64,000 nt of DNA, taken from a virus. Lineage: Duplodnaviria > Caudoviricetes. A model generated the notes under the pieces. It ran no database searches. It was not told the DNA's origin and saw only the letters and a program-made list of their open reading frames with translations. Of the stretch, positions 1 through 64,000 are shown piece after piece. Made by a program: the position numbers and the translations under genes. The stretch lies in IMG/VR virus record IMGVR_UViG_3300031949_001696. One strand, 5' to 3'. Numbering within the stretch: the first letter of the stretch is position 1; each line of letters starts with the position of its first letter.

Positions 1-938
1 ATCACGCGCGTCGCGATCAGGCGATCGAGATCTGCCGCGCGAGCCTCGCCGGCGTCCTTCGCCGCGACCGGCGAATCGAGTCCCAGCAGCAGCTTCTGTG
101 CCTCGGGCGCCAACGGGCCGTCCATCAGGCGCGCCCAGAGCGCGATCTCGACTTCCTCGAGACGCCGGGACAGCTCTAGCTCCTCGGCTCTGGTCAACAG
201 GTGATGCCCGCTGATCGCCGACGCATAGATCTGCGCGGCGTCCGGCGGCGCCGTTCGAGTGCGGCTATCAGAATGATCTTCGTCTCGCGTGATGCGGGTA
301 CTGTTTGTTCGCGCGGCCTCCGGCGGTGCCGATCGAGTGCGGCTATCAGAATGATCTTCATCGCGCATGATGCGGGTACTGTTTGTTCGCGCGGCATCCG
401 GCGCCGCCGTACGTCCACGGCCAGGATGATCCTCGTCGTCGTCGCGTTTGTTGCGACGAGGCGCCCGCGTCGCGGGTTCCCGCTTCCCGGCCGATCCGGA
501 TCGTGTGCCCCCTGCGGCCGACGCGCGCGTGTGGCGGCGTCCGCGACCGTTCCCTTCCGATCGCAGGAGGCCCATCTTGCGCAACGTGAAGATCTCGGTG
601 TGGAGGGTCCCGCGGTTGACCGGACGGTGCTCCTCCAGCTCGCGGCGGATCTCCATGGTCGACCGGGCCTGGCCATCGGAGAGTAGGCCCAGCACGGCCT
701 CACGGAGCGATCCGCTCGGCGGCTCCTTCGCCGGCGCGGCGAGAAGAAGTGGGGCACCCCGCACGCCACCCGAAGAGAGTTCGGCCATGTCGCCGCCCAG
801 GTCACCCTCGATCGTCGCGAGGAAGTGCCCGTAGTCCGAGGGCGCGAGGCGGCGGAACGCGGAGACGGCCTCGTCGATCCGCGCGCGCTGGTCCTGGCCA
901 GCTCGCAGATGCCGCACGATCGGAGAGTCGTCGCCCAC
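1..938 (-). CDS. Sigma-70 family factor with N-terminal winged-helix domain (partial, runs off left edge)
   Basis: Manual translation from GTG 938 is open to position 1. It contains a wHTH-like segment SLREAVLGLLSDGQARSTMEIRRELEEHRPVNRGTLHTEIFTLRKMGLL, then 23-aa repeats, then QIYASAISGHHLLTRAEELELSRRLEEVE resembling sigma70 region 1.2. Regions 2-4 would lie outside the window. Confidence 0.7.
   Translation of the reverse strand, partial: MGDDSPIVRHLRAGQDQRARIDEAVSAFRRLAPSDYGHFLATIEGDLGGDMAELSSGGVRGAPLLLAAPAKEPPSGSLREAVLGLLSDGQARSTMEIRRELEEHRPVNRGTLHTEIFTLRKMGLLRSEGNGRGRRHTRASAAGGTRSGSAGKREPATRAPRRNKRDDDEDHPGRGRTAAPDAARTNSTRIMRDEDHSDSRTRSAPPEAARTNSTRITRDEDHSDSRTRTAPPDAAQIYASAISGHHLLTRAEELELSRRLEEVEIALWARLMDGPLAPEAQKLLLGLDSPVAAKDAGEARAADLDRLIATRV
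233..432. repeat. About three 69-nt tandem repeats in the sigma-factor linker
   Basis: Unit ...cgagtgcggctatcagaatgatcttc...gatgcgggtactgtttgttcgcgcggc... is repeated and encodes (RTNSTRIxRDEDHSDSRTRxAPPxAA)n on the minus strand. Confidence 0.9.
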
Positions 939-1023
939 GCGTACGTTCTACACGAAGAGACCGACGATGCGCGAGGGTGCTTTGTCTAGGGAGATCTCAC
1001 GCCGCGCGGGTAGTATTCGGAGC

Positions 1024-1194
1024 ATGAGCAAGAAGACCCAGCCCGGCGATCAAGTCGTGATCACGCACGGTGACAAACGCGTCGAGGGCACCGTGCGCCG
1101 CGTCGGGTGCAGCGATCCAGATTGCCCGTCGTGCGAGGGACACTGGAAGGAAGAGGTGACACCGCCGCCGACGCTGGAGCGTCGGCCGAATTAA
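1024..1194 (+). CDS. small hypothetical protein (CxxxxCxxC)
   Basis: GGAG directly before ATG; MSKKTQPGDQVV... Confidence 0.5.
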   Translation: MSKKTQPGDQVVITHGDKRVEGTVRRVGCSDPDCPSCEGHWKEEVTPPPTLERRPN

Positions 1195-1535
1195 CCATGC
1201 TTGTCCGGTTGTCGCCCACGATTCGCGCATCGGCATTTTCAGCTCTCCCCAGACCGACCATTATCCGTCGCCACGAACACCCTTGACGGATTTCCGCATC
1301 CAGCGCACACACGCGCCGCCTGCATGGCCGCGAGCGCCTTGACCTGGAGCAACGTCCACAGGTTCGATCTGTCTTCGGGATTCAGGTGAAGGTCACCGCA
1401 GTGCGGGCATGGCAGCCGGCCGAAGCCAGGCAGTGACCCATCGGGCAGTATGGCAGCGAGAAACACCGCAGCTCTCATGGTTCGCACGTCCTTGGGCAAC
1501 AACCGGATAGGCACGGAATTAACAATCGGCGCTCA

Positions 1536-1895
1536 TCAAACAGCTTCGGGATCGGAGATCGCGTTCCAGCTCATGGTCACGAGCACCATCAGCGGGATCG
1601 GTTGACGCTGTAGCGGCTGACGGCCGGCGCGCTCCCACGCCAGGCTCTGCTCGTCGTGCAGGTCGGAGTCCACCACGGCCTCGACGCTCATGCGCAGCGG
1701 CGTGAAGGTGATCCGCAGCTTCGCCAGGTCGTCGAACGGCACCGGGCCCTTGTGCATGAACTGCATGTCGCCGTCGGACCAGTGGTCGAACGTCCAGCCC
1801 CCAAGGCCCGCATACGCGAGTGCTTTCTCGACGTCGGCGGCGGTCCACTCGTCTCGCCAGGACGCGAATTCGTGCAGCCTTTTGTGTTCGATCAT
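1536..1895 (-). CDS. hypothetical protein
   Basis: Part of ORF 1536..1946; likely start MIEHKRL after an AGGA-type RBS. Confidence 0.55.
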   Translation of the reverse strand: MIEHKRLHEFASWRDEWTAADVEKALAYAGLGGWTFDHWSDGDMQFMHKGPVPFDDLAKLRITFTPLRMSVEAVVDSDLHDEQSLAWERAGRQPLQRQPIPLMVLVTMSWNAISDPEAV

Positions 1896-2305
1896 GGGAT
1901 TCCTTTCTCCGTCGCAGCCTGGCTGTCGAGCTTCCCTATCGGGCAATCCCCGTAGTGACCGTGCGACGGATGATGCTGGCAGAAGAGGCAGAAGTCCGTC
2001 TATGTTCGAGTCTTCCAGTACGTAGCAAGCGCCATCAGGAATGCATCGGCATCCCCGTTGGAAATGTCGAGGTACAGCGCGGTCGCGTTTTCGCGGTCGG
2101 TGTAGACCGCGAGGCTGGTCGCTACGCGTTTATCGACGGCAACGAAGCCTTCCTCGTCGTCGTCCCTGCACCATTCGCAGTGATCGACCTTGGCCAGCAC
2201 GATTACGATGCGGGTGCCGATCCACACCATCCACACCCCGGAGTTGTCCATCGTCATCGCCCTTTTCCTGCCGATGACTCGATCTCTAGCACGGTTAAAC
2301 GCGTG

Positions 2306-2334
2306 TTGACAATGTCTCCACGGCTGTGTACACG
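2306..2334 (+). promoter_or_regulatory. Putative sigma70-type promoter for the RHH-cas12m-CRISPR unit
   Basis: Perfect TTGACA at 2306-2311, 17-nt spacer, TACACG at 2329-2334; GTG start at 2342 follows 7 nt later (possibly leaderless). Confidence 0.5.
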
Positions 2335-2341
2335 TCGTGAG

Positions 2342-2509
2342 GTGCCGATCCGGAGATCCAACGACCTCCACATCCGTCTCAAACCAACAGAGAGTCGCGC
2401 ATGGCGAGCTGCTGCGAAACGCGCGGACGTGACACTCAGTGATTGGGTACGTCAGCTCGGCAACGCTGCCGCAGTTCCACCACCTGTCGCCACGAAAGAA
2501 GGGAAGTGA
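2342..2509 (+). CDS. Ribbon-helix-helix (CopG/Arc-like) regulator
   Basis: VPIRRSNDLHIRLKPTESRAWRAAAKRADVTLSDWVRQLG has a beta-strand plus two-helix RHH pattern; its stop lies 3 nt before the cas12m ATG. Confidence 0.7.
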   Translation: MPIRRSNDLHIRLKPTESRAWRAAAKRADVTLSDWVRQLGNAAAVPPPVATKEGK

Positions 2510-2512
2510 CAC

Positions 2513-4588
2513 ATGCGCGTGTACAAGTTCCTCTGCATCCCCGCAACCGCTGCCGACGATCGCGCCTTGCGCGATCAAGTGTACTTGGGATCCCGCTACC
2601 GTCGACAGAGTGCGCTGATCGAGAACCGCGCGCGCGTGCTCCAGCGCGGGATCGCAGATCGACCGGCGCTGAATGTCCCGGAGAAGGATCGTTCCGCGTG
2701 GTGGAAATCGGAGGAGGGCAAGGCGGCACGCGACGCGTGGTACGCCTCCGACGAGTGCAAGATGCTCCGCGAGATCATCTTCGCGGAGAAGAAACGCGCG
2801 CTCAAAGCAGCGCGCGACGCCGCGATCGAGGCCGGCACCATGTGGGGAACGTGCGGCAAGGCGGACGACGCCGCAGACTTCGCGCGTCGCGCGGTCGACA
2901 AAAACGGCCTCATCGACGAGGACGGGCAGACCACGTTCGTGGACACGCACTTTCCCGCGGACGTGGGCCGCATCGCCGTGCAGTTCCAGAGGGGCAACGA
3001 GCGGATCGACACCCGCACGGGCAAAAAGATCCCCGCGAAGAAGCTCATCTACGCCGATGACCTGATCGGCGATGAGGATACGCGGCTCCGCATCGGGACC
3101 GTCGCCTACGCGCTGGCCGAGCCTGTCGACGGGTTCAGGCCCGCTGCGATCGACGCTGAGGGCAAAGCGATCGACGTCTACACGCGCGGCCTCAGCGAGC
3201 GAGAACAAGATCTACTCGCGCGAGATCAACGAGAAGAAGCGATCGCTGCCTACGCCGCTCGCACGCCCGCCAGCATCGATCCGTCGGGTAACATCTGCAA
3301 GACGCCCGAACAGAAGGCCGTCACGAAGATCGTCCGCTGGGAGCGTGGCGAGCGAGACGAGAAAGGCAAGCGCTACCATTCTCTCGCGATTCGCGTAGGG
3401 ACCATGCCGGGCACGATCCGTCCGATCTGGGCACACCTGCACGTGATGCTTCATCAGAGCCCGCGATCCAAGAATCAACTCGTGCTCGGCCACGACGTCG
3501 TCAAGTGGGCCGTGATCCGGCGCGAACGGACGGGCCTGCGCTATCGCTGGTTCCTCACGCTCGAGACCGAGGGGGACGTGGCGGTGACATCGCCGCATCC
3601 CCAGCCTCACGACGCGATCGCCGTCCACATCGGCTGGCGGCAGCTCTTCAGCGAAGCCGGCGATCCTGCCGGCATCCGCGTGCTCACGTGGAGCGCCAGC
3701 GCGCCGCTCGATCCCGACGATCCGCGGAGTCCCCGCGAGGGACAGCTCGTGCTTCCGCAGGAAGTCGTCGACCAGAAGCCGTTCGCCGATCGCATCCATT
3801 CGACCCGCGACAAGAACCAGGACGTGCTCCGCGACATGATCCTCGTGTACGCGCGATCGCTGCCGACGTCGTCGTGGCTGCGAGTCGAAGCTGCCCACAT
3901 GCACCAATGGCGCGCGCCCCGCAAGTACGTGCGTCTGTACTGCCAGTGGAAGGAGCAACGCATCCACGGCGATCAGGCCGCGTTCGCGGCGCTGGAGGCA
4001 TGGATCAAGCAAGATCGTCACCTGCTTCACCGCGAGGCGCCGAGCATCGAGCGCATGAAGCGTCAGATCGAGGGCAGGGTCACCGCGCTCGCGGTCCAGC
4101 TGGCCAAGCGCTACGGCGTCGTCGCCAGCGATAACATCGCCGTGGGCGAGCTGGTCAAGAAGGACGACCGCCACGACGAGGACGAGCAGAAGCTGCGCAA
4201 GAAGACGGCGCGGCGTGTGAACGTCGTGGCGCCGGGCGAAGCGCGAGCGCTCGTCCGCTACTTCGCGAAGAAGTACGGCTGTGTCGGCCTGGAGCTCGAC
4301 GCGGCGGGAGGCACGATCGACTGCGACGCGTGCGGACATCGACGTGACGTCGCCCGAGAAGACCGCGTGCAGCGGATGATCCGCTGCGAGAATTGCGGTC
4401 ACGTCGAGGACCAAGATCTCACGATGAGTCGGAACCTCCTGTCGGGTGCGAGCGCCGTCGCTCGCGGCGAGAGTGGGTGGCCGCTCGCGCCCAAGGTTCC
4501 GGCAGCTTCCACGAAGAAGCGAGCGACCGTCCGACGGAATCGGCGACGCGGGCAGCAGCCGCTCGCAAGCAGTGTCGGAACGCCGTAA
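2513..4588 (+). CDS. cas12m: Type V-M (V-U1) CRISPR effector, Cas12m-like, predicted nuclease-inactive
   Basis: TnpB/Cas12 layout: RuvC-I AIAVHIGWR (D to H), RuvC-II VVASDN (E to D), Zn ribbon CDACGH...CENCGH, RuvC-III DQDLTMSRNL. The H-D-D triad is the Cas12m hallmark. CRISPR array starts 25 nt downstream. Confidence 0.85.
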   Translation: MRVYKFLCIPATAADDRALRDQVYLGSRYRRQSALIENRARVLQRGIADRPALNVPEKDRSAWWKSEEGKAARDAWYASDECKMLREIIFAEKKRALKAARDAAIEAGTMWGTCGKADDAADFARRAVDKNGLIDEDGQTTFVDTHFPADVGRIAVQFQRGNERIDTRTGKKIPAKKLIYADDLIGDEDTRLRIGTVAYALAEPVDGFRPAAIDAEGKAIDVYTRGLSEREQDLLARDQREEAIAAYAARTPASIDPSGNICKTPEQKAVTKIVRWERGERDEKGKRYHSLAIRVGTMPGTIRPIWAHLHVMLHQSPRSKNQLVLGHDVVKWAVIRRERTGLRYRWFLTLETEGDVAVTSPHPQPHDAIAVHIGWRQLFSEAGDPAGIRVLTWSASAPLDPDDPRSPREGQLVLPQEVVDQKPFADRIHSTRDKNQDVLRDMILVYARSLPTSSWLRVEAAHMHQWRAPRKYVRLYCQWKEQRIHGDQAAFAALEAWIKQDRHLLHREAPSIERMKRQIEGRVTALAVQLAKRYGVVASDNIAVGELVKKDDRHDEDEQKLRKKTARRVNVVAPGEARALVRYFAKKYGCVGLELDAAGGTIDCDACGHRRDVAREDRVQRMIRCENCGHVEDQDLTMSRNLLSGASAVARGESGWPLAPKVPAASTKKRATVRRNRRRGQQPLASSVGTP

Positions 4589-4613
4589 GATTCTTGGATC
4601 TTTGACAACTTAA

Positions 4614-7600
4614 GTAGCAATCGATGCGAGACCTCGCACTGGTCTCGACACGTAGGTTCCCGAGTCGGAGCGCATCTCGCCCGGCATGTAGCAATCGATG
4701 CGAGACCTCGCACTGGTCTCGACACCGTCAACGTCCACTTCGGCGCCGAGCACACCAAGTTCGTAGCAATCGATGCGAGACCTCGCACTGGTCTCGACCT
4801 CGAGCTTGCGCTTGAAGTTGGAGCGATCCTCACGTAGCAATCGATGCGAGACCTCGCACTGGTCTCGACAGTTGGTGGGGTTGGCGGAGTTGGCGCGCTC
4901 GCCGGATCGTAGCAATCGATGCGAGACCTCGCACTGGTCTCGACGAAAACAATAGCGCACCGAACGACGCAAGGTCGATCGTGTAGCAATCGATGCGAGA
5001 CCTCGCACTGGTCTCGACTCTTTGATCTCGGAGACGGGCACCACGCGTGAGAATCGGGTAGCAATCGATGCGAGACCTCGCACTGGTCTCGACCGATCAC
5101 TTGCCGCGCCGACCGGTCGGATGGGGTGGTAGCAATCGATGCGAGACCTCGCACTGGTCTCGACCAGACCGACGCACCAGCTGAGGCACACCACGCCGTT
5201 GGTAGCAATCGATGCGAGACCTCGCACTGGTCTCGACCGAGAGAAACGCTCGCTGTGACTCGACCGCCGATCGTGTAGCAATCGATGCGAGACCTCGCAC
5301 TGGTCTCGACAGCGCAAAGCTCCCCTGGTGGAGGAAAGCATTGCGGGTAGCAATCGATGCGAGACCTCGCACTGGTCTCGACGGCAGCGTGCTCCGCGCG
5401 AGCTGGCGCGCGACCTGGTAGCAATCGATGCGAGACCTCGCACTGGTCTCGACATTCACCACCTGCGCGTCTTGGTCGGCGAGTAGCAATCGATGCGAGA
5501 CCTCGCACTGGTCTCGACGTCTCGACCCAACGACCTACGTCACGGCCGAATGAGTCGACGATGTAGCAATCGATGCGAGACCTCGCACTAGTCTCGACAA
5601 AAGGCAGGCGACTTCGATGCGAGACCTCGCACTGGTCTCGACTATGTCCTCACGCAGCAGCGGGCCGATTACAACTTCGTAGCAATCGATGCGAGACCTC
5701 GCACTGGTCTCGACCGCCAACCCTTCCGTCACGCGGAAAGAAGTCGACGATCGTAGCAATCGATGCGAGACCTCGCACTGGTCTCGACGGCACCTCAACA
5801 GGCGACGAAACGCGCCAGCGTACGAGTAGCAATCGATGCGAGACCTCGCACTGGTCTCTGGTCTCGACTTCCGAGACGTTACTGGCTAACCTTCTTCAGA
5901 GACCCTAGTAGCAATCGACCTCGCACTGGTCTCGACATGCTCGACGGCTACATCCTCAGCACCGGCGCGGTCGTAGCAATCGATGCGAGACCTCGCACTG
6001 GTCTCGACGTAGAACTCCTCCAACGTGATTCGAGACAGGCGATTTCGTAGCAATCGATGCGAGACCTCGCACTGGTCTCGACGGAAATGTCTCACGACGA
6101 CAACGACGACGAGCAGGCGCGTAGCAATCGATGCGAGACCTCGCACTGGTCTCGACCGGCCAAACCGTCTGGCATCAACTCCGCGATGACACTAGTAGCA
6201 ATCGATGCGAGACCTCGCACTGGTCTCGACTCCCCAGCACACCACGTACACCGCCGAGTCTCAATCGTAGCAATCGATGCGAGACCTCGCATTGGCCTCG
6301 ACCGGCTGTTGTGCTCGGCCACGTGATCAGCGCGCGCGTAGCAATCGATGCGAGACCTCGCACTGGTCTCGACCCCTTGACGTACGCGAGGATCCTTCGG
6401 CCTTCGGCCGTTCGGGTGTAGCAATCGATGCGAGACCTCGCACTGGTCTCGACGATATCTCGTCCTCCAGCGCCAGCACCCTCGAACCGGTAGCAATCGA
6501 TGCGAGACCTCGCACTGGTCTCGATTCGGGCCTGAGGTAGCGATCACGGCCGACGAGCTGCGTAGCAATCGATGCGAGACCTCGCACTGGTCTCGACACA
6601 GAAGAAGCTGATGCGATCGATGCGAGACCTCGCACTGGTCTCGACGATATCTCGTCCTCCAGCGCCAGCACCCTCGAACCGGCAGCAATCGATGCGAGAC
6701 CTCGCACTGGTCTCGACGACGGTCTCTTGTCCGAGGACGAGTGCATCCGCAGATCGTAGCAATCGATGCGAGACCTCGCACTGGTCTCGACTTGTCCTCC
6801 ATTCGTCGGACGCTAGCGGGCGAGACGGGTACCGTCGGGTAGCAATCGATGCGAGACCTCGCACTGGTCTCGACTCCGCTATCATCTGGCAGATCGCGCA
6901 GCACCGCTCGTGTAGCAATCGATGCGAGACCTCGCACTGGTCTCGACACCGAGCAACTCAAGTTGCTGCGCGAAGCACCGAAGGTAGCAATCGATGCGAG
7001 ACCTCGCACTGGTCTCGACAAGCGTTACTGAGAAGGGAGAAGGGAGCTGCCGCAGCTCCGGCGTAGCAATCGATGCGAGACCTTGCACTGGTCTCGACGA
7101 GCTGGATCTCCCGGATTCCTTCCGATCCGCCGAGGTAGCAATCGATGCGAGACCTCGCACTGGTCTCGACCGCAACTCCGGCTCGCTATCGTCGAGATCG
7201 ATTGGAGTAGCAATCGATGCGAGACCTTGCACTGGTCTCGACTCGCTTCTGGAGATGGACCTCAAGCCTGGTGCACCTGTAGCAATCGATGCGAGACCTC
7301 GCGCTGGTCTCGACGTCACTGAGGCACCTGGATTGCTGACGTGACTCCGCACGTAGCAATCGATGCGAGACCTCGCACTGGTCTCGACACCGTCATACCC
7401 CCCGACGCGCACGTGCTCGGCGACGTAGCAATCGATGCGAGACCTCGTACTGGTCTCGACCAAATTCGAGAACCTGATCGATGCATCATCCGCGGTCGTA
7501 GCAATCGATGCGAGACCTCGCACTGGTCTCGACATTCAAGAAGCCAGCGACTGCGAACCGCCGACCGCCGGGTAGCAATCGATACGAGACCTCGCACTGG

Positions 7601-8494
7601 TCTCGACGTGAACCACGCGACCTGGCCGCGACCGAGGGTCGGGTGTCGGGTAGCAATCGATGCGAGACCTCGCACTGGTCTCGACTGGTACAGCACGTAA
7701 ACGCCGGCGAGCGCAGCGGCGTAGCAATCGATGCGAGACCTCGCACTGGTCTCGACAAGATCGCGTTCGCAGTTGCGGCGCCGTTCATTCCGGTAGCAAT
7801 CGATGCGAGACCTCGCGCTGGTCTCGACTAGGGCGTCCCAATCAGCGCGAGCGCACGGGTCACAAGTAGCAATCGATGCGAGACCTCGCACTGGTCTCGA
7901 CGATCTACGATCTACCGCTGGATCATCAGACTGCCAGTGACGTGAGTAGCAATCGATGCGATACCTCGCACTGGTCTCGACTATACCGAGCGCAATTTCA
8001 ACCCTGTCGCACCGAAGCGTAGCAATCGATGCGAGACCTCGCACTGGTCTCGACGGGCCGACCATCGCCCTCACGTCCAGCATTCCCGATGTGTAGCAAT
8101 CGACGCGAGACCTCGCACTGGTCTCGACCGGCACCTCCGTACTCGGCAGCGAGAAGCCTCTTGAGTAGCAATCGCTGCGAGACCTCGCACTGGTCTCGAC
8201 AGTTCGAAACGCTCGATCACAAGTTGCAAGAGATCGTAGCAATCGCTGCGAGACCTCGCACTGGTCTCGACTCGCTAAGCGCTAAGGGACTAAGGGACCT
8301 CGAACCAAACGCTTCTAGCCTGTAGCAATCGCTGCGAGACCTCGCACTGGTCTCGACTCGCTAAGGGACCTCGAACCAAACGCTTCTAGCCTGTAGCAAT
8401 CGATGCGAGACCTCGCACTGGTCTCGACCTTACATTGCTGTCGCCACGGCACCCGGTCGCCGCCGCAGCTGTAGCAATCGATGCAAGACCGCAC
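4614..8494 (+). CRISPR. CRISPR array, about 54 repeats / 53 spacers (manual count)
   Basis: 36-nt repeat GTAGCAATCGATGCGAGACCTCGCACTGGTCTCGAC; spacers mostly 35-39 nt. Degenerate terminal repeat at 8471 and variants accumulating rightward indicate the leader is on the cas12m side. Confidence 0.99.
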
Positions 8495-8576
8495 GACGCG
8501 AACCGCTTCCTCGTGTAGCGGCAGCGGCTACTCCGGCGCACGTTCTGAGCCTTGACGCCTTGACGCGCTAGAGTGC

Positions 8577-8921
8577 TCATCCTGTGGTCACCTGTCTTCG
8601 CAAATTCTGTTCGACCCACGCGCGTGCCTCGGCGTGCCGGCGATACGTCTCGCTCGACTCGTGACGAAACAAGCGCTCCTCAAGCCGAAGTGGCGATGTG
8701 CCGACGGACCAGATCTCCAAGCGGAGTCCCTGGCGTCCCTTGCCGATCCGCCGGAAGCGCGTGCCAGCGACGCGGCTATCGGTGCTGGTCTTTATGCTGT
8801 CGGCAAGAGCGCGGACCGGACGGCCTTGGCCATCGACGAGTCCTTGCGTGTTGATCCACACCGCGAGCTGTCGGTGGTTGCGCGTCGGCGGCAGCGCCAG
8901 GTGCGTCGCTTTCAGGGGCAT
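8577..8921 (-). CDS. hypothetical protein
   Basis: In a chain of overlapping minus-strand ORFs. Confidence 0.55.
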   Translation of the reverse strand: MPLKATHLALPPTRNHRQLAVWINTQGLVDGQGRPVRALADSIKTSTDSRVAGTRFRRIGKGRQGLRLEIWSVGTSPLRLEERLFRHESSETYRRHAEARAWVEQNLRRQVTTG

Positions 8922-9133
8922 GCTTCCACCGAGAGCAAACGAGCGCGCGTCTCGTCACTGAAGATCACACTGACGCGCTGGTGTACGGCAGGCTCGTGGT
9001 TGAGTGACATGCCGTAGTAGCTCGTACCGTGGAAGTCGAGCGACCGTCCATCGTCGAGCTTGATGCGACCCCACCACGTGGTGTTACTGAAACGCGTGAC
9101 GACGCCTCGGCGAATACGCGGGTTGCAGCTCAC
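8912..9133 (-). CDS. Cold-shock-domain-like (OB-fold) protein
   Basis: GVVTRFSNTTWWGRIKLDDGRSLDFH...QRVSV resembles the CSD RNP1/RNP2 pattern. Confidence 0.55.
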   Translation of the reverse strand: MSCNPRIRRGVVTRFSNTTWWGRIKLDDGRSLDFHGTSYYGMSLNHEPAVHQRVSVIFSDETRARLLSVEACP

Positions 9134-9424
9134 TCGTCGTCGTCCTCGTCGTCACCCTCGCCGATCCAATCCTTCTCCTTATCGCTCCACGTCACGGTTT
9201 CGAGCCCGACCCCGAAGCCCGGCTGCGTGGGCGAAAAGAGCGGATCGAAGCCCGTCACCGACTGGAAGACCTCGCGCAGGCGCTTGTGATGCTCTCGCGT
9301 CAGCCGCGTCCCCACGTCTCCGGCGACGTCCATGTTCGGGACGTCGACGACGAACTCGATCAGCACGCGAAGCTTCATGGCGTTGAGCCTAGCTCGGACA
9401 GCCTGTCGAGTGTGGGGCGCGCCA

Positions 9425-9712
9425 TCATCGAGATCTGCTTGCCCGTGCGCCCCGCGCCACAAATCGCCCGCGCATTCGGTAGAACACCCGCTGCAAGTGT
9501 CCGCGGTCGGTATAGGTGGTGATCGCGAACAGCCGACGCAGAATGTCGAGATCGCGCTGGGCCGTGGCCTTGGAGATACCGAGTTCAGCTGCCAGCTCAC
9601 CGCACGTCCACGCCCGTGCTTGGAGCAACATGCCCAAGCGCCACTGCCGGAATAGTGCGCGGGACAGCGATGGCCGCGGCGTACAGCGAGACTTGCGCTT
9701 GCGTGCTTTCAC
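9425..9712 (-). CDS. HTH_11/DeoR-type DNA-binding protein
   Basis: WTCGELAAELGISKATAQRDLDILRR. Confidence 0.75.
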   Translation of the reverse strand: MKARKRKSRCTPRPSLSRALFRQWRLGMLLQARAWTCGELAAELGISKATAQRDLDILRRLFAITTYTDRGHLQRVFYRMRGRFVARGARASRSR

Positions 9713-10017
9713 GGCGTTGCCTGTAGGAGTCTGTCGAGTGTGGGCCGCACCATCATCGAGATCTGCGCGCCCGTGCGGCCCGCGCGCGGCAGCGGCAGCG
9801 GCAGCGACTGGCAATCGAGGCACTCACCGTCTTCGGTCTGCACCTCGATCTGGATCTCTTCGTCCTCGCTCCAGTCGGGAGTGAAGAAGACGGACAACGG
9901 GCCGTCCGCCTGGTGGTAGCAGAACAGCCCCGGATACTCGTAGGCGAACCACCAGCCGCGGTAGGGCGGCAGCGCCTCTAGCTCGGCGACGAGGCGATCG
10001 GTTTCATCACATTCCAC
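9709..10017 (-). CDS. hypothetical protein
   Basis: Coupled ORF; its 3' end is duplicated at ~9372-9455. Confidence 0.55.
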   Translation of the reverse strand: MECDETDRLVAELEALPPYRGWWFAYEYPGLFCYHQADGPLSVFFTPDWSEDEEIQIEVQTEDGECLDCQSLPLPLPRAGRTGAQISMMVRPTLDRLLQATP

Positions 10018-10598
10018 GGCGACCCTCCGCCACGAGAGTTTCGAGTGCGGCGAGCTGCGGTGCGGGTATTCGCTCGCGATGATTGCGCAGTAGGTGCTCG
10101 GCCGTTCCGATGAGCATCAGCCATTCGATCCGTGCCTCCTCTTCGAGACTCGAAGCGATGCTCACGATCGTAGGAGCCCGGCCCTCGTCGCTGTACAGAG
10201 TGATTTTGATCGATGCGCTCACGAGAGCCTCACGTCGGCGTACATGTCCGAGGCGCCGTCGAGCGCCGCGGACCGGAACATGAGCCCCTGGTCGGTGATT
10301 TCGACCGCGGCCTGGTAGGTCCGCTGCCGGACCGCGGCGAAGAGCTTGGGCCACGCGGTCGGCCACACGACGCCGCCGTAGCTCGCGAGACGCGGATCGA
10401 TCTCGCCGTCGACGATGTACAGCGTGAAGCGGCTCGACGGCTCCCAGCCTGCGGCCTGCGCCCGCGGGTCGAGCCACGCCGGATCGATCTCGCCGCCCGT
10501 GATCGTCCACTCCTCACGACGGTAGCGCTTGCCGTCGCTTCCGCCCGTCCATTCGTTCGCGGCGACGAGCGTCATCCGAATTCCCGTGTCCTTGCCCT

Positions 10599-11081
10599 TC
10601 ATGGCGTCTCCTTGGCGGTCTGACCCCACGGGGGGTAGTGGCGCTGAAGGCCCTCGCACCAGTTATGCTCGATCTCGGCCTTGAGGTAGTTGCCGGCCTG
10701 CTTGTGGATCGCGACGTCCTGCTCGATCAGCTCGACGAGCTTCGCGATCAGGTTCGCGGAGGGCAGCTTGCCCGAGGTCGCCGATCCCATGAGCTGCCCG
10801 TAGTAGCGATAGATCTCGCCGAACGGATCGTCGCGATCGAGGCTCGCGAACGGTAGCGTGAGTAGGGATCGTGCGATCACATCGCGCACGAAGCGCGCGT
10901 GCGTGATGAGCTGGTCGGCTTCCTTGCCGCAGGGAAAGCAGTGCGTCTTATCGCCGATGCGGTACGAGAAGTGATTCACGCGCTCGACGCAGTGACCGCA
11001 CGCGAGCGTGAGCCTCGTCGGGCCAGCGCTGGTCTCGATCTCAAGGATCGTGACGAGGGGGCCACGAGGATCGGCGCTCAC
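10599..11081 (-). CDS. hypothetical protein with CxH...CxxC motif
   Basis: LACGH...CFPC; overlaps neighbouring ORFs. Confidence 0.55.
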   Translation of the reverse strand: MSADPRGPLVTILEIETSAGPTRLTLACGHCVERVNHFSYRIGDKTHCFPCGKEADQLITHARFVRDVIARSLLTLPFASLDRDDPFGEIYRYYGQLMGSATSGKLPSANLIAKLVELIEQDVAIHKQAGNYLKAEIEHNWCEGLQRHYPPWGQTAKETP

Positions 11082-11349
11082 GAGCGCGTCTCCGACTCCG
11101 CGGCGAGCGCGGTGAACGCGGTCTCCCGCGCGTCCACGAGTGCGCCGTATTCGGCGTCGCTCACGCGGGGATCACGATCAGCCGCGCGCACCGCGTCGGC
11201 CGCGCACGTGTACACGCCTGCGAGGCGCATCCATTCATTCGAGAGCGTCATGGCCTCTCTTACCTGCGATCCGCGCGCCAGGTCGAGCACTCTCTGAGCA
11301 CTCTCTAAGCATGCATTTGCACTCGGGTGGGTAGCAACTCACCCGTGTC

Positions 11350-11964
11350 TTGCCGCGGATGGCGTTTAATCGGGCGTGGCTATTGGTATCCGGGTACAGT
11401 TTCGGGAACACCATGGCAGCAGCCTGGAAATCATGGAAATCGATTCGTGACCAAGAACCGTGGCGCCAGCCCGAAATCGCCGAGGTGGATTTTGCGTGGC
11501 TAGCTGGTCTTTTGGAGGGAGAAGGCTGCTTTTCGCTTCAGAGCTATCGGAAACACCCCGCTGAGAAAATTGGCGGCTATCAAGTTCCTTCGATAGAGCT
11601 GAAAATGACAGATCGTGACGTTGTGCAACGTGCCGGCAAACTTCTCGGCGGTAAGCAGGGCCGTGTAAGAAGCCAACTTCGGAAGGAGCACGGGAAAGAC
11701 AGGAAACCGATCTTCATCTGGCGCGTCAATGGTCATCGAGCTGTCTATCTGATGAGTCTGCTTTTGCCCTTCATGGGAAAACGACGCTCATCTCGAATCC
11801 GCGAGTTGATTACGCTGCACAAGAGACAAGGTCCTCGTGGCGGTCACGGGATTACTCCAAGCCTTCGCTTCTCACATGTCACTACGTCGAGAAATGAATT
11901 CAACGCCAAACGCCGTGCAAAACGACGAGCCAAAACGGCTCGCAGCCGCCAGCGCGACGCATGA
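11350..11964 (+). CDS. Free-standing single-motif LAGLIDADG homing endonuclease-like protein (start may be 11413)
   Basis: FAWLAGLLEGEGCF, then IELKMTD and basic beta-strands; visibly more AT-rich than flanks. Confidence 0.8.
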   Translation: MPRMAFNRAWLLVSGYSFGNTMAAAWKSWKSIRDQEPWRQPEIAEVDFAWLAGLLEGEGCFSLQSYRKHPAEKIGGYQVPSIELKMTDRDVVQRAGKLLGGKQGRVRSQLRKEHGKDRKPIFIWRVNGHRAVYLMSLLLPFMGKRRSSRIRELITLHKRQGPRGGHGITPSLRFSHVTTSRNEFNAKRRAKRRAKTARSRQRDA

Positions 11965-12110
11965 CCGGCCGCGTCCGTCCGCGTATTTTCCGGTCGTTTC
12001 GGGAATCATTACGCCTTGTGACGACCTGCATCTCGGCTAATATGGCACCGCGCGCGAGCGCTGGTGGACGTTTTGCAATAGAGCAGGGCGCGATTGGAAA
12101 GGTCTGTGCA

Positions 12111-13088
12111 ATGTCCACCCACGTGTCTTGGGGAAGCATCGAGCTTCTTCACAATGCCGTCCGCACGCTGACGCACCTCACAGAGCAAGGTCGACCGTTT
12201 CCGGTCGTCACGTACCGCGCGAAGGTGAAGCTGCACGGCACCAACTGCGCCGTCCAAGTAAGCGATCACGACATCGTCGCGCAGAGCCGCACGCAGCAAC
12301 TGTCGCCGGAAGCCGACTACAAGGGATTCGCGGCGTGGACGCACGCGCATGCGACGTTCTGGCGAGCGCGCGCGGCCGGGCTCCAACCGTCCTCCGACCA
12401 GAGACTCGTCGTATTCGGCGAATGGTGCGGCCCCGGCGTCGAGAAGGGCATGGCCATCTCGCAGGCGCCGACGAAGCTGTTCTGCGTGTTCGCGATCCAA
12501 GCGACAGATCGAATGATCACCAAGCCGGCCGAGATCCAGGCGCTCTTGCCGGAGGCGCCGCCGGAGCTCCACGTGCTGCCGTGGGAGGGTGATCCGATCA
12601 CGATCGACTTCGGCTCGCGCGAGTCACTGGAGCAGGCCGCGAAGGTGCTGAGTGGTCGCGTCGCCGAGATCGAGCACGAGGATCCGTGGGTCAAACGCGT
12701 GCTCGGCATCAGCGGGCTCGGCGAGGGCCTCGTGCTCTATCCGACGTGGCCGACGCCGCACGATCCGACGTTGATGTTCAAGGCCAAGGGCGAGAAGCAC
12801 CGCACCGCGGGCGCGAAGGTAGCGGTCACCGTCGGCGCCGCGGTCGCATCGTCGATCGACGAATTCGTCGCGCTGATGGTGACCGACGCACGCCTCGAGC
12901 AGGGCCTCGCGACGGCATGTGACGGCACGCGTGATCCGAAGCGGACCGGTGCGTTCCTCATGTGGATCGCGACGGACGTACGCAAGGAGTCGGTCGCGGA
13001 GCTGGAGGCATCGAACCTCGCGTGGGCTCAGGTCGAGAAGGCCATCTCCGCGCGAGCGCGGACGTGGTTTCTGAAGGGAGGTGCGTGA
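12111..13088 (+). CDS. ATP-dependent RNA ligase, Rnl2 family
   Basis: Motif I KLHGTN, III VFGEWCG, IV GEGLVL, V FKAKGEKH. Confidence 0.85.
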   Translation: MSTHVSWGSIELLHNAVRTLTHLTEQGRPFPVVTYRAKVKLHGTNCAVQVSDHDIVAQSRTQQLSPEADYKGFAAWTHAHATFWRARAAGLQPSSDQRLVVFGEWCGPGVEKGMAISQAPTKLFCVFAIQATDRMITKPAEIQALLPEAPPELHVLPWEGDPITIDFGSRESLEQAAKVLSGRVAEIEHEDPWVKRVLGISGLGEGLVLYPTWPTPHDPTLMFKAKGEKHRTAGAKVAVTVGAAVASSIDEFVALMVTDARLEQGLATACDGTRDPKRTGAFLMWIATDVRKESVAELEASNLAWAQVEKAISARARTWFLKGGA

Positions 13089-13963
13089 TGAGTCTTCGGC
13101 ACGTGATCGCGGTGGGCGGCAAGCTCCATCCACCGAGCTGGCTTCCCGACAACCTCTGCTACGAGACGATGATGGGATCGGTCGCGTACGGCGTCTCGTC
13201 GGACACCTCCGACGTCGACGTCTACGGCATCTGCATGCCGCCGAAGGACACCGTGTTCCCGCACCTCGCCGGCGAGGTCTTCGGGTTCGGCGCCCAGGTC
13301 AAGCGCTTCGAGAGCTGGCAGGAGCACCACGTCGCCGCGGAGGGCAAGAGTTGGGACTTCCAGATCCTCGGCATCGTCAAATTCTTCCAGCTCGCGATGG
13401 AGAACAACCCGAACATCATCGACTCGATGTTCACGCCGCGGCGCTGCGTGCTGTCGTCGACAGCGATCGGGGAGTACATCCGCGAGCACCGCGTCGACTT
13501 TTTGCACAAGGGTGCGTGGCACAAGTTCAAGGGCTACGCGTACAGCCAGCTCAACAAGATCCGGACCAAAACGCCGACGGGCAAGCGCGCCGAGCTGGTC
13601 GAGGCGCACGGCTACGACACGAAGTTCGCGTATCAAGTCGTCCGTCTGCTGCTGGAGGTCGAGCAGATCCTCGTCCACCGCGACATCGATCTCGAGCGCG
13701 ATCGAGAGCAGCTCAAGGCGATCCGGCGCGGCGAGTGGACCCTGCCGCAGATCGACGAGTGGGCCCAAGACAAAGAAAAGCAGCTGGAGACGCTCTACCA
13801 TACGAGCACGCTGCCGTATGGCCCCGACGAAGCGCGGCTACGCCGCCACCTGATGCACTGCCTCGAAGCGCACTACGGCGATCTGTCGACGGTCGTCGTC
13901 GATCCCGCCGCGGAGACGCGACTCCTGCGCGAGATCGCGAAGCTCACCGAGCGCTATCGATAG
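13088..13963 (+). CDS. Pol-beta superfamily nucleotidyltransferase (RlaP-like)
   Basis: GSVAYG...SDVDVYG, NNPNIID, GYDTKFAY; TGATG overlap with the ligase gene. Confidence 0.85.
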   Translation: MSLRHVIAVGGKLHPPSWLPDNLCYETMMGSVAYGVSSDTSDVDVYGICMPPKDTVFPHLAGEVFGFGAQVKRFESWQEHHVAAEGKSWDFQILGIVKFFQLAMENNPNIIDSMFTPRRCVLSSTAIGEYIREHRVDFLHKGAWHKFKGYAYSQLNKIRTKTPTGKRAELVEAHGYDTKFAYQVVRLLLEVEQILVHRDIDLERDREQLKAIRRGEWTLPQIDEWAQDKEKQLETLYHTSTLPYGPDEARLRRHLMHCLEAHYGDLSTVVVDPAAETRLLREIAKLTERYR

Positions 13964-14888
13964 CCATCGCGAGCACTTTGGTGGTGCGGTATCTTTGCCG
14001 AATGGCCAAGCGCATCAAGATCGTCGGGAAACGCGAGCCGTGCATCGTGAACACCGGTCCATGCGAGCCGCTGATCGATCCCGACGAAGTCATGCGTGCG
14101 CTAGGAGGCGAGCGAGTGCAGTTCGAGGATCTGTCGCCGCGATCGCAGGCGATCGTGGGAACCAAGCGGCAATAACAGCATGCCGCACAAGGTGAAGTAT
14201 CAGCGCGCGACGCAGATCCCGATGGTCGGCGACGAGCCGCCGCGCAGCATCATCATCGCGTCACTTCCGATTCGCGCCACGTGCTGCTGCGGTTGGGAGG
14301 GGCGGGTCTTTACGTCGTTCGACGGAGATCCGCAACAGCTGGCACGAGACGACTACGGCAGACATCAGGATCGTGTATGCAGCCGACAGCGCCGATGACA
14401 GCTCCAAAAACACAAGAGCCCTGCCGTGGAGAAACAGCGCTCGATAGCTGTCACACGGGGGCTCAAATCGCCGCGATCTGCGGAAACGAGCCCGTCTTGC
14501 GGCTGTGCAATGTCCGGCGCTTCGTCCGTGAAGCTTCGGAAATCTGCCCGATCTGCGGACACGTTCGCGCGCGGTGTCATTATGATAAGTTTTGCTAGAG
14601 AACGTCCTCGATTCCGTGTGCGAGACGCGCCGCGGCTCGATACCCGGATACGGATTGCCTCCACGAACCCTCTGAACCCTCGAACCCTCGGAGTGTGTCT
14701 CAAAACCCCCTCGAAAAATCGGACCTTTTGAGGAAGCTGTCTGGGTTTTGAGGTGACCATTCTAGTCCGCATCGACGGGTACCATTGAACCCTCGAACCC
14801 TCGAACTCCTCGGAACTCGGAACCCTAGTCTTGCCTCCACGGTCGGCACTTTTTTGGACCTGATGGGGAGTGTTTGGTAGTTTCTTAC

Positions 14889-15569
14889 ATGGCCGACATC
14901 ACGATCCGTGATCTGGATTGTGGTGACGGCTGTGACGGAGAGCGCGGCAAACACGGCAAACGCGGCAAGCGCGGGCATGACGGTCCTACGAACGCGGGCA
15001 CGGGCGTCGTCACTGCGTCGACCAGCGAGGCCGGCCGCGTCGGTGTGGACATAGCCACCGTCATTTCGAACGTGGTCCCCGATCGCTGTCGCATCGACAA
15101 TATCAAGGGCGGTCCGATCGCGACCGGCGGCGGGAAGATGTATTTCTTCGCATCGCTCAAGATGGCAACGGTCCCCGACGGCACCGACAACTTTTCGATC
15201 CGCACCCTCCTCAGCAACGTCGCCGCATCCGAGGACCCTACGAACGGCGTCTACGTCGAGCTTGATCGTTCGACCTACGGCGACAACAATTGGCGTGGCA
15301 GAACCGCGAACGGCGGCGTGCGGACAACGATCGATCTCGGCGTCACTCCGGTCAACGGTACGTATCAGCGGCTCGGCGCGGTCGTGAATGCAGCCGCGAC
15401 CCTGGCCACCTATCTCATCGACGATGTTTCGCGCGGCACCATCGCCACCAACATCCCGACGACAGGGCTCTCACTTATCTCGCAGATCATCAAGACTCTG
15501 GGCACCACCGCGCGGACGGTCTCGCTCGACTACGTCTATTGTGCTGTGCTCAACGCGGCGGGCCGCTGA
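14889..15569 (+). CDS. Short collagen-like (GxxGxx) protein with beta-rich C-terminal domain
   Basis: GERGKHGKRGKRGHDGPT; C-terminus (YGDNNWRGRT...DLGV...IATNIP) is paralogous to the next gene. Confidence 0.65.
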   Translation: MADITIRDLDCGDGCDGERGKHGKRGKRGHDGPTNAGTGVVTASTSEAGRVGVDIATVISNVVPDRCRIDNIKGGPIATGGGKMYFFASLKMATVPDGTDNFSIRTLLSNVAASEDPTNGVYVELDRSTYGDNNWRGRTANGGVRTTIDLGVTPVNGTYQRLGAVVNAAATLATYLIDDVSRGTIATNIPTTGLSLISQIIKTLGTTARTVSLDYVYCAVLNAAGR

Positions 15570-15654
15570 GGACTGATCCCCTGATTGGTGACGCGTGCCC
15601 ATGTGAGGCACAAAATTTTGCCTTCAGCCGCGCGAAACCATAACCTTCCCATTC

Positions 15655-16584
15655 ATGGCGGATATCAAGAAGGTTTCCGGCGCACCTGATTGCTGCAACG
15701 ACGGCTGCTGCGACAAGTGCAAGCGCGGCAAGCGTGGCAAGCGTGGTCGTACCGGTCCGACGGGTCCGGCGAGCATGCTCTCGGGGGCGTCGGCGCCCGA
15801 CGAGGCGTTGGTGGCCGCCGCGATCGGAACGCACTACTGGCAGATTGGCACGAGCATCATCTGGGTGAAGTACGGGCCAAACGACTACAACTGGCGCCCG
15901 CTGAGTTGCGATCCGATGGATGGCGCCGTGCGTGCGGGTCTCTTGGCCGATGCGGAGTTCTCGGTCACTAACTACACGAGCACGGCGGGGACAGCGACGG
16001 CGGCCAACAGCGGAGGCGAGCCCGGGCGGCTGTCCGTGTTCGTGTTCTCGGTGACGTCGAACGTAACACCGGATCGAACGCGCAATTTCTTTGCGGGCGG
16101 CGGCTCGCCCGCGCAAGGAATCGTCCCGGGCGGCGGCGCGATCTACATGTTCAAGAGCATCAAGATCCCGACGCTCTCCGACGGTGCCAACGCGTTCCAG
16201 TTGCGGCTCCTCGGCGGCGACAGCTTGGTGGCGACCGCGAACCTAAACGGCGTGTGGATCGAAAACGACTTCGCGGCCTACGGCGATAACAACTGGCGCG
16301 GGCGCACGTGCCTCGGTGGTGTCAACTCCACCGTTGACCTCGGCGTCGCTCCGACCGCGGGTGCGTGGACGAAGATTGGCGCGGTCATCAATTCGCTCGG
16401 TACGCTGGCAACGTTCCTCGTCGATGACGTCGCGGTGGGAACGCTCGCCACGAACATCCCGGTCGCGGCGGCCAACGGCTTCGCGCTTCAGGACATCTTT
16501 TTCAAGACCACCGGAGCCGCGGGTGTGCTGACGTATCAGCACGACTACTACTACAGCGCGATGCTGAGCTCGGCGCAGCGCTAG
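15655..16584 (+). CDS. Cys-rich/collagen-like protein with beta-rich (lectin-like?) C-terminal domain
   Basis: DCCNDGCCDKCKRGKRGKRGRTGPTGP; shares YGDNNWRGRT...LATNIP with the previous gene. Confidence 0.65.
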   Translation: MADIKKVSGAPDCCNDGCCDKCKRGKRGKRGRTGPTGPASMLSGASAPDEALVAAAIGTHYWQIGTSIIWVKYGPNDYNWRPLSCDPMDGAVRAGLLADAEFSVTNYTSTAGTATAANSGGEPGRLSVFVFSVTSNVTPDRTRNFFAGGGSPAQGIVPGGGAIYMFKSIKIPTLSDGANAFQLRLLGGDSLVATANLNGVWIENDFAAYGDNNWRGRTCLGGVNSTVDLGVAPTAGAWTKIGAVINSLGTLATFLVDDVAVGTLATNIPVAAANGFALQDIFFKTTGAAGVLTYQHDYYYSAMLSSAQR

Positions 16585-16713
16585 CAGTGCCCTCCAGCAA
16601 GTCATGTCGACGAGCGAGTCACACTTACAGATCCTTGGCAATCCGCGAAGAAGCGGCTCAAGATCGCGGCGCGGCGCGGGCACCTGCGCGAAGGATGCGA
16701 ATCATCGCCGAAC

Positions 16714-17100
16714 TCACTTCGCGCGTCGTCGAGTCGTCGGCTGGATCCCAAGCCGCGCGACGAGCTTGCCGAGAACGGAGAGCGCTTCCGCGCGGCACTG
16801 ACGAGGCATCGCGGAAAGATCTTCGCATTCTTCGTCGTCCACGACCACGAGCCGCCAGCGACCGCGGCGCCCGCTCCAGCCGAGCTTGCCCCACGGCGGA
16901 AACGGCACGTCGACGGGATGCCCGCTCGGCCGACGGGAACGAATCGCCAGCTCGATCGCGGCGAGCTTTTCGCCGATCTCGTCGTCCAGCGCGTTCAGCT
17001 GTCGGCTCTTGGCCGCGAGCTGCACGACGACCTCGCGTAGCGGTGGCGCGCCGGGCGGCGGCGTGTACGGAGGCGCGGCTAGTCGCCGCTTGAGCCTCAA
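16714..17100 (-). CDS. hypothetical protein
   Basis: Coupled to 17097..17411; coiled-coil-like segment. Confidence 0.5.
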   Translation of the reverse strand: MRLKRRLAAPPYTPPPGAPPLREVVVQLAAKSRQLNALDDEIGEKLAAIELAIRSRRPSGHPVDVPFPPWGKLGWSGRRGRWRLVVVDDEECEDLSAMPRQCRAEALSVLGKLVARLGIQPTTRRRAK

Positions 17101-17411
17101 CGTGTCTTCTCCCAGTGATCACGGGCGCGCTCCCACATGTCGAGCTGACGCGAGTCCTTGACCTGGTCCATGTACCAGGGCAAGCCGGGAAATTCGGCCT
17201 CCCACGCGCGCACTTCCTTCTCGTGCGCGGAGAGGTGCGGACGCTTGCTGGCGGTATGCGCTCCGATCAGCGCGAGACCGACGACCGCCAGGCCGATGCC
17301 GCCGATCATCCACGGAGCGATCGTGAAGTGACCCGACGGTTCAGCGGGGCGCATCTCAGCTCCGACGCGAGGGCGCGAGCCGTACTGACCGCGCGCGTTC
17401 GTGAACGACAT
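17097..17411 (-). CDS. Small membrane protein, NxRGxYG family
   Basis: TNARGQYG...VGA, then one TM helix. Confidence 0.65.
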   Translation of the reverse strand: MSFTNARGQYGSRPRVGAEMRPAEPSGHFTIAPWMIGGIGLAVVGLALIGAHTASKRPHLSAHEKEVRAWEAEFPGLPWYMDQVKDSRQLDMWERARDHWEKTR

Positions 17412-18326
17412 GAATCGATTCTACCCTGTGTGCTCCATGCGCGAGATCCTCAAACACATCGATCGATCGAGTTCCCGCAGACGACCTCGCCGTCGGTCGC
17501 GCGAGCGCGTCGTCGAGTTCAAGCCCCAAGATCATGTGGGACTGTCGGTACCGGCCACTGACGCGCTCCATCATGATCCCGAGCGCCGCCTGACTGGTCA
17601 CGACTTGCCGCTCGACAGCGACTCTCGCAGTACATGGTCAGCAGTCGTCGACAGCTTGTACTCGTAGGCCGCATCCGCCTCGCCCTCGTTACCGCGCCAT
17701 GCGCGCCTGGTGAGGACGCCAGCTCGGTACAAGCTCGCGAGCGTGACACGCTCGCCGCTCGACGCCGCGCGATACCAAAGCCCCCGCAGGTGATGTGCGG
17801 ACACGACGCCGAAGACGTAGCGCTGGAGGTTGGTCATGACGCTTCTCCGGCAGCCGCCAGCACGAGCTGACGGTCTTCGACGGACGCCTCGTATCCGTTG
17901 TCCCAGCGGACCCGAATCCGCGCGCGAGTGCCTCCAGATCCGCGTGGCGCATCCGTCACCTTGAGGATCGTGCCGACCACGTCGCCGCGCCGCGCGATAG
18001 GGCCACCGACCGCCTTGTTCCGAACGACGCGATCGCCCACGCGAAGAGAAGTCTTCTTCACCTGGCGCTTCGTCACAGCCTCACCGCGACAGGCGGAATC
18101 GGAAGCACCTGCAAGATCTTGTTGCGCGCTTCCCACTCGTCATACTCGATGACGGCCCGATAGCCCTGGGCGAGCACGAAGTCCTTGCTGTCGGGAAGGC
18201 AGAAGCGCTGCACTGCCGGCACCGACGCCAGCTCGTGATAGAAGGTGATGGGACCGTCTGTCGCGTCGACGATCACCAGCATGTCCGGCGACCGTCGTGG
18301 CATTCCCTCGCGAGATGATCCGTCCT

Positions 18327-19010
18327 TCACGACGGCAGCCCCAGCGCCGCACGACAGCGCTTGCAGGTGACCTTACTCGGATCGCTCGTCTTCAAGAGGC
18401 GCTGTCCCCGCGTCGCCCTCAGCCCCCGGCAGAGCACGCCAATCACGGTCTCCCCACGGATGGTAATCGGACGCTCCATGTGGACGGTCTCGACCGTCGC
18501 CGGTGCGCCGGTCGTCGGATACTTGCCGGGGGACCACGACGCGAGCACCTTCTCGTAGGCGTCGATCGCGCGCTCCAGCTCGTGCTCGCGGTTGTCGAGC
18601 TTGACCTTGCGCTGACGATGCTCGTGGGCGTAGGGCGGCGCGCCGATCCCGTAGGGAGGCTCCTCGCCGTACTTGAGGGTGACAGGCTTCGAAAAATCGA
18701 GGGGCCTGCCACGGACGTTGTACTTCGTCGGATACCAGATGAGATCGGGATTCGTTGCCAGCGCGACAAGCTCGGAGCGAACACCATCAAGGTTGGTGCG
18801 CGCGCGATCGCGCGCCCATTGCGTGCCCTCCGTCGAGATCCCGAGATGCGGAAAGCCTGTGCCGCCGCAGGGGCCCGTGTGGTAGCCACCGTGCTGGCCG
18901 TGCTGGACGCCGATCGCGGTGAAGCCGTGGCGGATGGGGTGATCGCCGCGCAGCTGCATCATGCGAAGGCAAACACTGCACGTGCCCTGGAGCTTGTCGG
19001 AAGCAGCCAT
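18327..19010 (-). CDS. hypothetical protein with Cys/His metal-binding motifs
   Basis: GTCSVC...HG...C; C-terminal VTCKRC; start approximate (MAASDKL). Confidence 0.55.
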   Translation of the reverse strand: MAASDKLQGTCSVCLRMMQLRGDHPIRHGFTAIGVQHGQHGGYHTGPCGGTGFPHLGISTEGTQWARDRARTNLDGVRSELVALATNPDLIWYPTKYNVRGRPLDFSKPVTLKYGEEPPYGIGAPPYAHEHRQRKVKLDNREHELERAIDAYEKVLASWSPGKYPTTGAPATVETVHMERPITIRGETVIGVLCRGLRATRGQRLLKTSDPSKVTCKRCRAALGLPS

Positions 19011-19826
19011 CGTTACGACTCCATCTCGTCGTTGTACGCCTCGATGCCGTGCAGCCTGCCGGCTTCCATCGCGCGCTCGCGGCGCCACTCGCCGTCGGAG
19101 CGCTCCAGCTCGCGACGATGACGCTCGCACGACGGGCGATCCGGGTTCTGCGTGACCTCGTGCGTCTCGGGGCCGTCGATCATGACGTACTCCCACGAGC
19201 CGCGCGGGCCGCACGCGAGCGACAGCTTCGAGTCATCGGGGAACATCACCACCTCGCGGTAGACGAGGATCGCTTCCTCGCGCGTCGCGAAGTCGTCGCC
19301 AGTCCAGCAATCGTCGTTGTCGGTCTCGTCGGGATTCGAGCCCCAGAGCGTCACGCTGTAGGGCTTGTCGAGACCGTGGGTAAAGTCGCGGCGCTCGGTG
19401 CTCGTGGTCATGCGCTCTCTCGTTGCGAGTAGCGCGCCAGCCGGCAGGTGCGGCAACCTCGTGATCGTACGCGCCTGGTAGGAATCTACCGTGTCGTCGC
19501 GACGATGGGTGTCCGATTACCCGGATACCAGCAGCTATCGAACTGACGACTGACGAGAGTGTGCCCAGAAACCCCCACCGAAAACGGGGGTTTCTAGGGA
19601 AACTATCCGGGGTACTGGGAAACGGATTTGACCGTCTCCGTGCTCAGGGTACTTCCGGTCGTGGATGCACCACACGATCTTGGCGCCGAACACGACCCGA
19701 CGCTTCTTTGGGCTCGCGGAGCGCGCATCGTCGTCAGCGACAGGGGTCATGGGTGGTGGCGGCGCCGACGATGACGCGCAGGCGACTCGGCGAGAAGGTC
19801 ACCGAGGAAGATGAGGTCGAGCAGTA

Positions 19827-20097
19827 ATGCCGTACCGCGATCTGTCTCACGCCGAGCAGCAGAACGTCCTCGGCACACTACGGGCGTTGCGCGCGCGGTT
19901 CGGCAACTGGCTCACTGTCGAGCGCGCGCTGCCGATCTCGCACAGCCAGCGCGTCGAGATGACGGAGGGCCGGACCGAAGTGAGCACGACGATCGCGTTC
20001 CGCATCGCGAAGCTCCTCGAAGTCGCTCCACGACATGCTCCAGGGCCTCGCTCTGCCCAAGCCGACGTGCCCGCACTGCGGGAAGGTGATCGTCTAG
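19827..20097 (+). pseudogene. XRE/Cro-like HTH plus CPHC ribbon, apparent frameshift near 20025
   Basis: ...STTIAFRIAKLLEV in one frame, continuing as LHDMLQGLALPKPTCPHCGKVIV* in another. Confidence 0.5.
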
Positions 20098-20150
20098 CCA
20101 GGCCGGTAACAAAATGGACGAAAGTCCATTCATTTTGTTACCCTCGCTAT

Positions 20151-20504
20151 ATGAACGAGCGCGGACACTACGGAAACGGACCGGCACATACCTCCATGGC
20201 CTACGTCGGGTATGCACCTCCCAAGCCGCCGGATTCGTCTGGGACTGGAGCTGGAACGTTCGTCGTCGGAGCGCTCCTTGTGGGCGGTGCCGTTCTCGGG
20301 CTTCGATGGGCCTTCCGCACGATGAAGGAAGACGAACGCGAGATCCAACGCGAGACTCGTCGGGCGCGTGCACAACAGGAGCTTCTCGACATGCCCGAGC
20401 GTGAGTTCGGCGAGCGCGTGCGTGAGAGCGGGCTACGGACAGGGATGTCTCAAGCGGAGCACGGTCGCGCCCTGGACGCTTATATCGCCAAGAAGGGGCG
20501 CTGA
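20151..20504 (+). CDS. Small membrane protein, NxRGxYG family
   Basis: MNERGHYG...YVGY, TM helix, charged tail. Confidence 0.7.
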   Translation: MNERGHYGNGPAHTSMAYVGYAPPKPPDSSGTGAGTFVVGALLVGGAVLGLRWAFRTMKEDEREIQRETRRARAQQELLDMPEREFGERVRESGLRTGMSQAEHGRALDAYIAKKGR

Positions 20505-20507
20505 GGA

Positions 20508-20801
20508 ATGAACGAGCGCGGACAGTACGGGTACTCATCGGGTGGCTACATCGGCGCAGACCGTACAGAAGCTCCGACAACAAAACCCACATCGGACAAG
20601 AACACCAAATGGGTTGTCTTGACGCTCGCAGGAACACTTGCCGTGGGCGTCCTAGCAAACGTGCTTCTCACGATCCGTAAAGTACGGAAGCAGCCGCGCT
20701 CTCCCTATTATCCGAGCGAGTTGGCTCGACGGGACGCCGAGAGAGCGGAGCGGATGGCCGAGGCGGCTCGTGAAGACAGAGCAAGTCAAAGCCCGAGGTA
20801 A
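20508..20801 (+). CDS. Small membrane protein, NxRGxYG family
   Basis: MNERGQYG...YIGA, TM helix, charged tail. Confidence 0.7.
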   Translation: MNERGQYGYSSGGYIGADRTEAPTTKPTSDKNTKWVVLTLAGTLAVGVLANVLLTIRKVRKQPRSPYYPSELARRDAERAERMAEAAREDRASQSPR

Positions 20802-20855
20802 CAGGGATCTGCTCCTGGTATTGCCGATTGAGCGAGCGCGCACTACGAACGTCGG

Positions 20856-21149
20856 ATGCGCCTTCGTCCCGCCAACCGCATGCCGCCCGTGGGATCGAAG
20901 CACGTCGTGACCTTCCATGCCGTCGCTCGCATGCTGGGATGGGCTTCAGCACGCATTCGCAGGATCGACGACGTGCTTCGCCCGACCCGAGCAGCGAACG
21001 GCGAACGGCTCTACGACGTCGATCGCGTGCTGTTTCTCGTCGAGACGATGGACAATGCGCCGGCCGTTCCAGCCCCGATCGTGATCAGCGCAGCCGAGTA
21101 CAAAGAGCTGCGCCAGCGGTGGCGGGCACAACGCTCGTCGCGCACCTAG
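20856..21149 (+). CDS. MerR-like HTH protein
   Basis: VTFHAVARMLGWASARIRRIDDVLRPTRAANGERLYD. Confidence 0.65.
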   Translation: MRLRPANRMPPVGSKHVVTFHAVARMLGWASARIRRIDDVLRPTRAANGERLYDVDRVLFLVETMDNAPAVPAPIVISAAEYKELRQRWRAQRSSRT

Positions 21150-21373
21150 CGCGGTTCTACTTCTGTCGAGTTTTGAGGAAGCGCGGTTCTACTTCCGTCG
21201 AAACTCGTGCGAATGCCGTCGATGCAGCTCGCGCGCTCCGCGAATCGCCCCACGTAATCACCGGACGTTCACCGAGCTTCTGAGGAAGCCGGCCGGGTAT
21301 TGAGGAACCGACCCCTTCTGAGGCACAGCCGCAGCCGGCAGCCGGCAGCCGAAGCAGCCAAACCGTCTGCCGT

Positions 21374-21913
21374 CTACCGGCGTCGCGCCTTCCGCGGCTG
21401 CGCTTCGTGGATCTGACCGCCAGCTGCGCGGATCTCGTCAGGGTGCGTGCCTGCTGCTCCCTTCGAGTGATCGGTCACCGTCATCGCGCCGCTCTTCCCG
21501 AAGTGTCGCGAGACCAGCTTTCGCGGAATCGTCTCGAGCTTGCCGCGGTCGTCGGCCCTTTGGGCGTCCGGCTCGTCCTTGCTCCGGTAGATGTTTCCGC
21601 GGTGGTCTTTGTACATCTGGGGCTGGATGTGCTGGAACGAGAACGTCTCGTCGCCGTATCCCTTAATGGCGCTCGTCGGATGCGTCGGATGTCCTTCGCT
21701 CGCGAAGGAGTCGCGCATCTCCGTCGCGATGCGATGGGAGGTACTCATGCCCGTCGAGCTTGTGCTGCTGGGAATGGAAGGTGCGTCTTCCGCGTGGCTC
21801 GCCGCGTGCGTGCCGCTGCCCGGACCACTGCCGAACGTTCCGTTGCGCCTCGAAAGCACCTCGTTGATCTCGCGATCGAGCTGCGCGGGGCTCTTCTTCT
21901 TGGTCGGCGACAT
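21374..21913 (-). CDS. hypothetical protein, KKxxAQLDREI family
   Basis: MSPTKKKSPAQLDREINEVL. Confidence 0.65.
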   Translation of the reverse strand: MSPTKKKSPAQLDREINEVLSRRNGTFGSGPGSGTHAASHAEDAPSIPSSTSSTGMSTSHRIATEMRDSFASEGHPTHPTSAIKGYGDETFSFQHIQPQMYKDHRGNIYRSKDEPDAQRADDRGKLETIPRKLVSRHFGKSGAMTVTDHSKGAAGTHPDEIRAAGGQIHEAQPRKARRR

Positions 21914-21941
21914 GGAACTCCTTTCCAATGGAGGCAGCGAT

Positions 21942-22475
21942 CTACTTCAAGGGACGCCCACACCGACGACAAATGCGGGCGTGACCGAGGCTGCGATAGT
22001 ACCGCTCTTCTTCGGCTGCCAAGTTCCTCTCGTAGACGTAGTCGGGCAGTCTGAACGCTAGCTGCGACTCGCGAGCGGGACTCGTATCGTTCAACGCGTC
22101 GAGGTCGATCCGGTCGAGACAGTACGGCTTGCCTTCGGGCATCGCCGCCCAAACAGCCTGCGCGATCGTCTTAGCGCCTCGTTTGCCTTGCAGATCGTAC
22201 TTGTGGTTGATGGCGTCGAATTCGGACGGAAAGACTGCGTAGTCCGCGCCGCCGTAATTCTGGACAACCTCGTAGTTGGTATCGAGAAACGCTTTGAGCG
22301 CCTTGGTCTTGGTGTCGTAGCAGACGCGATCTTCTTCGGGCGCTGCCTTCCGCCACCAGTTCGCGAGTTGGGTGCTGTGGGAAAGGTGACGGTTCGTGAG
22401 CGTAGGCGCGCGACCTGACGCGAGCGTCTCGGCGATCTCGCGGTCGAGCTGGGCCGCGGTCTTCTTCTTCGCCAT
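21942..22475 (-). CDS. hypothetical protein, KKxxAQLDREI family
   Basis: MAKKKTAAQLDREIAETL. Confidence 0.65.
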   Translation of the reverse strand: MAKKKTAAQLDREIAETLASGRAPTLTNRHLSHSTQLANWWRKAAPEEDRVCYDTKTKALKAFLDTNYEVVQNYGGADYAVFPSEFDAINHKYDLQGKRGAKTIAQAVWAAMPEGKPYCLDRIDLDALNDTSPARESQLAFRLPDYVYERNLAAEEERYYRSLGHARICRRCGRPLK

Positions 22476-22488
22476 GTCGGCGATCCTA

Positions 22489-23316
22489 TCAGCTCGACGG
22501 CGACTTCGTAGCTTGAGAGCCGATCAGCAGCTCGTGATCGAGTCGCGAGAGATCCGCGAAACGATGCAGCCCCGTCTTGTACTCATCAGGGATGCCTTCG
22601 AGCCCAAACCGCGCGCCGAGGACCGCACCCGCGATCGCACCTCGAGTGTCGGTATCGCCACCGAGCTTGATGGCCGCGATCACGCCATCTCGAAAACTAT
22701 CGTGGTGAAGCGCGCAGTAGATCGCGGTCGCGGTGATCTGCCACGCGTTACCGCGGCGGCCCGCACTTGCGTTCATGAATTCTTCTGGGCTCGCGCCCAG
22801 GGACAACGTGATGCTCGCGCGAATCAGCGCCCCTTCGACGTGTGTCTGTGGATGTTGGCTGCCGCTACGTCGCGAGAAGCTAATCAGTCTGTCGATCACG
22901 TGCGGCAGGATGGCGCGGCGTGTGACGCCATCCTGAAGTGCGAGGCTGACCGTCATCGCGACCGCGAAGCTCGCCGCGATGGCTTCTGGATCTGCGTGCG
23001 TGATGTACGCGTCCGATCTGCACGCGTTAAGAAGCGCCGCTCCGTTTTTGTAGAACGCGCCGATCGGAGCAGCCCGCATCGGTGGAGCGCTGCCGACCTT
23101 GTGAGGATCGTCGAACGCTATGCCGCTATGTTGCCAGCGCACGCCCTCGCCCAGCGCTTCCATCGCCAGCCGCGTTGTTCCGCCCATGCCGTGCGGTGTC
23201 CCCTGCGACCATGCGAGGTAGCGCCTGGCGACGTCGGCGCCGTCGAAGCCGTGACACGCGATCAGCGACGTCGCGAGGCATTCGGCCATCTCGGTGTCGT
23301 CCGTAAAATGTCCGGC
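22489..23316 (-). pseudogene. ADP-ribosylglycohydrolase (DraG/ARH family), C-terminal portion
   Basis: AGHFTDDTEM, MRAAPIG, GGDTDTRGAIAGAVLGA. It lacks the GDALG N-terminus, which is found at 47821-47970. Confidence 0.85.
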
Positions 23317-23386
23317 CAGTCCTCCTGTTTCAGTTGCTCGCGCAGCTCGCGAATCTGCGCGTCGGTGATCGTGCCGGCCGTGAGCT

Positions 23387-23779
23387 TCACGTACCGCTCC
23401 TGGCGTTGAGGATCTCGGCGCAGCGCGCGCGAACCTGCTCCTTGGCGCGCGGAATCTCGGCCTCGGTCGCGCAGCCGTAACCGATATACGTGCCGTCGGG
23501 CAGGGTGATGCCCACCGACCACACGCCTAGCTCGCCGTTGTACTCCGCGAGGATCTGCTCGTTCGTGATCAACCGCAACGCACGCGCGTTGAACAGCTCG
23601 GCGCAGTGGGCGCGAGCCTCCCGGCGATCTTCCGTGCTCCAGCCAGGCAGCGTCGCCACGGTCAGCTCGATGGCAGCGATCTCGTCCGCGTAGAACAGCT
23701 CGCGGATCTGATCGTCGGTGATCGTGGCGGCGGTGAGCTTCGCGGCATTATCTGCACGGGAAGTGATCAAGTCGCCCAT
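23387..23779 (-). CDS. KLTAxTITDxQIREL family protein
   Basis: KLTAATITDDQIREL...RARCAEILNAR. Confidence 0.65.
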   Translation of the reverse strand: MGDLITSRADNAAKLTAATITDDQIRELFYADEIAAIELTVATLPGWSTEDRREARAHCAELFNARALRLITNEQILAEYNGELGVWSVGITLPDGTYIGYGCATEAEIPRAKEQVRARCAEILNARSGT

Positions 23780-24295
23780 GGCTCTGCTCCTCGCTCGTCC
23801 CAGAGTTGCTCGAATGCCGATTCTCCGGTGTCGGGATCTTTCCCGGCCCGCGCCGCGGCAGTGCGCCAGTATGCCCGGGCGACTTCTTTGAGACGTAGTG
23901 CTTCGGAGATCTGTGCGGCGCTCACGACGTGCAGCTCGATCTGGACATCTGGCACCTGGAATAGATTGTGTTCGGACGCCTCGGCGATCACCTGGGCGTG
24001 CGCGTCCTGCATGCTCGTCGCGCGTACGAACACAGCACGCCGGAATTTGGCTGATCCGGTCGTCGTTATTGCCAGGAATGGCGCCTTGTCGTCGTTGAGG
24101 AATTTCCTCGCGTCCTTGCGCGCCTTAGATCTCGCTTTCACGGACAGCCCCCGAGCATGATGGTGGCGAGGACGAAGAGGAGCGCCACGACCGCCCACGC
24201 GGTCAACGAGCCCTCGGTAGGCGAAGAGCACTGTTGCTCGCGCTCGGCGGCGGCGTAGAACGTGATCGAGCGATCGGGGCCGTAGATGGGATCAT

Positions 24296-24877
24296 TCACG
24301 AGGGGCTCCTTTCTTCGTTGGCCTTCTTGAGCGCAAAGAACAGCTCGCCTTGCTCGATCGCGTCGTCGATCGCGACATGCGTGTGCGGACGGCTCTTCGA
24401 CACGTACTTCTTCATCGTCTGCTTGGTGACCTCGCGGTACCCGCAGCGCATGAGCGCCATCGCGTAGGTCTTGATGTCGAGCGCGGAGAACGAGAACGGA
24501 CTCTTGCCAGATCCAAGGAACCGGATCAGGTACCAATAGACGAATAGGAAGTCGAAGCCGGCCGGATATCCGACGAACACAGGCTTGCCTCCGCCACGCT
24601 CCGCCACGCTCTTGACCCAGCTTGCGAACATCGGCATCGCGACGTCGGGCGAGATCGGGCTAGCGCGACACGCCTTCCACGCCTCGGGCTGCGTCTCCCA
24701 CCACTTCATGGTGTCTGCGTCGGAGATCGCGCCGCGCAGCTCCTCAAGGTTGATCGTGTACGTGTCGATCATCTTGCCGGTACCGTCGAAGGCGGCGGCG
24801 CCCAACGACAGCATTGAGTTGATGCCCGGAATGGGCCCGTCGGTCTCGATGTCCACGCTGAAGTAGATTTCGCTCAT
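24296..24877 (-). CDS. DEDDh 3'-5' exonuclease (RNase AS-like)
   Basis: [21 protein letters not shown]. Confidence 0.85.
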
Positions 24878-26533
24878 GTCAAGGTTCCCGGTTCGATTCG
24901 TTTTCCGAGGATCGCGTCGAGCGCGACCATCAGGTCGTCGATATCTGCGCGCTCGATCACGATCTCGGCGCTGGGCGTATGCGTCTTCGAGATCCGGAGG
25001 TTCCCGCCGCCGGTCTCCTCGACGAGGATCGATCCGACGACGTGACGTGATCGACTAGTGATGGGGCTATTGATCGTCACGAGGTTTTCTCCGCCTGCGC
25101 GGCAGCGCGCTCCAGGTTTTGGGCGTGCAGATCGCTGCCGTGCTCGCGGAGCTTCGTTGCCGCGAGACGGTACGCAGCGGCGACGACGTCTCCGCCTCTC
25201 GCGTGGCTGCTGTCGTACTCGCGCGCGGCGGCGAGCAGGATCTTGGTGGCGTGCCAGGTGTCGTGCATGGGCGTGTCCTTGTTTCAGTAGTAGGGGTCGT
25301 ATTCGCGGACGATCGGAGGCTCGTAGCCGTCGAGGTAGATGACGGGTGCCAAGAAGCCGGCGCGCTCGCGCAGCCCGCGCTTCATGTCGACGAGGAACTC
25401 GTCGGTGATCGCGTAGCGATCTTGCGGAGCGACCTTGATCACGATTTCGAGGTCGAAGCGTCCGTGGATGCGCGCGAAGTTCGCGGTCTCCTTGTCCTTG
25501 CAGCGCGTCTCGATCTGGTTCATGAGCCAATCGAGGTGCTCCTGCGAGATGTCGTTGGTTTTCATTCGGACTTCTCCTTGATGACGATGGCTTCGACCGT
25601 CGGCGTGTCGAAGAGCGCGCGTACGGCCTTCATGGGCACTTGAATAATCAGCTCGCGCACGAGCTTGTCTTCGCGTCTCTTGAGGTACTCGGGTGGAAAG
25701 CCGCCGTTCTCGTCGACGGTGTACTCGTCGACAGCGGTGACGAGCCATGGAAGGTCGTCGCCGTCGCCCGCGTGCCAGAGGGTGTAGATCATCATCGGGG
25801 TCATGGGCGCACCGTCCCGACGACGTGGACCTCGGTTAGCTTGTCGCCACTAAAGCGCGGGCCTCCGACCTGCCAGCGCACGATGCCGCCCACGACGGAT
25901 CGCTTCGCCGCCGATACGACTTGCCCGCGGCGGGTCGTGAGATCGAAGTCGGCCGTGATCGGTTCCAGCTGGTGCTCGAACACGGCGCTCGGCATGCTCC
26001 AGCGACCGTCGGCTGCCGAGGGATTTGACGAGTGCTGCCAGCGGCAGACGCGGAGCTTGCCGGCCTTCTGCGATGGCTCCAGTACGATGACGATCTTGAA
26101 CGTCTTGCACGTCCGATCGCGGCAGATCTGGCCTGAGTCTATCACGAAGGATCCTTGGCGAGTTCGCGCTGGTCAGCTTCGCCCCGCGGGAGACGCACGA
26201 ACGTGCAGTTTTTCCAACGCCGCTCGCGCCCGTCGAAGGCGCGGATCGTGTACTCGCTTTCGCCCTCGATCGCGATCAGTTCACCGACGCAATCGATCGG
26301 CCTGCCGCGGATGTTGGTCACCTCCAGGACGAGCTGACCAGGCGCGATCTCGCGCATCCAGTCGAACAAGCGGCGAGCCGCGGGCGTAACGTTGTGTGAC
26401 GATCTCCAGAGCTGCTCGCCGGTCGCAACGAGCATGGCGGCGAGGTTTTCGACGGCTTCACGCTTCTCGTATTCGAGTCGCTGACAGCCGTCGCAATCGG
26501 GATACGGGTCGCCTGGGAGCTGTGGATCGTCAG

Positions 26534-27523
26534 TCATTTGGTTTCTCCCCGGACCTTGCCGCGACCCTTGCGGTAGCGGAATGGACGCCGGGTCCGGTTG
26601 GCCTCGATCAGGTCGTCGCGTTCGAGGTTCGTCAGCGCGACGATCACAGTCGTAGCCTTGACGGCAGTGCCGCGGTCGGCAGCGCTTTGCACGATGTCGC
26701 GCGTTGTCATCCACGGGAAGTCGCGCGGCATCCCCAGGATCTCAAGCACGAGCGCTGTCGTCGTTCCCGCGCGCGGCGGCGGGCGTAGTGGCCGATCCCA
26801 CGACGCGCGAGGGTGCTCGTGCCAGATCTTGGGTGCCGCGTCGAGTGCGGCTTTGTGTGCGAGATTAGCGGAAGCGTAACGCCGGATGTCGCCGCTCTGC
26901 GTCCGCAGGAAGCTGCCGTCGACGTAGGCCATCCAACGCGGCAGCTCGCTCTGGGGCGCTTCGTCATAAACGACGCCCACGCCCTCACACGGAGGTCGAT
27001 CTGTGTCCTCGAAGATGTTCTTGAGGTGAGGGCAGCCGCAGTACCGGTGCTCGCCCCAGATGCGCTCGCACCCGGCGTTGCACAGATCGCAGCGGATGCT
27101 CGGTGCGGACTCGGCGTCAATCTGGGAAAGCGCGGCCATGGAGGCGGCGATCGCGTCGATGACGTTGTCGCCCGTGAGCTTCCACTCGGGCCTGTGGATC
27201 ACGGTCGGATCGTAACTGCACAGATCGAGCCCCGGAGACCACTTGCGGTGGTCGTGGCCGTAGCCGTCGTGGCCTATGAGCGTTCCGAGCCCATAGCGCG
27301 CTGCGAACCGACCGAGACCGGCGATGAACCGTGGATCGCTCTCGGAGAGGCGATCTGGGGTCGCGTCCCAGAACTCGACTAGCGGCTCCGCGCTGTCGTG
27401 CACGATACCGTGATGCCAGAAGCCGTCGTTTCTGCCGTAGGTATCTCCCTCGCGCACGATCCGAACGTTGAAGGCTCGACCAACATCGTTCACGACGCGC
27501 GTGACGATAACCGGCGCGTCCAT
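26534..27523 (-). CDS. multi-module hypothetical protein with C-terminal wHTH-like segment
   Basis: N-terminus is paralogous to 28197..28568; ends MTTRDIVQSAADRG...VALTNLERDDLIE. Confidence 0.6.
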   Translation of the reverse strand: MDAPVIVTRVVNDVGRAFNVRIVREGDTYGRNDGFWHHGIVHDSAEPLVEFWDATPDRLSESDPRFIAGLGRFAARYGLGTLIGHDGYGHDHRKWSPGLDLCSYDPTVIHRPEWKLTGDNVIDAIAASMAALSQIDAESAPSIRCDLCNAGCERIWGEHRYCGCPHLKNIFEDTDRPPCEGVGVVYDEAPQSELPRWMAYVDGSFLRTQSGDIRRYASANLAHKAALDAAPKIWHEHPRASWDRPLRPPPRAGTTTALVLEILGMPRDFPWMTTRDIVQSAADRGTAVKATTVIVALTNLERDDLIEANRTRRPFRYRKGRGKVRGETK

Positions 27524-28196
27524 GTCAGTTGCTCTCTTCGCGGATCTGCGCGGCCTGCGCACTCTGCGAAAGCACGTAGACGACCGCGTATGCGAGGTAG
27601 CGGGGGTCGTTTTCCTGGCCGAGCTTCTCGTTGATCGCGGGCATGTTCGGCTCGATCACGCGCGTCAGGATCTGCGCCGTTGCGTCGAGATCACCGTGGA
27701 TTTCGTACAGCCGCGCAGCTTCGTTGATCTGCGCTTCGGTCAGAAACTGCGGCAGGGTGAAGGTCTTCACGACGACAGCCTCCTCACGGTCTCGGCGACG
27801 AGAACGAGATCGCCCGTTGGCTCACTGGGTTCGCGAGTCATTTCGGCTGCTCGACGCTTGGCCTGCGCGAAGCTGGGCCAGTCGCCGCGGTACTCGTTGT
27901 CGACGTAGAGTCCCCAGCCGGTGACTTTGGCGCGCTCCTTGAGACGGACCAGACACGCGCGACCGTCCTGTTGGTCGTAGCCGCCGGGTGCCTTGCGCCA
28001 CCACGTCGGATCGAGGGGTCGCAGCGGCTTCACGACAGCGCTCCTTCGATGCGAGAGCCGCACTCGGACCACCACTTGTCGAACGCCTTTTCGGCCTCGC
28101 GACCTACGGCGTCGTGATTGCCGAGCGAGCTTCGACCGTGCAAGTAGCCTACGACGAACAAGCGAAGCGCCTCGCGGCGGCGTTGATCTTCGGACT

Positions 28197-28568
28197 TCAC
28201 GACGCCACCTCCGCCAGCGCTGTCTCGGCGGCAGCGATCACTTCCATCACGTTGGCACCCGTCACCTTCCACTCGGACACGTGGCCGCACAGATCGAGCC
28301 CGGACGAACCCAGACGGTGACCTTGGCCGAAGTAGCCGTCCTTGCCGGTGAGCGTGCCGAGGAAGTAGCGAGAAGCGAACTGGCCGAGTCCGGGCGTGAA
28401 CCGCGGATCGTTCTCCAGGGACGCGTCCCAGAACTCGATGAGGGGCTCGTTCCGGTCATGGACGAGGACGTCGTCGAGGCCGTAGCAGTCACCCTTGCGC
28501 ACGAGGCGCACATTGAACGCATAGCCGACGCTGTTGACGACACGCGCGATGATCATCGGAGTCTTCAT
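28197..28568 (-). CDS. hypothetical protein (paralog of the 26534..27523 N-terminus)
   Basis: FNVRLVRKGD.YG...EPLIEFWDA...GLGQFASRY. Confidence 0.65.
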   Translation of the reverse strand: MKTPMIIARVVNSVGYAFNVRLVRKGDCYGLDDVLVHDRNEPLIEFWDASLENDPRFTPGLGQFASRYFLGTLTGKDGYFGQGHRLGSSGLDLCGHVSEWKVTGANVMEVIAAAETALAEVAS

Positions 28569-28782
28569 TGATTGGGCTCCCACTGCATGCCGCACGGGAC
28601 GAGTCCGGCGGCGTCGAAGTCTTCGGGGTACGGCTTGGCATCATCGAAGCTCCACTCGTCTGGTGGAACGCGTGCGACGCACAGAAGCGTGAGATCGGGG
28701 GACTTCGCCCGTTCGCCGTTGCCCTGGATGAGCTGCGTGTTGGTGTTGCCGCAGTGCGGGCACTTCGCGCGAGTCGGGTGCT

Positions 28783-29217
28783 TCATCGGTTCGCCATTTC
28801 CTCTGCGAGATGCAGCACCGCGTTGTCAGCGGCGTCCGTCGCAATCCTGACGCGTTCGGAGGTTGGATCTCCGAGAGCCTCGGCTTGACCTTCCAGGTTG
28901 TGATCGCGATCCGGGTAGCTCGGTGGTGTTGCGGACAGCACGCGTACATAGACGGCGGCCCAGACAGCATCGAGGCGCGTTTGGGGCATCTTTGCCTTCT
29001 TCACGACCGAGGTCCGCGGTAACACGACCGGTTTACTTGCAAGGGCCGCCTTGATCGCTCGGCGTTCGGCCTCTTCCGCACCGGCCTTGGATGGGGAGAG
29101 GTCGTGGTATGGCCCGGGAATTCCCGGCGTTCCGAACACGCGCCGTTTCCCGTCGGGAAAATGGAGGATGGTTCTAAAAAACCATTGTCCAGTTCGCGCG
29201 TCGCGTCTGACGGGCAT
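28783..29217 (-). CDS. Protein with integrase arm-type DNA-binding-like N-terminus
   Basis: MPVRRDARTGQWFFR...DGKRR...SKAGAEEAER; no catalytic domain. Confidence 0.45.
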   Translation of the reverse strand: MPVRRDARTGQWFFRTILHFPDGKRRVFGTPGIPGPYHDLSPSKAGAEEAERRAIKAALASKPVVLPRTSVVKKAKMPQTRLDAVWAAVYVRVLSATPPSYPDRDHNLEGQAEALGDPTSERVRIATDAADNAVLHLAEEMANR

Positions 29218-30871
29218 GTTACTGCCGTTCCTGTGCGCTCTGCGCTGGCGGCGTCTTGGTTTTCATCGCGGCACTGCCTTGTCGATGGCGTACTTCGCGA
29301 TGTTCATGAGCTGACGGATGGTGTTCGCACGGTCGGCGTTGGGCACCGACCACTCGATCACGCCCTCGTACGACGAGCGCTGGATCAGCTCCTGCGCGTT
29401 CGAGAGTGTACCCATCGCGTACATCGCGATGTCGCGCGGGTCCTTACCAGCGAGAGCTTCGTCGATCGCGACGGTGGTGCAGCCGAACATCTCGCGCTGG
29501 CGTGCTTCCTGGGCCGTGACCGGCTCGTTAGCCAGCGTTTGGACCGACTCCTGGAACTTCTTCCAGAACGTGTCGCTGAGCATCGAGGGGAGGTTGGGAG
29601 CTTCGAGCGCGTCGAGCAGCTCGTGCGCGCGCGGCGCGTCGTCGCTGCTTTCCAGGTACGTGGCGACAAGCTCGCGTAGCTCACGGAGCGCGGCGCTGCG
29701 ATCGATGACTTTCTTCACGACAGCTTTTCCTTGGAGGGGTTGCGGATGAAATCGATCGCCTTGCGCGCACACTGGTCGGCCAGCGCGCCCAACGCGTTCG
29801 AAGGCTTCAGATCGTCGCCCGTATAGAAAACGGACCTTCCCAGTCGAGATCCGACGACCGGAAGCCGACCTGCTGGAGCAACGCGACGTCGGTACGTGTC
29901 CAACAGGGGCACTGGCAGTTGTTGCAGATGCCAAGCTCGTGACCCTCGGGGCGCGCGACTTCTTCAGTGCGGTTCATCGCGGCCACGACTTGGAGGTGCT
30001 TCGGGTAGTGCTGCGCGCGTGGACTGTTCTTGAGCCCAGCGTAGTCGCACTCGACGCACAAGACCTGCGCCCATGGTGTCCACACACCATTGCGCGCCTT
30101 CGTCGGCTCTGCGGACACGTTACTTGACCTCCGTCGACGTCGACGCCGACGCCCATGGGATCGGGTGCTTCGCGTAGCCGACGAGCACGTCCTCGGTCGC
30201 CTGGATGTAGCCACGCCAGTGTGCGATCACGCGATCGGCCGAGCTGAGCTTGGCGTCGAGGCTGTGCTCGCCGAAGCGCCCACCCTTGAACACGACGCGA
30301 TCGCTTTCCAGCACCGCGTAGAGCCGAACAGTGCGCTTGCCGATCTGCATCCAGCTCCACATGAGGCCGCGGTCATCGACCGTGACCAGGGTGTCGAGAC
30401 CGTCGATGCCGATGTTGCGGAGGCTGATGCGGGGATCCGTGAAGCTCATGGCATTTGTTCAGAGCAGCTCGCGTGCCGGCCGCGCGTTCGTATAAAGGTG
30501 CGACGGGAAACTCTGGGTAGCTCCATACCCGTCTCTGGCCGACAGCTGTCGCACTGAGCTCGTGGCGCTCGAGACACGGGTAGCAGATCACCCAGGGCGC
30601 AGGTCATTCTTCATCGAGTCCTTCGAACGGTTCCGTTCGCAGCACGCAGCCGTTGGGATGTTTCGCAAAGAATGCTCCAAAGGCCAGCCACCATGCAGGT
30701 GGCACCTCATGTTCGTTGGGATACTTCGCAGGATGTGCCAGCGACCACCATTCGGGCACGGGATCTCGCGGCTCGTAGCGCGCGTAGACGCTTGTGACGG
30801 CCTCGAACATTTCACGGCTGGTCTTCCACTTTAGTTCGTGTTGCAAAGCCATGTTCTATCGTCCAGCCTTT

Positions 30872-31546
30872 CTAGTCCTCGACCCATCGCCGGAGCAGGT
30901 TGGTGTGCGTCTTGGACAACAGATCGACCTCCGGCGTCTTGCCGAGCTGCTTGGCCAGTCGGTGATGAGCGGTTCGGAGGTCGAAGATGATCTCGCGCTT
31001 CGCGGCGTCGCGCACGAGGCTGCGGATCCACGTCACCGCGGCCAGGCGCGTTCCCCTCGTGATTTCTTCGACTCGGTGGAGCGCGGTCGCTGGATAGAGG
31101 ACCGCGCTGCCGGGCGGCAGCTTGATCGAGCGCTCGCCGGTCGGGAAGTCGATCACGAGCTGCCCGCCGTCGTAGTCGGCCGGATCGGACAGGAACAGGG
31201 TGAGCGCGAGGTCGACGCGCATGTCGCCCATGAGCGCGTTGTCCATGTGCGTGCCGTAGCTCATGCCGAGCGTGTAGCGGGAGAACAGCGGCGGATGGAT
31301 CTCTTTAGGCTGCGCCGCGGCCATGAAGAGGCCGTGGTCCCAGAGCAGGTCTTCGAGGAAGTCCTGCATCTTCTCGAGCTGCGGATCGCAGTTGTCTGGA
31401 TCGTCGCTGACCTGCTCGTTACGTTTGACCTTGGCGGCGTTTCCACCCGCGGTGGCGCGGCCGTCCTCGAAGGTGGCCTCGGCCAGCCAGCCGCGAAGGC
31501 GGGCGACGGTGGCTTCGTCGATCAGGTTCTCGATGAGGGTCAGCAT
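30872..31546 (-). CDS. PKHD-type Fe(II)/2-oxoglutarate dioxygenase (YbiX/PiuC-like)
   Basis: FEDGRATAG, YGTHMDN (HxD), TLFLSDPADYDGGQL, LHRV, RLAAVTW. Confidence 0.9.
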   Translation of the reverse strand: MLTLIENLIDEATVARLRGWLAEATFEDGRATAGGNAAKVKRNEQVSDDPDNCDPQLEKMQDFLEDLLWDHGLFMAAAQPKEIHPPLFSRYTLGMSYGTHMDNALMGDMRVDLALTLFLSDPADYDGGQLVIDFPTGERSIKLPPGSAVLYPATALHRVEEITRGTRLAAVTWIRSLVRDAAKREIIFDLRTAHHRLAKQLGKTPEVDLLSKTHTNLLRRWVED

Positions 31547-32458
31547 GGGACCTTTCGTCAGGCGACGGCGCCCTTGATAGCGATCACGAGCGAGCACAGG
31601 TGATCCGCTGGGATGTTTTTCGTTACGAGCGCCGGGACTGCCGCTTGGCAGGAACGGATCGTGCTGGATCGATCGTTGCCCAGAGCCGTCGGTGAGAGTC
31701 GGACCTGGATCGTGGCGGTTCGCACGCTGGCCGCTCCGCGGACCATCCGCCGAAGCGCCCCGCCTGGCTTCTTGATCTCGATCTTGGTCAGCAGGCCCTG
31801 GTCCTTCGACACGTGCTCGGTGATGAGGGCTTCGAGCGCCTGCTGGATGCGATCGATGGTGGTGTCTCGATCGTACGCGTCCGTCGCGCCTGGCGTGCCG
31901 CCGCTCTTGCTGGAGATGATCGAGACGCTTAGTAATAAGTTCACGGCAGGATCTCCTAGTGCCCTGGTGCGAAGGGTCTGCGATCACCGACGCGCAGCTG
32001 CTCGTCGATCTCGTGCTTGTAGATCTCGCGCACGATGTGCCGCACGAAGTCCGCGGCGTTCTCGGCGTGGAAGGCCGGCAGCCTGTAGCGCGCAGTGAGG
32101 GGTACGGGGAAGCCTTCTGCGATCCTGATCGGGATCTTGTTCGGCTCTGCGGGGGTCTGTGTCTCGGGAGCGGGCGAAACGTAGGGAACGATCACTTCGA
32201 CAATGACGTGGTCGCCGTCCGGGCGAAACGTGACTGGTAGCGCGCCGCCAACGCGCACCGTGGGAAGGAAGGCTGCCCAGTGCGCGAGGTCGGCGGCAGT
32301 GAGCTTGGGATCTGCGTCGCGATCACGCGGTTCCGCGAGAGTCACGACTTCCGCATCTGGGGAGTTCACGAAGGCGTCTCCGACTCGCACATCTTGTAGA
32401 CGCGGCCCCATGCCGCTGTCCGCTGTCAGCGCGCGCGCACGGGTACCATTCCAGGTCA

Positions 32459-33988
32459 TTACGCGCCTTTCTGAGCAGTGCGCGGAGCCAATCGCGCTCG
32501 GCCATAAAGCAGTCTCTCAATAGCCGCGCTAATGGCTAGTTTGTCTTTCTGCCAGTTACGAACGGTGTCAGGAGACACGGCCAGAAGATCAGCGGCAGCT
32601 GAGATACTCGCGCCATGAAACGTCGGGCTCGCTGCGGACCGAGCTGCGCGCAGGATGCTGCGCACGCATTCTTTGTCTCCGCATGACTTTCGTTTCGCGA
32701 AGACGCACGGACTGTCGCCGTCCCGTGGTTCAAGCAGCACACTACAGCCTGGACATCGGCGCCCATCAACAAGCTTCGTGGTGGTTCGTACCAGAGAGGC
32801 GTATTTGCTCGCACATGTCCCTTCACCACAGGTCTTTCGCCCTACGAAGTTTTCTAGCCTTTCCCCGGCCCTCCGCTCAATAAGCTCATCACAGATTGGA
32901 CAGTGCCTCGCGACAACCACGGTGACGGCTCTTTTGAGCGCGCTTGCTTTGGTCGCGCAGCCTGCTTTCATGCCGCACGTCTTCCGCCTCATGAAAACGC
33001 ACGGCGTTTCGCCGCCTTTTCGTTTGAGTGGTTTCGTACAGCTCGGGCAGCACCGCCCTGCGATAACCTTCGTAGTCGTCTGGAGGTTGCTTGCGCATTT
33101 TTGGCCGCACGTCGAGCGCTTCGCGAATTCGTATAGCGGTTCGCCCTCTTTCCGCTCGAGCAACTTCTTGCAACTCGGGCGTGGGCAGCGACGCCCCGCG
33201 ACGATCTTCGTCGTGGTGCGTACCATAGACTTGTACTTGCTCACGCACGCCTTATCACAGCACGTGGCGCGTTTGGAAAACCACGTCAGGCTTTCCCAGG
33301 CCCTCCGCTCAAGCACCGCGTCACAGCTTGGACAACAGCGTCCCGCAACAACCTTCACGGCGGGTTTTTGTGCGGCAACCCACGCAAAAGCGCACTTACG
33401 ACTGCACGTCTTTCGCTTCACGAACCTGTGCTGCGCTTCGCCTTCCTTCTGCTTGAGCGTTTTTCTACAACTCGGACTCGGACAGCGGCGACCGGTAACG
33501 ACCTTCGTAGTCGTCCTGAACTTGCTCAGGCACTCGTCTCGGCCGCACGTCTTCCGCTTCGCGAATGACCACGTCTTCTCACCCTCTTTTTGCCTGAGCA
33601 GCTTCTTGCAGCTCGGACAGCGGCGTCCAACGACGATCTTCGTCGTGGTCCTCACCGCGGACAAGAGTTTGGCCCCGCAGCCCTCTTTATTATGGCCGCA
33701 CGTCTTCCGCTTCGCGAACGCAGACAGTGACTCGGCCTTTTTTTGCTTGAGCAGCTTCTTACAACTCAGGCAACGGCGACCGACGACGATCTCGGTGACA
33801 ATTCTTTTCGCCGCGCCAAGCTGATAGACGCACGTGCGATCGCACGTCTTTCTTTTTGCGAAGTCACACGGCTTCTCTCCGTTTTTGCGCTTGAGCTTCT
33901 TCTTGCAGCTCTCACAACGGCGCCCTGTGACATCCTTCGTAGCGATCAGTGGCGCAGTGAGCTTGGAGCGGAGGGAGGAGAGCTTCAC
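32459..33988 (-). CDS. Nine-repeat Cys4 zinc-finger-array protein with C-terminal HTH (start could be 34081)
   Basis: 9 x [K(I/V)VxGRRCxxC..L.(R/Q)K.GExxxxF.KRKTC..C], then FHGASISAAADLLAVSPDTVRNW; GGAGG before GTG 33988. Confidence 0.8.
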   Translation of the reverse strand: MKLSSLRSKLTAPLIATKDVTGRRCESCKKKLKRKNGEKPCDFAKRKTCDRTCVYQLGAAKRIVTEIVVGRRCLSCKKLLKQKKAESLSAFAKRKTCGHNKEGCGAKLLSAVRTTTKIVVGRRCPSCKKLLRQKEGEKTWSFAKRKTCGRDECLSKFRTTTKVVTGRRCPSPSCRKTLKQKEGEAQHRFVKRKTCSRKCAFAWVAAQKPAVKVVAGRCCPSCDAVLERRAWESLTWFSKRATCCDKACVSKYKSMVRTTTKIVAGRRCPRPSCKKLLERKEGEPLYEFAKRSTCGQKCASNLQTTTKVIAGRCCPSCTKPLKRKGGETPCVFMRRKTCGMKAGCATKASALKRAVTVVVARHCPICDELIERRAGERLENFVGRKTCGEGTCASKYASLVRTTTKLVDGRRCPGCSVLLEPRDGDSPCVFAKRKSCGDKECVRSILRAARSAASPTFHGASISAAADLLAVSPDTVRNWQKDKLAISAAIERLLYGRARLAPRTAQKGA

Positions 33989-34070
33989 ACGCCCTCCCAA
34001 AGCTCGGCGATCTGCCTCGCGGTGAGTACGGCGGCGCGTTTCACGAACTCGCCACCAAAGCCATTCCAGC

Positions 34071-35573
34071 TCACCGCACACCTTCTTGAGTGGTGCGCGG
34101 AGTCGGGCGTGCTCGATTACAAAGGTCTTTCGGCTGGAGGGACTTCTCGATAGCCGTGTCGATAGTCATTCCACAGCTCCGCCAATTATGAATCGTAGAG
34201 CTTGTCACACCTAGAAGTGCAGCGGCAGCTGAGACGTCCGTCCCATGAAACAGTTTCTTATACTGACACTCTTCATCTCGACATAACTTTCGTTTTGCGA
34301 AACTGCTCGCGCTCTCGTTATTCCGTTGTTCAAGCAGCTTTCTACATCTCAGGCATCGCCGCCCAGCGATGACCTTTGTAGTGGTGCGCACCCTGGATTT
34401 ATTCTTACGAACGCATACTTCATCACCGCACGTCGCTCGTTTTGCAAAAGCACTCGGACTTTCCCCGGCGCTCTGCTCAAGAAGCTCAGCGCAGATTGGA
34501 CAACGGCGCCCTGCGACGATCTTCGTGGTAGTTGTGTGTGCCGCTCCCAGCAGGACGGCACACTCACCGCCGCATGTCTTTCGTGCCGCGAATGCACTTG
34601 GCGCCTCCCCCTTTCTTGGTTTGAGTAGCTTCGTACAACTCGGACAGCGGCGCCCGACGACAACCTTCGTGGTCGTCAGGAACCTATACACACATCGTTT
34701 TTTACCGCACGTTTTCCGCACAGCGAACGCGGCTACGGGCTCGCCCTCTTTTCGCTTGAGCGACTTCCTACAACTCGGACAGCTTCTCCCTGCGACGACC
34801 TTCGTGGTGGTCAGCACTTCGGCCAAGTGTTTTGCTGCGCAGCCCGCTTTCTTGCCGCACGTCTTTCGACTCAAAAAGTCATTCCGTGACTCTCCTTCTC
34901 TTCGCTTCAATGCTTTTTTGCAGCCGGGTGCCAGACAAAAACGCGCTGGATCGCTCTTCGCCCAGGTCGCGGATAGCAGGCTGCCATAACATTTCTCCCC
35001 GCACGTCTTCCGTCCCGCGAAGGCGTTTAGCGCCTCGCTCTTTCTTCGCTTGAGCAGCTTCCTACAACTCGGACAGCGTCGCCGCGTGACGGTGCGAACA
35101 ACTCCGCCGCTGTGAATGACATGTTGGTGCCAGCTCACGCACTTCTTTCGACCACACGTCTTCCGTCTTGCAAATGAGCTTAGCGACTCGCCTTTTTTTC
35201 GCTTGAGCAGCTGCTTACAACTTGGGCAACGTCGCCCCGCGACGACCTTGATGGTGGTCCTTGTCGCCTTGCTAAGTTTTGCCGCACAGCCTGCTTTATG
35301 ACCGCACGTCTTCCGCCGCGCGAAGAAAAAAGGCGATTCGCTCTCCTTTCGCTCAAGCACTTTGTCGCAGATCCGACAACAACGCCCCGCGACGATCTTG
35401 GTAATGAACCTTTTCGCCATGCCCAGTAGGGCCGCACAGCCCGCTTTCTTACCGCACGTCTTCCGACTTGCGAAGTTACCGAGCTGCTCTCCCTCCTTCC
35501 GCTTGAGCACCTTGCCGCAGACCAGGCAACGACGCCCTGCGACGATCTTGAAGGAAGAGCGTTGCGCCATCAT
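34071..35573 (-). CDS. Nine-repeat Cys4 zinc-finger-array protein with C-terminal HTH (paralog)
   Basis: Same repeat x9, then FHGTDVSAAAALLGVTSSTIHNW. Confidence 0.8.
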   Translation of the reverse strand: MMAQRSSFKIVAGRRCLVCGKVLKRKEGEQLGNFASRKTCGKKAGCAALLGMAKRFITKIVAGRCCRICDKVLERKESESPFFFARRKTCGHKAGCAAKLSKATRTTIKVVAGRRCPSCKQLLKRKKGESLSSFARRKTCGRKKCVSWHQHVIHSGGVVRTVTRRRCPSCRKLLKRRKSEALNAFAGRKTCGEKCYGSLLSATWAKSDPARFCLAPGCKKALKRREGESRNDFLSRKTCGKKAGCAAKHLAEVLTTTKVVAGRSCPSCRKSLKRKEGEPVAAFAVRKTCGKKRCVYRFLTTTKVVVGRRCPSCTKLLKPRKGEAPSAFAARKTCGGECAVLLGAAHTTTTKIVAGRRCPICAELLEQSAGESPSAFAKRATCGDEVCVRKNKSRVRTTTKVIAGRRCLRCRKLLEQRNNESASSFAKRKLCRDEECQYKKLFHGTDVSAAAALLGVTSSTIHNWRSCGMTIDTAIEKSLQPKDLCNRARPTPRTTQEGVR

Positions 35574-37726
35574 CGTGTCCTCGACCGCTCATTCCCGCGC
35601 CCTGCGCGATCGATGTGCTCGATCCACTCCGCGGGGATTTTACCTGCCTGCACGGCTTTCTCCGCACGCGCCCGTAGCTCCGCACGCCGCTCCTCAAACT
35701 GCTTCCAGTTCAACAGGACGAGTTCGGCCTCCTGCTCCTCAAAGATCTGTCGCCGCGGCTTCCTCTCCGGCTGCTCAGCGCCGCAGTGTTTGCACTTGGT
35801 GCACGACCACGCGATCACCGCTGGACATCCGACACAGTCTTTGACGCGCGGTTCAACGTCTGCGTTAGGGCGCTCCCCCGCGCCATGCTCAAGAGACCAT
35901 GGCCAATCTTCGCCGGGAACGTGCAGAAGGCGCTCACAGTTTGCGCCGTGATCGAGCACGATCTTTTTGGTCGGTCCTTCTGCGCGTAGCACGCGGGCGA
36001 TCATCTGCATGAATCTGGCGAGGCTCTTGGTGGGACGCGCGATGATGACTGCGCCGAGCTCTGGCAGATCCCAGCCCTCGCAAAGCACGTCGACGTTGCA
36101 CAAGACTTCAAGCTCGCCGCGGCGAAACCTGCCGATGAGCCGTTCGCGCTCAGTCGCGTCTGTCTCACCGTCGAGATAAGCCGCCTTGATCCCAGCCTTC
36201 CTGAACTGCGCGGCGATCCTCTTCGCGTGCTGACGGGTCGCACCAAACACGAGCTTGCGAACACTCGGAGCCCACTTGATGGCCTCCTTGACGACGTGGC
36301 CGATCAGTAGCGGCCGATCCACCGCGCGACGGAGCGACGACGACGCGTAATCGCCGCCGATCGTCTTTGCACCTTTGAGACCCTTCGCGAGTGCTGCAAT
36401 AATCTTGGCATCTGCATGGAGCGTGACAGGATCACGCAGGTAGCCGGCGGCATACAATTCGCTGGGCTTGGCGGCGACCTTCAGAACCTGAAAGAAGTCG
36501 CCGAGACCACGACCATCGAGACGGCACGGCGTGGCCGTCAAGCCGAGCGCGTCGGCACGCGGACACCTCGCCGCAATCGCCTGATACGAATCGGCCATCG
36601 CGCGGTGCGCCTCGTCGAAGACGATCAGGTCGATGTCTTCCGGCAGCTCACGGAGGCTGATCGTCTGCACGCTGCCGATCTGAACACGTGCGTCGAGGTC
36701 CACGTGCTCGGGGTAGAGCTGCTCGTACTTCGCACACTGGACGCCGCAGCGCACGCCAAGTTTCACGAGTCGAGCGCGCGCCTGACCGATCAGCTCAGTC
36801 CGATGGGCCAGCCAGAGCACACCACGCCAACGCTTTGTCCGCGAAATGAGAAGTGACGCAATGACGGTTTTTCCAGATCCTCCGGGAGCGACCAGGAGAA
36901 CGCGACGATCTTTCGCGAGCAGCGGGTCCAGCTCGACGACGGTGCGCTCCTGATACGGACGACGATCTAGTTCCTGTGAAATGCCTGCGGCAAGTCGAAA
37001 GGCCGCTACGCGTTCGGCAGGCAGCGCGTACGGTGAAGCAGCTGCTGGATAAGCACGGGAGGCGGCTAGATCATCTGTAGTGATCCGGGCGAACGCCGGT
37101 TGCATCACCGAAGACTTCTCGATGGAGCTATCGCGCCAGAGCGCCGCACACATCGGCATTCGATGTCCCGTATAAGCCAGGACGGACACGAGCCGATGAT
37201 CTTGCGGGGTTCGCCTGTCAAGCAATTCCACGCGGCCCGCCAGTATCGGATCTGGGATCCCCCCGAATGTTCCGTGATCGTACTGCTCGACGACATCACG
37301 TCCATAAGAGAACGTGAGCATGAAGACCCCACGACGAACGATCGCCGAGTAGACGTCAACCACATTCTCGACATCACGTGTGATCGAGCCGCAAAGATCC
37401 AAGTTGATCGCGTCAACCCCGTGCAGCTCCTTGAGCGGGGGTCTCTTGAAAAGATCGGCGTGCACAACTAGATCCGCTCCCGCCTTGGTCGCGGCCCGAC
37501 AACATGCTGGGTCGCGATCGACGGCAATCACCACAGCCGTTGGCATGTGCCGACGAATGCATGCGATCTCTTCAGCCGGCTCGGGACCGGCAACCATAGC
37601 CAGCCGCCATTTGGCATGGTGGACTCTGTCCCGACGCCGAAGAAACGCTTTTACCGCGAGCCAGTGCTCTTCGCGGACAAAGCGCTTGGCATCGGTGCTC
37701 TTGGAAGCGTCAAACTTACGAGTCAC
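35570..37726 (-). CDS. SF2 (RadD/YejH-like) helicase with N-terminal methyltransferase-like domain and C-terminal Zn ribbon
   Basis: APGGSGKT, DEAH, GLTATP, EGWDLP, QMIARVLR, CVGC...CKHC. N-terminus VIAVDRD...HADLF...INLDLCG is Rossmann-like. Confidence 0.85.
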   Translation of the reverse strand: MTRKFDASKSTDAKRFVREEHWLAVKAFLRRRDRVHHAKWRLAMVAGPEPAEEIACIRRHMPTAVVIAVDRDPACCRAATKAGADLVVHADLFKRPPLKELHGVDAINLDLCGSITRDVENVVDVYSAIVRRGVFMLTFSYGRDVVEQYDHGTFGGIPDPILAGRVELLDRRTPQDHRLVSVLAYTGHRMPMCAALWRDSSIEKSSVMQPAFARITTDDLAASRAYPAAASPYALPAERVAAFRLAAGISQELDRRPYQERTVVELDPLLAKDRRVLLVAPGGSGKTVIASLLISRTKRWRGVLWLAHRTELIGQARARLVKLGVRCGVQCAKYEQLYPEHVDLDARVQIGSVQTISLRELPEDIDLIVFDEAHRAMADSYQAIAARCPRADALGLTATPCRLDGRGLGDFFQVLKVAAKPSELYAAGYLRDPVTLHADAKIIAALAKGLKGAKTIGGDYASSSLRRAVDRPLLIGHVVKEAIKWAPSVRKLVFGATRQHAKRIAAQFRKAGIKAAYLDGETDATERERLIGRFRRGELEVLCNVDVLCEGWDLPELGAVIIARPTKSLARFMQMIARVLRAEGPTKKIVLDHGANCERLLHVPGEDWPWSLEHGAGERPNADVEPRVKDCVGCPAVIAWSCTKCKHCGAEQPERKPRRQIFEEQEAELVLLNWKQFEERRAELRARAEKAVQAGKIPAEWIEHIDRAGRGNERSRTR

Positions 37727-37761
37727 GCGACACTCTCGAATTGTTGGCCATGCGCGTCACT

Positions 37762-37938
37762 TCATTCCGCGCCCTTGAGGCTCTTGAGCCCGAGCACCAC
37801 CATCTCGGTGGTGACGCTCGCAATCGTGTGCGGATAACCCCGCTCCTCGACAAGCTGCACGACTTGGCGATGCTGCTCGGGGTGTAGTCGCACGTACGTG
37901 ACGATGCGGTCGTCGCGCTTCTTCTTTGCACGAGCCAT
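37762..37938 (-). CDS. Small RHH-like regulator (58 aa, not in ORF track)
   Basis: MARAKKKRDDRIVTYVRLHPEQHRQVVQLVEERGYPHTIASVTTEMVVLGLKSLKGAE. Confidence 0.6.
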   Translation of the reverse strand: MARAKKKRDDRIVTYVRLHPEQHRQVVQLVEERGYPHTIASVTTEMVVLGLKSLKGAE

Positions 37939-37968
37939 GCGGAAGCTGTATCAGTGTTCTCGCGCGCT

Positions 37969-37987
37969 TTGCAATATGTTATTGCAA
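37969..37987. promoter_or_regulatory. Palindromic operator overlapping a -35-like TTGCAA of the island operon
   Basis: TTGCAATA-TGT-TATTGCAA perfect inverted repeat about 30 nt upstream of the RHH ATG. Confidence 0.6.
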
Positions 37988-38263
37988 CCTGTAGCAGCTG
38001 GAGTCCGCGGAGGGTTGCGTCTTGGGCAGTACGTAGGGGACGATCACCTCGACGACGACGTACTCACCGTCCGATCGAAACGTGACAAACAGCGCGCCAC
38101 CCACGCGCACGGTCGGAAGGAAGGTTGCCCAGTGCGCGAGGTCCTGCGCATCGAGATTGGGTTCGTCGGAGGTCGACACGTTAGGCGGCGACCTCGGCCA
38201 TCCAGCCGCGGAGGCGGGCGAGGGTTGCGGAGTCGATCAGGTTTTTGATGCAGATCGCCATGA

Positions 38264-38818
38264 CTAACCTTTCTTAGCGCCGGTCGCGCGCTCGACACGT
38301 TCGGCAAGTTCCTCGATTTCAGACATACGCATCAGGGGCATGAATTCGCGTCTCGGCCTGAAGATGAAAGCGTAGGGGCAGTTGTAAGGAACGATCATCT
38401 GGTCGTTGAGCATTTGGCCGAGGTTGAGCACGAACTTTCCTGGAGCACAGGTTCCGAATTCAACGAAGAGCGTGGCTTTCTCATCGGGAAAGTCGATAGC
38501 GAGATCTGCTCTGCCAAACAGCGTGTTGATTTCGCGTTCACTGCTGTTTCCGAGTGCTGCGACGAAGCGCCAGGCTGGCTCCCTTGGGTCGTGACAGGTC
38601 AACGGCTGTGGTAAAGGCAAGTGGAAAACTTCGACACGATCTGCTTGAACCCAGGCAGCCAAGAGTGAACATGCCCAGGGATCCGAGAGGCGCCGTTCAC
38701 CCCATGGGATGAAGACCTCTTGTGGTTTCCAACCACGACCGTCTGGTGTTTTCCAAGTCACGCCGGGAAATGTGATGGCCTTGCGGACGTGCTCGTTTGT
38801 CTCAAGAACATCCAGCAT
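38264..38818 (-). CDS. hypothetical protein, possible PD-(D/E)XK-like fold
   Basis: GRADLAI...LFVEFG; lower GC. Confidence 0.45.
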   Translation of the reverse strand: MLDVLETNEHVRKAITFPGVTWKTPDGRGWKPQEVFIPWGERRLSDPWACSLLAAWVQADRVEVFHLPLPQPLTCHDPREPAWRFVAALGNSSEREINTLFGRADLAIDFPDEKATLFVEFGTCAPGKFVLNLGQMLNDQMIVPYNCPYAFIFRPRREFMPLMRMSEIEELAERVERATGAKKG

Positions 38819-38889
38819 TCTGTTTCCCTTCTTATTGGGGTGTTGCGTTCCGCTGCGGACCAGTGCGGCGAGCTGCTATCGTCGGGACG

Positions 38890-39357
38890 GTGAAAACAGC
38901 CAGCGATGCACCGGCAGCGATCGAACCGCTGGAGGATCGCGAGGTCGATGGCGCGACGCTCAAGGAGTTGCACACCGCGTACAAGGAGCTCCGCACGGCG
39001 TACGTCGACTTGCACAAGAGACATCACGAGCGGATCACCGATGCGCTCGCTGATCGTAAGGAGGAAGGCAAGAAGACGGGTGGCGATGTGCCGTACGGAT
39101 ACCGACTGGATTCCGACAACGAGACCTTGATCGAGGACGAGTCCGAGCAAGCCGTGATCGCCGAAGCCGTGCGGTTGCGCGAAGAGGGCCTATCGCTGCG
39201 CCGGATCGCGCGAGAGCTGTGGAAGCAGAAGCTGCGTCCGAGGCCGGTCCCCCGGGATCGGCGGCGAGGTGCCCTAAAGACGAAGCGCTTTGGAGAATTC
39301 GATCCGACGCAGATCAAGCGCATGATCGAGGCGCACAAGACACGCACTGCGGAATGA
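38890..39357 (+). CDS. Serine-recombinase C-terminal (Recombinase domain)-like protein lacking the catalytic domain
   Basis: ERITDAL...GGDVPYGYRL...EQAVI...GLSLRRIAREL. Confidence 0.65.
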   Translation: MKTASDAPAAIEPLEDREVDGATLKELHTAYKELRTAYVDLHKRHHERITDALADRKEEGKKTGGDVPYGYRLDSDNETLIEDESEQAVIAEAVRLREEGLSLRRIARELWKQKLRPRPVPRDRRRGALKTKRFGEFDPTQIKRMIEAHKTRTAE

Positions 39358-39361
39358 CGCA

Positions 39362-40324
39362 TCACTTTTTGCGGAACTTCTTGGGCAAGAGATCGAGGAA
39401 CTGCTTCGCCGGCGCATTGGGGCTGTCCGCAAGCTTCATGTAGCGCTCGGTCGTGTCCCGCTTGCTGTGCAGAAGGCTCCGTTGCACGACGTCGATCGGA
39501 ACGCCGCGCTGCTTGGCGATCGTAGCGACGGATCGTCGGAACGCGTGCGGCGTGAACTTCGAGTGGTCGACGAACTTCGCCCGAGCTGCCTGCCTCTTGA
39601 CCGCGTTTCGCACGGTGCCCACGCCGATACCCCTCGCACCCTTCGCGGTGCCGCGGAACAAGGGACCGGCCGTGATGCAGAACTCCGCGGCCCAGGCCCG
39701 CAGGAGCTTGGCGAGTGGCGCGACAAGCTCGATGCGGCCGTACTTGCCGCCCTTGACGCGAACACGAAGAAACCAGTTGTCCGAACCAGCCTGCGGCTCG
39801 AAGGCGTCGATCGCGACACGCGCGACTTCGGCTCGGCGGAGGCCCGTCATCGCGAGCGTCATCGCTATCAGGTAGTCGCGGCGCTCGACGAAGCTGTCGT
39901 CGTCGGGGCCGGCACCGAGGAACTTCTCTAGCTCTTCGGCCGACAGCCACGGTGTCTTCAGCTCGGCGTTGTCGCCCTTGGGGTTGCGAGCCTCGCGCGC
40001 TGGGTTCGCGACGACGAGCACGCCCTCTCGAGCGAGCGCCGCGTAGACGGCGCGGATCACGGCAAGTGCACGAGCGCGGGTGCTCTGGCGTTTTCCGCTC
40101 GATCGGAGACCGAGCAAATAGGTCTGCACATCGAACGTGGTTGCGGCGAGCGGGGATGTCCCCTTCGCGGCGAGGTACGAAATGAAGCGCTGCCACTCCT
40201 CGCGGTACGCGCGAACGCTCTCGGGGCTGCCGAGGTCGGAGAGGATCCGGGCGAAGGCGGCGGCGACGCGCGGATCGGCACTAGGGACGACGACGAGGGC
40301 ATTGGTGGGGTCCTGGGCTCTCAT
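39362..40324 (-). CDS. Tyrosine recombinase (XerC/D-like)
   Basis: TGLRRAEV, VKGGK, HAFRRS, LLHSKRDTTERY; SAM-like N-terminus SPESVRAY. Confidence 0.92.
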   Translation of the reverse strand: MRAQDPTNALVVVPSADPRVAAAFARILSDLGSPESVRAYREEWQRFISYLAAKGTSPLAATTFDVQTYLLGLRSSGKRQSTRARALAVIRAVYAALAREGVLVVANPAREARNPKGDNAELKTPWLSAEELEKFLGAGPDDDSFVERRDYLIAMTLAMTGLRRAEVARVAIDAFEPQAGSDNWFLRVRVKGGKYGRIELVAPLAKLLRAWAAEFCITAGPLFRGTAKGARGIGVGTVRNAVKRQAARAKFVDHSKFTPHAFRRSVATIAKQRGVPIDVVQRSLLHSKRDTTERYMKLADSPNAPAKQFLDLLPKKFRKK

Positions 40325-40336
40325 TCGGGCACTTAT

Positions 40337-40367
40337 ATTTGACGATAATGGGACCTTACCGGCAAGT
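40337..40367. other. dif-like tyrosine recombinase core site
   Basis: ATTTGACGATAA-TGGGACC-TTACCGGCAAGT: imperfect inverted arms with TAA-N7-TTA, just upstream of the recombinase start. Confidence 0.55.
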
Positions 40368-42854
40368 GCGACGTAAACTATTGAAATCTATGTGACGCTT
40401 ATATGAAGTGTCTCAAATCGATCACGATCGCACGATCGCGCTGGTAAGGTCGGGGGATGCCAAGGGCCCAGGTGAGCTACTACGAGCTGATCTACGAGGC
40501 GATCCGAGCCAAGCTAGTCGCCGAGACCAAGCACCGTAAGAAACGCGCGCTCGAAGCGTGGATCCTCGCCGAGCGCGAGTGCGTGATGCGCGAGATCAAC
40601 CACCATCGTGGTCTGCTCGCCTACGAGCCCGTCGACCTCGCGGTCGTCAAGCGCGCCGAGCGTCTGGCCGTCGGGCACAGCGACTACGTCTCGAAGTATG
40701 CCCACGCGGCGGCGGACCTGGTGTGCCGCAAGGAGACAACGTGATCCGCGAGAAAACAACGGCGCTGAAGAATCATCGACAGGCCACGCCGGGATCCGGC
40801 GCGCGAGCTGCGTGGTGGTACGGAAACCGTTCCGAGATCGAAGTCGTGATCGAGTGCCGAACGCCCGGCGGCGGCACGGTGACCGGCCTCGCGAAGATCA
40901 GCCGTCAGGCGCTGGCGGAGTGGCTCGACGCGAACAACGGCAAGCCGGGCACCTTCACGTGGCGAGGCAGGGCACGGCGGGATCGAGGTGCACGATGACT
41001 CGGTGCCGGTGTTGCGGTCTCTACGACGGCGCGCACTACAAGGACTGCCTAGCCGAGGAGCGAGCTGCCAAAGAGAAGTTGCAGGCCGCGTGCGATCACC
41101 GCGACGACTACGGCACAACACAAACGACGGGCGACCAGTTGGGACCTCGACGCTGCGGCAGATGCGGGATCGAGTTGAAAGGACGGGTATGAGGCGGCCC
41201 TCTAAGAACGCGTGGTTCGAGAAGCAGCTGTGCGGACCGCTTGTCGTCTACTTCACCGTGTACGACAACGACGCTAACGATGTACGTGTCGAGTGGTGCA
41301 TCTGCCCGGACGATGAGGACAAGAGCGAGGAGCGTGCCTTCGCGGGATCGGATCACGAAATTCGTGGTCCTGCGCGTGAACTCGACGCACTCATCGATCG
41401 CGCTGTGAAGGATGCCGCTGCCGCCGCCACGCGCATCGCGCGGGAGATCCTTGCGTGGGCGCAGGACGGCCTCGATCAGCAGTCTCAGGAGGCGACGTGA
41501 CTCGCAAGAAGAGCATCAGCAGCTACGTCGAGGCCGCTGGCTACGCGTTTGGCAAACCGCCGCCGAAGCCTCCTGGCAAGCCGCCTGACCTGCGCGGTGC
41601 CCACGCCTTCGAGGCGTGCAAAGACGGAGCGCTCATCATCTACGTCACGATGCCCGATGGCGACGGCGAGCCGATCCGCATCGAGCCCCACCGCGTCTGC
41701 GCGGTCCTGGCCGCGTGCGGCGACGCTCTCGCGAGGAAGCCGAGCACCCGATGACCCAGGACGAAGAGCTTCGCTCCCTCCGGGCACGTGTCTCCGAGCT
41801 AGAGGTCGAGCGCGATCGGATGCTGCCGATCTACACGGCCCACGTCGCGGAGGAGCAACGAGTCGCTGAGCGGCGCGAGCGGGCGCGCCTGCGCGTCGCC
41901 GCGCTGACCGAGCACGAGCTACACCGCGAGCAGCGGCACCCAGACTACGAGTACGAGTCGACGGAGAACGCCAGGAAGAGCGGCGATTCTCCGATGCCGC
42001 CTGGTGAGGGCTGGGAGGCGAACGATATCGTGGAGTGCCACATCTATAGGGACGCTGTCGTGTTCGAAGAGCGCTGGCGCAACTGGACCCGCGGCGACTT
42101 CACCGAGACCAACTACTGGAGGCGCAGGAAACCTGCGAAGGAGCAGTCGTGATGGAAACAGCCTTCAAACTCGCGAAGTGCGCCGTGCTGACCTGCCCCA
42201 ACGAGGCAGATCCGCGCTGGTTCGCGCGTGACGTGAACGATCACCCCGTCATGATCTGCGACGGCCACGTGCCGATGCCGAAGCCCGCCGAGGTGGCCGC
42301 GCGCCCGCTGGATCCCGCCGCGCTGGACCTCGCGGCGCGCATCGTCCGCAATGGCTACTCACCGACGCCCAGTGAAGTCGAGCGTGTTTCCCACGCGCTG
42401 CTCGACGAGCAGGAAGAACTGGCCGAGCTGCGCGACATCGCGGGCCTCGTGAGCGATGCCGACATCAACGCGCTGCCGCTCGAGCTGCTGGTGGTACGGC
42501 AGCGTTGGTTGGCCGCGCGCCACGCCAAGGAAGTGGCCGAAGCCGCGGTCGCTCTCGCCGCGATGGGGTGCCAGCAACGTTTCCCATCAACGATTACTGC
42601 GACGCAACTCGTGGTGATGGAGCGTACCTGGCTTGGCCTTCCCAAGCCGAACGCGAAGTGCTTGCTCAAGCTCGGCCATTCTGGGCCGCACATGTGCGAG
42701 CAACCGCCGCCGCTGGAACAGCCATGACCAAGACCGCCTACGCCAAGCGTTTGTCGGACGAAGAAGTCGCCGAGCAAACGAAAGACATGGCGCCCGAGGA
42801 TCGCGAGGAGTACCGCATCGAGAACGCGACCAGCCCCTTGTTCGACATGTGGCT

Positions 42855-43700
42855 TCAAGAGCTAGGCGCGCGAGCCCCGCGCGCACGTTTCATCCGCTCT
42901 AGTTTCAGTTCTAACTCGGCCTCCATCTCCTTGGCCAAGTGAAACAGGTCGGTGCTCTCGATGTCGCGAGCGAACCGGGACAGAACTCGTCGCAAGTCTG
43001 TCGCTGAGGCCAGAAGCGCGTCGTCGCGCTCAACAGCATTTCGCACGTCGTCTACCGACATGTCCCGCGTCAAGAGGTGCGGAAGCGCAAGGCGCCGAAC
43101 TTCGCCGGCAAGATGAAACGCCGCGCGAGTCGCGGTGATCTCCTCGGCGTCTCCGAGGGTCCGCATCATTTCATGCGTGTAGATCCATGCCTGATCTGGC
43201 GCGATCTTGGATAAATCAACGACGCGCGACGGTGAGTGCCCGTTGTAGAGCCTGCTGATGTCGACGCGGTTGCCTAGGAACAGATCGAGCATCACGTAGC
43301 CGATCAAGCCGAACCCCGGCGAGCCCACCTCGATTTTCGCTTTCTCTTGCTGCCTGTCGAAAATCACGTACGCGTGATCTTCGTCGATTTCGCCATCGCC
43401 AGCTCGACGCCGCGCGATCCAGCTCTCGGCATCTCCCGCCTTGCGAAACGTGACCCAAGGCTCGGAGACCCCGTCCTCCAGTGCGATCACGCAGTCGTCC
43501 CACATGATCCGGATCTCCTGTCGGATCGACTCTGGGGATCCCACAGGTCGCGCGGTTACGCTTAACGTGCAGCCGCATTCGAAACCGTGTTGGTGCGCTG
43601 ACGTCGGAGAGGCTTCCGTCCATCGAAGATGGCCGCCCGATGGATTTAGGAAGAAGTTGTCCCGCGCCACGCTAATGCGGTGCTGCTCTGTGGTCGCCAT
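42855..43700 (-). CDS. hypothetical protein, opposite to flanking genes
   Basis: 281-aa ORF; the only long minus-strand gene evident in the plus-strand block. Confidence 0.55.
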   Translation of the reverse strand: MATTEQHRISVARDNFFLNPSGGHLRWTEASPTSAHQHGFECGCTLSVTARPVGSPESIRQEIRIMWDDCVIALEDGVSEPWVTFRKAGDAESWIARRRAGDGEIDEDHAYVIFDRQQEKAKIEVGSPGFGLIGYVMLDLFLGNRVDISRLYNGHSPSRVVDLSKIAPDQAWIYTHEMMRTLGDAEEITATRAAFHLAGEVRRLALPHLLTRDMSVDDVRNAVERDDALLASATDLRRVLSRFARDIESTDLFHLAKEMEAELELKLERMKRARGARAPSS

Positions 43701-43749
43701 GGCGCGATGGTAATCCGAGGCGGCGCGGGGCGGGGCGGCTCATAGTCCT

Positions 43750-43845
43750 CCTGGGTAGCTGGAGACCCGGATATTTCGGGCTCCGCTCCATGCAACTTGG
43801 CGATGGCGCCGTGTAGCTTGAGACACGGGTGCGGGGCTACCCAGG
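43750..43845. ncRNA. Candidate multi-stem structured element
   Basis: 10-bp closing stem CCTGGGTAGC/GCTACCCAGG enclosing three hairpins. Confidence 0.35.
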
Positions 43846-43906
43846 TTTTGCGATCGCGCCCTTGCGCGCCGAACAGATCGGCACGCGGGCAGCAATACCT
43901 GCCGGC

Positions 43907-44170
43907 ATGAAGGAACTGCTCCTCACCGCCGAACAGCTCGCCCTCGTGGTCGAGCCCGTCGTGACCGCGGCGCCTGCCGTGCTCGACGACGCCGCGCTGA
44001 TGGCGATGCCGCTGGTCGACGCCAAGCGCCTCGTCGCGGCCGAGTTCGAGCGGCGCTACCTCGTGCTCCTGATGGAGCGCGCGGAGGGTTCTGTTTCGGA
44101 GGGCGCACGGCTGTCGGGCCTCGATCGCACCAACTTCCGCCGTCTACTCCAGCGGCACGGACTTCGCTGA
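43907..44170 (+). CDS. Stand-alone Fis-type HTH (bEBP C-terminal-like)
   Basis: AKRLVAAEFERRYLVLLMERAEGSVSEGARLSGLDRTNFRRLLQRHGL. Confidence 0.8.
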   Translation: MKELLLTAEQLALVVEPVVTAAPAVLDDAALMAMPLVDAKRLVAAEFERRYLVLLMERAEGSVSEGARLSGLDRTNFRRLLQRHGLR

Positions 44171-46729
44171 GAACCGCCATGCGCGACAAGACAGAAATCG
44201 CGGCGAGCATCGAGCACTGGGAGCGGCTCGCTACGGAGGCCGAGTCCCAAGCGCAGTGGGATCGCGACCACGGTCTCGATCTCTCGAAGCCCGGATGCTC
44301 TGCGGGCGACTACCGCGCGCAGCTGTATCGGCGATGCGCCGAGACCCTTCGCCTGGAAATGCAGACGGGCCTCCCGCACTGCACGACTTGTCTCGGGGCT
44401 CATCCCAACCATCACCACGGCCACCGTGGATAACAACGGATCGCCAGGAAGAAGAGTCATGTCGAAGAAGCGCACGAAGGACACCAAGAATGTCAGGCCC
44501 ACGGTTACGATCTTGACCGTCACGCAGGTCTACATGCGGGGCGAGACCAGCGAGCTGACGCTCGCGTTCGCCTCACGCGAGCGGGCTCTGGAAGCGATCC
44601 AGGCTCACGTGATTAACCCTGAAGCGATCACGACGATCAGCATTCGTACGCTGGCGGTCCTGGCCGATGCGTAACATCCCCGACAAGCTCGCCATGCTCC
44701 GCGCCGTCACGCGCAAGGCGCTCGCTGCTCGCGACGCGATCGACGACTGCTTCTCGCCCGAGTGGCGCGACGCGCACGAGGCGACAGTCGCCGCGTGCAA
44801 GCTCGCGACCGCCGAGATGGAGCGGCTCGCCAAGGATCCCAAGACCCGCTACGGCAGCTGGCGCACGTCGGCCGACGTCGAGCTGATGGCGCTCGGACTT
44901 CTCTAGCATTCTAGCAAGGAACAAATCGCGATGATGACGACACCGAACAACCTGGGTTTTTCCGAGTGCGACAAGTCTCGCGCTCCGAGCGGCTGGGGGC
45001 ACACGTTCCATCACACCGAGCCGCAGCGGCGCGTCCCGTGCGTGCTCGGCGACATGCTCGCGCCGCGCAGCTCCGACGACATCCCGCCGATCACGCCCGA
45101 GGCGATGGCCTCGGTGCAGGCCGCGCTGACGCTGCTCGCGAACCTCATCGCCGATCGTGATCTTGCCCTGTTCATGGGCAGCTTCGAGCGCCTGGAGGAC
45201 CACCGCAGCAAGGCGAGCGACATCCTGCTCGTCGCCAAGGGGTTGGCCGGTATCCTCCGCGTCTCCTCGCCGGAGCAAGCTCCGTGATCCGCGCCATCGC
45301 CCTCATCATCGATGCCGGCTCGCCCGCGTTCGATTGCGCGTACCAGATCCTCACGTGTCCCGCCGATCCCGAGATGGAACGCTACACGTTCACGGCGCCA
45401 CGCGAGGTGACCCGCCGTCGCATCGGCCAGTACGCCGTCGTGAAGTTCTGTCCCGACGATCAATTCGCCTACGAGTGCAAGGAGGCACTACAACCGTGAA
45501 GACCACCGACGACTACACCGATGACGATGCTGCCGACACGCTGCGCTTCCGCCGCGTCGATCTCGACTTCGAGGCCCCGGCCGACCCGGACGCGACCTCG
45601 ATCTATGACCTCACACCCTCGCCGGTGAGCTACGTCGGTCGCAGCCGCGTCTCGCCGCGTCGCCGCCGCCAGATCCGCGACACGCGCGAGAACGTCCTGC
45701 GGCTTCGCGCAGCGCTCGCGGCGGGTTGGGACATCGCGCCCGAGCTGGCGCACGAGGAGCAGCGCCTGTCTGGCCTGATGACGGCAGATCGCCGGTAGGT
45801 GATGACCATGCGCCAATACACGTTCCGCATCTTCCTTTTCGAGCAGCCCAAAGACGGCAACGCGCTCGATCATCGCGAGGTCGCGTCGTACGAGGGTATC
45901 ACCGCTCCGCCGTGGGTGCCTCCGCAAGGCTCCTACTTCCGGTTCCGCGATCCGAATCCACCGGGCCGTCCCGCTGATCATCGCGAGGTCGCTGGATACG
46001 TCGATCAAGTCGTGACGGTGTTCTACGGCACGAGCACGACGATCGAGATCTATCTCAAGGACAAGAAAAACACATGACCGACGGGACAAAGCGTCACTGC
46101 ATCCCCGATCCGTTCCCCGAAACGATCGGGGTCTCCGCCATGACGATCTTCGTCCCCGATGACTTCCGCGGCGACGCCGAGATCATCTGGTGGTACCCTG
46201 GCATGAGCGACGACAAGTACAAGCAGCGCATCACATGCAGCGCCTCCGCGCTGCTCCAGGGCGTGCTTCGTGACGTCCGCGGCGCGCGTCCCACCGCGGA
46301 CGAGCATCTGGTCGCGGCCGACCAGGTCGGCGCTCGCGCGGTTGCACTCGTCGTGCACGCGTTCTACAAGCTGCGGATCGAGAGTGCAGCGCGTCTTGAG
46401 GCCGCGTACCAGTGGCGGTCCTACACGAAAAAATAACGCGCGACCCATGCAATTCCAGAGGCGCTCGCGCGCATGTCTTTGGGAAGCAGCTGGGCTGCAA
46501 CAAGGAAACGCATCATGAATATCAAGAGCATCAAACAGGGTTCGATCGTGGAGACCACCGTGGGTGTGGGTCTCGTGAAGCGCGTCGGCGGAACGCATCC
46601 GCCGAGCGTGCAGATCGCCGTCGTCACGCCCATTCCTCGCGGCATTTGCAACGTGCGTCCTCGTGACGTGTTGCGTGTGCTGTCGGAGGCCGAGGTCGCC
46701 GAGCTGCGCGCCCAAGGACTGAATCTCGG

Positions 46730-47413
46730 ATGATGCCCGACGACGAATTCGAGCGCGAGCACCCGAGCTACGGGATCCTTCACATCTCGCGCACGAGCGG
46801 CGGGACGAGTGCGATCCGGCTCTTTGGCTCGCCGCTCGCGACGCACTACGGAACGATCCGGCTGACGATCTCCAAGGGCAAGTGGATCCACGGCCTCAAC
46901 CACGATCGCTACTACGGCATGAACAAGGACTTCATCGAGGTCGAGATGTCGGCCGCACAGTTTGCCGACGCGATCACGAGCCTCAACATGGGCAGCGGCA
47001 CCCCGTGCACGATCCGATACGTCGACGGCGAACGCGTTGCCGCGCCGCCAGTCCACGCGACCGAAGCCGAACACATCCGTGACAACTTCGAGGGCACGCT
47101 CGACAAGTACAAGGCCAAGGCGCGCACCTATCGCAAGCGCATCGAAGAACTCGCGAGCAAGCTGTCCACGAAGGCGCGCGAGGAGATCCGGATCGCGCTC
47201 GACGTGATGGAGCAGCAGCTCGCCTCCAACGTACCGTTCGTGGTCGAGCAATTCCAGGAGGCCACGTCGCGCATCACGACGTCAGCCAAGGCCGAGGTCG
47301 ACGCCTTCGTTACCGGGGTCGTCCGCGCCGCAGGGCTGCAATCGATCGCGGAGGGCCGTCTGCCGTCGCTCCTGCCGAGCGGCGATGTGAAAGAGCCGGA
47401 GGACAAGCCGTGA
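46730..47413 (+). CDS. phage-type hypothetical protein
   Basis: HPSYG...LFGS...IEVEMSAAQFA...GSGTPCT; strong coding bias. Confidence 0.65.
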   Translation: MMPDDEFEREHPSYGILHISRTSGGTSAIRLFGSPLATHYGTIRLTISKGKWIHGLNHDRYYGMNKDFIEVEMSAAQFADAITSLNMGSGTPCTIRYVDGERVAAPPVHATEAEHIRDNFEGTLDKYKAKARTYRKRIEELASKLSTKAREEIRIALDVMEQQLASNVPFVVEQFQEATSRITTSAKAEVDAFVTGVVRAAGLQSIAEGRLPSLLPSGDVKEPEDKP

Positions 47414-47820
47414 GCAGCATCGACATCTACGCGGTGTTGGAGAAGTTTCGGCACGATTGGAACGCGTATGAAGGCAGCGCCGTGCAGGTCATCGATTCGA
47501 TCACCGAGCACCTGCGCGCGGCCGAGCAGACGGGCTACCTCGGGACGCTCTACCGCACTGACTTCGAGGTCGAGGGCACCGGCGCGTTCCCGATCGACAT
47601 GCTGCGCTACACGAACGCGTGGCCCAAGGGCGAGATCGACTCGCAGGCGATCGAGGACTCACTCGACGACGCAGTTGCCACGGCGTCACCGCGCCGCGGC
47701 CCGCGCACGATCACGCTAACGAAGTACCACCGCGATCCCGAGCCGCAGCTCGCGGGCGATCGCTGGCAGGCCAAGTTCCGGTGGCGCGTCGCGCGCGTCA
47801 TCGAGACGGCGGTGATCTAA

Positions 47821-47970
47821 GTGACTGCCACGCGAACATCCGCAGTTCTCGTCGGCCAGGGCATCGGCGACGCGCTTGGAATGCCGTTCGAAAAGCTCGA
47901 CGACGAAGTGCATCCCGATCTCGCGACGTGGGACGGCTCGTATCAGCCCGGTACGTGGCACGAGCTGCCA
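47821..47970 (+). pseudogene. ADP-ribosylglycohydrolase N-terminal fragment
   Basis: SAVLVGQGIGDALGMPFE...GTWHELP, ending exactly where the GxxTDDT motif should follow. Confidence 0.85.
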
Positions 47971-48117
47971 CGCCAAGAAGGGACCGCGCACATGGGCAAG
48001 AGTCGCCGTGTGCAATAGCGCCCTCGCTGGCGCCAATGCGCAGTCCGCCGTCGTGCGTGAGGTACGTCAGCACTACCGCGGCCTCTGTGCCGAGATCCTC
48101 AACGCAAGGAGCCCCAC

Positions 48118-48378
48118 GTGAAGCTCACCGCCGACACGATCACCGACGATCAGATCCGCGAGCTGTTCACGGCCCACTGCGAGTGCCGCCCGCTCGACGT
48201 CGATCGCCCCTCGCACAGCCACGACTGCGACGACGACATCGTGGAAGACTGCCGCGTGGCACTCGGCGGCTATCCGAACGGACAGATCGGCCCACGCAGC
48301 ACGATGACCGCGATCATCCAGCGCCAGGCCGCGCGCCGGATCTGCACGGAGCGGCTCAACGAGAGAGACGCCAAGTGA
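48118..48378 (+). CDS. KLTAxTITDxQIREL family protein
   Basis: KLTADTITDDQIREL...RRICTERLNER. Confidence 0.65.
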   Translation: MKLTADTITDDQIRELFTAHCECRPLDVDRPSHSHDCDDDIVEDCRVALGGYPNGQIGPRSTMTAIIQRQAARRICTERLNERDAK

Positions 48379-48383
48379 GCGCC

Positions 48384-49100
48384 ATGACCCTCGACGAGGC
48401 ACACGCCGCGCTCCACCGTTTCGCGATGACGCGCGAAAGCGAAGCCGCGCTCGCAGCGATCCTCGTACTCGACGAAGTCACGCGACTGCGTACGCTGTGC
48501 CGAGATCCTCAACAACCTCGAACCCGGAGCACTGCCGTAAGGCACATCGCTCTGTTTCGGCATCCCGCCAGGCTCGTCCGTCGCGCGCCCGGTGATCTAC
48601 ACCGACTGCCGTCCGCGACGATCTTCGAATTCGAGACGACGCACCTCGCTGTCCAGCTCTCCAGCTTCGGCGAGACGAGCCCGTTCCACGACCTGCCTGA
48701 CAGCGCCACCGTCTACGTCGAGATCGGCGTCGACGCCGAGTTCACGCAGCCCGAGGTGAAGAAGGTCGCCGAAGAGTTCGTCCGCCACGGCCGGCGGCCG
48801 AAATTTGGCCCGCCGATCATCGACGCTGACGACACGTCACTCCCCGGTGATCCGGATCCCAACTGCGAGGGCTGTCAACGCTTTGAATACGAGAAGCGTG
48901 AGCTGGTTGACGAAGTAGCATGCCTGCGCCAACTTCTGCGCGACCTCGTCGACTTCGACATGGGCATGGCGCCAGAACTCGACCAGCTCGATGCGGAGTA
49001 CGGATCGCGCCAGATCGCCCGCATGGGGCGCGCCTGGGAGGCCGCGATCGCGGAGGTCGGTCCTCGCAACCAACGTCGCTTCGTGGGAGACGAACCATGA
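48384..49100 (+). CDS. mosaic hypothetical protein
   Basis: Shares modules with 49097..49411 and 26142..26537. Confidence 0.55.
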   Translation: MTLDEAHAALHRFAMTRESEAALAAILVLDEVTRLRTLCRDPQQPRTRSTAVRHIALFRHPARLVRRAPGDLHRLPSATIFEFETTHLAVQLSSFGETSPFHDLPDSATVYVEIGVDAEFTQPEVKKVAEEFVRHGRRPKFGPPIIDADDTSLPGDPDPNCEGCQRFEYEKRELVDEVACLRQLLRDLVDFDMGMAPELDQLDAEYGSRQIARMGRAWEAAIAEVGPRNQRRFVGDEP

Positions 49101-51299
49101 CAACCACGATCACCCTATACACAATGACGGCCGAGGAAGCGCGCAAGGAGCTTCGTCGCTACGCGTTGGAGCACGAAACCTACGCCACGATCGCGGCGCG
49201 TCTGGTGCTCGACGAAGCTGCGCAAGCCGAGCGGCTGCGACAACTCCTGCGTGACCTCGTCGACTTCGACATGGGCGAACCGCCCGAACTCGACGCGCTC
49301 TGCGCGGTCGAGGGACCGCGCAAGCTCGCGCGCATGGAGCGCGCGTGGAAGGCGGCGGTCGCCGAAGTCGGTCCACGCAACCAGCGCCGCTACGAGGGAG
49401 ACGAGCCGTGACGCAAACCCTACGCGACTACGCGGCCGAGCAGCTCGACGTGATCGTCGCCGAGTACGGGCCGCCAAGCGACGGCCGAGATCAGGCGATC
49501 GAGCGCTGGATGCGCCACCTGGTCGGCGTCGGCCAGGTGCCCGACGGCATCCTCGAAGCGATGCCGGAGGTGTCGCGCCACAACGAGCCCCAGATCAGCC
49601 CGCAGGAGTACGAGTGTGGCTGCGTCGCGGTCACCCGCATCACCGATCGGGACTGTCGGACGTGGCGGGGCTACGACGAGAAGCCGTTCGAGATGCATCT
49701 CGCCATGCCCTGCAACGGAACGGGCTGCAAGCTGGCACATCTGCGCGAAGGAGCCGTCAAATGACCACCTCGACACTGTCCACCGACATCCAACGGCACA
49801 TCACCGAACTCCGAGCCTCACGTCCTTACGACGGCAGACGCGTGACGCTGCGCGAGTCCCGCGGCGGCTGGAAGTACACGGGCCTCAGCGGGATCTGCAC
49901 GCACCTCGCAGCTGACCGCCACTACATGGTGCTCGTGGTCGAGCACGACCCCGAAGGCTACTGGCCGATCGTCATGGAGATCTTGGCCGAACTCGACCAC
50001 GAGAGCGTTCCCATGTTCCACAACGAAGGAAACTGATCGTGCACTGCATCGACGACAAGCCGAACGGGATCATCCTCAACCACAACAGCGACTGGTCCGG
50101 CGAGGTCCGGATCGCCTGGTATGTGGCCGCCGAGCGGCGCGATCCCGGCCCGACGCCACCTTCGTTGCAAGAGTGCTGGTGCGAAGGGAAGGACCTCGTC
50201 GCCGGCCGCTTCACGCCCGCGAGCACGAGCGGCGAGCCGACGCCTGGCGCCATCCTCGTCCCCGAGCCTCCGGTCAACGTCCTTACCCGCGCGGTCGCGC
50301 TCGCCGTCGAGACGTATTTACGGCGCAAGATGGAACACGCCCTCGACGAGCTCTTCATCCACCGAGGCAAGCTGTGAAGACGCTGCCCGAGATCCTCCGC
50401 GACGCGATGCTCCTACTCGACGACGAACGCGAGGACGTCGTAATCGCACGTGGGCAGCAGCTCGCGTCATTCGATGGGCAAGCTCTGCGGCTGCTATCCA
50501 GCAAGGCGTACCAGATACGGCTTCGGCACGACACGCGAGACGACCCGGACCAGTCTCAATACAGGTGCGAGGCCCGAACGTGGCTCGGCGCGGAGTGGTC
50601 GAGCTGGAGCGAACAGTGTGGGTGGCTCGGCGGTGCCGGTTTCGACATCCGCGACGTGCTCGCGACGGACTGGAGGATCGTCTCGTGAAGCTCGCGCAGG
50701 AATTGATCCGCTTCGGAGAGCAGCTCGCCGCAGAGAACGTGGCGGCGCGCGATTTGTGGTCGTGGTTGCCCTCCCACAAGGTCGCGCAGAAGCATCACGG
50801 CGACTACGCCTCGGAGCACTGCCCGAACAACCGGGACGTCATGCACGAAGCGGCGCTGTACCTGGCGAACGCGAGCCGCTGCAACACGGAGATGACTGCC
50901 GAGGAAGAGGAGTGGTTCACGCGCTGCCCGTGCGGCGAGGATCACGAAGGAGACGCGCCGTGACTGATGTCGACAAGACGTGCACCCAAGATGAGCTGCA
51001 ACACTTACGTGCCGCGATGATTGCCAACAAACATGGTGCGCCGCCAGCGCCCGCGCTTGAGGCCGCCGAAGAAGCCCTCTTGCGATTGCTGTTCTCCGAG
51101 CAAGAAGTCTCCGCGTATCTCCAGTCCCCTGGCGCGCAGGTGTACCGATGATCAAGCCCGAGCCGCACCCGCACCAGCTCATCCCCGAGGAGTGCGCTGC
51201 CGACACGGCCCGCGCACATCTGAGCCAAGCCAAGGCCACCACACTCGACGGCGACAGTTTCGACATCCGCGACGTACTCGCGACCAACTGGATCGCCTC

Positions 51300-51500
51300 G
51301 TGAAGCTCACTGCCGCGACGATCACCGACGCGCAGATCCGAGAGCTGTACGACGAGCTTCGGCAGCGTGACGAATGGATCGGGGGCGGGCTGGACTGCGA
51401 AGACGCGCTCTTCCGCTTATCAGGACACGAACAAGCCCGTGCTCGCTGTGCCGAGATCCTCAACGCAAAGAACCATGCTTATCCGGTTAACACCCCGTGA
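51300..51500 (+). CDS. KLTAxTITDxQIREL family protein
   Basis: KLTAATITDAQIREL...RARCAEILNAK. Confidence 0.65.
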   Translation: MKLTAATITDAQIRELYDELRQRDEWIGGGLDCEDALFRLSGHEQARARCAEILNAKNHAYPVNTP

Positions 51501-52450
51501 GTGACCTAGATCAACATAACGAGAACGCTTCGCTCTTGGTCGGCGACAGCCTGTCTCGGCTGCGCGAGATCCCGGACGGATCGGCTCAGTGCTGCATCAC
51601 GTCGCCTCCCTACTGGGGGCTGCGAGATTACGGCGTCAATAGTCAGATCGGGCAGGAAGCCACGGCCGACGAGTACGTGGCGAACCTCGTCGGCATCACT
51701 CGCGAGATCAAGCGCGTTATCGCGCTAGATGGATCCTTCTGGCTCAACATCGGGGACTCGTACTATGGGGGTCCACCGGACCAGCAACCGAAGGACGCCA
51801 GCCACCTGACGCGCAGGCGCACTCTCCAGACCAAGAGTTGCGAGACCTGCGGAGCCGATTTCGTTGGCAAGTCCACCCGGCGTTTCTGCACCTCGAAGTG
51901 CGCGAGCTATTCCTCTGGGCAGAAGCGCATCGGATTCGATCGACCAAAGTGCATGCTTGCGCTGCCTTGGCGAGTCCTCTCTGCACTCGTCGAGGACGGA
52001 TGGGTTATCCGCAATGACGTCATCTGGTACAAGCCGAACCACCTCCCTACGATGGCGCGCGATCGACTGGCCTGCTCGTACGAGCACCTGTTCCACCTCG
52101 TCCATCCCGGGCGGTGGCGTGGGAAGACGTACGACGGATCGTACTACTACGACGCGCGGGCATTCGAGGGCCTCGATGATGTCTGGGCGATCCCGACGGT
52201 TCCCGGAGCGTCCGATCATGCAGCGCCGTTCCCCGAGTCACTCGTCCGCCCAATTGTCGTAGGGACATGTCCTCTCGGCGGAACGATTCTCGATCCGTTC
52301 GCCGGAAGCGGTACTGCGGGCGTCGTCGCGCTCCAAGAAGGTCGCCGGTTCCTCGGTGTCGAGTTGAATCCAAACTACGCCGCGAGGGCGTGGGATCGGA
52401 TGTCGAAAGCCGTGCCGAGTCTACAACTAACAAAGGCGGTCAACCTGTGA
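51497..52450 (+). CDS. Orphan DNA amino-methyltransferase (N4-C/N6-A, beta class) with inserted Cys4 finger
   Basis: TSPPY, HAAPFP, LDPFAGSGT; insert CETCG...RRFCTSKC. Confidence 0.9.
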   Translation: MSDLDQHNENASLLVGDSLSRLREIPDGSAQCCITSPPYWGLRDYGVNSQIGQEATADEYVANLVGITREIKRVIALDGSFWLNIGDSYYGGPPDQQPKDASHLTRRRTLQTKSCETCGADFVGKSTRRFCTSKCASYSSGQKRIGFDRPKCMLALPWRVLSALVEDGWVIRNDVIWYKPNHLPTMARDRLACSYEHLFHLVHPGRWRGKTYDGSYYYDARAFEGLDDVWAIPTVPGASDHAAPFPESLVRPIVVGTCPLGGTILDPFAGSGTAGVVALQEGRRFLGVELNPNYAARAWDRMSKAVPSLQLTKAVNL

Positions 52451-52999
52451 GGGGTGACAACCGGATAAGCATGCAAAGAACAAGGAACGTCCATGAAGAG
52501 GAATGCCCGATCTGAACCGCATCCACACCAGCTCACCCCCGAAGAGTGTGCTGCCGACACGGCCCGCGCGCAGCTGAACCAGGCCAAGGCCGCCGCGCTC
52601 GACGCCTGGCACGCCGCGAAGCGCTGCCTGGATCACCTCGACGAGACCGCCGATCCGGCGTGGATCGCGGACGCGGAAGCTGCCGCGAAGCACGCGCGAA
52701 AGCTCTTCGATGCGCTCGTGCTGGAAACGGAGTGGTAGCCGTGACGAAACCGATCGAGCAGCGGGAGGACCGATGATCCAGAAGCGCATGCAAGAGCGTC
52801 CCTATGTCCCGCGCAATCGAACGAGCGCGATGGGCAAGAGCTCCGTCGTCGCCGACTGTCCGTTCTGCGGCGACCCCGTGGTGATCTTTCTGTGGTCGAT
52901 CGCCGGCAACGGCAAAAAGCTCTGCGCGTGCGGCGCCGCGCTGCACTCCGATCGGATCGCTCGCAAGCTCGTAGAGCTCAACGTTGAGGAAGTGGAAGC

Positions 53000-53599
53000 A
53001 TGATCGAAAAACTCGCGGTACTGGCCGATAAGACCCCGCGCCCATACGTCAGCGCGGCACACAGTAGCGGGGCTCAAAAGAGCCGCGACATCCTGCACAG
53101 CTTCTTGCCGTTCTCGCCGCGACTTGGGGCTGTGCTCAGACAACATCCAAAGTCCAGCCGTTCGCGTTTGGTCTACGCACTCCTCAACAACGATGTCTAC
53201 ACGTTGTCGCGCCTGTGCGCGATGACGTGGGCCGATGTTCGGCGCTGGGAAAACGTCGGCGCGAGATGTCTCAACGATCTTGAACAAACCCTTGCGGCGT
53301 TTGGGCTGGCGCTTACGGACGGACAGTCACCCGCCAAGCGCCTCCTCAACGCAACCTGGTTTCGCGCACAAATCGCCGAGCTTGTTGCTGACTGCGATGA
53401 GAACATCACCGAAGACCAGGAGCTGGCCGCCAAGGAGCGCGATGATGTCCGCCGCGGCAGGTATCTCGCGAGCGTCGAGATCAACAGCCACTGGAAGCGG
53501 CAGCTTGAGCGCGTCCTCGCCGGAAAGAACTCCGCAGAGGACCTCGCAGACACCCTGATCGCAGACACCCTGAAGGCCCTAGAGAAGGTCCAACCATGA
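53000..53599 (+). CDS. Protein containing an RNA polymerase alpha-CTD-like domain
   Basis: SRLVYALLNNDVYTLSRLCAMTWADVRRWENVGARCLNDLEQTLAAFGLAL follows the alpha-CTD pattern. Confidence 0.65.
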   Translation: MIEKLAVLADKTPRPYVSAAHSSGAQKSRDILHSFLPFSPRLGAVLRQHPKSSRSRLVYALLNNDVYTLSRLCAMTWADVRRWENVGARCLNDLEQTLAAFGLALTDGQSPAKRLLNATWFRAQIAELVADCDENITEDQELAAKERDDVRRGRYLASVEINSHWKRQLERVLAGKNSAEDLADTLIADTLKALEKVQP

Positions 53600-55076
53600 A
53601 CCGCACCCGCACCGTCGGCGGTGTCGTGTTCGAGTGTGTGCGCCCAGGGCTGTGGGTCACGTTCGATCATCGCTACGCGATCGTCGAGCAGATGCAGGGA
53701 AGCGTCGATCACGAGTGGCTCCTGTTCCGCACGAATCGACACGAGTTGTCTGACCAGCCGATCACGCTTCCGGTCGACCTCGAAGACGCCGACTTCTGGT
53801 CCGGCTGGCAGATCGGACAGCACTTCACGATGGGCGAGCTGGCGCACGACGTGGCCACCGAGGTCTTGACCGTCGATCAAATCAAACGCGTGCGGCGCGC
53901 CATGCTCGGGGTGCCCCACAAGACGGCCCATCACCGCGCGGTTCTCGCGGATTGCCGCGGCGCGCTGAAAGGCGATGCACGGTGCCGATCCACGGTCGCG
54001 CGTGAGTGGCTCAAGCTCAACGCGCCAAAGCCGTCGCCCGGCGTTCCCAACATCTTTGATGACCTATTTCCGTCCAAGAAAGCGCCATGAAGAAGCGTTG
54101 CACGAAGATCTGCGGTAACCCGGATTGCTGCGTCTCGACCGGTATCCACGAAGGACTGACCTTCGGAAGCGGCGCTCTGGATTTCCACGGTTTCTGGGCG
54201 AAGCCCTGCCCCCCGTGCGCGCGTGCGTGGGAGCGTGCGCATCCCGAGAGCGGTCCGTGCTGGCCGTTCGCAGACGTCAACCTGTCAGATCAGGGTCCCG
54301 ACAACCGTCAGATAGGTGAGAACGCGACATGCCACTAGAACCGCTCGATCCGCCGCCGCTCGATCCGCACCACGTCGTGCACTACCTCGCCGCCTGCACG
54401 ATCGCACGTGTACCGGTCGCGCGGACGAGCCCGATCGAGATGCGCGCACTGATCGCGCGCCTGTCTCGTCTGTCGATCCCGGACGCCGTCACGCTCCTGC
54501 GCGCAGAATCTTCGAGGGAGCCATGACCAAGAAGAGGCGACGCGGCGACGAGTGCCCGCGCATGCAGCGCGATGGCCGCTGTTGCCCTGGCGCGTGGCTC
54601 TGTCGCATCTGCAAGCAGTGGCACTACCTCAGGCGCAATCCTGTCCGGCGCGGGACCGTGCACGCCAAACGCAATGGAGATCCCGTCGACTGGAGCCTTC
54701 TCTTTTGAGGCGGGTACGAAACTACCCGTGTCTCGAGCGCCACGAGCGCCACGAGATCCGTGAACCTTCGCTCCGGGTAAAAAACGACCCATGCACAGCG
54801 GTCGCGGACTTGGCACCTCGCGTGTGCGGCATGCCGGCTGCTCTATGAAGAAACCCATGAAGACCAAGCGCGCTTCTAAGAAGAGCCCGTCCAAGGCCGC
54901 CGTCCCCACCGCCGTCCCCACGTACGACCAGGTCGACGCATGGTGCGAAGTGCACGACAACGAGTCGATCCAGGGCTGGCTCACGAGCGTCCTGGACGGC
55001 ACCTTCTCGGTGGAAGAATTCCGCGCCGCGGTGCTTGAAGATCGCCGCCCCCGCCAGTCCTCGGAGGTCAAGTAAC

Positions 55077-55787
55077 ATGGCGGCGAGCAAGCGTCGCGCG
55101 CGGTCTCGTCGCGTGGTCGTCGATCGGTCGGCTACCACCGACGTCGTCTCGCAGCTCGAATGTGCCGCGCGCAATCCTCATGCGGCCCTGATCGGCGCCC
55201 TGATCGGCGGCCTCGTGCCGTGGTTCGGCCGCACGCTCGCGCATGACCAGGTCCCGACTGCATGGTCGGCCGGCAACACGTCGCTCGTGATGGTGATGCT
55301 CGCGGTCGTGCTGGGCTGCGCGCTGTTCTCCGCGCTGTCCGTCTACAAGTTCGGCAAAGCCGCGTTCGGCGACTCGAAGAAAGCGCTCGGCTTCGTCCTC
55401 GCCCTGGAGGGCGTGATGCTCGTGACGACCGGCGCTACGAGCACGGTCGCGCTGGCGGTCCTGATCCTCATCAACGCGGTCGCGAACGGATCGGTGATCG
55501 CACTCTCGCGCGACGCAACGAACAAGCGCCGCGAGGCCGACGCCCGCCGCGCCGCGACCCGTGCCCGCAGTCGCGCGCCAGGGCCGATTGCCCAGCCCAG
55601 TCACCAGGCCCCCATCGAAGTAATCGAGCCCGAGCCCGAGACCACGGCTGCGCCGCGCCGCGCCCCGCGACGCACGCCAGTGACCAGCGCCGCCGTGGTC
55701 AAGGTGCCGCGCACGTGGCGCAAGGCGACGCTCGACGACGACGTGATCGACGCGGAGATCGTCTCCGAAGAAAGGCTCCTGGCGTGA
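55077..55787 (+). CDS. multi-pass membrane protein
   Basis: About four hydrophobic helices plus a Pro/Arg-rich tail. Confidence 0.6.
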   Translation: MAASKRRARSRRVVVDRSATTDVVSQLECAARNPHAALIGALIGGLVPWFGRTLAHDQVPTAWSAGNTSLVMVMLAVVLGCALFSALSVYKFGKAAFGDSKKALGFVLALEGVMLVTTGATSTVALAVLILINAVANGSVIALSRDATNKRREADARRAATRARSRAPGPIAQPSHQAPIEVIEPEPETTAAPRRAPRRTPVTSAAVVKVPRTWRKATLDDDVIDAEIVSEERLLA

Positions 55788-56809
55788 GCGACTTCACGAA
55801 AGACGAGCTGGCGCTCGGCGAGCGGATGTTCGACTCGCAACCGGACTCCCCGTGGACTGCATTCTGCGAGCTGCGTGAGCTGTTCGGCGAGATGTCACTC
55901 GAACGACGGCAAGAGCTTCATGACGTCGTCGCGAAGCGGCGGGCGCTTCCCCCCTTGTGTGTCGGGCCGATCCAGCGCGGATTCGAGTACGAAGTACGCC
56001 TGGTCGTGTCGATCCCGATCGCGTGGGCGACGCTGCTCAAGGAAGCCTCCAAGCACCACTACGACTACAAGTGTCGCGATACCGGCAAGCACGGCACGGT
56101 CAACGGTCTCTACAACACCGCCTGCGACGGCGAGTACGCCAGCACCCTCGCCGTCTCCTGGTCGGATCTCGACCTCACCACCAAGGTCGCCGAGCAGCTC
56201 GAATACCACACCACCGATCACGCGATGATCCGCGCGATCCGCGTGTGGCTGCGCGAGACAATGGACGCGATCGCCCACCAACGAAACGCGTGCATGGCGC
56301 TGCCCGGCACCGCCAAGGAGGACGCGTGAGTCGCTCGAAGCCACGTGTGACTGCCGCGCAGCAAGCGGCACACGATTACGATCCCGGCGCTACGCTCTGC
56401 GGCCACGGCACGCGCATCACACAGCGCTCCCACTACCTCGGCGGCGGCTTGTGGGTCTGCTTCGAGTGCTTCGCGAAGCTCTTGCTCGGCGGTCGAAAGA
56501 AGTCGGCGTGATGCAGGTAGCTAACGTCTCGACCAACGATCCGACGGTTCGGAGCGAGATCGACGGCTGGACGTTCGAGGACGCGAGCCTTCTGGTGAAG
56601 AAAGCATCCGCGTCGGACCCCAGCAAGATCTTCATCGGCTACACGCCGTCGCCCAAGGACATCCCGCTCTACACCACCGTCCTGGAGATGTTAGCGGACG
56701 GCTGGGAGCTTCTTAGCCCGCCCGAGCGTGAGACGTGGGAGAACGACGGCAAGCAGCACGAGCAGTGGAGCTGGTGGCTCCAGCGCAAGCCTCAGCGGAG
56801 GGTTCCGGC

Positions 56810-57787
56810 ATGAGCAAGCAACAGGTCCGCGCACGTCTGCTCGACGCGCTCATCGCCAACATCATCCTACCGCCGTTGTCGACGGGCACCAACTTCATCA
56901 ACGAAGAGGAAGCCTTCGCCCACAATGCCGCACTACGAGCGATTCTCGACGGCGCGACGTGCATCGAGGCGACGAACGTCGCGCGCTTCTTCGACGATAG
57001 TTACCTCGGAGATGGAGCTTCTTTCGACGCGTTCTGGACCGACCTCAAGTGCCTCGTGCCGCCGCACAAGCGCTTCTTCATCGAGTGGGAAAAGCCGCTC
57101 ATCCCGCACGCCAAGCGCATGGGCATGTTGTTCCTCGCCTGCCCGCCCGAGCTAGCGGAAGCGACCGCTCGGATGATCATCGGAGCAAACGCTCAGTCGA
57201 CACCCGCGAAAATCGCAGAGTTTCGACAGAACGTCCGCTGCCGTTGGATCTACCTGACGCTGGAGTTCTTGGAGTTCGACCACAAAAACGACGACGACTA
57301 CATCTCGGGCTTCCGCGGGCCCTACCACATCACCACGATGTCCGTTGCCGAAGACGGCACGCTCCTCGACTTTTGGATGAGCCGCGCGACAAGGAACTTG
57401 CCCGACGACGAAGCGATGCAGGTCGCGGGCGCGTCCCTCGTCGCGTGGACGACGCTCGCGATGATGAACTGCGCCAACATCACCACGACCGAGCACAAGA
57501 CACCCGACGCGTTTCAGAAGGCACGCGTGCGAAGCGGCAAGAAACCTCTCGTCTCGTACCACACGGTGAGCGTCGACCTCGGCAAGACGCCGCGGCAGAT
57601 CGCAGCTGAGAGCCTGCCCGGCGACGGATCGACGCCGCGCCGCCACAAGAAGCGCGGGCACATAAAGGACTACCGCAAGGGCCAAGGGCTGTTCGGCCGC
57701 TACAAGGGCGTCTGGTACTGGGGGCCGATACTCGCCGGATCGGAAGAAGAAGGCATCGTCGTGTCGGACTACGAGGTGACTCCATGA
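56810..57787 (+). CDS. hypothetical protein with C-terminal RGH...W motif
   Basis: PRRHKKRGHIKDY...VWYWGP. Confidence 0.65.
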   Translation: MSKQQVRARLLDALIANIILPPLSTGTNFINEEEAFAHNAALRAILDGATCIEATNVARFFDDSYLGDGASFDAFWTDLKCLVPPHKRFFIEWEKPLIPHAKRMGMLFLACPPELAEATARMIIGANAQSTPAKIAEFRQNVRCRWIYLTLEFLEFDHKNDDDYISGFRGPYHITTMSVAEDGTLLDFWMSRATRNLPDDEAMQVAGASLVAWTTLAMMNCANITTTEHKTPDAFQKARVRSGKKPLVSYHTVSVDLGKTPRQIAAESLPGDGSTPRRHKKRGHIKDYRKGQGLFGRYKGVWYWGPILAGSEEEGIVVSDYEVTP

Positions 57788-58869
57788 GTTACGTCAAAGA
57801 TCTCATGACGGCCGCCGCCGAATGGATGAAGCTCAATCCAAGTGCGTCGGGAAAGCTCAAGGTCCCTCGCGATGAATTTGCAATCGACAATTATGATCTC
57901 GATCATTTGTTCGCGGCTTTCGAGAAGCGCTCACAGGAAGCCGCTGCAAAAGATCCTGCACGAAGTGCGGAGATACTTGCGCACCTCGACGACATGCGCG
58001 CCCAACACGAGAAGCTTTTAGCGGGACGAAAACATATTCGCGAGCATGAGGACGCGGTCGAACGCAGCATAAACGAGACCGACGCGACCGGTCATGCCAA
58101 GCTCGACATGGGAGATTGCACAGTCGCGGCGACACCGCTCGTGCTCGGCCGCTGGTGCTTGGCCTGGGCCTACGCCGGCTACAACGTGTTCGAGCTAGGC
58201 AATGACTTCGTAGCTGCGATGTTGCTCACCGATCCTCGCGAGATCCGTTTCGAGGATCTGCGCATCCCGTTCCCGGGTCTTCTGATCACGATCCCGAGCG
58301 GATTCACGGCCGGCAATGAAGGATTGCCCTATACAAAGATCCATCTCTCCCACGTCGACGGTGAGTGGAAACTCTACGCGACCGACGGCATTCGTGTCTT
58401 GGATACGACCGTCGGCGAAGGAGAAGCACTCAGTTGGGATCTGCTCGAAAGTCTTGAGACCGAAGACGATGAGATCACGGGCTCTGATGCCGAGGTCGTT
58501 CGGACAGTTCGACAGATCGCATTTGGGATGCTCGCATACGTCAATGCCGTCGATCGCGCCATCGAAGAGCGCGACGGAGCCAAGCGGTCAAAGAACAAGC
58601 GTACGCACGATAATGGACCTCGGCCGCGGGTCCACGACGTCGGGCGAACCGTCAAGATCGATCCGATCCTCGTCAAGTATGCACGCGCCGGCTCACGAGA
58701 AATCACATTACAGATCAAGAGCCGTTTCATCGTGCGGGGGCACTATCGGAATCAGGCCCATGGCCCCGAACATCGCGATCGCAAGCTGATCTGGATCGAG
58801 CCGTTCTGGAAAGGACCAGTGGAAGGCGCGAAGATCGTGCACACCTATCGACCGGACGTCTCCAAATGA
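57784..58869 (+). CDS. hypothetical protein with C-terminal RGH...W motif
   Basis: FIVRGHYRNQAHGP...LIWIEPFWKG. Confidence 0.65.
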   Translation: MSYVKDLMTAAAEWMKLNPSASGKLKVPRDEFAIDNYDLDHLFAAFEKRSQEAAAKDPARSAEILAHLDDMRAQHEKLLAGRKHIREHEDAVERSINETDATGHAKLDMGDCTVAATPLVLGRWCLAWAYAGYNVFELGNDFVAAMLLTDPREIRFEDLRIPFPGLLITIPSGFTAGNEGLPYTKIHLSHVDGEWKLYATDGIRVLDTTVGEGEALSWDLLESLETEDDEITGSDAEVVRTVRQIAFGMLAYVNAVDRAIEERDGAKRSKNKRTHDNGPRPRVHDVGRTVKIDPILVKYARAGSREITLQIKSRFIVRGHYRNQAHGPEHRDRKLIWIEPFWKGPVEGAKIVHTYRPDVSK

Positions 58870-60916
58870 ACGGTGCAGCAACGCCAATTCACAAGGTGTC
58901 GCTATGAAGCGAGAAGTACCCGCATGGTGGCCGCCGAAGGTCGGGGACAAACTCCGACACGAGACACTTCACGGCACCAGCGGCGCGGATCGATCCCGTA
59001 TGGGAGTGAAGCATGTCGATGCACTGCTTCGCGTGCTCGCGGTGTTCGAAGACATGGACGGCGCCCCACGGATCGTGACTGCGGAATGGTTTCCGACACG
59101 ACAGCGCTGGAACTACGAAGTCTTCACGTCGGCCCACGCGCTGGTCGGAACCATCTGGCCCGACGACGCAGAGAAGCCGAAGGATCGCTGATCAAAGAAA
59201 GGACGGCCATGGGAGCGAGCTACTACGCACACGCAGTGATCGGTGTCGAGGCGACCGGCAAGCTGCATACGACCACCCAAGAACCATCGTGCGCGCACAA
59301 ACCGACTGGCGCGTTCTGCTCGACGTGCGGAAAACCGAACAAGCCGGTCGACGTCAAGACGCCCATCGCGGGCTACGACGAAGACCGAGGATCCATTAGC
59401 GAGCTGCGCGTCGTGCACTCGACGGACGAGAAGAAGTCGTTCGTCGGGATCGCGGTCCGCACCGGCGACATCAACTACGCCGAGAACAACCAGCGGCTGC
59501 CTCTGACGCCATCCGATTTCATGGTGCGCGTCGAAGATCTACGAAGACAGCTCACCGAGATCGGCCTGTGGGACGAAGCCAGCTTCGGGCTCTGGGCGGT
59601 CGGCTACTGCTCGTACTGAGAAAGATCCAGAAGACAGTGAGCAGCACAGCAGACCGCGAACACTGTGGCGACCTCTCATACCGGATCGACAGGAACATCG
59701 ACTGGTGTCCGATCTGCGGAGCCCTGCGCGTCAACGAAGATCGCTGGATATCTCCGCGAAGCCCCACGAATCCGGCAGCCGAACGAAACGGAGAACCCAT
59801 GCGACTCGTCTGGTATCGACGTCAAGATGGCCTGTGGAACGCTGCCTGCGCATGCAACGCGTGCATCGCTGGCGTCGCCTTCGAAAAACGAGCAGAGGCT
59901 GAGCAATGGCACGAGCAGCTCGCGAACACGGAGCGCGCGCGGCGTGAGGCGAACCCCGTGAGCTTCGAGCGCAACCAGATCCCAGCTTGCGGACCGAAGC
60001 TCCCCGAGCCCAACCCCAATCTCCCTGATCCCTTCGTGTTCGCATGAGGGCCAAGCAGGGAGAGCGCGTGTACGCGGTCCTGACCGCGACCCCCGACGAG
60101 GTGTCTCTCCTCGGGTTCGGCGTGTACGTCGGCGACGAGGTCCCGCCCGCGCCGATGGGATTCGTCCGCGCTGTCTTCAGAGCCTCCACGTGGGAGGAGT
60201 TCGACCGCGTCGTCGCCGAGGACGCGGGCTGCGAGCCGAACCCCGCTGCCCGCCCGACCAACCCGAAGATCGTCCTCGACGACGGCCAGGTCGTGTGGGG
60301 AGCAGAGTGCTGGTGGGGCGCGGAGTCGCTGTACGCGGCGTTTCGCGGTGAGCGCTCGGAGAAGCGGTGCTCGATCACCGACGAGCGGAAGGTGTTGCCG
60401 TGATGCGCTACTTCAGCAACGGGACGTGGCGCCCCGCTGCGCCGGAGATCGAGGAAGTCCCCACGCCAATCGGCGAGAGGTGCCTCGCGTGCGACGCGGC
60501 GATCCAGGACGGCGACTGCGGCGTCTCGATGGTGCACGTGAGTTCGAGCGGAACCGCGTACCGGCCGTGGCACCTCGCCTGTTTCCGACGCGCACTCGGG
60601 ATCGAAGGAGCACAAGCATGACGCCTGGCGAATATCAAAGGATCTGCGATCGTCTCGCGCGCAAAGCGAACCGCTTCGCCGCGAAGATGGTCGCTGACGA
60701 GGATCCCGGCGACGGCGCAGCGCAGCGCGAGCACTGGATCGAGGTCTTCTTCTCCGAGCAGCTGCCCGACATCGATTCCGACGCGCTGCTCGAAGTGACA
60801 CGCCGTGCGGACACCTGGGACAAGGTCGGCGGATACGCGGGTGCCGGCAAAGACGTCCGTGCACACGCCGCCTTCGAGGCGGACGTGTGGGACGCGATCA
60901 ACCGAATGGAAAGCAC

Positions 60917-61648
60917 ATGACCGAAGAAGATCTCAAGCGCATGCAGGACGGCTTCCTCGAGACCTCGAAGAAGCTCCTCCTAGAAAGAGGGCATATCGGG
61001 CCCGTCGGCTTCGTCATCACGCTGCACAAGCACGTCGACAAGCTCCTCGAAAGCGGCTTCGAGTTTCTCGATCCCAAGGCGTGTCTGCGCGACCACAAGG
61101 ACGACAGCGTCGCCGCGATCCTCGTCGACCTGGCGATGGACTGGAAGAAGCTCTACCACGCCGTCCTGAACGTGTTTCCCGAGACCCGCGACATCCTGCC
61201 CGAGATGATCGCGCTCGGTTCGAAAATCGACGTCGACAACGTGTACATGCGGGTGATGCGCGCGTTCATGAAGGCTGCGGAGATGGACGAGAAGGACGTC
61301 ATCGCTGCGACGATGCGCCAGATCTGCGACAAGGTAGACGCCTTTGCCTGCATCCTGCATTCAGAAGCGTGGCTCCGCATCATCGATCCGTCCTCCGAGA
61401 CCCTCGACGAGATCTACAAGAACGCGCCGAAGGGGCTCGGGCAAGACACGAAGTCCGTCGAGGTCATCTTCAGCTCGATGGAGACCCACGACTTCTCGCG
61501 CATGATCACGGTTCCCGTCCACCGAGAGCCGTCGAAGACGCGCGACGACGGAAAGGTCCTCAGCTTCGGAGAGCCGACGGAGAACGCGGACGGCGCGCTC
61601 GGTGGCCGCATGGCAGGGTTTCTCAAGCCACTGAAGGACGCGTCGTGA
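60917..61648 (+). CDS. hypothetical protein
   Basis: Long ORF with strong coding bias, coupled to neighbours. Confidence 0.6.
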   Translation: MTEEDLKRMQDGFLETSKKLLLERGHIGPVGFVITLHKHVDKLLESGFEFLDPKACLRDHKDDSVAAILVDLAMDWKKLYHAVLNVFPETRDILPEMIALGSKIDVDNVYMRVMRAFMKAAEMDEKDVIAATMRQICDKVDAFACILHSEAWLRIIDPSSETLDEIYKNAPKGLGQDTKSVEVIFSSMETHDFSRMITVPVHREPSKTRDDGKVLSFGEPTENADGALGGRMAGFLKPLKDAS

Positions 61649-61966
61649 CCGCGAAAACAACCGAAGAGCGTGACGCGATCCGCGAGAGCAACCGCCGTCG
61701 TAAGAACTGCGCGAAGTGCGGCGGGGCGTGCGATCTGCTCACCGGACTCGACGACGATGCCCACTTCCCGAGCGTCGTCTACAAGCGTTGCATCGCGTGC
61801 GGCTGGGAGATCGCGATGAAAGGACGCGCGCCGTGAAAGACGGAGATCAGGTCGAACGCGACGGTAAAAAGTACCGCGTGGGGTGGTTCCAGTTGTTCGA
61901 GAAGCCCCATCCCAGCAGACAGAAGTACGACCTCGTCGCCCGGAAGGCCCGGAAGGAAAGCCACAC

Positions 61967-62401
61967 GTGACGCCGATCGAGCGCGCAACCACGATCGCCC
62001 GCGACGTTCGCACGGGACTGCTCCGTCTCGACGAGACACCACGCGACCTCGCCGGCCAATGTGGGATCGTCTCGATGCTCGTAGCCGTCGCGCTCGACAA
62101 CCCGCAGGTCCTTCGCACCGGCTTCTACATGAAGTTCCAAACGTACCTCGGCAGGCACGGTCGCTACCCGCACCGCCACGCCTGGTGCCGCGTCGGGACG
62201 ATGATCGTCGACGTCACCGCGACACAATTCGACCGCGGCAACAAGGCCGTGCACGTAGCCCACTTCGACGAGGACCCGCGCTACATCGAGACCGCGAGCG
62301 GCAGCGACGCGCTCGACGACATCATGGACAACTGGCGTGGGCGCAAGCTGCTCGCGTACGTACAGATCGCCAAGAAACTGCGACGAGGCCGCGATGAATA
62401 G
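61967..62401 (+). CDS. Papain/transglutaminase-like Cys-His-Asp fold protein
   Basis: AGQCGIVS...HAWC...IVDVTATQF. Confidence 0.55.
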   Translation: MTPIERATTIARDVRTGLLRLDETPRDLAGQCGIVSMLVAVALDNPQVLRTGFYMKFQTYLGRHGRYPHRHAWCRVGTMIVDVTATQFDRGNKAVHVAHFDEDPRYIETASGSDALDDIMDNWRGRKLLAYVQIAKKLRRGRDE

Positions 62402-62981
62402 GGCCGCGACCATCCGAGGCTACCTGCAAGCCGGCCAAAGCGTCTGTCCGTTCGCCAAGGCGTGTCCATTCGAAATGACCACGGTGTCAGCGAACGCGCG
62501 AGCAGATCGCGCGGGTCTCCTCCGAAGCGTCACGACGTTCGCCGCAGCGCGCGGCAACGCGATCGTCCTTTTGGCGAAGGCAGACAAAGGCTTCGCAGCC
62601 ACAGCGACCTGGGCCGCGGAAGTTTTTCTAGAGCTGATGATCTGTTGTGCCCAGATCAGCCAGCCGACGACCCCGATCGCGGAGATCGAGCACTACGTAG
62701 AAAGCAGCATTCGACCCATCCTCAGCTCCCCCGAGATCCGCCCCCACCTCGCTTTGCACGGAAAGGCGCTGATGACGATCTGTATGGCGCCTCTCTATCC
62801 AGCAACGCATCCGCGCTATGCGCCCCACACGATTCTCGTGGTGACCTGGAGCGCCGACGTCGCCGCGGCATTAGGCGCGGAGGGTATCCCGAAGATCCGA
62901 GAGGCCATGGCCAAGGCACACGGCCACGTCTATGACGCCAACGAGCTGATGCTGCCGCTGCCAACGAAGGAGCCTACATGA
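62394..62981 (+). CDS. hypothetical protein with CPFAK motif
   Basis: VCPFAK...HPRYAP; weak resemblance to YqcI/YcgG-like proteins. Confidence 0.4.
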   Translation: MNRAATIRGYLQAGQSVCPFAKACPFEMTTVSANARADRAGLLRSVTTFAAARGNAIVLLAKADKGFAATATWAAEVFLELMICCAQISQPTTPIAEIEHYVESSIRPILSSPEIRPHLALHGKALMTICMAPLYPATHPRYAPHTILVVTWSADVAAALGAEGIPKIREAMAKAHGHVYDANELMLPLPTKEPT

Positions 62982-64000
62982 AGAAGAAGAAGAAACGCGC
63001 GCGGAAGATCCCGAAGACCGTCTACGTCTACGTGCTCGTCACACACGACCCGTACGACAACTCGATCGGCAGTCCCAACGACTACGCGTACGGGATGTGA
63101 TCGTGAACGTCCACGAGGAAAGCGCCTGGAGAGTGCTGATCGAGCTGGGGGCTCGCGAGACCATGATCGGCGGCAAGCATGCGCTCGATCTCACGCCAAT
63201 CCGCATCACGAGCAAGGACAAGCTCTGCCTCTACACGCAGTCCGTGCTCGGCGTCGTCGGACGCAGCAACGCGAATCGTCGGCACGTGGACCGCCGCGGC
63301 TGTCCGATCTACGTCGTCACCGACTTCTACACGGTCAGCCGACCGAACGACCGCGACCGCCACGATCCCGAGATCAAAGCGCGCGTCGAACGAACCCGCC
63401 GCGCGAAGAAAGAAAACGAATCGTGAGCTATCCACCGTCTCGATCGTCAAGCTGATCGAGCAAGTACAAGTCGCAGCCAAAGCCCGACATTGAAGATTGT
63501 ACAGGAGAAGCCGTGAAGAAGACAAATCGCTACGGCGTGCACCGCCTTCTACGAAGCGGACGAGCTGGAGGTTCTAACGTGACCCGTGACGCGAAGGAGG
63601 TCTGACCGTGAGATCAAACGACTTCAAGAAATTTCTGAAGGCATGGACCGACGAAGCGATCAAGGCCAATGGCGGTATCGATAATGTTCGAGAGATGCAC
63701 CACAGCATGGACATGGCCAGGTTTCTGACCGGCTGGGTGTGCGGGAGCGTCTACGCGTACATGCCGCAGTGTCGCCGCAACTGGGAAGACACACCCTCGA
63801 ACGATCCGCACTACACGCTGGAAGAAGTCAGACGAATCTCCGACTACGTGCGCCTGACAATTGAAACAGAATCGACTACGGCATGACGAAGTCCAACAGC
63901 AACCGCACGTCGAAGCGCACGACCACTCAACGCGTGGTCCTGTACCTGCACAAGCACGGCCCTTCGGGCTGCTTCGAGGTCGGCGAAGTCATCGACAACC

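What the first reader, a model, noticed from the sequence alone, without database searches (positions are those of the whole stretch)
2306..8494. Element-borne, nuclease-dead Cas12m with an RHH regulator and a very long array but no adaptation genes
Seen: promoter, RHH gene, 691-aa effector with H-D-D RuvC, a 25-nt gap, then about 53 spacers, all amid phage-like genes with no cas1/2/4 in 64 kb. Known: Cas12m binds dsDNA without cutting and silences or blocks targets; phage arrays are usually short. Inference: a multiplexed CRISPRi-like system used against competing elements or host genes. Spacers would be acquired in trans and the unit autoregulated by the RHH.
Basis: partly seen in the sequence, partly recalled or inferred. 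Interest (0 to 1): 0.85.

Follow-up and report, generated by a model that had tools for sequence, protein, structure and literature searches.

The report
Phage-borne Cas12m CRISPR locus, long array
A large soil mobile element, probably a giant phage, carries a known kind of non-cutting CRISPR system (Cas12m) with a small regulator-like gene and an unusually long 53-spacer array; it is a well-supported new example with a few new twists, not a new kind of system.

Summary
A 55-aa RHH-like gene (2342-2509) sits 3 nt before a 691-aa effector (2513-4588). A 25-nt gap follows, then an array of 54 repeat units and 53 spacers (4614-8506).

The effector is a true type V-M Cas12m by sequence profile, predicted fold, PADLOC model and repeat architecture. 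Its RuvC triad is H372-D540-D635.

The H-D-D triad, binding without cleavage and absence of cas1/2/4 are all published for V-M. A 2026 preprint already reports a phage Cas12m. The scan had also already followed up a sister Cas12m locus about 28 kb upstream on the same ~333-kb contig.

Four things are new:
- The array is much longer than the 8-unit arrays of MsCas12m and MV-1. It is clearly polarised, and relatives in other samples carry other spacers.
- The RHH gene is under purifying selection and confined to the P0001-P0004 subclade.
- This H-D-D triad arose separately from the Mm/GoCas12m one (sister protein is D-E-D; AU p 0.0098 full length, 0.09 C-terminal half).
- The effector is enlarged by a ~50-aa insertion.

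No spacer target, PAM or expression evidence was found. Silencing, RHH autoregulation and in-trans adaptation remain inferences.

The parts
2306..2334 (+). Candidate promoter of the RHH-cas12m operon: -35 TTGACA (2306-2311), 17 nt, weak -10 TACACG (2329-2334). The 21-nt block 2313-2333 between them holds the 8-bp palindrome GTGTACAC (2326-2333) and two TGTNT motifs about 12 nt apart. This block is the candidate RHH operator.
   Evidence: Sequence. The block is conserved in L012, where 21 of 44 RHH codons carry synonymous changes. L004 has the same geometry: TTGACT, 17 nt, TAGCTA, then 6 nt to GTG. The generic promoter scan does not report the site. The operator role is inference.
2342..2509 (+). 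55-aa ribbon-helix-helix-like gene with a GTG start 7 nt after the -10 (leaderless geometry). Its stop lies 3 nt before the cas12m ATG.
   Evidence: Pfam NikA-like (an RHH family) at E 1.4e-4, 22.4 bits, below the 27-bit cut-off. Homologues lie upstream of P0003 and P0004. Against L012 there are 21 synonymous and 6 non-synonymous codon changes. The homodimer model scores 0.43 against a best control of 0.00, with residues 8-13 of the two copies paired.
2513..4588 (+). cas12m, the 691-aa type V-M effector (P0001). RuvC residues are H372 (3626-3628), D540 (4130-4132) and D635 (4415-4417). The Zn ribbon uses C604, C607, C625 and C628. The tail 660-691 is basic and disordered. A ~50-aa insertion (about residues 229-283) is shared only with P0002.
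4589..4613 (+). 25-nt leader remnant with the conserved motif TCTTTGACAAC (4599-4609) just before the first repeat.
   Evidence: The motif is conserved at the same place in L004, L011, L012 and L003, even though L003's repeat differs. L003 also has an internal copy inside its array. Its function (integration site or promoter element) is not known.
4614..8506 (+). CRISPR array of 54 repeat units and 53 spacers. The 36-nt repeat has a 3' hairpin (CGAGACC/GGTCTCG) followed by AC. The cas12m end is the young end and the terminal repeat (8471-8506) is degenerate.
   Evidence: None of repeats 1-13 is mutated against 18 of repeats 14-52 (Fisher p 0.002). The stem shows compensatory changes in L004 and L003.

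Best explanation
This is a type V-M CRISPR-Cas12m locus carried by a large soil mobile element, most likely a jumbo phage.

Proposed mechanism, step by step:
1. One transcript starts at the promoter at 2306-2334. It encodes a small RHH dimer and the Cas12m effector, and probably runs on into the array. Co-transcription with the array is inferred.
2. Cas12m itself cuts the long transcript into guides made of a repeat-derived 5' handle (hairpin plus AC) and a spacer. This is inferred from MsCas12m and MmCas12m.
3. Each guide directs PAM-dependent binding to double-stranded DNA.
4. With an H-D-D RuvC site the protein holds the DNA without cutting it. That blocks transcription or replication of the target. 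This is inferred from MmCas12m2 and GoCas12m.

The 53 guides most likely aim at protein-coding DNA of other high-GC mobile elements that compete for the same host. That would be superinfection exclusion or inter-phage conflict.

The RHH most likely represses its own promoter and so sets the effector dose (inferred).

New spacers enter at the cas12m-proximal end. They are made by adaptation proteins encoded elsewhere, since none is in the window (inferred).
For: Family membership:
- A profile of the clade hits only Cas12m chains at full length: 23vw 5e-97, Cas12m2 1.6e-60, GoCas12m 5.5e-59. TnpB-like chains match only the C-terminus, at 2e-20 or weaker.
- The model (pLDDT 85.6, pTM 0.77) matches Cas12m2 and GoCas12m at E 1e-23 to 1e-26 and TM 0.55-0.76. 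The next hits are near 1e-8.
- The best PADLOC model is Cas12u1 at 8.8e-39.

Active site: H372, D540 and D635 align with the H-D-D columns of an M. lentiflavum protein. That protein matches Cas12m2 at 1e-127 and GoCas12m at 6e-125. For H-D-D enzymes, loss of the second metal and of cleavage is shown in PMC10442227. D-E-D, H-D-D and N-D-D Cas12m all bind without cutting in PMC11013384.

Guide architecture:
- The repeat shares the 5' GTAGCAA, a 3' hairpin and a terminal AC with the MsCas12m repeat.
- The stem covaries in relatives.
- No anti-repeat exists in the window.

Array dynamics:
- Mutated repeats are 0 of 13 at the near end and 18 of 39 further on (p 0.002).
- The terminal repeat is degenerate.
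- Contigs of other soil and sediment runs join two copies of this repeat across spacers that are absent from the window.

Targets: spacers have GC 0.62 and codon-like 3-nt periodicity (z 5.8) with no orientation bias.

RHH:
- Conserved gene with 21 synonymous and 6 non-synonymous codon changes.
- The homodimer model supports binding: score 0.43, best of 3 controls 0.00. That mark was reached by 20 of 30 proteins solved as pairs of one chain and by 1 of 23 solved as single chains. Runs agree in at least 94% of contacts and pLDDT is at least 71.
- RHH dimers are well represented among solved structures, so this pass shows likeness to them, not that this copy binds.

Context: no Cas1, Cas2 or Cas4 family in about 50 window ORFs. 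The window has PHROG-type accessory genes and an integrase.
Against: - No protospacer was found for any spacer, so the target class and PAM are unknown.
- The -10 element is weak and fails a generic promoter scan.
- The array carries damage: a 7-nt deletion in one repeat, two 5'-truncated repeats after 8- and 12-nt remnants, duplicated spacers and several 7-nt tandem duplications. Part of it may therefore be non-functional.
- The RHH Pfam match is below the curated cut-off.
- The RHH is missing from the H-D-D relatives P0005 and P0007 and from the D-E-D sister P0008. It is therefore not required by the effector.
- The phage nature of the contig rests on earlier scan notes. I could not check them, because the window holds no structural gene.
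- Absence of adaptation genes is shown for the window only.
Confidence: 0.7

Rival explanations
1. The array is a gene-control library rather than a weapon against rivals. The dead Cas12m silences host genes, or the element's own genes, during infection or carriage. That would be programmable takeover or a temporal control of the element's gene expression.
For: Cas12m acts by blocking transcription (PMC10442227, PMC11013384). Spacers look like coding DNA with GC 0.62, close to the element's 0.63. No spacer matched any isolate phage or plasmid, and none of six spacers matched IMG/VR.
Against: No spacer matches the 60 kb of the element visible here outside the array; the best match is 16-19 nt, at chance level. 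There is no orientation bias relative to coding phase. Spacer content differs between closely related elements. That fits an arms race better than fixed regulatory targets. Host genomes were not searched with spacers.
Confidence: 0.15
2. The locus is a decaying relic. The array was inherited from a donor that had adaptation genes, it no longer grows, and it has little present function.
For: No adaptation genes are in the window. The array has internal deletions, truncated repeats, duplicated spacers and tandem duplications. The identical first 21 repeat-spacer units occur in a second assembly (L001).
Against: The effector ORF is intact. Seven homologues at 59-88% identity keep all motifs. The RHH shows purifying selection. 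The 13 leader-proximal repeats are perfect and decay is strictly polar. Relatives carry the same repeat with other spacers.
Confidence: 0.08
3. Despite the H-D-D site, this effector is catalytically active in some way, for example nicking, collateral cleavage or RNA cleavage. It would then act as a nuclease system.
For: This H-D-D site arose independently of the tested Mm/Go lineage, so their biochemistry need not transfer. All three positions still hold metal-binding residues.
Against: Every Cas12m tested so far fails to cut DNA or RNA, including the D-E-D forms (PMC11013384). In Cas12m2 the His and the shorter Asp abolish the second metal site (PMC10442227). The same two substitutions occur here.
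Confidence: 0.05

Closest known systems
MmCas12m2 (Mycolicibacterium mucogenicum; PDB 8HHL, 8HIO) and GoCas12m (Gordonia otitidis; PDB 8PM4), type V-M
   Same: Same family and fold, as the best Foldseek hits over the full length. Same H-D-D RuvC triad. Single crRNA with a 3' hairpin and terminal AC, and no tracrRNA. Array but no other cas genes.
   Different: Only about 18% identity in the structural alignment. The proteins lie in a different part of the family tree, and the H-D-D here arose separately. The effector here has 691 aa against 596-614. This locus is on a phage-like element rather than in a bacterium or plasmid. It also has an RHH gene upstream and a much longer array.
MsCas12m (Allomeiothermus silvanus plasmid pMESIL02) and the Cas12m of PDB 23vw
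   Same: 23vw is the best sequence hit (phmmer 1.8e-20, profile 5e-97). The MsCas12m repeat shares the 5' GTAGCAA, the hairpin and the terminal AC. The array lies downstream on the same strand.
   Different: MsCas12m has a D-E-D triad, and 23vw aligns Asp and Glu at the first two positions. MsCas12m has 536 aa, 8 repeats and no RHH gene annotated upstream.
MvCas12m of myxophage MV-1 (bioRxiv 10.64898/2026.09.14.751636)
   Same: Phage-encoded type V-M locus without cas1, cas2 or cas4 and without tracrRNA. No spacer targets were found there either.
   Different: MV-1 has a D-E-D triad, 610 aa and only 8 spacers. The text I read mentions no regulator gene.
Cas12j (CasPhi) and other CRISPR systems of huge phages (PMC7162821)
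   Same: Compact type V effector with an array on a huge phage, no adaptation module, and a presumed role against competing elements.
   Different: Cas12j is an active nuclease of another subtype; Foldseek scores it near 1e-6 here. The array here is far longer than the 8-spacer phage V-M array of MV-1.

Membership tests
Type V-M CRISPR-Cas (Cas12m, formerly V-U1) | Effector homologous over its full length to characterised Cas12m proteins, and closer to them than to TnpB or other Cas12 subtypes | tested here: met
   The top 5 PDB profile hits are all Cas12m, spanning profile positions about 20-545 of 589. TnpB-like chains match only the C-terminus, at 2e-20 or weaker. The best PADLOC model is Cas12u1 at 8.8e-39.
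Type V-M CRISPR-Cas (Cas12m, formerly V-U1) | Cas12m fold: WED, REC with long coiled-coil helices, RuvC, and a C4 zinc-ribbon TNB domain | tested here: met
   Model with pLDDT 85.6 and long helices at 13-48 and 80-107. Foldseek gives 8HHL, 8HIO, 8PM4 and 8HHM at E 1e-23 to 1e-26 and TM 0.55-0.76. C604, C607, C625 and C628 are invariant.
Type V-M CRISPR-Cas (Cas12m, formerly V-U1) | RuvC triad of a type seen in the family (D-E-D, H-D-D or N-D-D) | tested here: met
   H372, D540 and D635 fall in the same alignment columns as the H-D-D of a protein matching Cas12m2 at 1e-127.
Type V-M CRISPR-Cas (Cas12m, formerly V-U1) | Adjacent array whose repeat has a 3' stem-loop and family-typical ends; a single crRNA with no tracrRNA | tested here: met
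   36-nt repeat with a hairpin at -12.2 kcal/mol followed by AC, with covariation in relatives. Shares GTAGCAA, hairpin and AC with the MsCas12m repeat. No anti-repeat of 12 nt or more in the window.
Type V-M CRISPR-Cas (Cas12m, formerly V-U1) | No other cas genes in the locus | tested here: met
   No Cas1, Cas2 or Cas4 family among about 50 window ORFs. This covers the window only, and small ORFs were not all scanned.
Type V-M CRISPR-Cas (Cas12m, formerly V-U1) | PAM-dependent dsDNA binding without cleavage, and self-processing of pre-crRNA | not testable with these tools
   Needs biochemistry. Inferred from PMC10442227 and PMC11013384.
Ribbon-helix-helix (RHH) DNA-binding proteins | Match to an RHH family profile above its cut-off | tested here: inconclusive
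   NikA-like at E 1.4e-4 and 22.4 bits, below the 27-bit cut-off. DUF6290 at 0.049.
Ribbon-helix-helix (RHH) DNA-binding proteins | Obligate dimer whose N-terminal strands pair into an antiparallel ribbon | tested here: met
   Homodimer model scores 0.43 against a best control of 0.00. The mark was reached by 20 of 30 solved one-chain pairs and 1 of 23 single chains. Contacts agree at 94% or more and pLDDT is at least 71. Residues 9-11 of one copy touch 9-11 of the other. The pass may reflect likeness to solved RHH dimers.
Ribbon-helix-helix (RHH) DNA-binding proteins | Binds repeated operator sites in its own promoter | not testable with these tools
   The conserved block 2313-2333 with a palindrome and two TGTNT motifs is only a candidate.
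Jumbo (huge) bacteriophage genome | Virion structural and packaging genes on the same replicon | not tested
   None lies in this window. The claim rests on earlier scan notes (e1-5468001, e1-5468048) about other parts of a 332,853-bp contig, whose length is. The window shows only PHROG-type accessory genes and an integrase.

The most novel reading that the evidence does not exclude
These large soil elements maintain long, actively growing Cas12m arrays with no adaptation genes of their own. About 50 guides here, a second ~49-repeat locus noted earlier on the same contig, and at least 27 units on a related 461-kb contig point the same way. No sequenced species-representative genome carries the same repeat core. 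Spacer uptake would then use a route not yet described for V-M: either host Cas1-Cas2 acting on a foreign leader and repeat, or an uptake mechanism without Cas1. The RHH would gate the system. Separately, the convergent H-D-D site could mean selection specifically for tight binding without cutting in phage-versus-phage conflict.
Probability: 0.15. Interest if true: 0.75.

Novelty: new variant of a known kind. Interest (0 to 1): 0.45.

Why it matters
How V-M arrays gain spacers is open, because the subtype has no adaptation genes anywhere (PMC10691335). A 53-spacer array with clean polarity, and different spacers in close relatives, is a good natural case for asking that question.

An independent second origin of the H-D-D site suggests that this exact pair of substitutions is selected for, not merely tolerated.

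A compact, naturally dead, self-processing effector with a 50-guide natural array and a cognate small repressor could also interest people building multiplexed CRISPRi tools.

None of this changes the picture of what Cas12m is.

Tried and rejected
Spacer targets, all negative:
- The window outside the array gave only 11-19-nt chance matches.
- The whole array against isolate phages and plasmids in distant mode gave only E 0.1-0.3 noise.
- Exact 23-24-nt PAM-proximal seeds of spacers 1, 2, 3, 6, 19 and 25 found nothing in IMG/VR.
- All related loci fetched gave nothing.
- The scan's own index gave nothing.

Relatives in IMG/VR: none for the protein or for the repeat.

Repeat core in species-representative genomes: only two single chance matches inside coding DNA, and no array.

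Repeat core in JGI metagenomes: one real related array (L018) and two chance matches.

Whole-contig checks: no genome is held for the window. The 332,853-bp contig could not be fetched; only 4.5- and 2.5-kb copies came back. The 461-kb record behind L018 could not be searched. Absence of cas1/cas2 beyond the window, and the sister locus, therefore could not be verified here.

Expression: no RNA holder was listed among the sequencing runs. The runs laid were contigs only, with many parts of the stretch uncovered. Nothing can be said about transcription or processing.

Other negatives:
- The generic promoter and terminator scan reported no promoter, and terminator-like sites were at chance level.
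- No tRNA or Rfam family in the window.
- No PADLOC family matched the RHH ORF.

Rejected idea: that the leader TTGACA is the -35 of an array promoter. No acceptable -10 lies 16-18 nt downstream in the sequence.

Weaker test: the AU test on the C-terminal half alone did not reject a single H-D-D origin (p 0.09). Only the full-length alignment did.
Full report
**What is there.** The window has about 63% GC. On the + strand, a small ORF at 2342-2509 is followed 3 nt later by a 691-aa ORF at 2513-4588. After a 25-nt gap comes a CRISPR array.

The array has three kinds of repeat unit:
- 52 clean 36-nt repeats from 4614 to 8428.
- One repeat with a 7-nt internal deletion, inside the apparent 111-nt "spacer" at 5862-5972.
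- A degenerate terminal repeat at 8471-8506.

That gives 54 units and 53 spacers, mostly 35-39 nt long. Two repeats lack their first 8 nt and follow 8- and 12-nt spacer remnants. Spacer 25 equals spacer 28, and spacer 50 nearly equals spacer 51.

**The effector is Cas12m.**
- Pfam and NCBIfam see only the TnpB/Cas12f C-terminal domain.
- Against solved structures, the single sequence hits only two Cas12m entries.
- A profile of the clade hits 23vw (5e-97), Cas12m2 (1.6e-60), GoCas12m (5.5e-59) and UnCas12m4a (1.8e-40), all over the full length. TnpB, Fanzor and Cas12f match only the last ~140 positions.
- An AlphaFold2 model from a 44-sequence alignment is confident (pLDDT 85.6, pTM 0.77).
- Its four best Foldseek matches are the Cas12m2 and GoCas12m cryo-EM structures (E 1e-23 to 1e-26, TM 0.55-0.76). 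The next matches are near 1e-8.
- PADLOC's best model is Cas12u1, the old name of V-M.
- The repeat fits too. It shares the 5' GTAGCAA, a 3' hairpin and a terminal AC with the MsCas12m repeat on pMESIL02.
- The hairpin keeps pairing through compensatory changes in relatives: GAGACC/GGTCTC, GAGGCC/GGCCTC and GAGGACG/CGTCCTC.
- No anti-repeat lies in the window.

**The catalytic site.** The motifs AVHIGW, ASDN and EDQD give H372, D540 and D635. In a family alignment these fall in the same columns as the H-D-D of a Mycobacterium lentiflavum plasmid protein. That protein matches Cas12m2 at 1e-127 and GoCas12m at 6e-125.

For Cas12m2, His317 and Asp485 leave only one metal in the site, and cleavage is lost while the site still clamps the non-target strand (PMC10442227). 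D-E-D, H-D-D and N-D-D Cas12m proteins all bound DNA in a PAM-dependent way without cutting, and protected E. coli from plasmids and phages (PMC11013384). "Nuclease-dead" is therefore a sound inference here, but it is an inference.

**An independent H-D-D.** An exhaustive search found 1,824 representatives at E 0.001 or better.
- In a 149-row tree, the seven closest proteins (P0001-P0007, 59-88% identical) form a fully supported clade, and all are H-D-D.
- Their sister P0008 (49% identical, full length) is D-E-D.
- The whole group sits inside a clade that is mostly D-E-D.
- The Cas12m2-like protein lies elsewhere, and well-supported branches force at least four changes of the H-D-D state.
- With the three triad columns removed, forcing this clade and the Cas12m2-like protein together costs 92 log-likelihood units on the full-length alignment (p-AU 0.0098).
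- On the C-terminal half alone the cost is 43 units (p-AU 0.09).

So a separate origin is well supported but not beyond doubt, because the mycobacterial branch is long. A "gradual inactivation" pattern in V-M has been noted before (PMC10691335). This is a sharper example, not a new principle.

**The RHH gene.** The 55-aa product has the typical RHH pattern: a short strand (DLHIRL) followed by two helices.
- Its Pfam match to NikA-like, an RHH family, is below the cut-off.
- The gene is real. It lies at the same place before the effectors P0003 and P0004.
- Against the P0003 locus, 44 aligned codons show 21 synonymous and only 6 non-synonymous differences.
- A homodimer model supports binding: score 0.43, best of 3 controls 0.00. 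That mark was reached by 20 of 30 solved one-chain pairs and 1 of 23 single chains. Contacts agree at 94% or more, and pLDDT is at least 71.
- The N-terminal strands of the two copies pair with each other, as in RHH dimers. Many RHH dimers are solved, so the pass shows likeness rather than proof.
- The gene is absent before P0005, P0007 and the D-E-D sister P0008. It is an accessory of one subclade.

**The promoter.** All three RHH-bearing loci share the same promoter geometry: TTGAC(A/T), 17-18 nt, a weak -10, then 6-7 nt to the GTG start. That suggests a leaderless message. The 21-nt stretch between the hexamers is conserved between two loci whose synonymous sites have largely diverged. It holds the palindrome GTGTACAC across the -10 and two TGTNT motifs about one helical turn apart. 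I propose this as the operator, without a test. The generic promoter scan does not call the site.

**Array dynamics.** The 13 repeats nearest cas12m are perfect, while 18 of the other 39 carry changes (Fisher p 0.002). The far end is degenerate. This is the polarity expected from leader-end addition.

A short motif, TCTTTGACAAC, precedes the first repeat here and in four related loci. In one locus it also occurs inside the array, as if two arrays had fused.

A second assembly holds the same first 21 units (L001). In other soil and sediment runs, relatives about 90-95% identical in the gene have contigs that join two copies of this repeat across spacers absent from the window. Spacer content therefore differs between close relatives.

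**Adaptation genes and context.** About 50 window ORFs were scanned, including alternative frames. None matched Cas1, Cas2 or Cas4.

The window encodes a tyrosine integrase, a helicase, a DNA methylase, a 2OG-Fe(II) oxygenase, an RNA ligase, an RlaP-type nucleotidyltransferase, an ADP-ribosylglycohydrolase and an exonuclease. Many have PHROG matches, and many other ORFs match no family. It holds no structural gene, tRNA or Rfam family.

The protein's cluster lists a 332,853-bp contig, which I could not fetch. Earlier scan notes describe a capsid module and a second, D-E-D Cas12m locus with about 49 repeats roughly 28 kb upstream on the same contig. I used these as leads only.

Pairing of two Cas12m loci is independently visible in L018. 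There, a 461-kb metagenome contig carries a degenerate array of this repeat family directly followed by a D-E-D Cas12m gene.

No species-representative bacterial genome holds an array with this repeat core. No candidate host with matching repeats emerged.

**Targets.** None was found. The spacers themselves give one clue. Their GC content is 0.62, and they show codon-like 3-nt periodicity (z 5.8 against shuffles, close to real coding 37-mers of the window) with no orientation bias. Most protospacers therefore lie in protein-coding DNA of high-GC replicons. That fits other elements of the same host, or the host itself, but does not tell the two apart.

**Comparison and verdict.** The locus meets every testable criterion of type V-M. 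H-D-D, non-cleaving binding and lack of adaptation genes are family norms (PMC10442227, PMC11013384, PMC10691335). A phage Cas12m with a D-E-D triad and 8 spacers has been claimed as the first in a 2026 preprint (10.64898/2026.09.14.751636).

What this locus adds:
- An array far longer than the 8-unit MsCas12m and MV-1 arrays.
- Clear polarity, and different spacers in close relatives, without local adaptation genes.
- A conserved RHH gene in the operon.
- A separately evolved H-D-D site.
- An effector enlarged by a ~50-aa insertion shared only with P0002.

I rate it a new variant of a known kind, of moderate interest. The scan has already reported the sister locus on this contig, and other first-stage notes cover this same stretch.

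Noticed in passing
L014:1558-1685 and L013:4662-4814: Two D-E-D relatives (P0013, P0009) have two repeat-like units forming a mini-array directly upstream of cas12m, in addition to the downstream array. For a DNA-binding effector this could encode a cr-like RNA that represses the cas promoter, as described for other types (bioRxiv 10.1101/2023.03.03.530964). In those loci it occupies the place that the RHH gene holds here.
   Followed up: partly
L018 (461-kb metagenome contig), reverse strand 87-2740 and onward: A degenerate array of the same repeat family, with at least 27 units and many irregular spacings, is followed directly by a D-E-D Cas12m gene. That gene's upstream region matches the region upstream of P0007 in L010. 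Paired Cas12m loci therefore recur in these huge contigs.
   Followed up: partly
window 5826-5868, 6374-6417, 7020-7062, 7902-7945, 8272-8321; L003:5155-5211: Short 7-8-nt tandem duplications recur in repeats and spacers, for example CTGGTCT x2 in repeat 18, CCTTCGG x2, GAGAAGG x2, GATCTAC x2, and TGATCTC x3 in L003. This looks like a slippage-type mutational signature of these arrays.
   Followed up: no
L003:5155-5211: The array of the D-E-D sister locus contains an internal copy of the leader motif, and the repeat variant changes around it, as if two arrays had been joined.
   Followed up: no
window 32459-37726 (- strand): A ResIII/DEAD-type helicase of 718 aa (best PADLOC match a type IV restriction enzyme) is followed by two basic proteins of 500 and 540 aa. 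Both have repeated C4 zinc-finger-like units and a C-terminal HTH. GC drops to 0.58-0.60 here. This may be a separate defence or regulatory island.
   Followed up: partly
window 11350-13963 (+ strand): A LAGLIDADG-like ORF, an RNA ligase and an RlaP-type nucleotidyltransferase lie in a row, forming an RNA-repair-like cluster. An ADP-ribosylglycohydrolase (22489-23289) and an Rv2179c-like exoribonuclease (24296-24877) lie further on.
   Followed up: no
window 3-938 (- strand): An ORF running off the window start has a weak sigma-70 region 1.2 match and a PadR-like winged-helix stretch. It diverges from the Cas12m operon about 1.4 kb away.
   Followed up: no
window 2329-2344; L012 and L004 equivalents: In all three RHH-bearing loci the GTG start lies 6-7 nt after the -10 element with no Shine-Dalgarno sequence. 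This leaderless-mRNA geometry may hint at the host group.
   Followed up: partly

Follow-up and report, generated by a model that had tools for sequence, protein, structure and literature searches.

The window analyzed here, a 64,000-nt stretch of DNA, comes from the metagenomic genome of an uncultured giant soil phage. Two accessory genes lie broken at the ends of a 24,654-bp segment within it (positions 23317..47970, no strand assigned). One is an ADP-ribosylglycohydrolase (ARH) gene. Its N-terminal piece (47821..47970, plus strand) comprises 50 codons, carries a GDALGMPFE motif, and matches positions 2–48 of the PF03747 profile; its C-terminal piece (22489..23316, minus strand) comprises 275 codons and matches positions 45–287 (E = 5e-52). 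The halves thus sit 24.65 kb apart on opposite strands, and the present genome has no intact ARH reading frame. What remains is a 65-aa chimeric ORF beginning in the N-terminal piece (47821-48018, plus strand) and, as the largest remnant, a 266-aa frame (22489-23289, minus strand) that begins after the TDDT motif.

The second broken gene is the middle one of three small paralogues arranged in tandem (the trio). The 130-aa product of the first trio gene (23387..23779, minus strand) is a doubled version of the family unit and has the common N-terminal tag and C-terminal motif. The N-terminal 24 codons of the middle gene (23317..23390, minus strand) match the N terminus of an intact homologue, P0001, and then run out of frame into the ARH gene as a 42-aa chimeric ORF (23262-23390, minus strand). 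Its C-terminal 49–50 codons (47971..48121, plus strand) end in a CAEILNAR motif and share a GTGA stop/start overlap with the third trio gene (48118..48378, plus strand, 86 aa).

Rejoining of the Split Genes

The original prediction attributed both broken genes to a single reciprocal inversion with these end points. We found the coordinates and both in-frame rejoinings to be as described, and the event can be reversed in silico. Against PF03747 (cut-off 26.2 bits), the C-terminal ARH piece scored 177.8 bits and the N-terminal piece alone 21.2 bits, below the cut-off. Solved ARH structures (PDB chains) aligned to the C-terminal piece only from their own residue 53–60 onward. Against a profile built from six relatives, the separate pieces scored 97 and 443 bits; the rejoined protein scored 554 bits as one contiguous domain (profile positions 3–309), gap-free at the join, which confirms by HMM scoring the predicted fusion of the N terminus with the remainder. 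The rejoined protein is a 325-aa, full-length PF03747 member. It contains an N-terminal GDALG..PFE, a TDDT, and a C-terminal GGDTDT motif, all identical or nearly identical to those of its relatives and predicted to form the metal/ADP-ribose site. Like other members of the family (DraG, ARH1/ARH3, Tri1, and Thermus 2CWC), it is full length with conserved motifs, although its scores fall well short of the DraG and Tri1 equivalog cut-offs; unlike in the family, the gene in this genome is split.

The middle trio gene was likewise restored, as predicted, to a full member of the trio. Its C-terminal piece is 92% identical to P0001 (75 aa) over 100% of the piece, and the rejoined 74-aa product aligns end to end with this natural homologue. 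The inversion destroyed this small paralogue, leaving the 65-aa and 42-aa chimeric ORFs in place of intact genes.

Because the 266-aa ARH remnant starts after the TDDT motif, the inversion presumably inactivated the enzyme, and the gene is presumably dead. Missing from the remnant are the first 59 residues, and with them the metal-site motifs GDALG..PFE and TDDT; no in-frame ATG, GTG, or TTG lies upstream of its start. Between them, the two ARH pieces retain all conserved motifs, and neither contains a stop; this lack of decay points to a recent inversion.

Gene Order in Relatives

In eight metagenome relatives, the ARH gene is intact, and the homologue of the N-terminal piece ends exactly where the homologue of the C-terminal piece starts. 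The relative L009 (about 91% nucleotide identity) aligns over 432 nt without gaps across the rebuilt ARH junction. Its ARH N terminus, 96% identical in amino acids to the window’s piece, runs straight on into the rest of the gene, and the gene found at 47410-47820 in the window lies upstream of ARH. A further relative, L007, carries the 21942-22475 gene downstream of ARH. The other rebuilt junction is spanned by L066 (about 90% identity), which is colinear with the window from 24109 to 23316 and then from 47972 through 48378 to 49100 (L066 positions 1-877 align to 24109-23340, and 1117-1523 to 47972-48378). L066 encodes an intact 75-aa middle gene followed directly by an 86-aa gene.

Synteny with relatives, the comparison suggested with the original prediction, therefore gives the un-inverted order at both rebuilt junctions. 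Relatives at about 90% identity have the un-inverted form only, and the window genome carries the derived state. Megablast against phage and plasmid collections gave no match. In IMG/VR, the sole ARH relative was at 25% identity, and exact-word searches for the window’s ARH piece and for a trio-gene word common to L066 returned nothing. Synteny around a neighboring Rv2179c-like exonuclease gene gave 38 IMG/VR loci (50–60% amino acid identity) with two to four window reading frames in common, most of which are overlapping frames belonging to the exonuclease gene; these loci are too divergent to serve as a test of gene order.

Sequence at the Breakpoints

The breakpoints can be placed to within ∼3 nt each, between 23313/14 and 23316/17 and between 47970/71 and 47973/74. 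The join first proposed yields Ala (GCC) at the ARH junction; a join shifted by 2–3 nt yields Arg (CGC), is likewise in frame, and matches the two closest relatives, which have Arg at this position (CGC in L009, CGA in L002). At the directly read junctions, at most 1 nt per junction is claimed by both genes. The trio-gene junction differs from L066 by one codon-sized (3-nt) step: the relative’s small gene has one additional codon (TGG TAT GCC), so either 0 or 3 nt were lost there. With reciprocal junctions, little or no homology, and minimal loss, the rearrangement has the hallmarks of an illegitimate inversion.

Sequence similarity between the two breakpoints was at chance level: 16/40 positions matched, and the background averaged 15.7. 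The longest inverted word common to both is 5 nt, no k-mer is shared by both breaks, and the inverted-repeat crossover sites for which we tested both segment boundaries are absent, identity there being equal to background. A CTG microhomology had been suggested, but it does not lie at the break and was rejected; the true overlap is ≤1 nt per junction. A poxvirus-type topoisomerase IB site (CCCTT) was also considered and set aside; its sole copy lies 7 nt from the break.

The absence of long inverted repeats claimed originally holds for the breaks themselves but not for their surroundings. An 89-nt repeat of 85% identity (23343..23431, no strand assigned, with its partner at 48077-48165) and a 52-nt repeat of 96% identity (23693-23744 with 48117-48168) mark paralogue gene boundaries and sit 26 to about 380 nt from the breaks. 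The 89-nt pair formed a direct repeat in the ancestral arrangement; in its present orientation, homologous recombination could use it to flip the segment. Conceivably, then, the illegitimate inversion is real but these repeats keep the stretch from ∼23745 to 48116 flipping, with neither gene restored. The repeats do exist, are now inverted, and lie 24.4–24.6 kb apart, and paralogue arrays near the segment vary among relatives by the presence or absence of 1.27 kb between 49100 and 50376, suggesting that homologous exchange is active. However, the repeats are short, the longer one has diverged, and a third arrangement occurs in none of the assemblies examined; we consider continued flipping unlikely.

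Recurrence of the Junctions in Other Assemblies

Since the genome is metagenomic and uncultured, with paralogue repeats nearby (26 to about 380 nt away), the segment might have been misoriented during assembly or scaffolding. In gene-table comparisons, ENA ERZ27256953 contained both inverted junctions (on contigs of 38,959 and 3,773 bp), and Logan SRR9005073 contained the left one (on a 2,601-bp contig), although these samples may not be independent of the window’s source. Besides the window, two assemblies from different pipelines thus have the left junction and one has the right; the contigs run through the junctions instead of stopping there. Both reciprocal junctions exist, and the breaks fall outside the repeats and have no k-mer in common. 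Misassembly, which the original prediction had named as a possible refutation, is therefore very unlikely, and the 24.65-kb inversion, with the resulting split of two accessory genes, is real. All three assemblies have the inverted form only, although a minority of un-inverted genomes may be present. The exact 266-aa ARH remnant of the window is on record solely on the Logan contig, so the ENA copy may differ slightly from the window, which would mean at least two genotypes with the inversion.

Strand Switch and Recombinases

The point at which transcription diverges lies at about 40.4 kb, inside the inverted segment. As had been predicted, the segment spans this strand switch, and every gene consequently kept its orientation relative to it. 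An Xer-like tyrosine recombinase gene (39362..40324, minus strand; PF00589 and PF02899; phrog_1; below cut-off for the XerA, XerC, and XerD models) lies beside the switch, 16 kb from one break and 7.6 kb from the other. The segment had been said to contain two recombinase genes. The Xer-like gene is one; the other, encoding a small protein (38797..39357, plus strand), matches the DNA-binding “Recombinase” domain of serine recombinases (PF07508) weakly (E = 1e-3, below cut-off), and no resolvase catalytic domain was found for it in any frame upstream.

A resident tyrosine recombinase raises the idea that the element flips its own segment, turning the ARH gene and the small gene on and off. A reciprocal, nearly or fully conservative exchange and two undecayed pairs of gene halves would fit such a switch. 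Tyrosine recombinases, however, need identical 6–8 bp overlap regions, and here the overlap is ≤1 nt, without inverted-repeat sites or above-chance similarity between the breaks. The recombinase is next to the strand switch, 7.6–16 kb away from the segment ends, and the breaks fall midway through the coding sequences of two unrelated genes. Each lineage shows one orientation: inverted in the three assemblies, un-inverted in the relatives. As in Mu G and P1 C (Gin/Cin), Hin, shufflons, and FimB/FimE, the inverted segment holds a recombinase gene and gene products change; unlike those programmed systems, it has no crossover repeats and apparently no adjacent invertase, and with its breaks in unrelated coding sequences and single orientation per lineage, it lacks their defining features. 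The original prediction had allowed for either a fixed event or a switch toggling ARH. The fixed event is supported, whereas chance-level breaks and one form per lineage make the switch extremely improbable. Inversion by intramolecular transposition of an insertion sequence (IS) or transposon merits almost no weight: IS1595-derived cassettes and a Cas12f1/TnpB-like nuclease domain (PF07282) occur elsewhere in the genome, but the segment ends carry no IS, and neither junction shows a copy of an element, a terminal repeat, or a target-site duplication. Restoring the two genes leaves ≤3 nt unaccounted for, and the junctions, pure gene-to-gene joins, already contradict such a mechanism.

Discussion

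We favor, with a probability of roughly 0.8, a recent and since fixed inversion, made by joining the ends of two breaks, that inactivated the ARH gene. In a recent ancestor of this phage, the DNA would have broken at two unrelated places 24.65 kb apart, once inside the ARH gene and once inside the middle gene of the trio. Illegitimate recombination of the end-joining or topoisomerase type, rather than site-specific or homologous exchange, would then have put the segment back in reverse. The ends would have undergone hardly any trimming: each junction overlaps by ≤1 nt, and the loss amounts to 0 or 3 nt. Because gene orientation relative to the divergence point was kept, the inversion was probably tolerable, and it would subsequently have become fixed in the lineage.

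Ku/LigD-type end joining and gyrase or topoisomerase subunit exchange join two-break inversions in phage and bacterial genomes; gyrase-mediated exchange was reportedly described by Ikeda. Judged on sequence alone, end joining, gyrase/topoisomerase subunit exchange, and replication template switching could each account for the junctions. If the ancestral middle gene encoded 74 aa, zero nucleotides were lost and the exchange was perfectly conservative, an outcome for which a topoisomerase, or a recombinase using cryptic sites, would be a slightly better fit than end joining. Our search of the literature on phage inversions and illegitimate recombination found nothing specific.

Rearrangements by illegitimate recombination, of which the mosaic joints in mycobacteriophages are an example, resemble this one in their unrelated break sequences, 0–1 nt of microhomology, absent or minimal loss, reciprocal junctions, and mid-frame gene cuts. 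There is no difference in kind, but the present case is unusually clean: relatives at about 90% identity still have the two ancestral junctions, and neither split gene has decayed. In bacterial chromosomes, inversions spanning the replication origin, the terminus, or a point of transcription divergence are known as X-alignments. The window’s inversion is alike in containing the strand switch and keeping gene orientation relative to it, although the switch lies off center, about 17 kb from one end and 7.6 kb from the other, and the likeness is drawn through a strand switch, not an established replication origin.

By converting paralogue boundaries into inverted repeats of 52–89 nt, separated by 24.5 kb, the inversion may have given the phage a new, homology-driven invertible segment that now changes orientation within the population; alternatively, ARH loss may itself have been selected. 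We regard these ideas as quite unlikely, but a newborn segment, if real, would capture an invertible region at its origin.

The inversion accounts for the pair of gene fragments and the two short chimeric ORFs in this genome, and its value lies mainly in annotation and method. The ARH gene appears to be a fresh pseudogene, so the phage should get no credit for an activity that reverses ADP-ribosylation. The event looks like a clean but ordinary rearrangement that reveals no new mechanism or system. As an example of illegitimate inversion with next to no sequence loss in an uncultured giant phage, it is well documented, and wild relatives retain the two ancestral junctions.

An Inversion Splits Two Genes

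The segment 23317–47970 (24.65 kb) has undergone a genuine reciprocal inversion with almost no sequence loss. One gene broken by it encodes an ADP-ribosylglycohydrolase (ARH), of which 50 codons ending in GTWHELP lie at 47821–47970 (+) and 275 codons beginning with AGHFTDDTEM at 23316–22489 (−). The short piece matches positions 2–48 of Pfam profile PF03747 and the long piece positions 45–287 (E = 5e-52), while solved ARH structures align with the long piece only from structure residue 53–60; the two are thus complementary halves of a single gene. We re-inverted 23317–47970 in silico by script and scored ARH, rejoined and in pieces, with a profile built on six full-length relatives. As originally predicted, the ARH pieces rejoined in frame, giving a family member of 325 aa that scored 554 bits as a single domain (profile 3–309), ungapped at the join, compared with 97 and 443 bits for the N and C pieces apart. 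Both pieces keep all conserved motifs and contain no stops, which suggests that the inversion is recent.

The other broken gene is the middle member of a tandem trio of small paralogues. Its N part (23390–23317, −; 24 codons, VKLTAGTITDAQIREL...KQED) lies directly inside the left break, and its C part (47971–48121, +; ∼50 codons, ending in CAEILNARSPT) abuts the right break on its outer side and overlaps the next gene through a GTGA stop/start. The neighbors at 23387–23779 (−) and 48118–48378 (+) belong to the same family, whose hallmarks are the tag KLTA-TITD-QIREL at the N-terminus and the motif CAEILNAR at the C-terminus. These small proteins had no Pfam match and may form a “portable tag” family. 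Re-inversion restored the middle gene, also in the predicted frame, as a 74-aa protein. In the window, N-tags occur at 23343–23387 (−), 23696–23740 (−), 48121–48165 (+), and 51303–51347 (+), and C-motifs occur at 23399–23422 (−), 23582–23605 (−), 48086–48109 (+), 48496–48519 (+), and 51447–51470 (+). GTGA overlaps chain the family’s genes, with a longer chain in the related contig L066.

Relatives Hold the Un-inverted Order

Both adjacencies expected of the un-inverted order are present in wild relatives. Metagenomes scanned with the C piece of ARH yielded 26 loci, and in 8 (L002–L006, L008, L009, and L027) the N-piece homologue stops on the base immediately preceding the C-piece homologue. 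L009 (DNA ∼91% identical) aligns gap-free for 432 nt across the rebuilt ARH junction and has a homologue of gene 47410–47820 upstream of ARH; downstream of ARH in L007 is a homologue of 21942–22475. In a protein search, the 49-aa C piece of the small gene retrieved one natural 75-aa protein (P0001), which matches both parts, its N-terminus corresponding to the 24 codons beside the left break. Its 5.8-kb contig, L066 (∼90% nucleotide identity), is colinear with the window over 24109→23316, followed immediately by 47972→48378→49100 and onward. The broken state is peculiar to the window’s lineage, and the window therefore represents the derived state.

Further features of these regions were noted. 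The two genes that follow the ARH remnant downstream, 21942–22475 (−) and 21374–21913 (−), both begin with a K-x-x-AQLDREI tag. Between the 136-aa gene and ARH, which abut in the window, L009 has an extra 161-aa gene at 379–864 (L009 345–860 vs. window 47816), a one-gene presence/absence difference with no obvious repeats at the extra gene’s ends. Tandem paralogues (window 48390–49411 and 49100–50376; L066 1581–2081) have a common C-terminal LRQLLRDLVDFDMG...GPRNQRR..GDEP module, and ∼1.27 kb of this region is missing from L066, a difference that unequal exchange between paralogues could explain. Related, too, is a 76-nt inverted repeat at 26458–26533 and 48826–48901.

Anatomy of the Breaks

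Compared over ±20 nt with offsets of ±6, the two junctions in inverted register match at 16 of 40 positions (background mean 15.7 for random site pairs), and inverted words common to both breaks (±30 nt) reach 5 nt at most, against a background mean of 6. Against L009 and L066, G at 23316 and A at 47970 can each be assigned to both genes, so microhomology is at most 1 nt per junction. ARH lost no nucleotides, as its alignment with L009 has no gaps. Relative to its L066 version (TGG TAT GCC in L066), the small gene lacks one codon; either 3 nt disappeared or the ancestor had 74 codons from the outset. Break positions are precise to ∼3 nt: the predicted ARH join encodes Ala (GCC), matching five relatives, and moving it 2–3 nt gives Arg (CGC), as in the two closest (CGC in L009, CGA in L002). 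The junctions had no IS copy, terminal repeat, or target duplication. Inverted repeats of 89 nt (85%) and 52 nt (96%) lie 26 to ∼380 nt from the breaks; they are paralogue gene boundaries that were direct repeats before the inversion.

Misassembly of the inverted junctions is unlikely, since the breaks have no common repeated word and contigs continue through them. The same junctions also recur in other assemblies, located by exact-protein look-ups and compared in gene order. In ENA ERZ27256953, a 38,959-bp contig carries, in order, the 130-aa gene, a 266-aa ARH remnant, and the 177-aa gene, and a 3,773-bp contig carries the 136-aa gene, a 65-aa chimeric ORF, and the 86-aa gene. A 2,601-bp contig of the Logan assembly of SRR9005073 carries a 42-aa ORF and the 266-aa remnant, with the same 28-nt overlap between them as in the window. 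Both the 65-aa and the 42-aa ORF are chimeric remains left by the inversion. The window’s exact 266-aa remnant is recorded only on the Logan contig, which hints at a slightly different ENA copy and hence at more than one genotype carrying the inversion.

A Probable Fixed Event Rather Than a Switch

The original prediction placed two recombinase genes inside the segment. One is a Xer-like tyrosine recombinase (39362–40324, −) adjoining the strand switch at ∼40.4 kb; the other, a small ORF convergent with it (38797–39357, +), shows no catalytic (resolvase) domain in any frame and matches, only below threshold (PF07508, E = 1e-3), the DNA-binding “Recombinase” domain that large serine recombinases carry. 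Minus-strand genes occupy ∼21.4–38.2 kb, together with the recombinase gene, and from 40.46 kb onward the genes lie on the plus strand. The inversion therefore left the direction of the genes with respect to the divergence point unchanged, as anticipated for a segment spanning the strand switch, with unequal arms of ∼17 and 7.6 kb. Within the segment, a lower-GC island at 32459–37726 (58–60% vs. ∼63% for the window) encodes a 718-aa helicase and two 500- to 540-aa proteins (repeated zinc-finger DNA_ligase_ZBD matches, C-terminal HTH) and looks like a separately acquired block. The 113-aa protein of 43829–44170 (+) has a C-terminal Fis-type HTH_8 domain as its sole match (PF02954, E = 2e-5).

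Of the two options first proposed, a fixed event or a switch toggling ARH, only the former was supported. Tyrosine recombinases require identical overlap regions at both sites; comparison of the junctions found none at the two breaks, and both recombinase-like genes lie far from the segment ends, so the switch is not supported. That the paralogue repeats, newly inverted, now permit homologous flipping has a low probability.

The junctions point instead to illegitimate recombination, by end joining or a topoisomerase-type exchange, as the probable origin of an inversion that appears fixed in this phage lineage. With no start codon in the ARH frame upstream of the ATG at 23289, even the largest possible product would be missing 59 residues, among them the GDALGMPFE and TDDT motifs, and is expected to have no activity. 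The inversion, a neat textbook-style example whose mechanism is not new, presumably inactivated an accessory ARH gene together with one of the small paralogues.

Follow-up and report, generated by a model that had tools for sequence, protein, structure and literature searches.

The window, i.e. the entire 64,000-nt stretch of phage DNA analyzed here, carries two adjacent genes whose products (P0001 and P0002) each comprise nine tandem Cys4 zinc-finger-like units, followed by a C-terminal helix-turn-helix (HTH). With a probability of roughly 0.6, we consider P0001 and P0002 to be nuclease-free members of a mostly metagenomic family of tandem Cys4 arrays that forms the DNA-binding part of homing-endonuclease-type proteins. 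The two are most likely fast-evolving proteins that bind long DNA sites without cutting them. To our knowledge, the tandem zinc-finger modules of phage homing endonucleases have been recognized only recently. The present locus provides the longest natural arrays of our analysis (9-10 fingers), built from a finger family for which there is no database model.

Gene layout and synteny of the array locus

The genes and elements of the locus, listed from the operon's upstream region through to the genes beyond the arrays, are the following:

37969..37987, no strand: perfect palindrome TTGCAATA-ACA-TATTGCAA, read directly, upstream of the operon's first gene
37762..37938, minus strand: P0159, 58 aa, ribbon-helix-helix (RHH)-like by its translation, the operon's first gene
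35570..37726, minus strand: SF2 helicase gene, 718 aa (ResIII/Helicase_C, phrog_16)
34071-35573, minus strand: array A (P0002, 500 aa), ORF and translation confirmed
34251-35537, minus strand: nine Cys4 fingers of array A (residues 13-441)
34134-34247, minus strand: HTH tail of array A (roughly residues 443-480)
32459-34081, minus strand: array B (P0001, 540 aa), ORF and translation confirmed
32648-33925, minus strand: nine Cys4 fingers of array B (residues 53-478)
32492-32626, minus strand: HTH tail of array B (roughly residues 486-530), also modelled as a structure
31956..32459, minus strand: 167-aa ORF, coupled to array B through TAATG
30872..31547, minus strand: 2OG-Fe(II) oxygenase (PKHD type), probably 224 aa, start MLTLIENL

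The helicase gene ends and array A begins within a shared ATGA, and array B starts from a GTG codon, with an 11-nt overlap with the end of array A. Both arrays would be made from one translationally coupled operon that encodes the RHH protein, the SF2 helicase, array A and array B. The helicase protein begins with an N-terminal stretch of ~250 aa without assignment, followed by the SF2 helicase and a C-terminal Cys4 ribbon. P0159, for which a Pfam search returned no match, is a putative RHH protein by its sequence pattern, and a counterpart of equal size occupies the same position in the P0004 contig and in the related locus L002. Its place before the RHH gene makes the palindrome a candidate operator and promoter region. 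At the opposite end, the first residues of the 167-aa ORF (MTWNGT...) are the leader of a third array gene that is sited here in relatives; the remainder of the ORF is unrelated, and family searches gave no match for it. The 2OG-Fe(II) oxygenase gene adjoins the helicase module in L003, too.

Crude GC3-based gene picking favored an antisense ORF (32655-33824, 389 aa) over the sense frame of array B. We rejected this ORF because the sense frame encodes a Cys4 pattern common to hundreds of clusters and shows an overall dN/dS of 0.35-0.39 against two orthologues, i.e. purifying selection on the reading frame. That antisense ORFs stay open in array B, L001 and L002 is explained by the Lys/Arg/Glu-rich sense strand, which leaves few antisense stop codons. 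CRISPR arrays are also present within the 64-kb window.

In one clade of giant soil phages, the SF2 helicase that precedes the arrays is conserved. Wherever the upstream gene could be identified—in the window, L001, L002, the P0004 contig, L003, the P0016 contig and L006—it was the orthologous helicase, its stop codon overlapping the following start codon; in L003 and L006, the helicases that immediately precede the array genes are 54-62% identical to that of the window. Such persistent adjacency, together with the stop/start overlap, would suit helicase-linked site selectors, i.e. origin-binding or loading factors that bring the helicase to sites on phage or host DNA and act in replication or recombination rather than in regulation. 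We consider this role unlikely. All loci belong to a single viral clade, so that adjacency may be mere inheritance, and fingers were absent from all 80 IMG/VR loci whose helicases fall into the same PHROG but are more distant. Moreover, the arrays evolve much faster than the helicase, and related loci bear one, two, three, four or five array genes—a range that also speaks against the suggestion in the first-pass annotation that the two proteins act as a pair. Finally, genes derived from homing endonucleases are expected beside conserved genes anyway.

The finger unit and its wider family

The nine units of each protein are 45-52 aa long, and 18/18 units fit C-x2(or x4)-C-x20-C-x3..6-C, with the consensus GRRCPSCxKLLKRKxGExxxxFAKRKTCGxKxC...RTTTKxVx. 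R2, C4, C7, F22, R25, C28 and C32 do not vary among the 18 units, and all 72 ligand cysteines are intact; the second and third cysteines are 20 residues apart, and the third-to-fourth spacing is 3 in 5/18 units and 4-6 in the others. The first-pass annotation had described exactly nine units per protein, each with its own four-residue patch. The 18 patches it listed match the translations letter for letter and the count of nine holds for P0001 and P0002, but nine is not a constant, as orthologues carry 6, 8, 9 or 10 fingers (B-type 9, A-type 9-10, C-type 6 or 8; the array B orthologues lie in L001 and L002). Among the 18 units, the patch is the most variable segment, with entropies of 3.15 and 2.93 bits at its third and fourth positions. 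The helix after the fourth cysteine, which had likewise been described as variable, indeed varies almost equally (2.0-2.7 bits), and in the wider family many positions outside the patch vary as much as the patch itself. Many patches stay the same in the corresponding finger of orthologues (e.g., SLSA, KTWS, SPCV) and do not stem from a small alphabet; nothing specific speaks for the TALE-like recognition code considered in the first-pass annotation.

Both proteins are as strongly basic as originally claimed (P0001: K+R 130, D+E 44; P0002: K+R 119, D+E 33; net +86 each), with Lys and Arg making up 24% of residues and the basic scaffold residues being conserved. A charge of +86 fits non-specific binding as well, and the proteins might coat or condense DNA, in a histone-like or protective manner, with the fingers as nothing but a rigid scaffold. 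This appears rather improbable, given that finger-specific patches are kept across orthologues, that the C-terminal HTH is a sequence-reading domain, that relatives pair the same module with site-specific nuclease types, and that the genes reside in an early or accessory operon behind a putative RHH regulator.

Searching 1.84 billion proteins with a profile of the 18 units returned 655 protein clusters at E<=1e-3, and the repeat is far beyond chance; no Pfam model covers the finger unit. The family, represented by profiles A1 and A2, is defined by tandem C-x2(4)-C-x20-C-x2..6-C units in which a conserved E precedes and F/Y/W follows the patch, and R lies three residues ahead of the third Cys, all of which were found in 18/18 units of P0001 and P0002. 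Among 462 fingers of relatives, R was kept in 450, E in 457 and F/Y/W in 462, the latter two being demanded by the extraction pattern and R being free. The best 149 representatives carry 2-8 tandem fingers. A tblastn search with P0002 gave no match in 50,697 phage records and 72,556 plasmids, and pattern scans with P0001 revealed no relative in the IMG/VR and GTDB genomes covered.

Within these best 149 relatives, Pfam matched HNH in 29 and HNH_3 in 11 proteins, as well as C-terminal DUF559, Vsr and MTES_1575 domains in 4-5 each; further C-terminal partners were AP2, Mom, and tails of the HTH_17, MerR or sigma-70 region 4 type. Classing the same set by regular expressions indicated 45 HNH proteins (about 30%), at least 6 Vsr-like proteins and at least 25 with HTH tails, and some relatives end, nuclease-free, in the same HTH tail as P0001 and P0002. 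One Vsr-fused relative is a lone gene amid the tail genes of a phage contig, like free-standing homing endonucleases. P0001 and P0002 themselves contain no nuclease domain recognized by Pfam, PHROGs or NCBIfam, their only portion outside the fingers being the HTH tail of ~50 aa. Since the same finger is fused to HNH, Vsr/DUF559, AP2 or an HTH tail, we take it to be the DNA-binding module of homing-endonuclease-type proteins. The original proposal of a modular nucleic-acid-recognition array thus gains strong indirect support from the fusions (HNH, HNH_3, Vsr/DUF559, AP2), the shared HTH tail and the fast-evolving patch helix, but loses its fixed pair and its exact nine.

Structure models of the finger (pLDDT 81; a second model >90) show a knuckle, a short helix over the patch and a long helix that starts from the fourth Cys. 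A treble clef takes ligands 1-2 from a zinc knuckle and ligands 3-4 from a helix start; the secondary structure of the models fits this arrangement, and a treble-clef-like fold is probable. Every match from the fold comparisons is weak (Z<5, Foldseek E>0.06), including the best solved one, YacG, to which the zinc-free models aligned at Z 2.9-3.2 and an rmsd of 3.6-4.6 over 39-43 residues. The other neighbors, i.e. phage HNH, LAGLIDADG, NinG, DUF2116 and DUF559 proteins, are equally to be read as weak matches and may partly reflect a generic shape, HNH cores being treble-clef-like. With both models, Foldseek against the PDB retrieved nothing at E<=0.001.

The terminal HTH that had been proposed from the letters alone is borne out by a model of the tail (pLDDT 90), which adopts a beta-hairpin followed by three helices. 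For a MerR/Xis-type HTH, we looked for a short strand, then a helix-turn-helix with (E)AAxxLGVSxxTxxxW, and a profile match. Residues 48-93 of the tail model align weakly to many MerR-family N-terminal domains, Xis and RacA (Z 3.0-3.9), and Pfam matches of the tail to MerR, HTH_23, HTH_28 and HTH_29 all fall below the curated cut-offs; HTH_17 was matched in 3 and MerR in 2 of the 149 relatives.

Treble-clef Cys4 fingers, e.g., in YacG and in ribosomal proteins, have protein or RNA partners, and tandem- and direct-repeat searches of the window yielded, CRISPR arrays aside, no periodic nine-unit candidate target in the DNA. Both observations would be in line with the arrays being repeat scaffolds for RNA or protein, e.g., for a structured RNA or for host proteins. 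Such a role is very unlikely, as the domains fused to the finger in relatives either cut or bind DNA (HNH, Vsr/DUF559, AP2, HTH) and the tail resembles the DNA-binding HTHs of MerR and Xis.

Comparison with known zinc-finger systems

The remark in the first-pass annotation that long prokaryotic finger arrays are rare was overstated. Phage homing endonucleases with zinc-finger DNA-binding domains in repeated form have been published (Barth et al. 2023, PMC10448857), as has CapR of the Vibrio cholerae satellite PLE, a nuclease-free derivative whose repression is sequence-specific (Netter et al. 2021, PMC8096241). The arrays resemble the CapR/DUF723/DUF4397 domains of T5orf172 homing endonucleases in being Cys-ligand fingers of the DNA-binding part of phage homing endonucleases, and in being arranged in tandem as "beads on a string" whose number shifts through recombination between repeats (PMC8096241; PMC10448857). 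They differ in their motif (CxxC-20-C-3..6-C with invariant E, F and R, as compared to CxxC-24..26-CxC in CapR), in the nucleases of their relatives, which are HNH and Vsr/DUF559 rather than T5orf172, and in reaching 9-10 fingers versus six in the example drawn in the paper; in addition, they carry the HTH tail and follow a helicase gene in sets of 1-5 paralogues. DUF723 (PF05265) and DUF4397 (PF14344) were unlisted at E<=1 for P0001 and P0002, and neither was among the 25 most frequent of the 35 families that the 149 relatives matched.

I-TevIII needs both of its tandem zinc fingers for DNA binding (PMC1865063), and a modular binding region is common to the arrays, I-TevIII and I-TevI, the latter joining a Cys4 finger to an extended segment and a terminal HTH (PMC1865063 and references therein). 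Unlike the arrays, these enzymes include a nuclease and no more than one or two fingers, which follow other motifs (CX2CX12-13HX3C in I-TevIII), and the I-TevI finger is a distance ruler rather than the reader that the array fingers are proposed to be. As for EDxHD/Vsr-like homing endonucleases such as I-Bth0305I (Taylor et al. 2011, PMC3239194), the likeness lies in array relatives that end in a Vsr/DUF559-type nuclease, whereas P0001 and P0002 are without one.

Small treble-clef Cys4 families—YacG, DUF2256, DUF2116, zf-FCS/TRASH and the LigA finger (PF03119)—share the ligand order, a similar spacing and the second ligand pair at a helix start with the arrays. Their profile and fold matches are weak and none covers the whole unit; unlike the array fingers, they are single-copy and have other roles. 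For TRASH/YHS and zf-FCS, the 20-residue Cys2-Cys3 spacing fits C-x19..22-C, with the final C-x3-C present in only 5/18 units; there was no Pfam match in P0001 or P0002, and zf-FCS was matched in 1/149 relatives. For PF03119, P0001 sums to 34.1 bits with its best stretch spanning only profile positions 1-18 of 27, P0002 reaches 24.1 bits, i.e. below the 25.8-bit cut-off, and LigA chains match the profile at E>5.

Membership in the C2H2 family was rejected, as the arrays have four Cys ligands, 45-52-aa units and a TTTK linker as opposed to Cys2His2, ~28 aa and TGEKP; sequence-profile matches in the PDB to C2H2 proteins and others extend over only 10-20 residues of the knuckle and were rejected as homology. 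TALE membership was likewise rejected, as were Ogr/Delta-type fingers, for which there was no Pfam match. What the arrays have in common with C2H2 arrays and TALEs is the likely working principle only: small tandem modules, a conserved linker, few fast-changing surface residues and recombinational change of repeat number. Cys4 rather than Cys2His2 ligands and units of 45-52 aa versus ~28 or 34 set them apart, and at the sequence level only the CPxCGK knuckle is shared.

Proposed role, selection and turnover

Each ~48-aa unit would most likely bind one zinc via its four invariant cysteines and present the short helix E-xxxx-F-x-x-R with the variable residues at exposed positions. Conserved Arg/Lys residues and the fixed linker RTTTKxVxGRRC may hold successive fingers along the DNA, with the MerR/Xis-like C-terminal HTH adding an anchor, comparable to the DNA-binding domain of I-TevI. 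A protein of nine fingers and an HTH would have a very long binding site, where arrays without a nuclease would act by occupancy, be it as repressors, site blockers or target selectors.

The dN/dS comparison that had been suggested for the variable positions gave 1.15-1.68 in the patch versus 0.21-0.31 in the scaffold, with only 2-5 silent and 10-18 replacement changes per pair, from three sequences in all, underlying the patch values; a signal like that of positive selection can also arise when fingers undergo gene conversion with one another. Replacement changes per site amounted to 0.30 in the patch versus 0.15 elsewhere. The locus represents a nuclease-free form maintained by selection and multiplied into cassettes, in which the residues of the short helix appear to change faster than silent sites.

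A far-reaching extension would see the arrays as a natural, evolvable DNA-reading system, in which each finger reads a short subsite via two or three exposed helix residues and retargeting proceeds by patch mutation and by shuffling, deletion or duplication of fingers—a virus-encoded equivalent of C2H2/KZFP or TALE arrays that would take part in an arms race against hosts or competing elements. We regard this as speculative and on balance doubtful. If fingers did read one subsite each, the arrays would be a tractable model for the evolution of protein-based DNA specificity in viruses, and a candidate scaffold for engineering that is compact and programmable. If they do not read per subsite, they would still be a clean case of homing-endonuclease parts reused in giant phages.

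Whole arrays as well as single fingers are gained or lost between close relatives, including near-identical phages from different soils. Among the natural variants, finger 7 of array B has the patch TPCV in the window and KLYK in L001 and L002, and array A takes an eight-finger form in sequencing run X5 and a 10-finger form in L001. Many orthologous contigs occur across 14 sequencing studies, with no RNA data among the matches listed. The cassette would thus turn over quickly in this one clade of giant soil phages, with recombination between repeats adding and removing arrays and fingers. Frequent presence/absence and indel variation is also what decaying homing endonuclease remnants would display that had lost their nuclease and had no function of their own; in line with decay are the missing nuclease domain, a frameshift of array A in L001 and a frame change at the start of array B. 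We consider decay highly improbable in view of the intact ligand cysteines, the low scaffold dN/dS and the full-length, translationally coupled ORFs. Indeed, divergent lineages, namely L003, L006 and at least 25 representatives, have retained HTH-tailed arrays without a nuclease.

Operon layout and architecture of the two arrays

Both array genes of the window belong to a minus-strand gene run in which adjoining genes are joined by overlapping or abutting stop and start codons:

37969-37987, perfect palindrome TTGCAATA-ACA-TATTGCAA, preceding the 58-aa ribbon-helix-helix-like gene
37762-37938, minus, 58-aa ribbon-helix-helix-like protein, ahead of the helicase gene
35570-37726, minus, 718-aa protein comprising a ~250-aa N-terminal part, an SF2 helicase (ResIII/Helicase_C, phrog_16) and a Cys4 ribbon
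34071-35573, minus, array A (P0002), 500 aa, its start overlapping the helicase stop as ATGA
32459-34081, minus, array B (P0001), 540 aa, its GTG start overlapping the array A stop by 11 nt
after array B, minus, 167-aa ORF, joined to array B by TAATG
after the 167-aa ORF, minus, 2OG-Fe(II) oxygenase

Other genes of the window include a Cas12f/TnpB-like one accompanied by CRISPR arrays, one for a DNA methylase and one for a tyrosine integrase. Third-position GC of the helicase and both arrays (32459-37726) is 0.60-0.68, below most other picked ORFs of the window (mostly 0.70-0.90), and plus-strand GC skew falls to -0.15 over 34-36 kb. Direct repeats of 79% identity (31472-32312 and 38024-38262) lie on either side of the helicase-array block in swapped order, one belonging to the 167-aa ORF, the other to the start of the oxygenase gene. 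A 66-aa ORF at 37979-38179 is partly paralogous to the 167-aa protein, and the whole resembles a rearrangement scar around the cassette.

The repeat architecture described in the first-pass annotation was confirmed: each protein holds nine Cys4 finger units of 45-52 aa with four invariant Cys, all 18 reported four-residue patches (the hypervariable stretch between a conserved Glu and Phe) are correct, and both proteins are strongly basic (net charge +86 each). In both arrays, units follow the pattern C-x2 or x4-C-x20-C-x3..6-C, with an Arg, the Phe and a second Arg likewise invariant and the Glu and a Leu nearly so, and successive units are connected by a conserved linker, RTTTKxVxGRRC. The proposed terminal helix-turn-helix (HTH) was also borne out for the final ~55 residues of each protein, the last finger plus tail being predicted to form a beta-hairpin and three helices (pLDDT 90). 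Matches of the tails to Pfam HTH_23, MerR and HTH_28 were all sub-threshold; structural neighbours of the tail model were MerR-family N-terminal domains, Xis and RacA (Z 3-4), two Xis chains sharing 45-50% identity across 22-24 residues.

Compared with its orthologues in the related metagenome loci L001 and L002, array B has a dN/dS of 0.35-0.39 and zero changes at ligand Cys; its sense reading frame is real. Antisense ORFs of 381-389 aa are open over array B in all three loci (window 32655-33824, plus strand; L001 5905-7056; L002 4087-5232). We rejected these as a second gene, since the composition of the sense codons, rich in Lys, Arg and Glu, explains their openness. The usual array-gene start (M/V-SWNG..., as in the related protein P0006) occurs at 34074 (34020-34081, minus) as (V)SWNGFGGEFVKRAAVLT, which differs from P0006 in a single one of 18 positions (F for S, position 6). 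This segment is in a different frame from the array B body and meets a stop after 29 codons, while the long ORF begins at GTG 34081 with an unrelated 22-residue N-terminus. An assembly slip was rejected because L001 has the same arrangement; the GTG is a candidate start of array B, and a frameshift is possible.

A probable DNA-binding finger family of homing-endonuclease-type proteins

Pfam, PHROG and NCBIfam hold no model spanning the finger unit of either protein; the sole match over cut-off, PF03119 on P0001, is a sum of partial hits that reach no further than position 18 of the 27-position profile. When 1.84 billion representative proteins were queried with a profile built from the 18 units, 655 clusters scored at E<=1e-3, among them 126 at E<=1e-10 and 14 at E<=1e-30, and the top representatives had 2-8 matched stretches apiece. 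Among the best 149 relatives, C-terminal ends matched HNH (29) or HNH_3 (11), DUF559, Vsr and MTES_1575 (four to five each), AP2, Mom and zf-His_Me_endon (single members each), and in a few cases HTH_17, MerR or sigma-70 region 4. Classing the same set by regular expression gave 45 HNH proteins, at least six Vsr-like ones and at least 25 with a DF[YH]G..L....A.ILGVS tail, which the window arrays share. One Vsr-fused relative stands alone in a phage contig, flanked by tape-measure and distal tail genes, in the manner of free-standing homing endonucleases. The C-terminal nucleases and HTH domains of the relatives and the location of this member argue that the finger, present in repeated copies, serves homing-endonuclease-type proteins as an accessory DNA-binding module; P0001 and P0002 are nuclease-free forms of it.

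A comparable plan is known from CapR, a nuclease-free CxxC...CxC finger akin to the region through which T5orf172 homing endonucleases contact DNA; CapR binds DNA specifically, represses phage capsid genes and loses binding upon mutation of its four Cys (Netter et al., PMC8096241). CapR, DUF723 or DUF4397 fingers, often repeated, occur in 87% of T5orf172 homing endonucleases, and recombination between repeats alters their number (Barth et al., PMC10448857). I-TevIII depends on its two zinc fingers to bind DNA; the finger of I-TevI, by contrast, acts as a spacer (PMC1865063). The window arrays seem to share the plan of these CapR-type proteins, but their finger belongs to another family, one without a database model; its relatives partner with HNH and Vsr rather than T5orf172, and the window arrays are longer, carry the extra MerR/Xis-like tail and, unlike CapR-type systems, occur as multi-gene cassettes in giant soil phages. 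From the nuclease and HTH fusions of relatives, P0001 and P0002 are likely DNA-binding arrays, as the earlier proposal of a modular recognition array implied; a recognition code is not supported. For the question of how viral tandem zinc fingers read DNA, the locus is an unusually clean natural setting.

AlphaFold2 modelling from an alignment of 96 diverse units (pLDDT 81) predicted a knuckle, a short helix and a long helix starting just before the fourth Cys, a layout repeated in the model of last finger plus tail (pLDDT >90). Patch positions 2-4, the invariant Phe and the two residues that follow it lie on the short helix. Since the Phe must be buried, helical geometry would leave exposed patch positions 3 and 4 together with the residue two places beyond the Phe; these are the most variable positions across the 18 units (3.15, 2.93 and 2.10 bits, respectively). 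Fold matches were weak: YacG, a treble-clef finger (Z 2.9 and 3.2); small phage proteins, HNH and DUF559 proteins and a DUF2116 protein in BFVD (E>=0.066); and parts of HNH, LAGLIDADG and NinG proteins in the ESM Atlas (TM 0.6-0.66 over 41-48 residues). A treble-clef-like finger, a type common in phage nucleases, would agree with them, though the similar shape of the HNH core may inflate such matches.

Variation in finger number and patch

A fixed count of nine fingers and action as a pair were not supported either. B-type arrays have nine fingers in three of three orthologues, but A-type arrays have nine in the window and ten in L001, where the gene is frameshifted, and C-type arrays, encoded directly after array B in relatives, have six or eight. 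Array genes number three in L001 (A, B, C), two in L002 (B, C) and three on the P0004 contig; the window lacks the third, of which the MTWNGT leader alone persists, on the unrelated 167-aa ORF. In L001 (3981-5658; 98% identical), array A has an additional first finger and the frameshift falls between fingers. In P0010, which comes from a different sample, the first finger at this site is a hybrid; counting the window's form, this makes three different recombination products at one site. The helicase-array genes are also covered, at 85-99% identity, by contigs of other metagenomes (soil, sediment and permafrost; four studies). Three differences appear among them: array A short of one finger length in frame (144 nt skipped, 9 inserted), array B with a 270-nt gap that keeps the frame and, in two runs, the helicase joined straight to array B. 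These differences were read from assembled contigs at an 85% likeness threshold, where repeat-induced chimeras are possible.

The patch is the most variable segment of the 18 units, the helix after the fourth Cys being a close second. Between orthologues, replacements reached 0.30 per site in the patch versus 0.15 in the rest of that region of fingers (Fisher p=3e-4; pairs non-independent), and Nei-Gojobori dN/dS, from small counts, was 1.15-1.68 for the patch, 0.21-0.31 for the scaffold and 0.47-0.82 for the post-Cys helix. Because of these small counts and evident gene conversion (the first half of array B finger 7 is replaced relative to L001 and L002), diversifying selection on the patch is suggested. 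The retention of the patches SLSA, KTWS, SPCV, SPKT, RLRG and RRDL among orthologues argues for roles specific to individual fingers.

Linkage to the helicase

In the more distant locus L003, four arrays (5, 3, 5 and 5 fingers) come immediately after an orthologous helicase (62% identity); five do so on the P0016 contig, and a single 7-8-finger array does in L006 (54% identity). Among these loci, the helicase is far better conserved than the arrays. As fingers are absent from 80 of 80 IMG/VR loci with more distant phrog_16 helicases (<=42% identity), the linkage belongs to one viral clade. It may be functional, or may merely reflect the habit of homing-endonuclease-derived genes of adjoining conserved genes. 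Residues 1-250 of the window's helicase protein (36977-37726) had no family match and are absent from the L003 (462 aa) and L006 (458 aa) orthologues; a language-model search gave weak leads (scores <=0.88) to unnamed viral proteins and methyltransferase-like clusters. Ahead of the L003 helicase, a 56-aa Cys-rich zinc-ribbon-like protein (2789-2959) replaces the ribbon-helix-helix protein of the window.

At 14664-14690 and 14787-14812 of the window, ~120 bp apart in an intergenic stretch, a common 8-bp unit (CGAACCCT / GAACCCTC) forms two short tandem arrays, each with roughly three copies; they may be a binding-site cluster or origin-like element.
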